Source: an uncultured archaeon
GTDB taxonomy: Archaea > Aenigmatarchaeota > Aenigmatarchaeia > QMZP01
Reading direction: 5' to 3'
NCBI GenBank assembly: GCA_964448625.1
Contig: CAYUWT010000001.1
Coordinates: 1-25,861, forward strand
Length of the DNA: 25,861 nt
In this document: positions 1 to 25,861 of the stretch, one piece after another
Numbering within the stretch: the first letter of the stretch is position 1
Layout of the letters: each line of letters begins with the position of its first letter
Made by a program: the position numbers and the translations under genes
Notes under the pieces: generated by a model
Seen by the model: the letters and a program-made list of their open reading frames with translations, nothing else
Told to the model about the DNA's origin: nothing
Databases searched by the model: none

Positions 1-60
1 GAGCTGATTTTGGACAGAGGTATCAATTCAATGATTGAGGATTTGCTTGCGAATAGCTGA
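1..60 (+). CDS. possible 3' end of an upstream gene (partial, ...ELILDRGINSMIEDLLANS*)
   Basis: Frame 1 is open from the window edge to TGA at 58-60, convergent with the ATPase. It is too short to assign. Confidence 0.25.
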   Translation, partial: ELILDRGINSMIEDLLANS

Positions 61-75
61 AAGGGTAAAGCTGCG

Positions 76-1374
76 CTACCCGAAAATCCCCTTCTCGCTG
101 AGCGCGCTTGGAGAGCCTCCAGCGTGCCAGCTTATTCTCGGCCTGACCTGTATCATGTACATCCTCTCTGAATTGTCATCCAGAACAATGGCACACCCCT
201 TTGTCCTCGGCATCTCGTTTATGAGCTCCTGTATGTCATCCAGCACATAGGTCTGCATTATGGATCTCAAAGCCTCTATATCGCTTTTCGAGGTGAGGCG
301 GTGGCTGATTATCAGATCAGCCTGTGCAAGCGCATCCTCGTGCAGCTTGTTGGGCCTCTGGGTTATGAGCAGCACGCTTATCCCGGGCTCCCTCCCCTCT
401 TTTATCAGCGTATGCAGGGGCTCGCTTGCGGCTGTCTCCCCTTCGTTGGGCAGGAACTGGTGCGCCTCATCCATTATCACCCACGCCATCGGTATGGTCT
501 CGCTTGCCTCCCCTGTCATGGCCTCAAACTCCTCCTTCTTCCTTGCCATAAGCCGTTCCTGGAATATCTTTCTCGACAACAAACCTACAACCATGGTCCT
601 TACCGACCAGCCTGCTGACGCTCTCATGTAATGGCTCACATCTATTATCGAAATCGCTCCTCTCTTGAAAAGGCTTCTGATTGGGGTTCCCTCCTTCTCG
701 AATATCCCCCAGTCGGCAGCCATAAGGAACCGGTTTATCAGCGCATTTTTTACATTCTCCTCCAGCTTCTTGTCATCCTCCACAACCGATGCAATATCCT
801 CTATTGTGTATTTCTCCCCGAACTTCGCCCTCGTGTTTTTTATTATCCTCTCTGTGGCTATCCCGTACTGGTCCATCACCGAAAACCCGAAGGTAAGGAT
901 CCAGTCCATAGCCGTTATCTCCCCTGTTGCAAGCGTGAAAGGGCCATCAACCTTAACCCCGGTTTCCTTGTATTCCTTTATGAATGCCTTGGGCACGAAA
1001 AGCCTTGCGCCCGCTATGCCCTTCGGCTTGATGTCCCACTTTGCAAGCAGCTCCTTCTCCCTCTCGTTGGGCATCTTTGTGGACCAGTATATGCCCATGG
1101 TGTCTATCATGAGCACCGTAAGGTTGTTCCTCACCTCGCTGGGAAGCAGCGCCATCTCCTCCGCGATAACAGCCCCGCTGTAGCTTTTCCCGGTTCCGCG
1201 TTTTCCGCAGACCAGCACAACATGGGGCCTTGCGACATCCATATGGACAGGATTGGTAAGGTGAGACTGCTCCCCCTTGCCCACTATATGCTTCCCTATG
1301 TACGCTGTCCCGGCATTGCCAAACCTCTTCATGTCCTCCCTGTCTCTGCCTATTACAATCTTTTCAAGAGCCAC
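76..1374 (-). CDS. DUF87 / HerA-FtsK superfamily P-loop ATPase
   Basis: 432 aa. Walker A GKRGTGKS follows a hydrophobic strand (HVVLVC); Walker B WVIMDEAH; KEGREPG and ITQRP motifs are typical of HerA/DUF87 ATPases. Confidence 0.85.
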   Translation of the reverse strand: MALEKIVIGRDREDMKRFGNAGTAYIGKHIVGKGEQSHLTNPVHMDVARPHVVLVCGKRGTGKSYSGAVIAEEMALLPSEVRNNLTVLMIDTMGIYWSTKMPNEREKELLAKWDIKPKGIAGARLFVPKAFIKEYKETGVKVDGPFTLATGEITAMDWILTFGFSVMDQYGIATERIIKNTRAKFGEKYTIEDIASVVEDDKKLEENVKNALINRFLMAADWGIFEKEGTPIRSLFKRGAISIIDVSHYMRASAGWSVRTMVVGLLSRKIFQERLMARKKEEFEAMTGEASETIPMAWVIMDEAHQFLPNEGETAASEPLHTLIKEGREPGISVLLITQRPNKLHEDALAQADLIISHRLTSKSDIEALRSIMQTYVLDDIQELINEMPRTKGCAIVLDDNSERMYMIQVRPRISWHAGGSPSALSEKGIFG

Positions 1375-1390
1375 ACAAACACCAAAACTA

Positions 1391-1410
1391 CCCGAACTTT
1401 AAAGTTCGGG
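1391..1410. repeat. 20-bp perfect palindrome, copy 1 (CCCGAACTTTAAAGTTCGGG)
   Basis: Read directly; self-complementary; flanks AAAACTA / AAATT. Confidence 0.95.
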
Positions 1411-1457
1411 AAATTAGATTGTTATATATACTATTGAGGGAACAATATAATAAATTA

Positions 1458-1477
1458 CCCGAACATTAATGTTCGGG
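1458..1477. repeat. 20-bp perfect palindrome, copy 2 (CCCGAACATTAATGTTCGGG)
   Basis: Read directly; self-complementary; flanks AAATTA / AATTT. Confidence 0.95.
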
Positions 1478-1494
1478 AATTTAAAGGGGGTTTT

Positions 1495-1680
1495 ATGGGA
1501 TTCGAGCAGATAATTAAAGACAAGGAAGAGCTTATAAAAACCATTCTGAAGCTGGTGGAGGATAAGGAAGCGAGAACCAAACTCAGCCTGAAGGGTGTGG
1601 AGTTCCACGTAGGGAAGTCCCTGGTAAGGATGAACGGGACTGTTGAGATAACATTCATCCCGCTTGAGGAAAAGAGATAG
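1495..1680 (+). CDS. small hypothetical protein (61 aa)
   Basis: Protein-like composition; purine-rich GGGGG upstream; stop is 1 nt before the next ATG, which suggests an operon. Confidence 0.6.
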   Translation: MGFEQIIKDKEELIKTILKLVEDKEARTKLSLKGVEFHVGKSLVRMNGTVEITFIPLEEKR

Positions 1681-1681
1681 C

Positions 1682-1945
1682 ATGGAAATTTTTGAGGAGA
1701 TTCTTAAGCACGTTAGCGGGAAGGCCGAGCTTTCAATCGAGATTGAAGGCAAGCCTGCTGCTGCGGTGAAAATGGACGGGAAAAAAATCACGATAGATGT
1801 TTTGGACCCGGCCTTTGCCATGAAGTTCGCAGGACAGAGCCTTTTCCGCGGGAAGGGTTTTGCGGAAAGCGGCACTCTCGCAAAACTGAAGAAAGCCGGT
1901 TTCACAATAAAAGCGAAATACATGATGCTGGAGATTGGGCTGTAG
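1682..1945 (+). CDS. small hypothetical protein (87 aa)
   Basis: ATG at 1682 immediately after the upstream TAG, in frame with the ORF-track call 1664..1945; the stop abuts the convergent gene. Confidence 0.6.
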   Translation: MEIFEEILKHVSGKAELSIEIEGKPAAAVKMDGKKITIDVLDPAFAMKFAGQSLFRGKGFAESGTLAKLKKAGFTIKAKYMMLEIGL

Positions 1946-1947
1946 CA

Positions 1948-2499
1948 TTACCTGTAAAGCTTCCCCTGTTGCATTTTCCTGTGATACCAGAATATAGCCC
2001 TTTCAATATCCCTCACAGGAGCCCTGAATTTCGCTGCATAATATCTTAATTTGGCAAGGTAATCACTCCAGTCATTAAAACCAAAATTTCTCCCAGAAGG
2101 CTTCGCTTTTACAGAGCCGTACAGATAGAGCATCTGCCATACCCTTATGTCAATCACACCGTAATTCTGCGGGTCTGTGAGGGTCAGTATTGCGGAAGCT
2201 GTCGGTATCGATACCCCCTTGAGGCTTGTGAGCAGCCCAATTTTTTTCCTTTCGGATTCTGCGGAAAACAGTTTTCTTGAAACCGAGACTATTTCCTCTT
2301 CGGAATTTTTGAGATATTGGTGCCTTGGCCGGGCGCTTTTCCACATGGCCATCTTCAGGAATTCCTCCTTTATGAAATAGCCCCTTTCTCCCGCCATCTT
2401 AAGCTCCCCCATCAGCTTCAGCGTTTCATTGTCTTCCTCAACATGAAGATTGTCCCTTATAAGCTCCCCTATTGTTGCATATTCCTTTCTCATTGCCAT
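1948..2499 (-). CDS. HhH-GPD superfamily (DNA glycosylase-like) protein
   Basis: HhH-like LTSLKGVSIPTASAIL followed by YGVIDIRV; TTATAAAA on the minus strand 27 nt upstream of the start. Confidence 0.6.
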   Translation of the reverse strand: MAMRKEYATIGELIRDNLHVEEDNETLKLMGELKMAGERGYFIKEEFLKMAMWKSARPRHQYLKNSEEEIVSVSRKLFSAESERKKIGLLTSLKGVSIPTASAILTLTDPQNYGVIDIRVWQMLYLYGSVKAKPSGRNFGFNDWSDYLAKLRYYAAKFRAPVRDIERAIFWYHRKMQQGKLYR

Positions 2500-2550
2500 A
2501 CTCGAATTTCTGCTTTGGTTTTATAAGAAGGGAAACGCAAATATTAACCA

Positions 2551-3594
2551 ATGCTCAAGCTTCTCGAGGAGCTCTCCAACGCCTGCGGGGTAAGCGGGAA
2601 CGAGTCCCATGTAAGGCACCTTGTTTCCAGGCTAATCAAGCCCCACGCGGATGACATGTACATAGACGGGATGGGGAACCTCATATGCAGGCAGAAGGGG
2701 GACGGCCCCAAGGTGATGCTGGCCGCGCATATGGATGAGATAGGGCTGTGCGTCAAGAATATAGATGATTTAGGCCATATATACTTCTCCCTTGTTGGCG
2801 GCATAAGCGAGGACGCTTTGATCGGCCAGTATGTCCACTTCCACCTTCAGCCCAAAGGGGAGCTGCACGGTGTTATTACACACCCCAGCCTGCATAACGA
2901 TGTGCGGTCAGACAAGGCCCCCAGCTATGCGGAAATGTACATAGACACAGGGCTTTCAAAAGCGGAGCTGCTCAGGAAAGGGGTCCATGTCGGCACCTCC
3001 GTTGTTTTCTCAAAAAGGCTCTCAGCCCTCGGGAACAAAAACATTGTGGCGGGGAAGGCTCTGGATGACAGGGTTGGTTGCGCGATACTCATAGAGCTTG
3101 CGGAGAGGATGAAAGGCAAAAAGGGATTGGACATATACTATGTTTTCACCGTTCAGGAGGAGGTCGGCCTCTACGGGGCAAAGACAGCGATATACCAGCT
3201 CGACCCCGACTGGGGGATAGCGGTTGACGCCACTTCCGCTGAAGACGCTTCCACAGCCGCAAAGGGCCTCGGGAAGGGGCCTTTCCTTACGGTGAAGGAT
3301 GCGGAGTTCATAGCCAATCCATTCCTGCTCGAGCACATAGTGAAAACAGCCCAGGCGAAAAGGATACCTTTCCAGTACGAGGTCTCCGATGCCGGCACGA
3401 CAGATGCGCTGAGCATGTCGCTTTCCAAGGGAGGCGTTGCAACATGCGTGCTTGCAGTAGGGGTGAGGAACCTGCACTCCACAATCTCGCTTGCTGACCT
3501 GCGGGACATAGAGGCGGCTGTAGAGCTGCTCGAGGCTTTGCTCCGCAGCCCGCCCAAGGTGCTGCACAAAAGAAAGTATTCGTTTTTCAAGTAG
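2551..3594 (+). CDS. M42 family (TET-like) metallo-aminopeptidase
   Basis: AAHMDEIG, KALDDRVG, VQEEVG and C-terminal LHST metal-ligand motifs. Confidence 0.9.
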   Translation: MLKLLEELSNACGVSGNESHVRHLVSRLIKPHADDMYIDGMGNLICRQKGDGPKVMLAAHMDEIGLCVKNIDDLGHIYFSLVGGISEDALIGQYVHFHLQPKGELHGVITHPSLHNDVRSDKAPSYAEMYIDTGLSKAELLRKGVHVGTSVVFSKRLSALGNKNIVAGKALDDRVGCAILIELAERMKGKKGLDIYYVFTVQEEVGLYGAKTAIYQLDPDWGIAVDATSAEDASTAAKGLGKGPFLTVKDAEFIANPFLLEHIVKTAQAKRIPFQYEVSDAGTTDALSMSLSKGGVATCVLAVGVRNLHSTISLADLRDIEAAVELLEALLRSPPKVLHKRKYSFFK

Positions 3595-3666
3595 TTTTTC
3601 TAAGTTGTCGGATGAATCACAAAACAAATTCGAACCAATTTATAGAAAAAACCCAACAATCAACCT

Positions 3667-4566
3667 ATGCGTACAAATAAAGGCAGCGCTGTAACTGTAG
3701 GAACCTTCGACGGCGTTCATAGGGGCCACCGCAAGATACTTGAAACACTTGTGAGGGAGGCTGAAAAGCGCAACCTTGAGCCTATTGTTGTTACATTCCC
3801 CGAGCCCCCGCGGAACTTTTTTGGGGACAAAACAAAGCTGCTGTGCACACTTGAAAAGCGGAAAGAGCTCCTCAAAAAAGCGGGGATAGAAAGGGTGGAG
3901 GTTATTGATTTTAAGGATATACACATGCTCTCCCCTGAAGAATTTGCAAAAAGGGTGCTTGCAAAAAGGCTGAATTGCAAACTGTTTGTTGCAAGCTCCG
4001 TGTTTGTTTTCGGAAATGGGAGGGAAGGCAATATTGGCACCCTCAGGGCCCTTGGGAAGGAGCACGGTTTTGAGGTGATAGAGGTTGGGGTGGATATGAA
4101 AGAAGGAAGGAAGGTGGGCAGCAGCGCAATAAGGGAGGCGCTTGCAGAGGGAGACATTGCAAAGGCAAGGGAGCTGCTGGGCTACGACCCCACACTTACG
4201 GGGAAAGTCATAAAAGGGAAAGGAAAAGGGAAGGAGATGGGATTTCCCACGATAAATATAGAGCCTGACAAGGGGCTGGCAGACCTGAAAAGCGGCATAT
4301 ATGCTGCGGTGCTTGCATATGGAGGGAAAGAATACAAAGGGGCGGGATACATAGGCACGAAACCCACCTTCGGCAGCAACAGGATGGGCTTTGAGATATA
4401 CATAATGGAAAAACCTCCCCGAATAGCGGCAGGGGAAAGGGCTGAGATAAGGCTGGTTGAAAGGATACGGGATGACAGAAAGTTCGGAAGCGAGCAGGAG
4501 CTTTCAGAGGCGATAGCAGGCGATGTAAAAGAAATAGATACATGGTTCAAAAAAAAGTTTCCCTAA
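3667..4566 (+). CDS. ribF: bifunctional FMN adenylyltransferase / riboflavin kinase (bacterial RibF type)
   Basis: N-terminal TVGTFDGVHRGH (HxGH) and SSAIRE; C-terminal GKGKGKEMGFPTINI, GTKPTF, ERIRDDRKF. Confidence 0.9.
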   Translation: MRTNKGSAVTVGTFDGVHRGHRKILETLVREAEKRNLEPIVVTFPEPPRNFFGDKTKLLCTLEKRKELLKKAGIERVEVIDFKDIHMLSPEEFAKRVLAKRLNCKLFVASSVFVFGNGREGNIGTLRALGKEHGFEVIEVGVDMKEGRKVGSSAIREALAEGDIAKARELLGYDPTLTGKVIKGKGKGKEMGFPTINIEPDKGLADLKSGIYAAVLAYGGKEYKGAGYIGTKPTFGSNRMGFEIYIMEKPPRIAAGERAEIRLVERIRDDRKFGSEQELSEAIAGDVKEIDTWFKKKFP

Positions 4567-4580
4567 CATTACTGTTCGTG
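4561..4580 (-). repeat. degenerate copy of the 20-bp palindrome (minus strand CACGAACAGTAATGTTAGGG)
   Basis: 17/20 match to copy 2; minus-strand flanks AAAACTA / AAA match copy 1; overlaps the ribF stop codon. Confidence 0.6.
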
Positions 4581-4640
4581 TAGTTTTTTACAATGCTTAT
4601 AAATCACTTCTCCTTACCAATGTTATAGTCATAACATTCC

Positions 4641-7631
4641 ATGTTTTCGGTGAGCAAAAGGATGCGAAATAACCATAACCCAACAGCTCTTGCCCTTTTT
4701 TCAATAGTCTCTATCCTCCTGCTGGCCCCCATTCACGTTTTTGCCCAGTCAATCTCCATAATTTCCCCTTCGGAAGGGCAGGCAGTGCTTTCAAACTCCT
4801 CGTTTTCAATCAGCTGGTCATCCTCAGGCATAGCCCATTTCCAGATAACTTACACAACAAACCTTTCAGCTTTGTGCAACGTTTCCGACAACGGGCAGTG
4901 CGAAAATAACGGCTGGTTATGCTTGCAGGACCACCCTTATGGAGATTCAGCGACAGCAGGCTGGACAGGGCAGGCACCGCAGCTCAACTCCACCGCAGTC
5001 AGGATACGGGTGGAGGGCCATGATGAAAGCCACGCAACTATAAACAACAGCTGCTCCCAGCTTTTCACAATAGCAAGCGTTCCCATGCCTCCCCGCAGCC
5101 TTGTAGCCGTTGCGCTCAATAAAAGCGCGATAAATATAAGCTGGGCAGCCCAGCAAAGCAACGAGCTTGTTACAAAGTATATGATTTACCGGGACTTGGC
5201 CAACATATACAGCACAACAGACAATAACACGCTTGCTTACATTGATAACGGCCTCACACCTTCAACACAATACAACTATACCCTTAAGGCCTTCAGCCCT
5301 GTTGGAGAATCCGCTTTCAGCAATACAGCCTCCGCAACAACCCTCCCGATGCCCCCTCATGTCAACCTTACCTCCCCCATCAACGGCCTGCTCACAAACT
5401 CCACCAGCCTTAATCTCACATGCTCAGCCACGGGGAGTTCTCTTAAAACCATAACCCTCTACGGCAACTGGAGCGGAGGCTGGCACACCAACGCAACACA
5501 AAATGTTTCAGGTAGCGCGGACTCCTCAACCTTTCCCGTGAGCCTTGCGGAAGGCCATTACTCATGGAACTGCCTTGCGGCGGAGGCAAGCGGCCCCAGC
5601 TCCTTTGCCGCTTCAAATTACACATTTATTATTGATACCACACCTCCCTCACTGAATATCACCTCCCCTACCAGCAACTCAATAGAGAGTGTCTCAAGAA
5701 ACATCACCTTCCGCTATATTGTGGGCGACTCGAACCCCATAGCCTCGTGCAACCTTTCGGTAGCGGGAATGCAGGGCAAGCCAGCTTCAGATGTGCCTCG
5801 CGCGACTGAACAGTCATTTTCAATGATTCTCCCAAACGGAAATTACAATTGGAGCATTTCATGCAAAGATAGCGCGGGAAACATCAACACCTCCGGGACC
5901 TTTATGCTCAATGTTTCCGTCCCCGACATGCCGCCCGCAGTGCAGCTCTTCTCCCCGGCTGATAGCCAGAACACAACCGGCTTTGTAACCTTCATCTGCG
6001 GGGCGGAAGACGATTTCGGGCTTGCGAACATAAGCCTTTACCACAACATCACAGGCAACTTTTCGTTCAACCAGACTGCCAGCGTTTCAGGGGCTGCAGC
6101 CAATGTAACCTTTGCCATCCAGAACATACAGCCGGGAACCTATATCTGGAGTTGCAGGGCCTCAGATAGCGGAGGCAGGACAGCTTTTGCTGCTGCGAAC
6201 AGGACCTTCAGGACTCTCGAATTTTCCATAACTGTTACGAGACCCGCCGGCGGAGACTCATGGAGAGGCGGGAGCGTGCAGGAAGCAAGGTGGGGGGCTT
6301 CAGGCAACTTCAGCCATTTCTCCGTCTGCTACGCCCTCGGAAGGGAATGCACAGGCAGCACACGGTGCGCTGATTCGGGCTGGTCATCCATAATGGACAG
6401 GGTTTCGGAAACCTCATTTGATTGGACTGTTCCCCCCACTGTAAACTCAGATTCAGCTGCTATTATGGTTGAAGGCTATGACTACTCAGGCAGCTTTGCA
6501 GCAGGAAAATGCTCCGGCACATTCTCAATATACACGGAAGTTTTACCCGCAACCCCTGCCGCCACCCAGGAGGGGCAGAGCACCAGCCAGCAGGAAACAT
6601 CAAAAAACGCAAGCGGGACATCCATCACTACCCTCCAGCAGCCTGCCCAGGAAGGCGCGGCTCAAGCAGCTGCTGCAGCCCCGGCCGCAGTGGAAGCGCA
6701 GCCTGCAGCAGCGCAGCTCAGGGTGGCAAAGTCAATAGAGTCTCTCACAGCAGGGCAGCCTTCCATTCTCGAGTTCAATGCCGGCCACATAAGCAACATA
6801 TCCATTCTCCCGCTGAATAACGCGACAGGAATAGGCCTTGAGGTCACAACCTCCCCTCCCCTCGCAAACATAACCCCTCTCTCCAGCTACGTTTTTGAAT
6901 ATATGGATATAGCAGTTTCAGGCAACATAAGCCTGCAGAAGGCTCTGATAACATTTTTCCTTGAAAGGAACGAGATGGAGGGCGCAAGCGCAAATATGGG
7001 AAGCATAGCGCTCTATCACATGGAAGGCGGCAAATGGCTCGCATTGCCCACCCGCGTTATTTACACGGAGGGCAACCGCACATTTTTCGAGGCTGAAACA
7101 CGCTCATTTTCCCTCTTTGCCATAGGGGTATACAGCTCCTTTTCCCTGACAGGGCTTCTCGCCTTCGACCGCAGCGCAGTTTCTTCAATAATAATAGTGG
7201 CAGCCATTGCAGCAGGCTTCCTTTATTACAAAGCCCGTGCTTCATATTTTGCAGGCGGAAGGAGGCGGAAAAAGATAATAATGCAGCCCAGGAAAGACGG
7301 GCAGGAGCAGGCGGCAGACAACTCCGGAAAACCCTATATGGAAACAGAACCGGAATCTCCACAGGCGCCGGCAATCAGGGCAAAAATAAATGGAACCGGG
7401 GAAATGGAAAGCCTGAAGGAAAGGCTTGCATTCCTGCGCAGCAGGGTTGTCGGGCCGGCCTCACCCAAACCCGAAAAGGCAAAAAGCCGCATGCCTGCAG
7501 GCAGCAGGGAGAAGCTTGCTTTCCTCCATGAGGCTGTGCTTGGCGAAAGACCTGCGGGGAAGACAAAGGGCGCTGCAAACAAAAAGGCAGGCTTCAGAAA
7601 GAAGACACCGAAACCAAAGAAGAGCATGTAG
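4641..7631 (+). CDS. large cell-surface glycoprotein (Ig-like/FN3 repeats, PGF-pre-PGF domain, C-terminal TM helix, basic tail)
   Basis: N-terminal hydrophobic signal; FN3-like segment (PPRSLVA...W...Y..Y...GLTPSTQYNYTLKA); three PPxV/L..SP...W.C...D/E..G repeats; EAETRSFSLFAIG (PGF-pre-PGF-like); TM SIIIVAAIAAGFLYY; many N-x-S/T sequons. Confidence 0.8.
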   Translation: MFSVSKRMRNNHNPTALALFSIVSILLLAPIHVFAQSISIISPSEGQAVLSNSSFSISWSSSGIAHFQITYTTNLSALCNVSDNGQCENNGWLCLQDHPYGDSATAGWTGQAPQLNSTAVRIRVEGHDESHATINNSCSQLFTIASVPMPPRSLVAVALNKSAINISWAAQQSNELVTKYMIYRDLANIYSTTDNNTLAYIDNGLTPSTQYNYTLKAFSPVGESAFSNTASATTLPMPPHVNLTSPINGLLTNSTSLNLTCSATGSSLKTITLYGNWSGGWHTNATQNVSGSADSSTFPVSLAEGHYSWNCLAAEASGPSSFAASNYTFIIDTTPPSLNITSPTSNSIESVSRNITFRYIVGDSNPIASCNLSVAGMQGKPASDVPRATEQSFSMILPNGNYNWSISCKDSAGNINTSGTFMLNVSVPDMPPAVQLFSPADSQNTTGFVTFICGAEDDFGLANISLYHNITGNFSFNQTASVSGAAANVTFAIQNIQPGTYIWSCRASDSGGRTAFAAANRTFRTLEFSITVTRPAGGDSWRGGSVQEARWGASGNFSHFSVCYALGRECTGSTRCADSGWSSIMDRVSETSFDWTVPPTVNSDSAAIMVEGYDYSGSFAAGKCSGTFSIYTEVLPATPAATQEGQSTSQQETSKNASGTSITTLQQPAQEGAAQAAAAAPAAVEAQPAAAQLRVAKSIESLTAGQPSILEFNAGHISNISILPLNNATGIGLEVTTSPPLANITPLSSYVFEYMDIAVSGNISLQKALITFFLERNEMEGASANMGSIALYHMEGGKWLALPTRVIYTEGNRTFFEAETRSFSLFAIGVYSSFSLTGLLAFDRSAVSSIIIVAAIAAGFLYYKARASYFAGGRRRKKIIMQPRKDGQEQAADNSGKPYMETEPESPQAPAIRAKINGTGEMESLKERLAFLRSRVVGPASPKPEKAKSRMPAGSREKLAFLHEAVLGERPAGKTKGAANKKAGFRKKTPKPKKSM

Positions 7632-7632
7632 G

Positions 7633-7656
7633 CTCCACGCGGCTTTGCCAGCGGAG
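7633..7656. repeat. imperfect hairpin CTCC-AC-GC-GGC-TTT-GCC-A-GC-GGAG immediately after the stop codon
   Basis: Read directly; could be a terminator-like or REP-like element. Confidence 0.5.
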
Positions 7657-7682
7657 TTAACCAAAAACCGGGGCCTTAACTA

Positions 7683-7702
7683 CCCGAACTTTAAAGTTCG
7701 GG
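7683..7702. repeat. 20-bp perfect palindrome, copy 3 (identical to copy 1)
   Basis: AACTACCCGAACTTTAAAGTTCGGG is shared exactly (25 bp) with 1386-1410. Confidence 0.95.
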
Positions 7703-7748
7703 CAATCTAGCAGGCCGAGTTATTGGCAAAGCCAACAGAGGCTATTGC

Positions 7749-7757
7749 TTTATAAAG
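7749..7757 (+). promoter_or_regulatory. TATA box (TTTATAAAG) for the CxxC-x17-CxxC gene
   Basis: Matches the archaeal TATA consensus; the gene also has an SD-like AAGGAG at 7815-7820. Confidence 0.5.
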
Positions 7758-7829
7758 AATTCCTACAAATATTGGGCAGGTATGGGAGAAAGCTCTTTGA
7801 TACCTTCAATAAGTAAGGAGTAAGTTAGC

Positions 7830-7982
7830 ATGCCATTCAAGAGTTTTGGCGGGCCGCGGCAAATGTTCAAGGCCAAATGTTCCGACTGCGGAAATGACTG
7901 CGAAGTGCCGTTCCAGCCTTCCGAAGGGCGTCCGGTTTACTGCCGCGACTGTTTCGCAAAACACCGACCAAAGAGATTCTAA
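7830..7982 (+). CDS. CxxC-x17-CxxC domain small Zn-binding protein (50 aa; not in the ORF track)
   Basis: Manual translation: MPFKSFGGPRQMFKAKCSDCGNDCEVPFQPSEGRPVYCRDCFAKHRPKRF. It has PRQMF, CxxC, VPF.P..GRPVYCxxC. Confidence 0.9.
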   Translation: MPFKSFGGPRQMFKAKCSDCGNDCEVPFQPSEGRPVYCRDCFAKHRPKRF

Positions 7983-8062
7983 TTGTATAAAAGTTAGAAC
8001 GAAACAAAATCGTTATTTTTTTCCGTTTATTTTGTATTTAAGCCTTCTGCACAAAGGCTAAT

Positions 8063-8506
8063 ATGTCTGGTGTGGAAAGGCGCAGGATATTCGTGGGCCG
8101 CGAGATGCTCCCCTTGGAGGAATTGAGGGAGCATGAAACGATTAACTACGCAAGGCTTGCGGAGCTTATGGATGAGATTGTTTCTACGGGCATGCTTGAC
8201 AAGCCCATTGTGGTCGACATAAATACGAAAACCATAATAGACGGCCACCACCGCTACAACGTCTTCAGGAACCTGGGTTTTGCGGAAATACCCGTTATCT
8301 ATGTGGATTACTTCCACCCTTCCATAGTGCTCCATTCCCTGAAGCAGGTCACGAAGGAGGACGTGATAAGAACGGCCAGCACAGGCAGGAAATTTCCTTC
8401 AAAAACAACGAGGCACATGCTTGCAAAGGGCCACAAGCTGGTCCACATCTCCGACCCGGTTAAGAACGTGAACTACCCCGTTTTAATAGGGCAGATGGTG
8501 GAGTGA
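8063..8506 (+). CDS. ParB/sulfiredoxin-fold protein, short SerK/SbnI (free serine kinase)-like
   Basis: LREHE, PIVV...IIDGHHRY, IPVIYVDY and C-terminal TKEDVI...GRKFPSKTTRH; TATA-like TTTAA at 8037. Confidence 0.7.
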   Translation: MSGVERRRIFVGREMLPLEELREHETINYARLAELMDEIVSTGMLDKPIVVDINTKTIIDGHHRYNVFRNLGFAEIPVIYVDYFHPSIVLHSLKQVTKEDVIRTASTGRKFPSKTTRHMLAKGHKLVHISDPVKNVNYPVLIGQMVE

Positions 8507-8593
8507 GAAAATTTTTGCAGTTATAATAACAGGCATAGTTTCTTCGATTGCCCCAATCTTCAAAGCTTTAAAACTGATTTCCCTTTCTAATAG

Positions 8594-9676
8594 ATGGAAG
8601 CGGCAAAAAGCATAGTTGAACTGATAGGGAACACGCCCCTTGTCAGGGTAAACAGGCTTGTTTCAAACGGGGCAGAGCTGTATGCGAAGCTCGAGTATCT
8701 GAACCCCGGAGGCAGCGTAAAAGACCGCATAGGTATAGCGATGATTAATGACGCTGCTGAGAAGGGTTCGATTAGAAAAGGGATGGCAATTATAGAGCCC
8801 ACCTCAGGCAATACAGGCATAGGACTACTCCTTGCAGCCATACAGTTTGGCTGCAACATGGCTTTTACAGTCCCGGACAAGCAGAGCAAAGAAAAGGTCA
8901 ACCTCCTCAAGGCCTATGGGGGACTGGCGGTTGTTACGAGGACGGATGTGGAGCCTGAAGACCCGCGGAGCTATTACAGGGTTGCGGAGATACTGAGGAA
9001 TGTGATAAACCATGAGAAAACGCCTCCCGGCCATGAAAGGCTTGGTTCTATTGTGGACAATATCCAGAAGCTTGTAAAGGAAGATAATGCGAAGGAGCTG
9101 AAAAGGCTGCTTGAAGCGCCGGGGAAATATAGCAACGCGTTCATACCCAACCAATACAGGAACATGGCAAACCCTCTTGCCCATTACAGGACTACAGGGC
9201 CTGAGATATGGAAGCAGACTGGAGGGAAACTGGACGCTTTCGTGTGCGGAATGGGCACAGGCGGAACCATAAGCGGCGCAGGCCGGTTTCTCAAGGAGAA
9301 AAACCCTGAAATAAAGGTGATAGGGGTTGATACGGAAGGCAGCATACTTCACCACCATTTCTACGGGACCGAAGGAAAGGCATACCCCTACAAGATTGAG
9401 GGCATAGGGGAGGATTTTATACCTGAAACAACGGATTTCAGCGTGGTGGATGAGATAATAACTGTGGGGGACAGGGAGGCTTATGAAACCGCAGGGGAGC
9501 TTGCGAGGAAGGAGGGCATTCTTGCAGGGAGCTCCGGGGGCGCTGCAATGCTTGGGGCTATGAAGGTGTGCAAAAGGATGGGGAAGGGGATTGTTGTTGT
9601 GCTGCTCCCGGACGGGGGGAGAAATTACCTGAGCAAGCTTTACAATGACGAGTGGATGAGGGTGAACTTCCCATGA
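8594..9676 (+). CDS. PLP-dependent cystathionine beta-synthase / cysteine synthase family enzyme
   Basis: LNPGGSVKDRIG (PLP lysine), EPTSGNTG, GMGTGGT, IEGIGEDF. EDPRSYY is CBS-like. Confidence 0.9.
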   Translation: MEAAKSIVELIGNTPLVRVNRLVSNGAELYAKLEYLNPGGSVKDRIGIAMINDAAEKGSIRKGMAIIEPTSGNTGIGLLLAAIQFGCNMAFTVPDKQSKEKVNLLKAYGGLAVVTRTDVEPEDPRSYYRVAEILRNVINHEKTPPGHERLGSIVDNIQKLVKEDNAKELKRLLEAPGKYSNAFIPNQYRNMANPLAHYRTTGPEIWKQTGGKLDAFVCGMGTGGTISGAGRFLKEKNPEIKVIGVDTEGSILHHHFYGTEGKAYPYKIEGIGEDFIPETTDFSVVDEIITVGDREAYETAGELARKEGILAGSSGGAAMLGAMKVCKRMGKGIVVVLLPDGGRNYLSKLYNDEWMRVNFP

Positions 9677-10818
9677 GCAGCTTTGAAACCAGATGTGTTC
9701 ATGGAGGGCAGAAGCCTGACCCGACAACAGGTGCTATTGTGCCTCCTGTTTACATGACTGCAACCTATGTTCTTGACAGGATAGGAGGCTGGAAGGGTTA
9801 CGATTATTCGCGCACAATAAACCCAACGAGGGTAGCTATGGAAAATCTCCTTGCCGAGCTGGAGGGGTCAAAGCACGGCATAGCCTTTGCCTCCGGGCTT
9901 GCGGCAATCACAAGCATACTCTCCCTCCTTTCAAAAGGAGACCATGTGGTTTCAACGGATGACATTTATGGCGGCGTGTACAGGCTTTTCGAGCAGGTCT
10001 TGAAAAGGTTCGGGCTGGAGTTCACTTATGTTGACAGCTCAGAGCCTGGGAATATAGAAAGTGCAATAAAGGATAACACGAAAATGCTGTGGATTGAAAC
10101 CCCGACCAACCCCCTTCTTAAAATAACAGATGTGGAGGCTGCAGCAAAAATAGCAAAAAGGGAAAAGTTAATATCTGTTGTGGACAGCACCTTTGCAACC
10201 CCATACAACCTCCGCCCGCTCGAATACGGGATTGACATAGTGATGCACAGCACAACGAAATACATAAGCGGCCACAACAACCTCATAGGGGGCTTTGCAG
10301 CAGCAAGCAGTGATGAGCTTGCAGAAAAGCTCCGCTTTCTCCAGAACGCGATCGGAGCTGTTCCCGGTCCCATGGACTGCTGGCTTGTAATCATGGGCGC
10401 AAAAACGCTGCACTTGCGGATGGAAAAGCACGAGAAGAATGCGCGTGAGATAGCAGCATTTCTCGAATCCCACCCGAAAATAGAAAGGATTATCTACCCG
10501 GGCCTTGAATCCCACCCGCAGCACGGAATAGCGAAGAGGCAGATGAAGGGCTTTGGGGGTATGATAAGCTTTGAGCTCAAAGATGATTCTCATGCAGGCG
10601 AGCGCTTTGCGAATTCCCTGAAGCTAATTTCCCTCGCCGAAAGCCTCGGCGCTGTTGAAAGCATGCTCACCCACCCTGCAACAATGACCCACAAGAGCAT
10701 TCCAGGCGGGGAGAGGCTGGCAAGGGGGATAACCGATGGGCTGGTAAGGCTCTCGGTCGGGGTAGAGGATGTGGAGGACATAAGGGCTGATCTGGAGCAA
10801 GCCCTCGAAAAGGCATGA
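9673..10818 (+). CDS. cystathionine gamma-lyase/synthase (trans-sulfuration PLP enzyme)
   Basis: YSRTINPT, FASGLAA, ETPTNP, VVDSTFA, HSTTKYISGH, SLGAVES, RLSVGVED; ATGA overlap with the upstream stop. Confidence 0.92.
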   Translation: MSSFETRCVHGGQKPDPTTGAIVPPVYMTATYVLDRIGGWKGYDYSRTINPTRVAMENLLAELEGSKHGIAFASGLAAITSILSLLSKGDHVVSTDDIYGGVYRLFEQVLKRFGLEFTYVDSSEPGNIESAIKDNTKMLWIETPTNPLLKITDVEAAAKIAKREKLISVVDSTFATPYNLRPLEYGIDIVMHSTTKYISGHNNLIGGFAAASSDELAEKLRFLQNAIGAVPGPMDCWLVIMGAKTLHLRMEKHEKNAREIAAFLESHPKIERIIYPGLESHPQHGIAKRQMKGFGGMISFELKDDSHAGERFANSLKLISLAESLGAVESMLTHPATMTHKSIPGGERLARGITDGLVRLSVGVEDVEDIRADLEQALEKA

Positions 10819-10851
10819 TTAATGTATTTAAGCTGTTTTACGATTTTAGTT

Positions 10852-11238
10852 ATGGGCAGATCTGTGGACACAATGCCCAGGCAGTATATCAAGAAGCTCG
10901 CCGCCTATGCCCGCCAGCTGGAAGGGACTGATTCATATCCCAGTTGTCCGGAAATAAAAGGCCTGGAAGAACTCTACTGCAAATTAAAAGGACGCCCCAT
11001 CAAGCTTCTCCGCGAGATGCTGGAGTGCAACATAGTCGCCCCTGATGGTGAGTGGTCTTGCAGGGGGCCGCCAGACGTAAAGAAAAGGCTGTATGATTTC
11101 GGTCTTCTTAAAAGGGAAAAGATGCCTGGCTATGGCAGAGGTGTCCATGTCCGTTACAGATACAGGATAGCAGAGAAACAAGCCGGTCTGATAAGAGAGT
11201 TAGTGTATATTGCCTATGGAAAACAGCCATCTGGATAA
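10852..11238 (+). CDS. hypothetical protein (128 aa)
   Basis: Fills the gap between flanking genes; TTTAA at 10827 lies 25 nt before ATG 10852; no family recognised. Confidence 0.5.
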   Translation: MGRSVDTMPRQYIKKLAAYARQLEGTDSYPSCPEIKGLEELYCKLKGRPIKLLREMLECNIVAPDGEWSCRGPPDVKKRLYDFGLLKREKMPGYGRGVHVRYRYRIAEKQAGLIRELVYIAYGKQPSG

Positions 11239-11249
11239 AAGCTATTAAG

Positions 11250-11627
11250 CTATTTTCTGTCCTGCCACAGCCCTATTATATTGCCTTCAGTGTCCCTGAA
11301 GCGCGCATAAAAGCCCATATCGCCCACCGGCACTGTCGGCATAACAATCTTTCCCCCGGTCTTCTCCACCTTTTTTATGTGCTCCTCAATGGAAGGCACT
11401 TTTATCACAATTACAGGATGCTTTCCAGTCTCATCTCTCTTCACCATGCCGCCGTTTATCGCTCCCGGGGTTTTGGGCATCCCCTTCTCATCAGTTTCCA
11501 CTGTATTGACAAGGCAATAGTTCATCCGGGGAATCTCGTTGATAGACCAGCCGAAGGTCTCCCTGTAAAACTTCTGCGCCCTCTCCATATCATCCGCAGG
11601 TATCTCGAAGTGGACCACTTTGTTCAT
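11250..11627 (-). CDS. VOC / glyoxalase-bleomycin resistance family protein
   Basis: MNKVVHFEIPADD...RAQKFY..TFGW; INGGM; G.YARFRDTEGNIIGLWQ. Confidence 0.9.
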   Translation of the reverse strand: MNKVVHFEIPADDMERAQKFYRETFGWSINEIPRMNYCLVNTVETDEKGMPKTPGAINGGMVKRDETGKHPVIVIKVPSIEEHIKKVEKTGGKIVMPTVPVGDMGFYARFRDTEGNIIGLWQDRK

Positions 11628-11674
11628 AAGATGGATATCCTTTTGAAACAGAGATTTATATAGCTGCAATAAAA

Positions 11675-11962
11675 TCAAGGCAGGCAGACCGTTGGCTCAT
11701 TGTTGTCATGCGCATAATCTCCACTGAAGTCGAGATAATGCAGCCTTCCCAGGTTTTGGCTGTTCCCGAGGGTGCAGACATCATGGCAGTCAGTGCCGGG
11801 GATGGTGTGTGCAGACGGCTGGCCATGTGGCGGAGCTGGTATTGCTGCAGTGCCGCTGCAATGGGCCCTTATAACTCCGTTAGGGAAATGCGGATATGCG
11901 GCCGGCAGCGCAAGAACTACAAACATCCCGGCTATTCCCAAAACAATCAGCAGATGCTTCAT
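11675..11962 (-). CDS. small putative secreted Cys/His-containing protein (95 aa)
   Basis: Signal-peptide-like N-terminus MKHLLIVLGIAGMFVVLALPAA; TTATTAAG on the minus strand 28 nt upstream. Confidence 0.45.
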   Translation of the reverse strand: MKHLLIVLGIAGMFVVLALPAAYPHFPNGVIRAHCSGTAAIPAPPHGQPSAHTIPGTDCHDVCTLGNSQNLGRLHYLDFSGDYAHDNNEPTVCLP

Positions 11963-12106
11963 ATTTATGAAGTGACAGCAATCTTAATAAGCTTGTGTGT
12001 TCTCCACGTGGTGGAGCGGGCTTGCCATGCTGCTATTCTTTTTTATTTTGCCCCCGGTTGCCTCCCCTGAACATGCAGCCTTAAATCATACGCATCAATA
12101 ATCATT

Positions 12107-13036
12107 ATGAAAGAGACAGTCCTTGAAGTTGAGAACCTTACAAAAAGTTACCTCTCCTTCCGCGCAGTAAACGGCATATCCTTCCGCGTTCCTAGAGGAA
12201 AGGTCATAGGGCTGCTCGGCCCCAACGGGGCTGGCAAAACCACAACAATACACATGCTTTTGGGCGTAACGCTCCCTGATAAAGGGGCTATACGGTATTT
12301 TGGCCAGGATTTTTTCAGGAACAAGGAAAGCAGCCTGCAGAGGATAAACTTCGCCTCCTCTTTCAACACGCTGCAGGGCCGCATCTCAGTGAAAGAGAAT
12401 CTTCTGGTTTTCGCAAAGCTCTATGGTGTCAGGGAGGCGGAAAGCAGGATAATGGAACTTGCTGAGATTTTTGAGATCAGAGAGATACTCCCGCAGCGCT
12501 TCTGGGACCTTTCCTCCGGGCAGAAGACCCGCGTTAATCTCGTGAAGTCCCTTATCAATGAGCCGGAGCTGCTCCTCATGGACGAGCCAACCGCCTCCCT
12601 TGACCCGGATATAGCGGACAAGACCCTGTCCTTCATCGAGCAGCTGAAGAAATCAAGCGAGATAACAATACTCTATACGAGCCACAACATGGATGAGGTT
12701 GCAAGAATCTGCGATGAGGTTGTTTTCCTCGACAGGGGCAGGATTGTGGCGCATGACACTCCGCTCGGCCTGACCAAGCGCATAAAAAGCGCCACCCTGA
12801 GGCTGACATTCGACGGGGAAAAAAGGAAGGTGGAAAGATACCTCAAAACCCGGAAACAGCCCTTTTCTTTTGTGAAAGAACACGTAGTTTCCATAAGCAC
12901 GAAGGAAAAGCTCATACCGAAGCTGATATTCGGGGTAAGCCAGGCGGGAATATGGATAACGGATATTGAAGTGAAGAAACCCACTCTGGAGGACGTGTTC
13001 CTGCAGATAGCAAGGAGGAAGCATGCGGCTCCATAG
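12107..13036 (+). CDS. ABC transporter ATP-binding protein (ABC-2/drug-export type)
   Basis: GPNGAGKTT, LSSGQ, LLLMDEPT, H-loop TSH, C-terminal PTLEDVF. Confidence 0.95.
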   Translation: MKETVLEVENLTKSYLSFRAVNGISFRVPRGKVIGLLGPNGAGKTTTIHMLLGVTLPDKGAIRYFGQDFFRNKESSLQRINFASSFNTLQGRISVKENLLVFAKLYGVREAESRIMELAEIFEIREILPQRFWDLSSGQKTRVNLVKSLINEPELLLMDEPTASLDPDIADKTLSFIEQLKKSSEITILYTSHNMDEVARICDEVVFLDRGRIVAHDTPLGLTKRIKSATLRLTFDGEKRKVERYLKTRKQPFSFVKEHVVSISTKEKLIPKLIFGVSQAGIWITDIEVKKPTLEDVFLQIARRKHAAP

Positions 13037-13811
13037 GATAAAGGCAATACTTCTGCAGGAATATTTCATAACCAGGAGGTCGCTTGAGGTGATAATGGAC
13101 CTCTTCTTCTTCTCCATAATTTCAGTGATAGTGTTCGGCTTCATCTCCGCGTTCCTGGCCGGCTCCGCAAGCGCAGCTACAGCCCAGTCCCTCCTGCTGG
13201 GGATGATTCTCTGGGAAATAATACGCATAACCCAGTATTCGATGTCTGTTGGGGCTTTATGGAACATATGGTCGCGCAACCTCAGCAACATGTTCATCGC
13301 GCCCCTCTCGCTTGCTGAATACATGCTCGCGCACATGCTCTCAGGGACAGCCAAGGCGCTTCTGGCATTCGCAGGCATGTGGCTCATAGCCTCTTACATA
13401 TTCGGCTTCAACATACTTTCTCTCGGCCCGGTTAATCTTACGCTCTTTTTCGCGAACCTGACTTTATTCTCATGGTCCACAGGGATAATAATTCTCGGTG
13501 TCATATTCCGCTACGGGACAAGGATACAGGCCCTTGCATGGGGGCTTATATTCCTCTTCCAGCCTCTCACTGCAGCATTCTTCCCGGTGAGCGTTCTCCC
13601 CCCTGCGCTGCAGACAATAGCCTACCTTTTCCCGCCCACCTATGTTTTCGAGGCCGCGAGGGCAGCCCTGATAAACCCTTCGGTTGACTGGGGCATGGCC
13701 GGCCTTGCACTGGCAGAAAACATTGTTTATTTTGCCCTTTCCCTCCAGCTTTTCAGCTTCATGTTCCGGAAGTCAAAACAAACCGGCCAGTTCGCGAGGA
13801 ACGAGGGGTAA
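13023..13811 (+). CDS. ABC-2 type transporter permease
   Basis: About six hydrophobic segments, FFPVSVLP..LQ.IA..FP.TY..EA.R motif; overlaps the ATPase gene. Confidence 0.9.
   Translation: MRLHRIKAILLQEYFITRRSLEVIMDLFFFSIISVIVFGFISAFLAGSASAATAQSLLLGMILWEIIRITQYSMSVGALWNIWSRNLSNMFIAPLSLAEYMLAHMLSGTAKALLAFAGMWLIASYIFGFNILSLGPVNLTLFFANLTLFSWSTGIIILGVIFRYGTRIQALAWGLIFLFQPLTAAFFPVSVLPPALQTIAYLFPPTYVFEAARAALINPSVDWGMAGLALAENIVYFALSLQLFSFMFRKSKQTGQFARNEG
13782..13810 (+). repeat. 29-bp direct repeat, left copy (permease 3' end)
   Basis: ACCGGCCAGTTCGCGAGGAACGAGGGGTA. Confidence 0.9.
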
Positions 13812-13863
13812 TCAGCCTGCGTATGCATATATCCTTTATATTTACACAATTCAACACAGAGTT

Positions 13864-14586
13864 ATGAGTTGGGTGGGGGAGGATAATAGAGATTCTGTTA
13901 AAACATACACGCTTTCTCCAGAGGAGTTTCTGGGACCGCTTAATGATATAGAACAAAAATATGCTCCTAAGAGGTTTTATGTCGCGGGCAAACTTTCAAT
14001 TATGCGCTCTATCCCTAGAATAGCTATAATTGGTTCCAGAAAGGCAAGCCAAGAAGGTCTTAAGAGGAGTGAGGAGTTGACCGAAGCCCTTGTGAATCAT
14101 GGTGCGACCATTGTCAGCGGGCTTGCAGAAGGCATAGATACATCTGCTCACCAAACAGCTATCGATGAGGGAGGGCGGACAATAGCAGTTCTCGGCACAT
14201 CTCTTGATAAAAATTATCCGGCAAAAAACCGCAACCTTCAAAAGTTAATTATGAAAGAGCATCTTGCAGTGACACAATTCCCTTCAGGCTATCCAATCAA
14301 CCGCAGCAATTTCCCCATGAGGAACAGGACAATGGCGCTGATTTCCCACGCTTCGGTTATAGTGGAGGCTGATGATACAAGCGGCGCCCTTTCCCAGGGA
14401 TGGGAAACCATCCGCCTCGGCAGGCCGCTTTTCATAATGAAAGCGGTGATGAGCAATCGCTCTCTTACATGGCCTGCACAAATGCGCGCTTACGGAGCGT
14501 TTGTACTTTCAACTCCCGAGGAGGTGCTTGAGGTTCTGCCGCCCCCGGGGTCGAACCTTAACATGGATGCTGCTCTCAAAGCTTGA
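13864..14586 (+). CDS. dprA: DprA/Smf-like (SLOG fold) protein, core domain only
   Basis: IAIIGSRKAS, IVSGLAEGIDTSAH, TIAVLGT, FPMRNRTMA, VIVEA...SGAL; TTTATA at 13835, 29 nt upstream. Confidence 0.88.
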   Translation: MSWVGEDNRDSVKTYTLSPEEFLGPLNDIEQKYAPKRFYVAGKLSIMRSIPRIAIIGSRKASQEGLKRSEELTEALVNHGATIVSGLAEGIDTSAHQTAIDEGGRTIAVLGTSLDKNYPAKNRNLQKLIMKEHLAVTQFPSGYPINRSNFPMRNRTMALISHASVIVEADDTSGALSQGWETIRLGRPLFIMKAVMSNRSLTWPAQMRAYGAFVLSTPEEVLEVLPPPGSNLNMDAALKA

Positions 14587-15229
14587 ATACGGGGCTATTT
14601 TGTCTTATACACCGAAGCCTCAAACAGAGGATGAAAAGGCGTCACGGACTTTGATGTATAAGCTGAAAACCGATTCTGTTTCAAAAATTGGCACTGCCGA
14701 ACCATTACCATTCTCCCTATATATTGCGAAGCACATAGCAAGGAAAATCTCCGCTCTCCCATTTTCCGGTTTCTTTGGACCAAAAACAACTCTTGTGCCT
14801 GTCCCGAAAAGCTCACTGCTCAAGCAGGGGATACTTTGGGTGCCGCGCCGACTTGCAGAGGCCTTTGTTAAGGAAGGTCTGGGCGGAAAGGTAGTGGAAT
14901 ATCTTAAGCGCAAAGAAGCGCTTCCCAAAGCAGCCTTCCAGACTGATTCCAAGAATCGCCCTAGGCCTGAGGATCATTACAGAACACTTCAGGTTGAAAA
15001 AATATTTGACATTCCAAATTCCATTGTTTTGATAGATGATGTAGTGACAAGCGGTTCCGCCCTTCTTGGGTCTGCAAGCCGCCTCGCTGAAATCTTTCCG
15101 GGGGTCATTATTTCAGCTTTTGCAGTTATGCGGACAATAAGCAACCCAAATGAGTTCAAGAGCATAGAAGACCCATGCAGGGGAAAAGTCATACTGCGCC
15201 CAAATGGGACTGCCGCCCGCGAGCCATGA
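14567..15229 (+). CDS. ComF-like type I phosphoribosyltransferase
   Basis: LVPVP motif and PRPP-binding loop IVLIDDVVTSGSAL; overlaps the DprA-like gene by 20 bp. Confidence 0.85.
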   Translation: MLLSKLEYGAILSYTPKPQTEDEKASRTLMYKLKTDSVSKIGTAEPLPFSLYIAKHIARKISALPFSGFFGPKTTLVPVPKSSLLKQGILWVPRRLAEAFVKEGLGGKVVEYLKRKEALPKAAFQTDSKNRPRPEDHYRTLQVEKIFDIPNSIVLIDDVVTSGSALLGSASRLAEIFPGVIISAFAVMRTISNPNEFKSIEDPCRGKVILRPNGTAAREP

Positions 15230-15260
15230 GTAGACATGGAAAAAATGTTCCGCCTTCGAG

Positions 15261-15289
15261 ACCGGCCAGTTCGCGAGGAATGAGGGGTA
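15261..15289 (+). repeat. 29-bp direct repeat, right copy
   Basis: ACCGGCCAGTTCGCGAGGAATGAGGGGTA; 28/29 identical to 13782-13810. Confidence 0.9.
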
Positions 15290-15340
15290 GACTGTTTCCT
15301 TTATCTTACCGTAAAATGAAAATTCAATGGGGGTGGTTAC

Positions 15341-15571
15341 GTGAAAAAAGGCAGGAAGGTAAATGAAAGTTTTTGGGAAGATGGGTTTTTTGCCAAGGCT
15401 GTCAGCGAGGAGGAGATGAAGGAAAAGGCAAAGACCATCCACATGAAACATGACGAGGATATGAGATTCAGCTGCCGGAAATGCACAAGGAAAATATCCG
15501 CCCATAACAAAGACTGGCATGACGGCATGTGCGATGAGTGCTTCGATAAGGAGTATTTCCCCGAAAAGTGA
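15341..15571 (+). CDS. small hypothetical protein with two CxxC pairs (putative Zn finger)
   Basis: CRKC...CDEC; GTG start is uncertain. Confidence 0.6.
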   Translation: MKKGRKVNESFWEDGFFAKAVSEEEMKEKAKTIHMKHDEDMRFSCRKCTRKISAHNKDWHDGMCDECFDKEYFPEK

Positions 15572-15645
15572 GGCCGGGCATTTATGGCCCGCATATGCTG
15601 AAAAGATATCATTTTTTAGAATTTACGCATGTCGCTTCCGAGACG

Positions 15646-15710
15646 CTCCATGCTTTACTATTTCCCGCATTCAAACTTAAACCTGTATGCGGGAAGCTGT
15701 TAGCATGGAG
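15646..15710. repeat. 65-nt two-stem hairpin (CTCCATGCT/AGCATGGAG outer, TTCCCGCAT/ATGCGGGAA inner)
   Basis: Two perfect 9-bp stems, read directly. Confidence 0.8.
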
Positions 15711-15728
15711 AGTGGATGAAAATCATTA

Positions 15729-15748
15729 CCCGAACCTTAAGGTTCGGG
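15729..15748. repeat. 20-bp perfect palindrome, copy 4 (CCCGAACCTTAAGGTTCGGG)
   Basis: Read directly; flanks CATTA / AAGTT. Confidence 0.95.
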
Positions 15749-15773
15749 AAGTTTCTTACGTTGAGCAGTAGAC

Positions 15774-15836
15774 ACCCGCTTCAAAAAATCCCGCATACAA
15801 AGCGATCTCGTATGCGGGTAGCTTCAAGCGGCGGGT
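15774..15836. repeat. nested hairpin (ACCCGC/GCGGGT outer, CCCGCATAC/GTATGCGGG inner) with internal 7-bp direct repeat GCTTCAA
   Basis: Stems at 15774-79/15831-36 and 15790-98/15810-18; GCTTCAA at 15778-84 and 15821-27. Confidence 0.75.
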
Positions 15837-15878
15837 AGTTCAGTGCAAATTCTTAATACCTCCCCCCCAAAATATGCT

Positions 15879-17159
15879 ATGCTCATAAAGAACTGCCGCT
15901 TCGTTGTCACTCCACAAACCGTTCTTGAAAATTCAGATATTCTGATAGCGGGGGATAGAATTGCACAAGTGGGGAAAAACCTGAAAAAGGAGAACGGGGA
16001 TGGCATGGAGATAGAAGGAAGCAAAAGGCTTGCAATGCCTGGTCTGATCAACACGCACACCCATGCAGCGATGGCTTTGTTCCGCGGCGCAGGGGATGAT
16101 ATGGAGCTGATGAAATGGCTTTCCTCGCGCATATGGCCCATGGAGGCAAAACTGGCAGCGGAGGATGTTTATGCGGGAGGCATGCTGGCGGCGCTTGAGA
16201 TGGTGAAGAGCGGGACGACAACGTTCTGTGACATGTATTACTGCATGGATGAGATGGCAAGGGTGTGCCGCGAGATTGGGATAAGGGGTTACCTTTCCTA
16301 TGCGATAATAAACAGGGAGATATCAAAAGAGCCCGGAGACCCTGTTGGCAACTGCAAAAAATTCATAAAAAGATATCAGAAAGACCCTCTTGTTTTCCCT
16401 GTAGCAGGGCCGCATGCAATTTATACAAATTCGGAAGATTCCCTGAGGAGAGTGGCGGAATTATGCAGGGAAACAAAAACCCTTGCGCACATCCACCTGA
16501 GCGAAACCAAAGGCGAGGTCGAAAACTGTATAAAGCACACAGGAAAAAGGCCCGCGCAATATCTGGACTCACTTGGTTTTTTCGATGTGCCAGCACTAGC
16601 TGCGCACTGCATATGGCTTGATCCGGCTGAGATAAGCCTCCTCTCAAAGAAGAATGTTTCAATAGCCCACAACCCCGTATCCAACATGAAGCTTGCCAGC
16701 GGAATAATGCCCCTCAAAAAAATCCAGCAGGCGAGAGTGAACATTTCCCTCGGGACAGACGGCGCTGCAAGCAACAACTCGCTTGACATGTTCGAGACCG
16801 TGAAAATAACAGCCTTGCTGCACAAGGTCACTGACATGGATGCTGAGGCCACGAAGGCTGCCGGCATACTGAAGATGGCAACAGCTAACGGCGGGAAAGC
16901 CCTGAACAGCCCCCTGCTCGGGAAGATTGAGAAAGGCTGCGCTGCTGATGTTATATTGCTTGATATAAACAAGGAGCATTGGACTCCATTCTACAGCCCT
17001 GTTTCAAACCTTGTTTACAGCTGTAAATCAACCGATGTTTCCCACTCTATAATCAACGGAAGGCTTGTGATGGAAAACAGGGAGCTTTTGACCGCTGATG
17101 GGGACAAAATAATTTCAAACGCAATGAAGGCCGCGGAAAAGTTCAGGAGGGCTTTCTGA
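15879..17159 (+). CDS. amidohydrolase, MTA/SAH deaminase (MtaD/DadD)-like
   Basis: INTHTH, GPHAIYT, HIHLSET, AAHC, GTDGAASNN; ATG 15879 lies 27 nt after CTTAATA. Confidence 0.85.
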   Translation: MLIKNCRFVVTPQTVLENSDILIAGDRIAQVGKNLKKENGDGMEIEGSKRLAMPGLINTHTHAAMALFRGAGDDMELMKWLSSRIWPMEAKLAAEDVYAGGMLAALEMVKSGTTTFCDMYYCMDEMARVCREIGIRGYLSYAIINREISKEPGDPVGNCKKFIKRYQKDPLVFPVAGPHAIYTNSEDSLRRVAELCRETKTLAHIHLSETKGEVENCIKHTGKRPAQYLDSLGFFDVPALAAHCIWLDPAEISLLSKKNVSIAHNPVSNMKLASGIMPLKKIQQARVNISLGTDGAASNNSLDMFETVKITALLHKVTDMDAEATKAAGILKMATANGGKALNSPLLGKIEKGCAADVILLDINKEHWTPFYSPVSNLVYSCKSTDVSHSIINGRLVMENRELLTADGDKIISNAMKAAEKFRRAF

Positions 17160-17170
17160 AAAACAGGCTT

Positions 17171-18106
17171 ATGAAAGCGATTAATATCCGCAGCTGCGGA
17201 GGGCCTGAAGTTCTGGAATACACCGATGTTCCAAAAACAAAAACTTCAAAAGGCGAAACCCTTGTAAAAACAGAGTTCTCAGGAATAAACTATATAGACA
17301 TATACCACCGCACCGGCCTTTATCCCCTTGCGCTTCCTTTCATCCCCGGGCTTGAGGCTGCCGGCACATTGGAAAACGGGGATAGGGTCGCATATGCGGC
17401 GCAGCTTGGCTCATATGCGGAGTATTGCTCTGTGCCTTCATGGAAGCTTGTCAAAATACCTGATTCTATAAGCACGGAGCATGCTGCAGCCCTTATGCTG
17501 CAGGGCATGACTGCTCATTACCTTTCACACAGCACCCATAATATTAGGAAAGAGGAAACGGTTTTGATACACGCAGCCGCAGGAGGGGTAGGCTTGCTGC
17601 TTGTCCAGATTGCAAAAATGAAAGGCGCTGAAGTGATAGGGACTGTTTCAGCAAGGGAGAAGGCGGCGCTTGCAAAAAATGCAGGGGCTGATTATGCAAT
17701 CATTTATACGGAAGATGATTTTGAGGAGGAAACGAAAAAAATAACAGAAGAAAAAGGCGTTGATGTTGTATATGATTCTGTGGGCAAATCAACCTTTCTC
17801 AAAAGCCTCCGCTGCCTTAAAACAAGAGGCCATATGGTCTCCTTCGGCCAGTCAGGCGGACCTGTCCAGCCTCTGGATATCCGCCTCCTTTCGGAAAGCT
17901 CCCTTACACTCACAAGGCCCAGGCTTTCGGATTACTGCGCAACAAGGGGGGAGCTTTTATCCAGAGCGGAAAGCCTCTTTGAATGGGTATCCTCAGGGGA
18001 AATAAAGCTGCACATATACAAAAAGTTCAGGCTGGAAAAAGCAGGCGAAGCGCACAGGGAGCTTGAGTCGCGCAAAACAGCGGGCAAGCTGCTGCTTATC
18101 CCGTGA
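17171..18106 (+). CDS. qor: NADPH:quinone oxidoreductase (zeta-crystallin/Qor, MDR family)
   Basis: GINYID, PFIPGLEAAG, IHAAAGGVG, VVYDSVG, ELESRKTAGKLLL. Confidence 0.9.
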   Translation: MKAINIRSCGGPEVLEYTDVPKTKTSKGETLVKTEFSGINYIDIYHRTGLYPLALPFIPGLEAAGTLENGDRVAYAAQLGSYAEYCSVPSWKLVKIPDSISTEHAAALMLQGMTAHYLSHSTHNIRKEETVLIHAAAGGVGLLLVQIAKMKGAEVIGTVSAREKAALAKNAGADYAIIYTEDDFEEETKKITEEKGVDVVYDSVGKSTFLKSLRCLKTRGHMVSFGQSGGPVQPLDIRLLSESSLTLTRPRLSDYCATRGELLSRAESLFEWVSSGEIKLHIYKKFRLEKAGEAHRELESRKTAGKLLLIP

Positions 18107-18296
18107 TTTCCCTTCTCAGCGGCAGAAACCTCAATGAATTCTCATATGGCTGTGGATAATCGCTGAGAGGGGCGCCGCAGTGCATGCAATGCTTATCTGC
18201 TGCCTGGGAATACTCATCGCATACCCAGCAGTAGGCCATTTCTGCCGGTTCCGTGTCCCGCCTCCTTTTTCTCGGCTTTTTCCGCGGCTTCTTCAT
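18096..18296 (-). CDS. small zinc-ribbon protein with a very basic N-terminus
   Basis: KKPRKKPRKRRR then CWVC...CMHCG; 4-bp overlap with the VanZ-family gene. Confidence 0.6.
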   Translation of the reverse strand: MKKPRKKPRKRRRDTEPAEMAYCWVCDEYSQAADKHCMHCGAPLSDYPQPYENSLRFLPLRREITG

Positions 18297-18667
18297 AGCT
18301 GATTTTTGGGAGAAAGGCTTTTATTCCTTCCCATTACGGCCGCAAACCCCGCAACCCCTATCCCGGCAGCGTCCGCCATGAAATCAAATATGCTCGCCTC
18401 CCTCAGCGGGACAAAAGACTGGTGCACCTCATCAAGCAGGGCATAGGAGAGCGCAAAAAGGAGGGAGAATAGAATGCTTCTCCTGTTGCTTGGGGCCGTG
18501 GCTTTGAAAACGAGGAAGCCGAAAACGAAGAACTCCGCGAAATGGACGGTCTTGTCGCTGTATGCGGGGCCTGCAGGCTGCGCGCTGCCCGGGACCGAGG
18601 AGCCGTAAAAGATGAGCGCGGCATAAACGGCAAGAACAGCCATCCAGAAAGTCTTCACGTTGTTCAT
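18293..18667 (-). CDS. VanZ family membrane protein
   Basis: DKTVHFAEF, YALLDEVHQSFVPLREASIFDFMAD. Confidence 0.88.
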   Translation of the reverse strand: MNNVKTFWMAVLAVYAALIFYGSSVPGSAQPAGPAYSDKTVHFAEFFVFGFLVFKATAPSNRRSILFSLLFALSYALLDEVHQSFVPLREASIFDFMADAAGIGVAGFAAVMGRNKSLSPKNQL

Positions 18668-19386
18668 GAAATCTCCACCTTGTCACCAACCTTCAATCCC
18701 ATTTCCCTGCTTGCCTCTCTGTTTTTGCATGCTATCTCCAGCGTCCCTGCGCTTCCCTCTGTCAAAAAAGTCTCCTCCTTCGCCTCTTCATAATTTTCAT
18801 AAAAATTCAGCGTTTTTTCCCCTTTCCCCGTTTTCAAAATATACTGCCTGCTCCCTTTGACAGGGGGTATGTTTGTCACAATGTTCCCGAATTTATCTAT
18901 CCTCACTATTTCCCCCTCCCTCCCATCAAGATAAAACTCCAGCTTTTCCATCTCCTTTGCCTCCCTCCCGTTGATATCTCTGCCCATATCAATCCCCGCA
19001 GCAGACGGAGCAAAAACATCCCTCCCGTGGAATATTTTTGCTGCATCTTTCGCTATTACCAGCTCTATTATTTTCTCAATACCATCCTCCCTGGCAGCAG
19101 GGTACATTAAACCATTGTCCGGCCCCACAAACCAGTAATTTTTTGTTTTCACAGCTATAGCTTTCCTTTCACCTCCAACCCCCGGGTCCACAACGCAGAG
19201 GAAAACAGCGCCTCTTGGAAAGTGGATATAACTTCTCAGCAATATCCACGCCCCCTCTTTTATATTATGGCTCTCTATGCTGTTGCACAGATCAGAAACA
19301 ACCGCCTTCGGATTCACGCTGTAAATGACCCCCTTCATTTCCCCGAGGTATTCCGAGTCCCCGAAGTCCGAAAGAACTGCTATCAT
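18664..19386 (-). CDS. SAM hydroxide adenosyltransferase (DUF62, chlorinase/fluorinase family)
   Basis: LSDFG, MKGVI, VVDPGVG, VGPDNG, FHGRDVFAP, IDKFGN. Confidence 0.92.
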   Translation of the reverse strand: MIAVLSDFGDSEYLGEMKGVIYSVNPKAVVSDLCNSIESHNIKEGAWILLRSYIHFPRGAVFLCVVDPGVGGERKAIAVKTKNYWFVGPDNGLMYPAAREDGIEKIIELVIAKDAAKIFHGRDVFAPSAAGIDMGRDINGREAKEMEKLEFYLDGREGEIVRIDKFGNIVTNIPPVKGSRQYILKTGKGEKTLNFYENYEEAKEETFLTEGSAGTLEIACKNREASREMGLKVGDKVEIS

Positions 19387-19437
19387 AAGAAGATTTTGAC
19401 AGGCGTATTTGAATATGTTTTTTCAATATTGAACATA

Positions 19438-20166
19438 ATGAAGCTGAAACCCCTCCACCATTATGCGAGGAACCCCTACCATTCGATGATTTTCCTGCTC
19501 GCAGCGAACGCTCTTACCGGCATTTTTTTCTGGAAGCTCCCTCTTTTCAGCTATCTTATCCACATTATCCTCACCTCGGTTTCAGCCCCTGCTTTTGATC
19601 TGGCTGGCAATTACCTTAAATCCAAAAAGCTCCTTTTCCCGAAATCAGGCCTCATTACGGGGCTTATACTTGCGAACATAACCTCACCCTCCCAACTTCA
19701 TATAGCCCTCCTCGCCTCTCTTGCCGCCATAGCCAGCAAGCACATCGTTAAATTAAACAGGAGGCACATATTCAACCCCGCAGCCTCCGGAGCCCTTATT
19801 GCAGGCTTTTTAGGACTCGGTGTCTCATGGTGGGCCGCCAACCCTTTCTCATTCCTCTTCATCTATCCCGCCCTGCTTGCAAGAAGGCTTTACATGGCCC
19901 TTTCTTTCTTTGCTTTGTGGCTTGCGTTCCACTTTGCCTCCTCAGGCGAGCTCCATATACTTAACTGGAGCCTCGCATTTTTTGCTTTCGCGATGGCCAC
20001 TGACCCCGCGACCATCCCCGTGCCGAAGAAGGCGCAGATGGCAGGAGGTTTCCTTCTTGCAATTCTGGTTACACTGCTCTCGATGCAATTCGAAGATACA
20101 GCCTTCCTTGCAGGCTTATTGGCTGTAAATGCTTTCAAAAGGCTTTTTGACAGCAGGCTGAAATAG
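19438..20166 (+). CDS. stand-alone RnfD/NqrB-like membrane protein
   Basis: SGLITGLIL, SKH...RHIFNPAA, FAMATDPAT; very hydrophobic; start inferred at ATG 19438. Confidence 0.7.
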   Translation: MKLKPLHHYARNPYHSMIFLLAANALTGIFFWKLPLFSYLIHIILTSVSAPAFDLAGNYLKSKKLLFPKSGLITGLILANITSPSQLHIALLASLAAIASKHIVKLNRRHIFNPAASGALIAGFLGLGVSWWAANPFSFLFIYPALLARRLYMALSFFALWLAFHFASSGELHILNWSLAFFAFAMATDPATIPVPKKAQMAGGFLLAILVTLLSMQFEDTAFLAGLLAVNAFKRLFDSRLK

Positions 20167-20209
20167 AGAGCATGAGCTCCATTTATGAAGCTAAGCCCTG
20201 AATAAACCT

Positions 20210-20755
20210 ATGAGCCTTGAACAGCCGTTGGTCCAGAGGCCTCAGCCGACGGAAAGGGATGTTGCCCTTATTGTGAGACAGTACACTTTGTGCACCAGCC
20301 TGCTGGAGGAGCTGTTCAAGCTTGCCCCTGATGAGTGCTGGACTTTTGACGGAGTCGGCTGCTGCGCCTCTGCCACAAAAACGCTGGTGGAAAAGGGACT
20401 GCAGGGACCGGCATATGAGACCCTTATGCGGCTGCGCGGGCAGCGCTCCGAGAGCTATGGCCATCTCCCCCGGGACATAGAAGAAGCATGCCCCTATCAT
20501 ACGGAGCAGGGCTGCGTTCTTGGGGAGCTTAAATCCCCTCTCTGCATATCCCATTACTGCAGGGGAAAAATAGAAGGTGTTTTTGATTCGGATTATGTTT
20601 ATGATACGCTAAAACGCATTCTTGAGGGCAACCTTGACCCGGAAACAGGGCTATATCACCCTGAGAAAAACTGGAAAATTGTTCTGGAGCTGAGGAGATA
20701 TGTTAAAGAGCTTATCTTCCAGCTTGAGTACAGACCGGGCTGTTTACGGAAGTGA
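20210..20755 (+). CDS. Cys-cluster protein (YkgJ-like, putative Zn/Fe-S binding)
   Basis: C...CW...GCC and CPY....GC.L...KSPLC..HYC; TTTATG 28 nt upstream. Confidence 0.55.
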   Translation: MSLEQPLVQRPQPTERDVALIVRQYTLCTSLLEELFKLAPDECWTFDGVGCCASATKTLVEKGLQGPAYETLMRLRGQRSESYGHLPRDIEEACPYHTEQGCVLGELKSPLCISHYCRGKIEGVFDSDYVYDTLKRILEGNLDPETGLYHPEKNWKIVLELRRYVKELIFQLEYRPGCLRK

Positions 20756-20822
20756 TTGCTTACCGGCCCTTGCGGCCCCCCGCCTCCAAAACAGTTTTTA
20801 TGCCCTCCGCCCAATTGAAAGC

Positions 20823-21515
20823 ATGGAAGCGGTCAAAGTCAACATATCAGATTTCGCCTCGGGCATAGGCTACTGCCAGTACCTTGTTGTAAACAAATAC
20901 CACCTTAACCTGAGGCCAAAGGAAACCATTTTCCTCCAGAAAGGCAGGATGGCCCATAAAACACTTGAGGAGGAAGACAAGCTTGTCCCGAGGAGGGAAG
21001 CGACAAAAGAGGAGCTCATGGACCCGTTCTTCCCGCTTGATTTCACGCGCGAGGGCGTGCAGGTTTCCATAGAAAGGGAGAACATGAACCTGTTCCGCTA
21101 TGTGGGCAGGACAGACAAGATAATAAGGGCCAACGGCTCTGTGATAATACTCGACGACAAGGTCATTTCAACCGGCATACCGAGGGAAAGCGTTTACCCG
21201 GACAGGCTGATACAGCTGTCCGCCTACTGCGAGGGTTTCATAAGGAATTATTCCCACATGCTCGCTTTCAATGAGATATGCTTCAAGATAGTCCAGAGGA
21301 ATCCGGATAACGAGATACTCAAGGAAACCATGTTCTCCTTTGATGAGGAGGCGCGGGAACTCCTTCAAAAGAGCTTCACGCTTTTCGAGTCCCTTTACAA
21401 CAAAACCGCCCAGCCACAGCACCACAACAACCCCAACAAGTGCAGGGCCTGCAGGTATTTTGACTGCTGCCAGTGGAGGCTTGTAAACCCTACTTTTGGG
21501 CCCAATGTTGCTTAA
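20823..21515 (+). CDS. solo Cas4-like PD-(D/E)xK nuclease with Fe-S cysteines
   Basis: N-terminal GYCQY, GRMAH, GRTD, ILDDK, QLSAY, C-terminal KCRACRYFDCC; TTTTATG 27 nt before ATG 20823. Confidence 0.8.
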   Translation: MEAVKVNISDFASGIGYCQYLVVNKYHLNLRPKETIFLQKGRMAHKTLEEEDKLVPRREATKEELMDPFFPLDFTREGVQVSIERENMNLFRYVGRTDKIIRANGSVIILDDKVISTGIPRESVYPDRLIQLSAYCEGFIRNYSHMLAFNEICFKIVQRNPDNEILKETMFSFDEEARELLQKSFTLFESLYNKTAQPQHHNNPNKCRACRYFDCCQWRLVNPTFGPNVA

Positions 21516-21732
21516 CGCCTTCTATGAGAACCGTTTTGTTCCTACTTGCCGACCCGGATTTTATATGGATCTGGCCCGGCGTGACACCGAAATGCCTTGC
21601 CAGCGTTAATACAAGCTCCCTGTTGGCCTTTCCTCCCTCCGCACGGCCTTTCAGGTAAACTTTCAAAGAGCCCTCCTTTCCGGCAACTTCAGACCTCCCC
21701 GAGGATGGGAAGGCTTTCACAGAGATGAGCAT
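21490..21732 (-). CDS. DUF167 (YggU/UPF0235) family protein
   Basis: LKVYLK..AEGGKAN.EL...LA..F.V....I.IKSG..SRNK. Confidence 0.9.
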   Translation of the reverse strand: MLISVKAFPSSGRSEVAGKEGSLKVYLKGRAEGGKANRELVLTLARHFGVTPGQIHIKSGSASRNKTVLIEGVKQHWAQK

Positions 21733-21763
21733 GGTTTAATATCGCATCCCTTCCATTTATGTT

Positions 21764-22264
21764 ATGCGCCCTGCATCTAAATTAAAGCTGTCTGTAATAT
21801 TGATTGTGCTCTGCATCGGGATACTCTACGGCGTGCTTCATTTCCTTCAGGGCATGCAGGGCAAGATCGCAGGCGAGCAGAAGGAAAAGAGATTCACCCC
21901 AGTCTCCTTCCCATCCTCCCCAAAAGCCCCCCAGATAAAAGCCGAGATAGCAGATACAACACTTACCCGCATGATAGGGCTCATGAACCGCACAGCTCTC
22001 GGGGAAAATGAAGGCATGCTGTTCGTTTTCGAGAGGCCCCAGAGGCTCTCCTTCTGGATGAAGGACACTCTGATACCGCTAGATATGATTTTCATAGGAG
22101 AAGACAAAAAGGTGATTAACATAGAAAGCGCAGAGCCCTGCACATCCTTAATCTGTCCCCGGTATTCATCTGAAGGCGAAGCGCAGTATGTTGTGGAAGT
22201 GAATGGCGGATTTGCAAAGAAATACGGGCTGAAGGCGGGGGACATGGCCGAATTCCAGGCGTGA
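21764..22264 (+). CDS. DUF192 family protein with N-terminal membrane anchor
   Basis: GLMNR...GMLFVF...SFWMKDTLIPLDMIFI; VVEVNGG. Confidence 0.9.
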   Translation: MRPASKLKLSVILIVLCIGILYGVLHFLQGMQGKIAGEQKEKRFTPVSFPSSPKAPQIKAEIADTTLTRMIGLMNRTALGENEGMLFVFERPQRLSFWMKDTLIPLDMIFIGEDKKVINIESAEPCTSLICPRYSSEGEAQYVVEVNGGFAKKYGLKAGDMAEFQA

Positions 22265-22305
22265 GGCCGATTGATTCTATTTAAGCCAGACATTTAACTT
22301 TCAAT

Positions 22306-23019
22306 ATGAGGCTCGAGGGGAAAACAGCTTTGATTACAGGAGGTGCAAGCGGCATAGGCAAAGCCATAGGGCAGCGCTTCGCGGAGGAGGGGGCCCATGT
22401 GATAATCTTCGACACGCAGAAGCCTTATCACAGCGGCTCATATTACAGGGCTGACATAACGAAAGAGGAGCAGATACAGCAAGCGATGAATGATGTCAAG
22501 AAGCTGGACATACTGGTCAACAATGCCGGAGTCTATTTCGAGGCTTCCGTGGAGAACACAAAAAAAGAAGACCTTGACAATGTGTTTGCCGTGAACATAA
22601 AAGGCATGTTCCTCATGTGCAAGCACTCACTGCCCCTCCTGAAAAACTCGAAAGGCTGCATAATCAACATAGCCTCCTCTCTTGGGGTTGTCCCGGATCC
22701 ATTAAGCGCGGCATACTGCTCCACAAAGGCAGGTGTGATAATGCTGACAAGGTGTCTCGCGCTTGAATACGCTTCTGTTGGTTTGAGGGTAAATGCTATA
22801 CTGCCCGGCCCCATAGACACACCGATGCTCAGGAGATATTATCCTACTGAAAAGCAGATAGAGGAATATGCGAAGCTGAACCCCATGAAGAGGGTGGGAA
22901 AGCCTGAGGAGGTGGCCAATGTTGCCTTGTTCCTCGCTTCTGAAGCGGCAGGCTATGTTACAGGCGGGCTTTATGCGGTAGACGGCGGGGAGTCTGCCGC
23001 GAGCGCTTATTCCTTATAA
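22306..23019 (+). CDS. short-chain dehydrogenase/reductase (SDR)
   Basis: TGGASGIG, NNAG, YCSTK, PGPIDT, VDGG. Confidence 0.95.
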   Translation: MRLEGKTALITGGASGIGKAIGQRFAEEGAHVIIFDTQKPYHSGSYYRADITKEEQIQQAMNDVKKLDILVNNAGVYFEASVENTKKEDLDNVFAVNIKGMFLMCKHSLPLLKNSKGCIINIASSLGVVPDPLSAAYCSTKAGVIMLTRCLALEYASVGLRVNAILPGPIDTPMLRRYYPTEKQIEEYAKLNPMKRVGKPEEVANVALFLASEAAGYVTGGLYAVDGGESAASAYSL

Positions 23020-23061
23020 ATTCCTCAATTCCCATTTAAACCACCACACGAACCATTTACA

Positions 23062-24432
23062 ATGACCGCAATAAACCCCAGCATATTCCGCGCTTACGAT
23101 ATAAGGGGCAGATACCCTGATGAGTTGAACGAAGAAGCAGCCTACAGCATAGGGCTTGCCTACGGGACACTTCTGAAGAATGCCAAGAAAGTGGCAGTGA
23201 GCCACGATGGAAGGAAGGGCAGCCTTGCGATAAAAGGAAAGCTTATCGAAGGCCTTATCGGCACCGGGAAGAATGTGGTTGACATTGGCCTTGCGCCCAC
23301 GCCTGTACTTTATTTCACAATCTGCCACATTAAACTGGACGGTGGCATTTCAATAACAGGCTCGCACAACCCTCCTGAATACACGGGTTTGAAGCTGCAA
23401 AAAAGGAATGCCGGGCCGATAACAGGGGAGGGAGGCATATATGAGATGAGGGATATGATAGTTGAGGAAAGGCTTACTGAAGCAAAGAATAAGGGGAGGA
23501 TAACTGAAAGAACAATAGCAGAAAATTACATTGATTATATTGCTTCAAAAACGAAGCTCAAGAAAAGGCTGAAAATAATAATCGATTCAGGCAACGGCAG
23601 CGCTACCGATATACCGAGGAGGATTTTTGAAAAATCAGGCTGCGAGGTTATAAGCCCTTTTGAAAACCTCGATACAAGCTACCCAAACCACATGCCAGAC
23701 CCACATGACTACAAAAACATGAAGCACCTGCAGCAAACAGTCCTTAAAGAAAGAGCTGATATGGGCTTTGCTTTTGACGGGGATGCTGACAGGGTGGGGA
23801 TGGTTGACAATAAGGGGAGGATAGTTGATGCAGACAGGCTTTTGATTATGCTCGCGAGGCATGCTCTTTCCAAAAGGAAAGGGGATGTTGTGGTGGAAGT
23901 AAGGACATCAAGCACGGTTATAAATGACATTAAGAAGCATGGCGGCAGCCCTGTTATGACACGCTCCGGGCATTCCTACCTGCTTGAGGAGATAATGAGA
24001 AGGAAAGCCGTTTTCGGAGGGGAGGTGACAGGCCACATGTATTTCCCGGAGGAGTATTACCCTTATGATGACGGTATATTCATTGCAACAGTTCTTGCAA
24101 GAATCGCCTCCTCTGTTCCTGATTTTTCAGAATATGTTGATTCCCTTCCAGAGGCTTTTGCCTCCCCTGAAATAGAGATACCATGCGCTGACAATGAAAA
24201 ATTCCATAAAATAGAGAGCCTCATAAAAATCCTGAGGAAAGAGGGATACGACTTTCTCGGTATAGACGGCGCACGCATAAGCTTTGAAAAAGGCTGGTGC
24301 CTCATAAGGGCCAGCAACACAACCCCCTCCATAAAGTGCCGCGCCGAAGGTGATTCGGAAAAGGCCCTCAGGGAAATATTGTCAAAGCTCAATGAACTGC
24401 TGGGCAGGATAGGACTCAAAGCACACTTATAA
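23062..24432 (+). CDS. phosphomannomutase/phosphoglucomutase
   Basis: FRAYDIRG, TGSHNP, FDGDADR, GEVTGH, RASNT. Confidence 0.95.
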   Translation: MTAINPSIFRAYDIRGRYPDELNEEAAYSIGLAYGTLLKNAKKVAVSHDGRKGSLAIKGKLIEGLIGTGKNVVDIGLAPTPVLYFTICHIKLDGGISITGSHNPPEYTGLKLQKRNAGPITGEGGIYEMRDMIVEERLTEAKNKGRITERTIAENYIDYIASKTKLKKRLKIIIDSGNGSATDIPRRIFEKSGCEVISPFENLDTSYPNHMPDPHDYKNMKHLQQTVLKERADMGFAFDGDADRVGMVDNKGRIVDADRLLIMLARHALSKRKGDVVVEVRTSSTVINDIKKHGGSPVMTRSGHSYLLEEIMRRKAVFGGEVTGHMYFPEEYYPYDDGIFIATVLARIASSVPDFSEYVDSLPEAFASPEIEIPCADNEKFHKIESLIKILRKEGYDFLGIDGARISFEKGWCLIRASNTTPSIKCRAEGDSEKALREILSKLNELLGRIGLKAHL

Positions 24433-24453
24433 ATAACCCGCACTATTAGGCAT

Positions 24454-25188
24454 ATGGCAGAAAGCAGGCAGGAGCGGAGGCGCAGGGAAAGGCTTGAAGG
24501 AGGCGGGGAGGGAAAAAGACCTCTCATGCATTCCTCAGGAGGCGGGAAAAAGCCCATATTCATCATAATCATATTGGCAATAGTTGCAATAATTGCTTTC
24601 GCTGCAACAAACTATCTCAGCGCGCAGCAAGCCGGTCCCTATAACCCAGCAGCAAACGGCCCGCAGATAGATGTCGGGGAGCAGTCGAGGGGGAACATTA
24701 ACGCAACCGTGACAATAACAGAATACTCGGATTTCGAATGCCCGTTCTGCGCAAAGTTCTTCAGCAACGCATACCGGCAGCTCAAGTCCGAATACATTGA
24801 TACCGGCAAAGTGAGACTAATCTACAAGCAGTACCCGCTTGTGAACACGCACAAGCAGTCTCTGGGGGCCGCTGTGGCTGCCCTATGCGCAGCCGACCAG
24901 GGCAAGTTCTGGGAGTACCATGACCTGCTGTTCATAAACCAGCCCAGGTTCAGCCGTGTAGCCCTTGAAAGCTATGCAGCCCAGCTGGGTCTCGGTATGC
25001 AGAAATTCAATCAGTGCCTTGATGATGGGGCTACCCTCGGGCAGGTGAAGCGTGAGATTTCAGAGGGCAACGCTGCAGGTGTAGATGGAACCCCTTTCTT
25101 CCTTGTGAACGGCCAAAAGATTTCAGGCGCGCAGCCCATTGAAGCTTTCAGGATTGTGATAGAAGGCGAGCTTTCAAAGATGCAGTAA
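24454..25188 (+). CDS. membrane-anchored DsbA/thioredoxin-fold oxidoreductase
   Basis: TM helix, EYSDFECPFC, GKFWEYHDLLF, GVDGTP. Confidence 0.92.
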   Translation: MAESRQERRRRERLEGGGEGKRPLMHSSGGGKKPIFIIIILAIVAIIAFAATNYLSAQQAGPYNPAANGPQIDVGEQSRGNINATVTITEYSDFECPFCAKFFSNAYRQLKSEYIDTGKVRLIYKQYPLVNTHKQSLGAAVAALCAADQGKFWEYHDLLFINQPRFSRVALESYAAQLGLGMQKFNQCLDDGATLGQVKREISEGNAAGVDGTPFFLVNGQKISGAQPIEAFRIVIEGELSKMQ

Positions 25189-25230
25189 AGCGTGAGGAAT
25201 TACTTATAGCCCAGCTCAGAAAAGGAATAT

Positions 25231-25684
25231 ATGGAAAACTTCCATATTGCTGCCCTTTTGCTCGCTTCCGCCCTCTCCCCAATCATCGCTTACCTGATAA
25301 CAAAGAGCTATTCCCCCACCCCTCTGGGCCTTTTTTGGCTCTTTCCTCCCGGATATGCCTCTCGCCGCCCTGAGGCCCTTCGGGGTAAGTGAAACATACA
25401 GCCTGTTCCTTTTTTCCCACACAGCAGGTGTTGCCCTCTTACCTCTCGCTTTCGCACTCGCAGACCTGCTGCTCATTGAACTGCGCCTCCTGAGGTTCCT
25501 GAGCCCGTTCAGGATATTCCTCCCCTCCGGGATGAGAAAAACGGTGTGGGCTGAGGGGCTGGTTGAAAAGCTGATGAAACACCATCTTATCCCTTATCCG
25601 GTAAGGCTGAAGGCAGCTTACATCGCAGGGCTTTATTCAGCTCTTCTCCATTCAGCCCTTGCCGCATTGTTTGCCTTTATGTAG
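25231..25684 (+). pseudogene. frameshifted membrane protein (YdjM-like metal-dependent hydrolase motifs)
   Basis: ATG 25231 (MENFHIAA..., CTTATA 28 nt upstream) is in a different frame from ...WAFFGSFLPD...FSHT...; a +1 shift is needed at about 25301-25330. Confidence 0.55.
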
Positions 25685-25861
25685 TGGAGACCTGCACATA
25701 GCCGGATTTTGCCTCAACAGAGACCTTGTATGCGCCTTCCTGTGTGGGGAGTGTCCCGTTAAGCTGCGAGGTTGACGTTGCTGAAACATCAGTCAGCCCT
25801 GAGGCGGTGTACAGCCGGATTCTTATTGTTGTGGCGTTGATTGTTATATTCGAGACAAGAG
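25677..25861 (-). CDS. 3' end of a gene running in from beyond the window (Ser/Thr-rich, possibly extracellular)
   Basis: The minus frame is open for 60 codons (LVSNITINATT...GYVQVSTT*), with the stop at 25677-25679. Confidence 0.5.
   Translation of the reverse strand, partial: LVSNITINATTIRIRLYTASGLTDVSATSTSQLNGTLPTQEGAYKVSVEAKSGYVQVSTT

Follow-up and report, generated by a model that had tools for sequence, protein, structure and literature searches.

A 20-bp palindromic repeat with compensated arms lies between and within the genes of an uncultured Aenigmarchaeota-like archaeon

Near-identical palindromes scattered over a contig may be sites read by a protein, signals in transcripts or copies of a mobile element, and the stretch of DNA analysed here (25,861 nucleotides, hereafter the window) raises the question of which of these its 20-bp repeat represents. 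A pattern scan of the window with CCCGAACNTTAANGTTCGGG returned exact copies at 1391, 1458, 7683 and 15729 and, at 4561, a further copy with 3 mismatched bases, whereas shuffled sequence gave 0.00 matches (5 window copies versus 0 expected). This agrees with a preliminary description of four perfect palindromes and one copy matching at 17 of 20 bases, including the variable pair of the perfect stems (X/X' = T/A, A/T, T/A and C/G) and the minus orientation of the copy at 4561, whose flanks, TT..TA, are those of the opposite strand. The repeat copies and two related structures of the window are as follows.

1386..1415, plus strand: repeat copy 1, AACTA-CCCGAACTTTAAAGTTCGGG-AAATT, core 1391-1410
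1453..1482, plus strand: repeat copy 2, AATTA-CCCGAACATTAATGTTCGGG-AATTT, core 1458-1477
4556..4585, minus strand: degenerate copy, core 4561-4580 = CCCTAACATTACTGTTCGTG, 17/20 bases matching
7678..7707, plus strand: repeat copy 3, AACTA-CCCGAACTTTAAAGTTCGGG-CAATC, core 7683-7702
15664..15693, no strand assigned: longer palindrome of the same superfamily, CCCGCAT-16 nt-ATGCGGG, flanks ATTT and AAGCT
15724..15753, plus strand: repeat copy 4, CATTA-CCCGAACCTTAAGGTTCGGG-AAGTT, core 15729-15748
15775..15840, no strand assigned: nested composite with outer modules CCCGCTT (15775-15781) and GCGGCGGG (15828-15835)

Copies 1 and 2 flank a 47-bp A/T-rich spacer in a divergent intergenic region, where 16 nt separate copy 1 from the 5' end of a HerA-like ATPase gene (76-1374, minus strand) and copy 2 lies 17 nt upstream of an ATG at 1495. 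Copy 3 is intergenic, 51 nt past the stop of a 996-aa surface-protein gene and 128 nt ahead of a 50-aa zinc-ribbon ORF, and copy 4 is also intergenic, 94 nt upstream of an amidohydrolase gene (start 15843). The degenerate copy overlaps the RibF stop codon (4564-4566); this TAA arises from a G>T substitution at position 4 of the core, so that the repeat encodes the last RibF codons. The longer palindrome fits a CCCGCATACAAA..TTTGAATGCGGG subfamily found in L083 and L090, and the composite encloses an inner palindrome, CCCGCATAC-11 nt-GTATGCGGG, at 15790-15818 and ends with a TAGTT flank (15836-15840).

The repeat belongs to an uncultured DPANN archaeon, Aenigmarchaeota-like and known from metagenomes of hot springs. 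The closest named relatives of this host are Candidatus Aenigmarchaeota (57-58% identity for a PGM-like protein and 48-49% for an MMPL protein), in line with the archaeal origin assumed in the preliminary description. The wider search for copies proposed there was carried out on public metagenomes and yielded 79 loci, 57 of them from four related hot-spring assemblies and with the same flanks, which left 53 independent loci after redundancy was removed. Among 185,579 GTDB species genomes there were only 13 single matches, in unrelated taxa and at chance level; the scanned viral contigs gave zero matches, and three related genome stretches (L094-L096) are without the repeat. The family contigs (~185 kb) hold about 64-66 perfect versus 18 degenerate copies, many at contig ends, as expected because repeats break assemblies. 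The repeat is high-copy and restricted to one uncultured archaeal lineage.

The complementarity of X and X' through changing identities, previously noted in the window, extends to the lineage. The pair is A/T in 27, T/A in 14, C/G in 11 and T/G in 1 of the 53 family loci, complementary in 52 of them, whereas 10 of 30 non-family matches are non-complementary. Sites of the form CCCG-N3-N6-N3-CGGG have perfectly complementary arms in 66 of 71 cases, and G.T accounts for three of their four single mismatches. Variants that were not selected for are compensated as well (CAC/GTG, CGC/GCG, GAC/GTC and TAC/GTA), and compensated CCTG..CAGG and GCCG..CGGC forms are also present. A covariation test on 76 distinct copies found the 8-bp helix 97% paired, with double changes at 5 of 8 pairs and a score of 0.205 versus 0.098 after shuffling, a value reached by 0 of 500 shuffles. 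Folded as DNA, the hairpin has predicted energies between -8.3 and -10.1 kcal/mol, with z-scores of roughly -4 to -6. Arms that stay complementary through many base identities are not predicted for a dimeric regulator reading two independent half-sites.

The oriented consensus covers ~30 bp, AACT-W-CCCGNAC-NTTAAN-GTNCGGG-W-AATT, in which both W are identical: among the 65 perfect lineage copies the core-adjacent bases are A..A in 28 and T..T in 28, and never A..T or T..A. Positions -4, -2, +2 and +4 are near-invariant. Orientation is better marked by the bases at -3/+3: 31 copies have C/A and 24 have T/G, two states that represent a single asymmetric context, AACT-W-core-W-AATT, read from either strand. 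The flank asymmetry seen earlier in the window is real across the 65 copies, with -3/+3 giving the direction. The outer AAYT/ARTT flanks are not helix-like (72% paired, with one pair unpaired in 39 of 76 copies), and conservation fades by degrees between -4 and -8. Only 2 empty sites with the 9-mer AACTWAATT are present in 185 kb (3.6 expected) versus ~55 occupied sites, and this scarcity suggests that the flanks travel with the element.

Within the window all copies are intergenic or at a gene end, as first described, but genome-wide about a fifth are intragenic, 12 of 66 perfect copies lying >30 nt inside called genes. By their predicted translations these are in frame and read as (Y/F)PNxxVR, and only the three of six strand and frame combinations without a stop codon are used. 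The LpdA-like protein P0121 carries a 7-residue insertion exactly at the palindrome that is absent from all 13 nearest homologues; in the AlphaFold model it is the sole internal segment with pLDDT <50 and is predicted to form a loop between two strands. The MMPL protein P0241 has a 9-residue insertion, likewise exactly at the palindrome, which is absent from all 15 homologues and sits within a conserved RFRQEL..EKAM motif. Further in-frame copies occur in a ThiI-like protein, an APH-AAA_33 linker, a PMT_2 protein and an LTD protein, and a SAM methyltransferase holds two in tandem. Such copies were overlooked in the preliminary description, as were the half-site modules and nested arrays considered below. 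Judged from the aligned homologues, conserved genes have received insertions of the repeat that lengthen them by 7 or 9 codons. The net gain is 21 bp in LpdA and 27 bp in MMPL, the inserted unit is without sharp ends, and no simple target-duplication model fits.

These gains bear on the idea of a minimal MITE, in which two 15-bp terminal inverted repeats would adjoin directly and be moved by duplex cut-and-paste through a DDE transposase encoded elsewhere. The 30-bp unit is indeed an almost perfect inverted repeat, dispersed, clustered and found in both orientations, and the identical W bases could represent a 1-bp target duplication, the LpdA gain of 21 bp then being 20 + 1. The 27-bp gain in MMPL disagrees with this, however, and with a 1-bp duplication the ancestors of genes holding Y..E-type copies would have had an in-frame TAA stop, the codon left when the core plus 1 base is removed from such copies. 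Moreover, the putative target AACTWAATT is far too rare to have pre-existed, compensatory arm changes are unexpected for independently recognised ends, no transposase was found in the ~185 kb of fragmented family contigs, and ~30 bp is smaller than any described MITE (PMC10969869). We rejected membership of the MITE class proper (terminal inverted repeats, fixed duplication, ~50-500 bp) on the size and on the 21- and 27-bp gains, which fit no single duplication length, and regard the minimal form as quite improbable.

The unit AAYTW-CCCGNAC also occurs as a module in its own right, with 169 instances versus 9 in a reversed-sequence control. Convergent neighbouring modules are spaced exactly 20 bp apart in 56 of 58 pairs, with no cargo, and a spacing of 15-18 bp is frequent among the 57 solo modules, every one of which points inward. 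Tandem clusters are found at L020, L072, L079 and L086 and nested clusters at L016, L032, L036, L050, L067, L071 and L093. Read in succession, the arm pairs at L071 are AAC/GTT, CAC/GTG and AAC/GTT, and those at L036 are CAC/GTG, the rare CCTGAAC/GTTCAGG and AAC/GTT. Newer copies lie inside or beside older ones, building tandem and nested arrays with matched arms. Relatives carry a different palindromic module, TTCACGTGAA(C/G)TT, arrayed with an 11-bp period between a ~100-aa HTH gene and an AAA_22 plus winged-helix ATPase gene, at one locus only and not dispersed. The 15-18 bp module spacing and these arrays resemble protein-binding arrays, so a DNA-binding protein partner is possible.

Taken as the whole explanation, sequence-specific binding by a protein, whether a dimeric regulator, a partition protein or one of the nucleoid or origin-recognition type, would make the module a half-site, the palindrome two facing half-sites and the arrays cooperative platforms. 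The excess of modules and the inward-pointing solo units agree with this, as do the relatives' arrays beside HTH and AAA_22-winged-helix genes and the two window copies that bracket an A/T-rich, TATA-like spacer between divergent genes. On the other hand, the arms change jointly at positions that a protein would read or ignore, nearly all copies are perfect, the core-adjacent bases are identical rather than complementary, which breaks the dyad symmetry, and the relatives' arrays are limited to one locus. Copies also lie between convergent genes and, as insertions that no homologue has, in coding regions; the three relatives and the orthologous proteins without the element count against conserved operator positions. 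We therefore rejected a dimeric-regulator operator with independent half-sites at conserved regulon positions, since the arms covary and copies are intragenic or between convergent genes, and the broader binding-site explanation appears improbable. Dispersal at high copy number in one lineage, together with insertion in conserved genes, favours the mobility suggested in the preliminary description and disfavours an operator.

The over-representation of a 12-mer module, often in inverted pairs and also within genes, could likewise recall a DNA-uptake-type signal such as the Neisseria DUS, accumulated through transformation preference, and a DprA homologue is encoded in the window (13864-14586). 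Such signals arise through point substitutions and do not add 7-9 codons as an insertion; the exact 20-bp spacing in 56 of 58 convergent pairs also argues against them, and arm covariation plays no part in uptake. This explanation is extremely improbable.

Occupied intergenic regions comprise 13 tandem, 13 divergent and 5 convergent cases, compared with 107, 28 and 28 among all intergenic regions of the sample, and the repeat points with the genes in 8 cases and against them in 6. These figures weigh on a further explanation, in which selection acts mainly on an RNA hairpin protecting or processing the ends of transcripts and spread is secondary. The stable 8-bp stem, mismatches that are mostly G.T and the many copies a few bases from gene ends would suit such a role, and bacterial REPs are thought to work in this way (PMC3733652). 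Yet orientation and position are untied to the direction of transcription, copies being as frequent between divergent genes, where they lie upstream of both neighbours, no Rfam family matched, and the coding-sequence insertions and nested arrays are left unexplained. We consider an RNA role of this kind very improbable as the primary one.

Collectively, the evidence suggests that the repeat is probably a very small non-autonomous mobile DNA of the REP or small-dispersed-repeat kind, with the palindrome as its core. Complementarity would be kept through an intrastrand hairpin in at least transiently single-stranded DNA, with a TTAA loop on an 8-bp stem and a basal W.W mismatch, and this form may be either copied and corrected arm against arm or moved by a trans-acting structure-specific enzyme. 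Effects on neighbouring genes, such as mRNA-end hairpins, the donated RibF stop codon and extra protein surface loops, would be by-products. The likeliest type of mobiliser is, tentatively, an HUH/Y1 enzyme (RAYT or IS200-like). The small, fragmented ~185-kb sample of family contigs revealed no HUH/Y1, RAYT, TnpB or IscB protein among 211 predicted proteins, no match to a Y1/HUH motif expression in any six-frame ORF of at least 70 aa, and no transposase of any kind or recurrent neighbouring paralogue near the copies. No presence/absence differences were seen between 99%-identical contigs of different assemblies (two sequencing runs with low-depth contigs are available), so that movement is deduced from distant homologues only. 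A rather unlikely variant is that the palindrome spreads in the archaeal genome without a conventional transposase, as a hairpin, by fold-back or template-switch synthesis. Each round of copying would then restore perfect symmetry and flip the unpaired W bases, and landing would favour existing copies, in or beside them, and A/T-rich AACT/AATT-like sequence, resulting in nested arrays and 7-9-residue loops in essential proteins.

The repeat provides a clear archaeal REP-like case in a reduced DPANN genome and indicates that such elements invade the smallest cellular genomes too. It appears to reshape host proteins through short loops in LpdA, the MMPL transporter, the methyltransferase and others, and it prompts one to ask which enzyme could move an element of 20 bp. 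Its near-perfect symmetry, compensated variants and nested arrays make a compact model for the upkeep of palindrome symmetry, for which selection on the hairpin and arm-to-arm copying are the candidates. Such repeats break metagenome assemblies of the lineage and produce spurious ORF extensions, which is relevant to gene callers. Spread without a transposase, if true, would make the repeat the first REP-like system described from DPANN archaea and place it in a new class of mobile DNA, ultra-small and self-symmetrising.

Among known systems, bacterial REP and REPIN elements are palindromes that bear a GTAG or CGTC tag and depend on RAYT Y1 transposases for their mobility (PMC3733652, PMC3116915). 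The repeat resembles them as a 20-40 bp, G+C-stemmed, high-copy and species-specific palindrome (PMC3733652, PMC3116915), with several compensated stem variants per genome, a short conserved tag beside the stem, clustered units in inverted or alternating orientation (here tandem and nested) and occasional in-frame intragenic copies, which bacterial REPs also have, single or dimeric (PMC3733652). It differs in its archaeal host, in a large survey of REPs no archaeal family having been reported (PMC3733652), and in that nearly all copies are perfect palindromes. Instead of an invariant 5' GTAG or CGTC, the conserved tag 5' of the stem is AAYTW (YTWC), and GTAG stands on the opposite strand, 3' of the stem, only when Y = C (37 of 65 copies). 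REPs lie mainly downstream of genes, whereas here convergent or unidirectional regions are not enriched and divergent ones are as common as elsewhere. No RAYT was found among the 211 proteins or six-frame ORFs of the small ~185-kb sample.

The small dispersed repeats (SDRs) of Nostocaceae are reportedly mobile, as judged by genome comparison, far below MITE size, and built as compensated hairpins with copies nested in copies. To our knowledge, neither their mobilising enzyme nor frequent in-frame insertions in conserved enzymes have been reported. By that description the repeat is alike in being a tiny, probably mobile repeat with a compensated hairpin and nested copies, and differs in its host, SDRs being cyanobacterial, and in its unrelated sequence; SDRs are given as 21-27 nt long by Elhai et al. 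2008, as cited in PMC5861425 and PMC3116915. Rickettsia palindromic elements are palindromic selfish DNA found in frame in functional genes and translated as surface segments (PMC10969869, PMC3733652), to which the predicted stop-free insertions in LpdA (+7 aa) and MMPL (+9 aa) correspond. Those elements, however, live in obligate intracellular bacteria and are, for the RPE-1 type, ~100-150 bp and 30-50 residues long, whereas most copies here are intergenic, in an archaeon, with a 20-bp core and 7-9 residues; size and host led us to reject that family.

IS200/IS605 elements and PATEs, which are common in archaea, have subterminal hairpins recognised as single-stranded DNA, and share with the repeat an asymmetric feature in or near the stem, by which their enzyme tells the strands apart. 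They carry two different hairpins around a cargo or its remnant, and a defined target of 4-5 nt precedes their left end on the 5' side, whereas the repeat is a single 20-bp hairpin, with no TnpA or TnpB seen near it in the ~185 kb of fragmented contigs. The likeness to IS200/IS605 ends raised in the preliminary description thus holds only loosely, the GTAG-like tag being 3' of the hairpin and no cargo lying between two hairpins; the class itself, with two hairpins bracketing tnpA/tnpB, was rejected on the exact 20-bp span in 56 of 58 pairs. Mitochondrial G+C clusters and palindromic repeats are short G+C-rich palindromes with A/T-rich flanks that spread in compact genomes, form tandem arrays and sometimes lie in frame. 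Mobile examples are known from fungi and algae (PMC7218506, PMC4524435); they belong to organelle genomes and are unrelated in sequence, and the likeness goes no further than resemblance. The literature that we found describes REP-like and very small mobile repeats from bacteria and organelles, and the present repeat adds an archaeal case.

A pattern search of the window with CCCGAACNTTAANGTTCGGG, the 20-bp palindromic core of the roughly 30-bp element, returned four exact matches and one with three mismatches, while dinucleotide-preserving shuffles of the window gave no match.

Copies of the element and other features of the window
1391: core, exact match
1458: core, exact match
7683: core, exact match
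15729: core, exact match
4561: core with three mismatches, in reversed orientation
1495-1680 and 1664-1945: two short overlapping ORFs (61 and 93 aa) that have good codon scores and match no Pfam family; they may be two small genes or one frameshifted gene
7831-7982: 50-aa ORF, zinc-ribbon-like with its two CxxC pairs and without a Pfam match, 128 nt downstream of the third copy
12107-12650: contig word depth of 43x in run X1 against ~4x elsewhere, probably because the conserved ABC ATPase domain of other community members cross-maps here
15229-15843: about 600 bp without a convincing gene or an Rfam match, with dense CCCG..CGGG modules of several subfamilies

The window copies bore out the flanks given in the preliminary description, AACTA or ATTA on the left and AA(N)TT on the right, as well as the reversed orientation of the degenerate copy.

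Outside the window, a scan of GTDB with one genome per species gave 13 single matches, all in unrelated taxa and roughly as many as chance would produce; many resemble the hairpin and T run of an ordinary terminator. A metagenome scan returned 79 loci, of which 57 derive from four related assemblies and carry flanks of the window type. After overlapping contigs were dropped, the family sample (contigs designated L0xx) comprised 48 sources and 185 kb in total; it covers the genome only around copies, and its counts are biased to that extent. The search pattern held the AAC/GTT arms fixed, and other arm variants are further copies on the same contigs. Many copies lie at contig ends, as expected because repeats break short-read assemblies. 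The element was absent from three relatives (10 to 21 kb sampled from each), and neither the AAC nor the CAC variant matched any viral contig, on which ground a virus or plasmid origin was rejected. Contigs 99% identical from different assemblies did not differ at the repeats. The element is a repeat that is dispersed and specific to its lineage.

The window matches a JGI metagenome contig, and the sequencing runs that contain its sequence are hot-spring metagenomes only. The host is a DPANN archaeon that branches deeply and lacks close relatives among sequenced organisms, because the nearest named relatives of its PGM-like, LpdA-like, and MMPL proteins belong to Candidatus Aenigmarchaeota, Woesearchaeota, and Nanoarchaeota at only 45 to 58% identity. 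Bacterial-looking genes of the window encode a bifunctional RibF, DprA, and an M42 peptidase. The RibF (FAD synthetase and riboflavin kinase, 3667-4566) is of bacterial type and, like the DprA homologue (13864-14586), lies on an otherwise DPANN archaeal contig; both genes were probably acquired horizontally. The family contig L019 (6.3 kb) carries a solitary 5S rRNA gene (3883-4000) and no 23S rRNA match.

The 185-kb sample contains 71 sites of the form CCCG-N3-N6-N3-CGGG, and the N3 arms are perfectly complementary in 66 of them. Arm variants other than AAC/GTT include CAC/GTG (6 sites), GAC/GTC (2 sites), CGC/GCG, and TAC/GTA; single arm mismatches are G.T in three of four cases, and degenerate copies include two of CCTGAAC..GTTCAGG as well as GCCGAAC..GTTCGGC, each with a double change. 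At the center the hexamers ATTAAT, TTTAAA, and CTTAAG occur, but GTTAAC never does. The preliminary description had proposed that the pair beside the TTAA loop (X/X') changes identity while remaining complementary. This holds in 52 of 53 independent loci (A/T in 27, T/A in 14, C/G in 11, and T/G in the remaining one), while X/X' is non-complementary in 10 of 30 non-family matches. Covariation extends to the stem: across 76 distinct 34-mers the 8-bp helix is 97% paired, with both-sided changes in five of its eight pairs and a covariation score of 0.205, twice the shuffled value and reached by no shuffle; slid registers score 0.02 to 0.06. The arms have been kept complementary through many sequence states. 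As single-stranded DNA, the element forms a hairpin of 8-bp stem and TTAA loop, with a folding energy of -8.3 to -10.1 kcal/mol. A bacterial LexA-type box (GAAC-N4-GTTC) was dropped as a candidate since the spacing here is N6 and the host is archaeal. An RNA gene or known RNA motif was likewise set aside, with no Rfam or tRNA match in the window; in 20 family loci the same searches gave nothing beyond one 5S rRNA and two tRNAs elsewhere.

The flanks are strongly conserved. Among 65 copies, A occupies position -4 in 62 and position +2 in 58, and T occupies position -2 in 64 and position +4 in 55; conservation falls off gradually farther out. Pairing statistics do not support a helix here, and the outer flanks were rejected as a hairpin extension. 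The two bases adjacent to the core are never complementary but alike, A..A in 28 copies and T..T in 28. Positions -3/+3 are C/A (31) or T/G (24), which amounts to one context, AACT-W-core-W-AATT, read from either strand. The identity of the core-adjacent bases and the asymmetry at -3/+3 give the element a direction; within the fixed flanks, the two orientations of W-core-W are similarly frequent. About 55 sites are occupied, whereas the 185 kb contain just two empty AACTWAATT 9-mers, with 3.6 expected. The flanks therefore do not represent a target that was there beforehand; they move along with the element or arise with it. Immediately beyond the palindromes there is often a second recurrent motif, AGTTTAGCGGAAAAGG (reverse complement CCTTTTCCGCTAAACT; L026, L053, L083, L062, L090, L019, and L093), which may be the outer boundary of larger composite repeats.

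The preliminary description had placed all copies between genes or at gene ends. This stood for the window, where the copy at 4561 overlaps the RibF stop codon, but not for the family contigs, where 12 of the 66 perfect copies fall inside genes by more than 30 nt according to our own, approximate gene calls, made with a codon-usage-trained caller.

Genes with intragenic copies
LpdA-like dehydrogenase
MMPL transporter
ThiI-like protein
SAM methyltransferase, two tandem copies
APH-AAA_33 protein, in the linker
PMT_2 glycosyltransferase
LTD-domain protein

Where copies are close to N termini (uL23, CBS, DUF58, and ATP-grasp), the true start codons may be downstream of them. The intragenic copies are in frame and read (Y/F)-P-N-(I/L/F)-(N/K)-V-R-(E/V), both orientations encoding almost the same peptide because the palindrome center falls on a codon boundary. 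Three of the six strand and frame combinations contain a stop codon, TAA supplied by the loop or TAR by the flank, and genes use only the three open ones, namely Y..E, F..V, and the TRTLxFGK frame (L087 and L072). This frame usage suggests that the inserts are translated.

At the palindrome, LpdA has exactly seven residues more than each of its 13 nearest homologues (43 to 52% identity), and the alignment with the best PDB match is gapped there. In the LpdA AlphaFold model (mean pLDDT, 87.5), residues 241 to 247 are the sole internal segment below 50 and form a loop between two strands. The palindrome in MMPL interrupts a conserved motif, and all 15 homologues are nine residues shorter at that point. 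Because the homologues lack these residues, the comparison, made across proteins 45 to 58% identical, as is all evidence of movement, indicates that DNA was inserted into genes in this lineage, with net gains of 21 bp (LpdA) and 27 bp (MMPL). A 1-bp target duplication into AAYT-W-ARTT fits the LpdA gain (+21 bp) but was rejected as a general rule on account of the 27-bp MMPL gain, the TAA stop left on excising in-frame copies of the Y..E type, and the empty 9-mer, which is 15 times too rare for a target. A tandem palindrome pair located just upstream of a short 186-aa SAM methyltransferase gene (L048, 3530-3578) recurs inside the frame of a paralogous 250-aa methyltransferase (L079, 1057-1106), suggesting that copies can extend or remodel N termini.

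Most genic insertions must be removed by selection, or intergenic DNA must be favored by insertion, since 84% of the sample is coding yet at most a fifth of the copies are genic. Occupied intergenic regions are tandem (13), divergent (13), or convergent (5), and in tandem regions the element has the orientation of the genes in eight cases and the opposite in six. This context fits neither a promoter-only nor a terminator-only element.

The half-site AAYTW-CCCGNAC occurs 169 times, compared with 9 in a reversed-sequence control. Pairing accounts for 112 half-sites, which form 56 palindromes of exactly 20 bp each, and the remaining 57 lie mostly in arrays at 15- to 18-bp spacing. Arrays of tandem palindromes (L020, L072, L079, and L086) are accompanied by nested arrays in which all modules point inward (L016, L032, L036, L050, L067, L071, and L093); window positions 15664-15840 form a mosaic of the latter kind. 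Arm identities in nested sets match level by level, successively AAC/GTT, CAC/GTG, and AAC/GTT in L071, and CAC/GTG, the rare CCTGAAC/GTTCAGG, and AAC/GTT in L036. Such matching would be expected if newer copies, arriving near the centers, split older palindromes. Simple nested insertion exactly at the TTAA center was rejected, as the junction sequences misfit despite the matching arms.

The half-site spacing also suits the strongest rival explanation, a protein-binding array, as do localized TTCACGTGAA(C/G)TT arrays beside HTH and AAA-wHTH genes in two Aenigmarchaeota-like relatives.

TTCACGTGAA(C/G)TT arrays, a palindromic module unlike the element, with an 11-bp period
L095, 2648-3145: adjoins a ~100-aa HTH gene and also an AAA_22 plus winged-helix ATPase gene; an A/T-rich stretch follows the array
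L096, 121-760: adjoins a ~100-aa HTH gene

These arrays may function as an origin of replication, a partition site, or a regulatory site, and no homologues of the HTH and AAA-wHTH genes were found in the family contigs. Protein binding leaves the covariation, the gene insertions, and the broken dyad symmetry unexplained. A TIR-only MITE, an RNA hairpin, and an uptake signal each explain a subset of the facts.

The complementarity at eight positions, the predominance of G.T among mismatches, and the obligatory W.W mismatch at the stem base point to a single-stranded DNA hairpin stage. Complementarity could be kept by selection, if a structure-specific enzyme must recognize the hairpin, or mechanically, if one arm is copied from the other. 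Mutation by template switching is established for quasi-palindromes, and copied hairpins yield flip/flop forms, which the two W-core-W orientations within fixed flanks resemble; we regard this as a lead. The unequal insert sizes and fuzzy flank boundary would fit templated donor copying with variable flank cotransfer at least as well as cut-and-paste. A Y1/HUH enzyme is the best-precedented candidate mobilizer, because REPs and IS200/IS605 ends are recognized as single-stranded hairpins with an asymmetric feature (PMC3733652). Motif searches and paralogue clustering in the limited family sample found no mobilizing gene.

In its working, the element most resembles bacterial REPs and the small dispersed repeats of Nostoc (PMC3733652, PMC3116915, PMC5861425), and it shares in-frame presence in genes with the Rickettsia palindromic elements (PMC3733652, PMC10969869). 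It departs from REP/RAYT systems in tag position and genomic distribution, from IS200/IS605-derived elements as a single hairpin without cargo, and from MITEs in size and in having no fixed duplication. These are defining features of the three classes, and the element is therefore best described as an archaeal, ultra-short, near-perfect palindromic mobile repeat.

Follow-up and report, generated by a model that had tools for sequence, protein, structure and literature searches.

A cassette of 1.45 kb, whose two genes are predicted from profile and domain matches to form a ShosTA (Shosta)-type anti-phage toxin-antitoxin (TA) module rather than a generic pairing of DprA and PRTase, lies between two near-identical copies of the 3' end of an ABC transporter permease gene in the 25,861-nucleotide stretch of DNA analyzed here (hereafter the window). 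Taken as a whole, the locus is best explained by a single-crossover (Campbell-type) insertion of the module at this gene end, a reading that we modestly favor, and its closest known kinds are att-flanked, integrase-less islands that resemble CIMEs. The locus can be described as a very compact defense module that has its own predicted promoter and is flanked by att-like repeats through which the target gene is restored.

Duplicated end of the permease gene

The target gene encodes an ABC-2 type transporter permease (13023..13811, forward strand; Pfam PF01061, 1.3e-09) and follows the gene for an ABC ATPase (12107-13036; Pfam PF00005, 3.8e-29), the first member of an ATPase-permease pair. A repeat search of the window recovered exactly two copies of a direct repeat, at 13782-13810 and 15261-15289, that are identical at 28 of 29 positions and spaced by 1479. 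This pair ranks among the two strongest direct-repeat families of the 25.9-kb window, and no comparable pair arose in 100 shuffles that preserved dinucleotides; the repeat named in the original prediction, which is also found in multiple assemblies, is therefore real. The left, attL-like core (13782..13811, forward strand) comprises the last nine permease codons and the TAA stop, and the right, attR-like core (15261..15290, forward strand) is non-coding and ends in TAG. Both copies translate as TGQFARNEG* in the permease frame, their sole differences being the synonymous changes AAC/AAT (repeat position 21) and TAA/TAG (position 30), so that the reading frame proposed earlier holds. This C-terminus is kept family-wide among permease relatives of many lineages. 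The right copy lies outside any ORF, with an in-frame stop at 15231-15233 and no start codon afterwards. Thus, the permease gene is completed by the left copy, and what is left over on the right is non-coding. It should be noted that the left copy of strains L002 and L033 carries AAT, not AAC, and that in a diverged aquifer run (X3) the left and right copies are identical (31/31).

The segment bracketed by the repeats differs in composition from its surroundings. The GC content is 0.448 at 13800-14199 versus 0.52 in the permease, as expected from the AT-rich 5' end noted originally. Moreover, the two cassette genes have the lowest GC3 in the window (0.46 and 0.45 versus 0.595 +/- 0.057 for the 23 other genes) and, among genes longer than 500 nt, the largest codon-usage distance. 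Both GC3 and codon usage thus give the segment a foreign look.

It is extremely improbable that the repeat is unrelated to the arrival of the cassette, having arisen by chance or local duplication or serving as a functional downstream element (terminator, operator, or small ORF) with a fortuitous likeness to the end of the permease. The shuffles exclude chance, and a duplicate that ends at a stop codon and brackets a segment of foreign composition is a classic signature of integration. The right copy is well preserved (one difference here and none in X3), which could mean function, and a conserved ATGTTC motif is found immediately upstream of it; however, the right copy is in no ORF, and a mini-ORF starting at ATGTTCCG is not kept in X3. 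The same preservation runs counter to the earlier description of a decaying tail, since the right copy still matches the left at 28/29 positions in the window, and at 31/31 in the aquifer lineage, despite a cassette dS of ~0.19 between lineages. This preservation is significant against dS ~0.19 but not against the 6-11% divergence of adjacent non-coding DNA and, because the significance depends on the assumed neutral rate, no claim of selection on the right copy is made.

The 8-mer ATGTTCCG accompanies each copy on the forward strand, at 13761-13768 (13 nt upstream of the left repeat) and at 15245..15252 (15 nt past the ShosT stop and 8 nt upstream of the right repeat). Both positions and the 5-nt shorter spacing on the right are as first described, but the assignment of the motif to a displaced permease tail is not supported, as the motif is also found where there is no permease. 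The pair itself is statistically marginal (longest-common-substring P ~0.017; local-alignment P 0.1), and homology extending upstream of the repeats is not significant. Further, ATGTTCCG-like motifs are located 6-23 nt past the ShosT stop at loci L035, L125, L126, and L052, a motif after the ShosT stop occurs in 5 independent lineages versus ~0.4 expected, and unrelated ShosA-ShosT loci that lack the permease also have this short motif at this place. These sequence comparisons make it probable that the ATGTTCCG by the right copy is a 3' element of the cassette and not a permease remnant.

Predicted function of the cassette genes

The two genes of the cassette, with no other credible genes beside them, are co-oriented, overlap by 20 nt, and are preceded by a single TATA-like box. 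This archaeal TATA-like box, TTTATATT (13835..13842, forward strand), ends 21 nt before the ATG of ShosA, which would imply a leaderless or near-leaderless transcript; similar boxes precede ShosA at the archaeal loci L041-L043, and TTTATATT is a putative cassette promoter. ShosA (13864..14586, forward strand; 240 aa) is a predicted DprA-like (Rossmann/SLOG) antitoxin that matches PADLOC model PDLC03961 (7.9e-72) and Pfam PF02481 (9.6e-51) and, among known structures, DprA (PDB 3uqz, 5.8e-30) and ShosA (9vzo, 6.8e-13). ShosT (14567..15229, forward strand; 220 aa) is a predicted PRTase-like toxin that matches PADLOC model PDLC03962 (2.9e-18) and, weakly, Pfam PF00156. Residues D157, D158, T161, and G163 of its PRPP-loop motif IVLIDDVVTSGSA are invariant in an alignment of seven ShosT homologs, and a profile built from this alignment matches the PRPP loops of PRTases in the PDB; a single-sequence AlphaFold model of ShosT has a pLDDT of 33, too low for use. 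The original prediction of a DprA and PRTase cassette was correct in its two overlapping genes and TATA-like box, but the pair is more specific, being assigned to ShosTA by PADLOC. Genuine DprA/ComF competence genes were rejected as an identity, with ShosA scoring 155 bits against the true-DprA equivalog TIGR00732 (cut-off 191) and no ComF hit. A search of Rfam over 13000-16500 returned nothing besides a spurious lncRNA match.

In E. coli, the PRTase-fold toxin ShosT disturbs nucleotide metabolism and the DprA-like ShosA, a ssDNA-binding antitoxin that binds RecA, neutralizes it indirectly via the recombination machinery (PMC11961720; PMC12961424). The cassette shares with this system the two-gene makeup of a DprA-like and a predicted PRTase-fold protein, matched by both PADLOC models, and has relatives that adjoin restriction-modification (RM) systems and other TA pairs. 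By analogy, the pair would be active as a toxin-antitoxin or abortive-infection defense, for which the evidence is indirect and consists of the purifying selection on both genes and the defense-island or plasmid settings of relatives. The cassette differs from the E. coli system in that its ShosA has 240 aa versus 331 residues in the solved chain (9vzo), no sequence similarity is detectable between its ShosT and the solved structures of E. coli ShosT, and its genes overlap by the 20 nt given above in the order ShosA then ShosT. Additionally, a DPANN-like archaeon would here be host to an abortive-infection module of the ShosTA type, and this apparently archaeal host would use RadA, not the RecA of the E. 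coli antitoxin, which raises the question of how the ShosA antitoxin functions in archaea.

Recurrence and age of the insertion

The same structure was recovered in two ENA contigs (L001 and L002) and three JGI contigs (L003, L033, and L034), and also in two hot-spring runs and the diverged aquifer run X3. An assembly artifact is ruled out by these at least five independent contigs, the two hot-spring runs, and the diverged run. The order in X3 is an upstream contig, the 31-mer repeat, a 1505-nt cassette contig, the repeat again, and a downstream contig; its cassette differs from that of the window at 106 of 1505 positions (7% in DNA) and its flanks differ by 7-13%. Both ORFs are intact in the aquifer lineage, and purifying selection acts on both cassette genes, with a between-lineage dS of 0.18-0.20 and dN/dS of 0.21 for ShosA and 0.23 for ShosT. 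In strain L034, X3-type alleles extend over a 140-nt tract (13956-14096), indicating recombination between lineages within the cassette, and L002 and L033 likewise show mosaic tracts. The DNA just past the right repeat is non-homologous between the window (585 nt) and X3 (~155 nt), and a rearrangement thus happened at that boundary. Within the 585-nt flank in the window are a Cys-rich ORF of 76 aa and a cluster of hairpins.

The insertion is old, retained, and apparently fixed. It predates the divergence of the hot-spring lineage from that of the aquifer, after which the cassette would have been inherited vertically, kept under purifying selection, and shuffled between lineages by ordinary homologous recombination alone. 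As an old and fixed insertion, this locus alone amounts to an ordinary genomic island.

Neither an empty allele nor alternative cargo was found among the sampled strains and the one diverged lineage, all of which carry the same cargo. An empty site would be expected to join permease ...AAACAA through one core to ACTGTTTCC..., and a circle would be expected to join ...CCTTCGAG through the core to TCAGCCTGCG...; no junction of either form was seen in the assembled contigs of X1 or X2. The k=31 assembly graph of X3 breaks at the repeat, such that filled, empty, and circular forms are indistinguishable in it. The depths in X3, where 324.2 corresponds to 169.4 plus 153.7, are suggestive of a mixture of filled and empty forms but are equally explained by a coverage that falls steadily along the run, and with a repeat-node depth of 390 neither simple model fits. 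More distant permease relatives were represented by 22 loci with the gene end from a GTDB scan and the 7 closest contexts from Logan/JGI (68-74% aa). At these 29 loci (at most 74% aa) there was no cassette and no downstream synteny, and the duplicated tail, allowing up to 6 mismatches in 30, was absent from all 29. A 28-mer of the repeat had no match in IMG/VR and two matches in JGI metagenome contigs, both of which are the filled allele of the same species; no further copy, and hence no element with attP and an integrase, was found in either collection. The suggestion that this is a cassette-swapping hotspot is therefore unsupported, because no empty site, alternative cargo, recombinase, or extra 28-mer was found.

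Related ShosA-ShosT loci

The closest relatives of ShosA are archaeal (54-64% aa), and their loci have ShosA ahead of ShosT, as here, and TATA boxes of their own. A close donor of the cassette was not found, the nearest ShosA being merely 63-64% identical and IMG/VR holding no close relative. Several ShosA relatives are located in defense islands or on plasmids adjoining RM genes, other TA pairs lie near some of them, and ShosA is paired with ShosT at 39 of the 93 loci with a ShosA relative. Direct repeats flank 8 of 35 surveyed ShosA-ShosT loci with scores above every control (70 control scores, the highest being 12), and about 5 or 6 of these are independent. The repeats are all different in sequence and range from 19 to ~225 nt. 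Spacings at the two-gene units L044 and L042 are 1399 and 1663 nt, respectively, and the L042 repeat consists of 19 nt at rps17e. In L035 and L038, both archaeal, ~225-nt copies of a C-terminal tail, whose source is an MmeI-like RM gene upstream, stand between ShosA-ShosT and further TA pairs. The 8 repeat-flanked loci, together with the RM-tail arrays in one archaeal lineage, hint at a general route by which small defense modules could spread although they carry no recombinase of their own. A far-reaching form of this idea, in which ShosA-ShosT and neighboring archaeal TA pairs are integrase-less mobile cassettes that insert at gene 3' ends by short-homology single crossovers, perhaps promoted by ShosA, and thereby duplicate gene tails, is highly unlikely, although it would explain the unrelated repeats of differing length (19, 29, and ~225 nt).

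Possible routes of insertion

The geometry of the locus is as a single crossover predicts and its left copy restores the conserved C-terminus, in agreement with the earlier proposal that the cassette entered by recombination at the permease 3' end. In such an event, a small circular DNA with a 30-nt copy of this end (nine codons and the stop) would have recombined with the permease 3' end, placing the module with its own putative archaeal-type promoter in a chromosome of DPANN (Aenigmarchaeota-like) type. The best named hits are indeed from Aenigmarchaeota, and the host looks like a member of the DPANN archaea. One reciprocal crossover would duplicate the core, the left copy preserving the permease and the right copy remaining as an att-like scar. 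The differences between the copies (C/T at position 21 and A/G at position 30) are compatible with one crossover between those positions. We infer both a circular intermediate and an enzyme for the crossover. That this enzyme was a tyrosine-type, site-specific recombinase whose gene lies elsewhere or has since disappeared falls just short of an even chance, and would make the locus a CIME-like, integrase-less island. As originally predicted, there is no recombinase gene inside the cassette, nor was one found across the 25.9-kb window, and the cassette contains no transfer or integration genes.

The absence of a recombinase from the window is also what would be seen if a cassette circle or fragment with a copy of the permease tail had recombined via RadA-type short homology with no dedicated recombinase, which is possible though doubtful; in a variant of this route, the circle could have been released by recombination between the repeats of a relative. 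The mosaics of L034 and of L002 and L033 show that the locus undergoes homologous recombination, and in some strains the left copy, which is polymorphic for C/T, has the base of the right copy. Moreover, the flanking repeat is different in sequence at each ShosA-ShosT locus, these differences and the span of repeat lengths given above argue against one dedicated recombinase and agree better with insertion driven by homology, and the RM-tail copies of L035 and L038 are too long for a normal att core. However, this route leaves the origin of the first tail copy on the cassette unexplained, and the copies cease to match exactly where the stop codon ends, a feature typical of att copies that are carried by an element and selected to restore a gene. 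A length of 29-30 nt is also close to the lower limit for RecA/RadA-type recombination, which counts against a route driven by homology.

CIMEs are att-flanked islands whose integrase and transfer genes have been lost; their definition comes from Firmicutes, where they are decayed ICEs/IMEs several kb long, the integrase-bearing kin of which share the same site (PMC5704250). The cassette resembles these in its direct att-like repeats, one of which is the 3' end of the target gene, in its lack of recombinase and transfer genes, and in its adaptive cargo. It is unlike them in being archaeal and only 1.45 kb with two genes, and in having no related integrase-bearing element or further att copy in IMG/VR or JGI contigs. 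A CIME in the strict sense is distinctly unlikely here; it would be what is left of a larger integrated element (a provirus, a plasmid, or an ICE-like element) after deletion of the integrase and other genes, with the defense pair alone remaining between attL and attR. The presence of att-like repeats without an integrase corresponds to the published definition (PMC5704250), and the boundary after the right repeat has been rearranged between lineages; yet just 83 nt inside the cassette are non-coding and these contain no gene fragments, both lineages hold identical minimal content, and two-gene units of similar size are bounded by repeats at L044 and L042.

Comparison with other mobile elements

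Single-crossover insertion at a gene end, as favored here, has parallels in site-specific integrative elements that target the 3' ends of conserved genes, including tycheposons and their remnants (bioRxiv 10.1101/2020.12.28.424599). In these, the copy carried by the element restores the target and a displaced partial copy remains downstream, and successive insertions can produce arrays of partial copies comparable to those of L035 and L038. Unlike the cassette, such elements carry a gene for a tyrosine or serine recombinase, usually along with replication genes, and mostly target tRNA genes. Integron cassettes are similar in size (~1.5 kb), in carrying one or two genes, often as TA cargo, and in lacking an internal recombinase; the cassette described here differs in having its own predicted promoter and a repeat that copies the end of a neighboring gene, and an integron cassette was rejected because there is no attC-type imperfect palindrome, no nearby intI or attI, and no integrase in the window. 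A transposon with a target site duplication was also rejected, as the repeat search of the window revealed no terminal or cassette-end inverted repeats, there is no transposase, and a 29-nt duplication is far beyond known target site duplications.

Xer-dependent modules (IMEX; Acinetobacter pdif), which are moved by the host recombinase, are likewise small, integrase-less, and bounded by sites of ~28 nt, with TA cargo being common (PMC6449649, PMC13141974). In contrast to pdif sites, which are 11-6-11 dyads in alternating (inverted) orientation, the cassette repeat is direct and lies in a coding tail, with a weak dyad, GTTC-N5-GAAC, that is dictated by the amino acid sequence itself; the weakness of this dyad also weighs against the insertion reading favored here. 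The best dyad in the repeat, by inspection, matches at 6/11 positions with a 5-nt spacer, and a Xer-dependent module was rejected on these grounds. On Rhodobacterales plasmids, 19-nt dyad sites are located between modules and are more pdif-like than the repeat in the window.

Repeat pair at the permease gene end

The 29-nt direct repeat ACCGGCCAGTTCGCGAGGAA[C/T]GAGGGGTA is present in exactly two copies in the window, at 13782-13810 (left) and 15261-15289 (right), which are identical at 28 of 29 positions and spaced by 1479 nt. Matches with three or fewer mismatches never arose in 100 dinucleotide-preserving shuffles, and the pair was among the two strongest direct-repeat families in a search of the whole window. 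The left copy forms the end of an ABC-2 permease gene (13023-13811; PF01061) that is preceded by an ABC ATPase gene (12107-13036). Translated in the frame of the permease, both copies encode TGQFARNEG followed by a stop codon and differ by AAC/AAT and TAA/TAG, just as the original prediction had described this repeat; the repeat begins on a codon boundary and finishes at the stop codon. The TGQFARNEG C-terminus is conserved among permease relatives from Patescibacteria, DPANN, and other groups. An assembly artefact, previously raised as an alternative, was rejected: two hot-spring sequencing runs, two ENA contigs (L001 and L002), and three JGI contigs (L003, L033, and L034) contain copies of the locus, identical or 99.4-100% identical, and the repeat structure is thus real.

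Cassette genes and host

Between the repeat copies lie two genes. ShosA (13864-14586; 240 aa) matches the PADLOC ShosA model (7.9e-72), Pfam DNA_processg_A (9.6e-51), and solved DprA structures, as well as a solved ShosA chain (9vzo; 6.8e-13), and scores 155 bits against the true DprA equivalog TIGR00732, under its 191-bit cut-off. ShosT (14567-15229; 220 aa), the start of which overlaps the end of ShosA by 20 nt, matches the PADLOC ShosT model (2.9e-18) and, weakly, Pfam Pribosyltran. Residues D157, D158, T161, and G163 of its PRPP-loop motif IVLIDDVVTSGSA are invariant in an alignment of seven homologues, and, in the PDB, a profile built from this alignment finds adenine and orotate PRTases, matching them at their PRPP loops. 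Together, these model matches and the conservation of the PRPP loop identify the predicted cargo as a ShosTA (Shosta) system. ShosTA of E. coli is a type IV toxin-antitoxin (TA) pair conferring abortive-infection defence, with a PRTase toxin that disturbs purine metabolism and a DprA-like antitoxin that binds both ssDNA and RecA (PMC11961720, PMC12961424). A TTTATATT box, with its 3' end 21 nt upstream of the ShosA ATG, has a spacing that would suit an archaeal TATA box and a leaderless transcript. The GC3 values of ShosA and ShosT (0.46 and 0.45) are the lowest in the window (0.595 +/- 0.057 for the 23 other genes) and their codon-usage distances are the largest among window genes longer than 500 nt; this deviation, for which a check had been suggested, indicates a foreign origin.

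The best named relatives of the phosphoglucomutase encoded in the window are from Aenigmarchaeota (52-57% identity), then Nanoarchaeota and Woesearchaeota, and the nearest ShosA relatives (54-64%) are on contigs that also encode archaeal ribosomal proteins, histones, and eIF2-gamma. Judged solely from these best matches, the most likely host is a hot-spring DPANN archaeon.

Origin of the insertion

The geometry of the locus, a left copy that preserves a strongly conserved C-terminus, and intervening DNA that is compositionally foreign and self-contained uphold, in outline, the original prediction of integration at the permease 3' end. The decaying displaced tail that was part of it was not supported. 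An 8-mer, ATGTTCCG, does occur at 13761 and 15245, separated from the repeat by 13 and 8 nt (a right spacer 5 nt shorter, as had been noted), and is by itself marginal (longest-common-substring P ~0.017; local-alignment P 0.1). Five independent lineages, drawn from archaea, plasmids of bacteria, and a single viral contig, have the motif ATGTTC 6-23 nt past the stop codon of ShosT (15244-15249 in the window, 7420 in L035, 4329 in L125, 4265 in L126, and 5327 in L052), where ~0.4 would be expected by chance. Because of this recurrence, and because the 3' region of the window aligns with those of the archaeal MAG L035 (P 0.002) and the Allochromatium plasmid L125 (P 0.014), the right-hand ATGTTCCG more likely belongs to the cassette itself than stems from a longer, displaced permease tail.

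The arrangement most likely arose by a single reciprocal crossover in which the permease gene end recombined with a putative circle bearing its own 30-nt version of that end; an exchange between repeat positions 21 and 30 fits the two differences between copies. The length of the repeat, its termination exactly at the stop codon, and its likeness to elements that rebuild the 3' end of the gene they insert into favor a site-specific recombinase acting in trans, leaving a CIME-like state (PMC5704250), a reading to which we assign slightly less than an even chance. That the cassette is a decayed remnant of a larger element is improbable. No integrase, resolvase, or transposase gene is encoded in the window, which extends the anticipated lack of a recombinase beyond the cassette itself. 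Further copies of the repeat, sought by exact 28-mer scans, amounted to just two more contigs in JGI metagenomes, both with the filled allele, and to zero matches in IMG/VR. These two results, the lack of a recombinase in the window and of a second att copy in the scans, are points for homology-driven insertion, a tentative and rather unlikely reading that also draws on active recombination at the locus and on comparative data from other ShosA-ShosT loci.

Evidence for such recombination comes from strain variation. L034 equals the window save for 18 changes, all in 13956-14096, of which 17 are alleles of a diverged relative in an aquifer sequencing run (X3), marking a between-lineage recombination tract within ShosA. 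A similar substitution cluster in the permease (13544-13577) of L002 and L033 is apparently derived from a third allele type. From these tracts, homologous recombination is active at the locus, and it could be keeping the two repeat copies alike. The left copy has AAT, the right-copy base, in L002 and L033, and both copies have AAC in X3. The statistical case for conservation of the right copy varies with the neutral rate assumed. Farther downstream, L003 follows the window to 16965 and then wholly diverges over its last 248 nt, and L034 ends there too; this break at 16966, inside an amidohydrolase gene, may reflect either a breakpoint between strains or the edge of an assembly.

The duplicated tail, the ShosA-ShosT pair, and the downstream synteny were absent from all 22 GTDB loci containing the permease gene end and from the seven closest-relative permease contexts (68-74% aa); neither an empty site nor other cargo was found among them, and the proposed cassette-swapping hotspot was not borne out. 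The window element is a new example of two kinds already known, a ShosTA system and the att-flanked, integrase-less island that houses it; what makes it noteworthy is that its host is archaeal and its size minimal.

Other ShosA-ShosT loci

Among 93 fetched loci that encode a relative of ShosA, 39 also carry a ShosT-like gene next to it on the downstream side. Comparison of 500 nt upstream with 700 nt downstream in 35 testable pairs, including the window, gave scores above the top score of 12 in 70 control comparisons (one flank reversed) for the archaeal MAGs L035 (92) and L038 (53; related to L035), the window (26), the Paracoccus plasmid L044 (20), the archaeal MAG L042 (19), L050 and L051 (15; the same element), and the plasmid L127 (13; motif as in L044). 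These represent about five or six independent cases, and repeat-bounded ShosA-ShosT modules are thus recurrent. The repeats have neither sequence nor length in common, and no flanking repeat was found at L039, L041, and L043.

In L042, a perfect 19-nt direct repeat, CTGAACCGGGTTCTGTTAA, with an internal dyad surrounds ShosA-ShosT, one copy (3976-3994) lying over the stop codon of rps17e (ribosomal protein S17e) and the other (5639-5657) 106 nt after ShosT. An IS66/rve-type transposase is encoded ~350 nt downstream. L035 (5750-8937) and L038 (4474-9272) carry an array of TA pairs (HicAB, ShosA-ShosT, and MNT-HEPN), with a ~225-nt stretch after each pair that duplicates the C-terminal tail of an MmeI-like RM gene lying upstream and encoding, in that tail, ...IVYGLYGITEEERKIIE; the tail copies following ShosA-ShosT have a 45-nt insertion in common. 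Such cases hint at repeated insertion of small TA/defence modules through duplication of a neighbouring gene's end, a point that merits follow-up. On small Rhodobacterales plasmids (Paracoccus and Pseudosulfitobacter), a 19-nt dyad site, GCACAAATGTGGGTTTGTG, separates every module (repA, parA, ShosA-ShosT, and RM or GIY-YIG), not ShosA-ShosT alone (1205, 2171, and 3570 in L044; 1911, 2359, 2889, and 4288 in L127), a layout like pdif-type module boundaries. On the Chryseobacterium plasmid L126, a small 'recombinase family protein' gene (2407-2967) lies 19 nt upstream of ShosA-ShosT in the same orientation.

Age of the insertion

The relative in X3, recovered as Logan contigs, has flanking genes that differ by 7-13% from the window. 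One contig (6567 nt) terminates at window position 13811, one of 31 nt equals 13782-13812, one of 1505 nt runs from left to right repeat (106 substitutions and 3 gaps), and one of 714 nt begins with the repeat, after which ~155 unrelated nt lead into the amidohydrolase gene at 15875; filled, empty, and circular forms look alike in the k=31 assembly graph of run contigs, which collapses at the repeat. Because the cassette contig ends in 30 nt that equal 13782-13811 exactly, the two X3 copies match over at least 31 nt. In alleles rebuilt from the listed differences to the window, both genes are intact (dS 0.20 and 0.18; dN/dS 0.21 and 0.23 for ShosA and ShosT). The insertion is therefore older than the split of the hot-spring and aquifer lineages, and purifying selection has since retained the cassette.

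Directly 3' of the right copy, homology between the window and X3 breaks exactly at the repeat end: the 585 nt at 15291-15875, with a hairpin cluster and a 76-aa Cys-rich ORF (15341-15571; no family match), correspond to the ~155 unrelated nt in X3, which means that this boundary was rearranged at least once. X3 depths of the cassette (169.4) and downstream region (153.7) sum almost exactly to that upstream (324.2), a sum that carries no conclusion given that coverage drops steadily rightward (125, 100, 4, 0), and the repeat node depth of 390 fits neither simple model. X3 spans only ~6-18 kb of the window (compared over 6000-18600), with depth uneven, from 11 to 324 and then to 0; this unevenness and chimeric joints (opposite strands; going back 2913) suggest an amplified or otherwise unusual library.

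The intergenic region after the small ORF (15600-15850) has a very strong predicted fold (-88 kcal/mol, z = -6.1) and no Rfam match. It includes one of four intergenic copies in the window of a palindromic family, TACCCGAAC-NTTAAN-GTTCGGGAA (1386-1414, 1453-1481, 7678-7706, and 15724-15752). Short X3 contigs (31-45 nt) that match 15623-15657 reach a depth of ~25000, versus ~324 for the adjoining genes.
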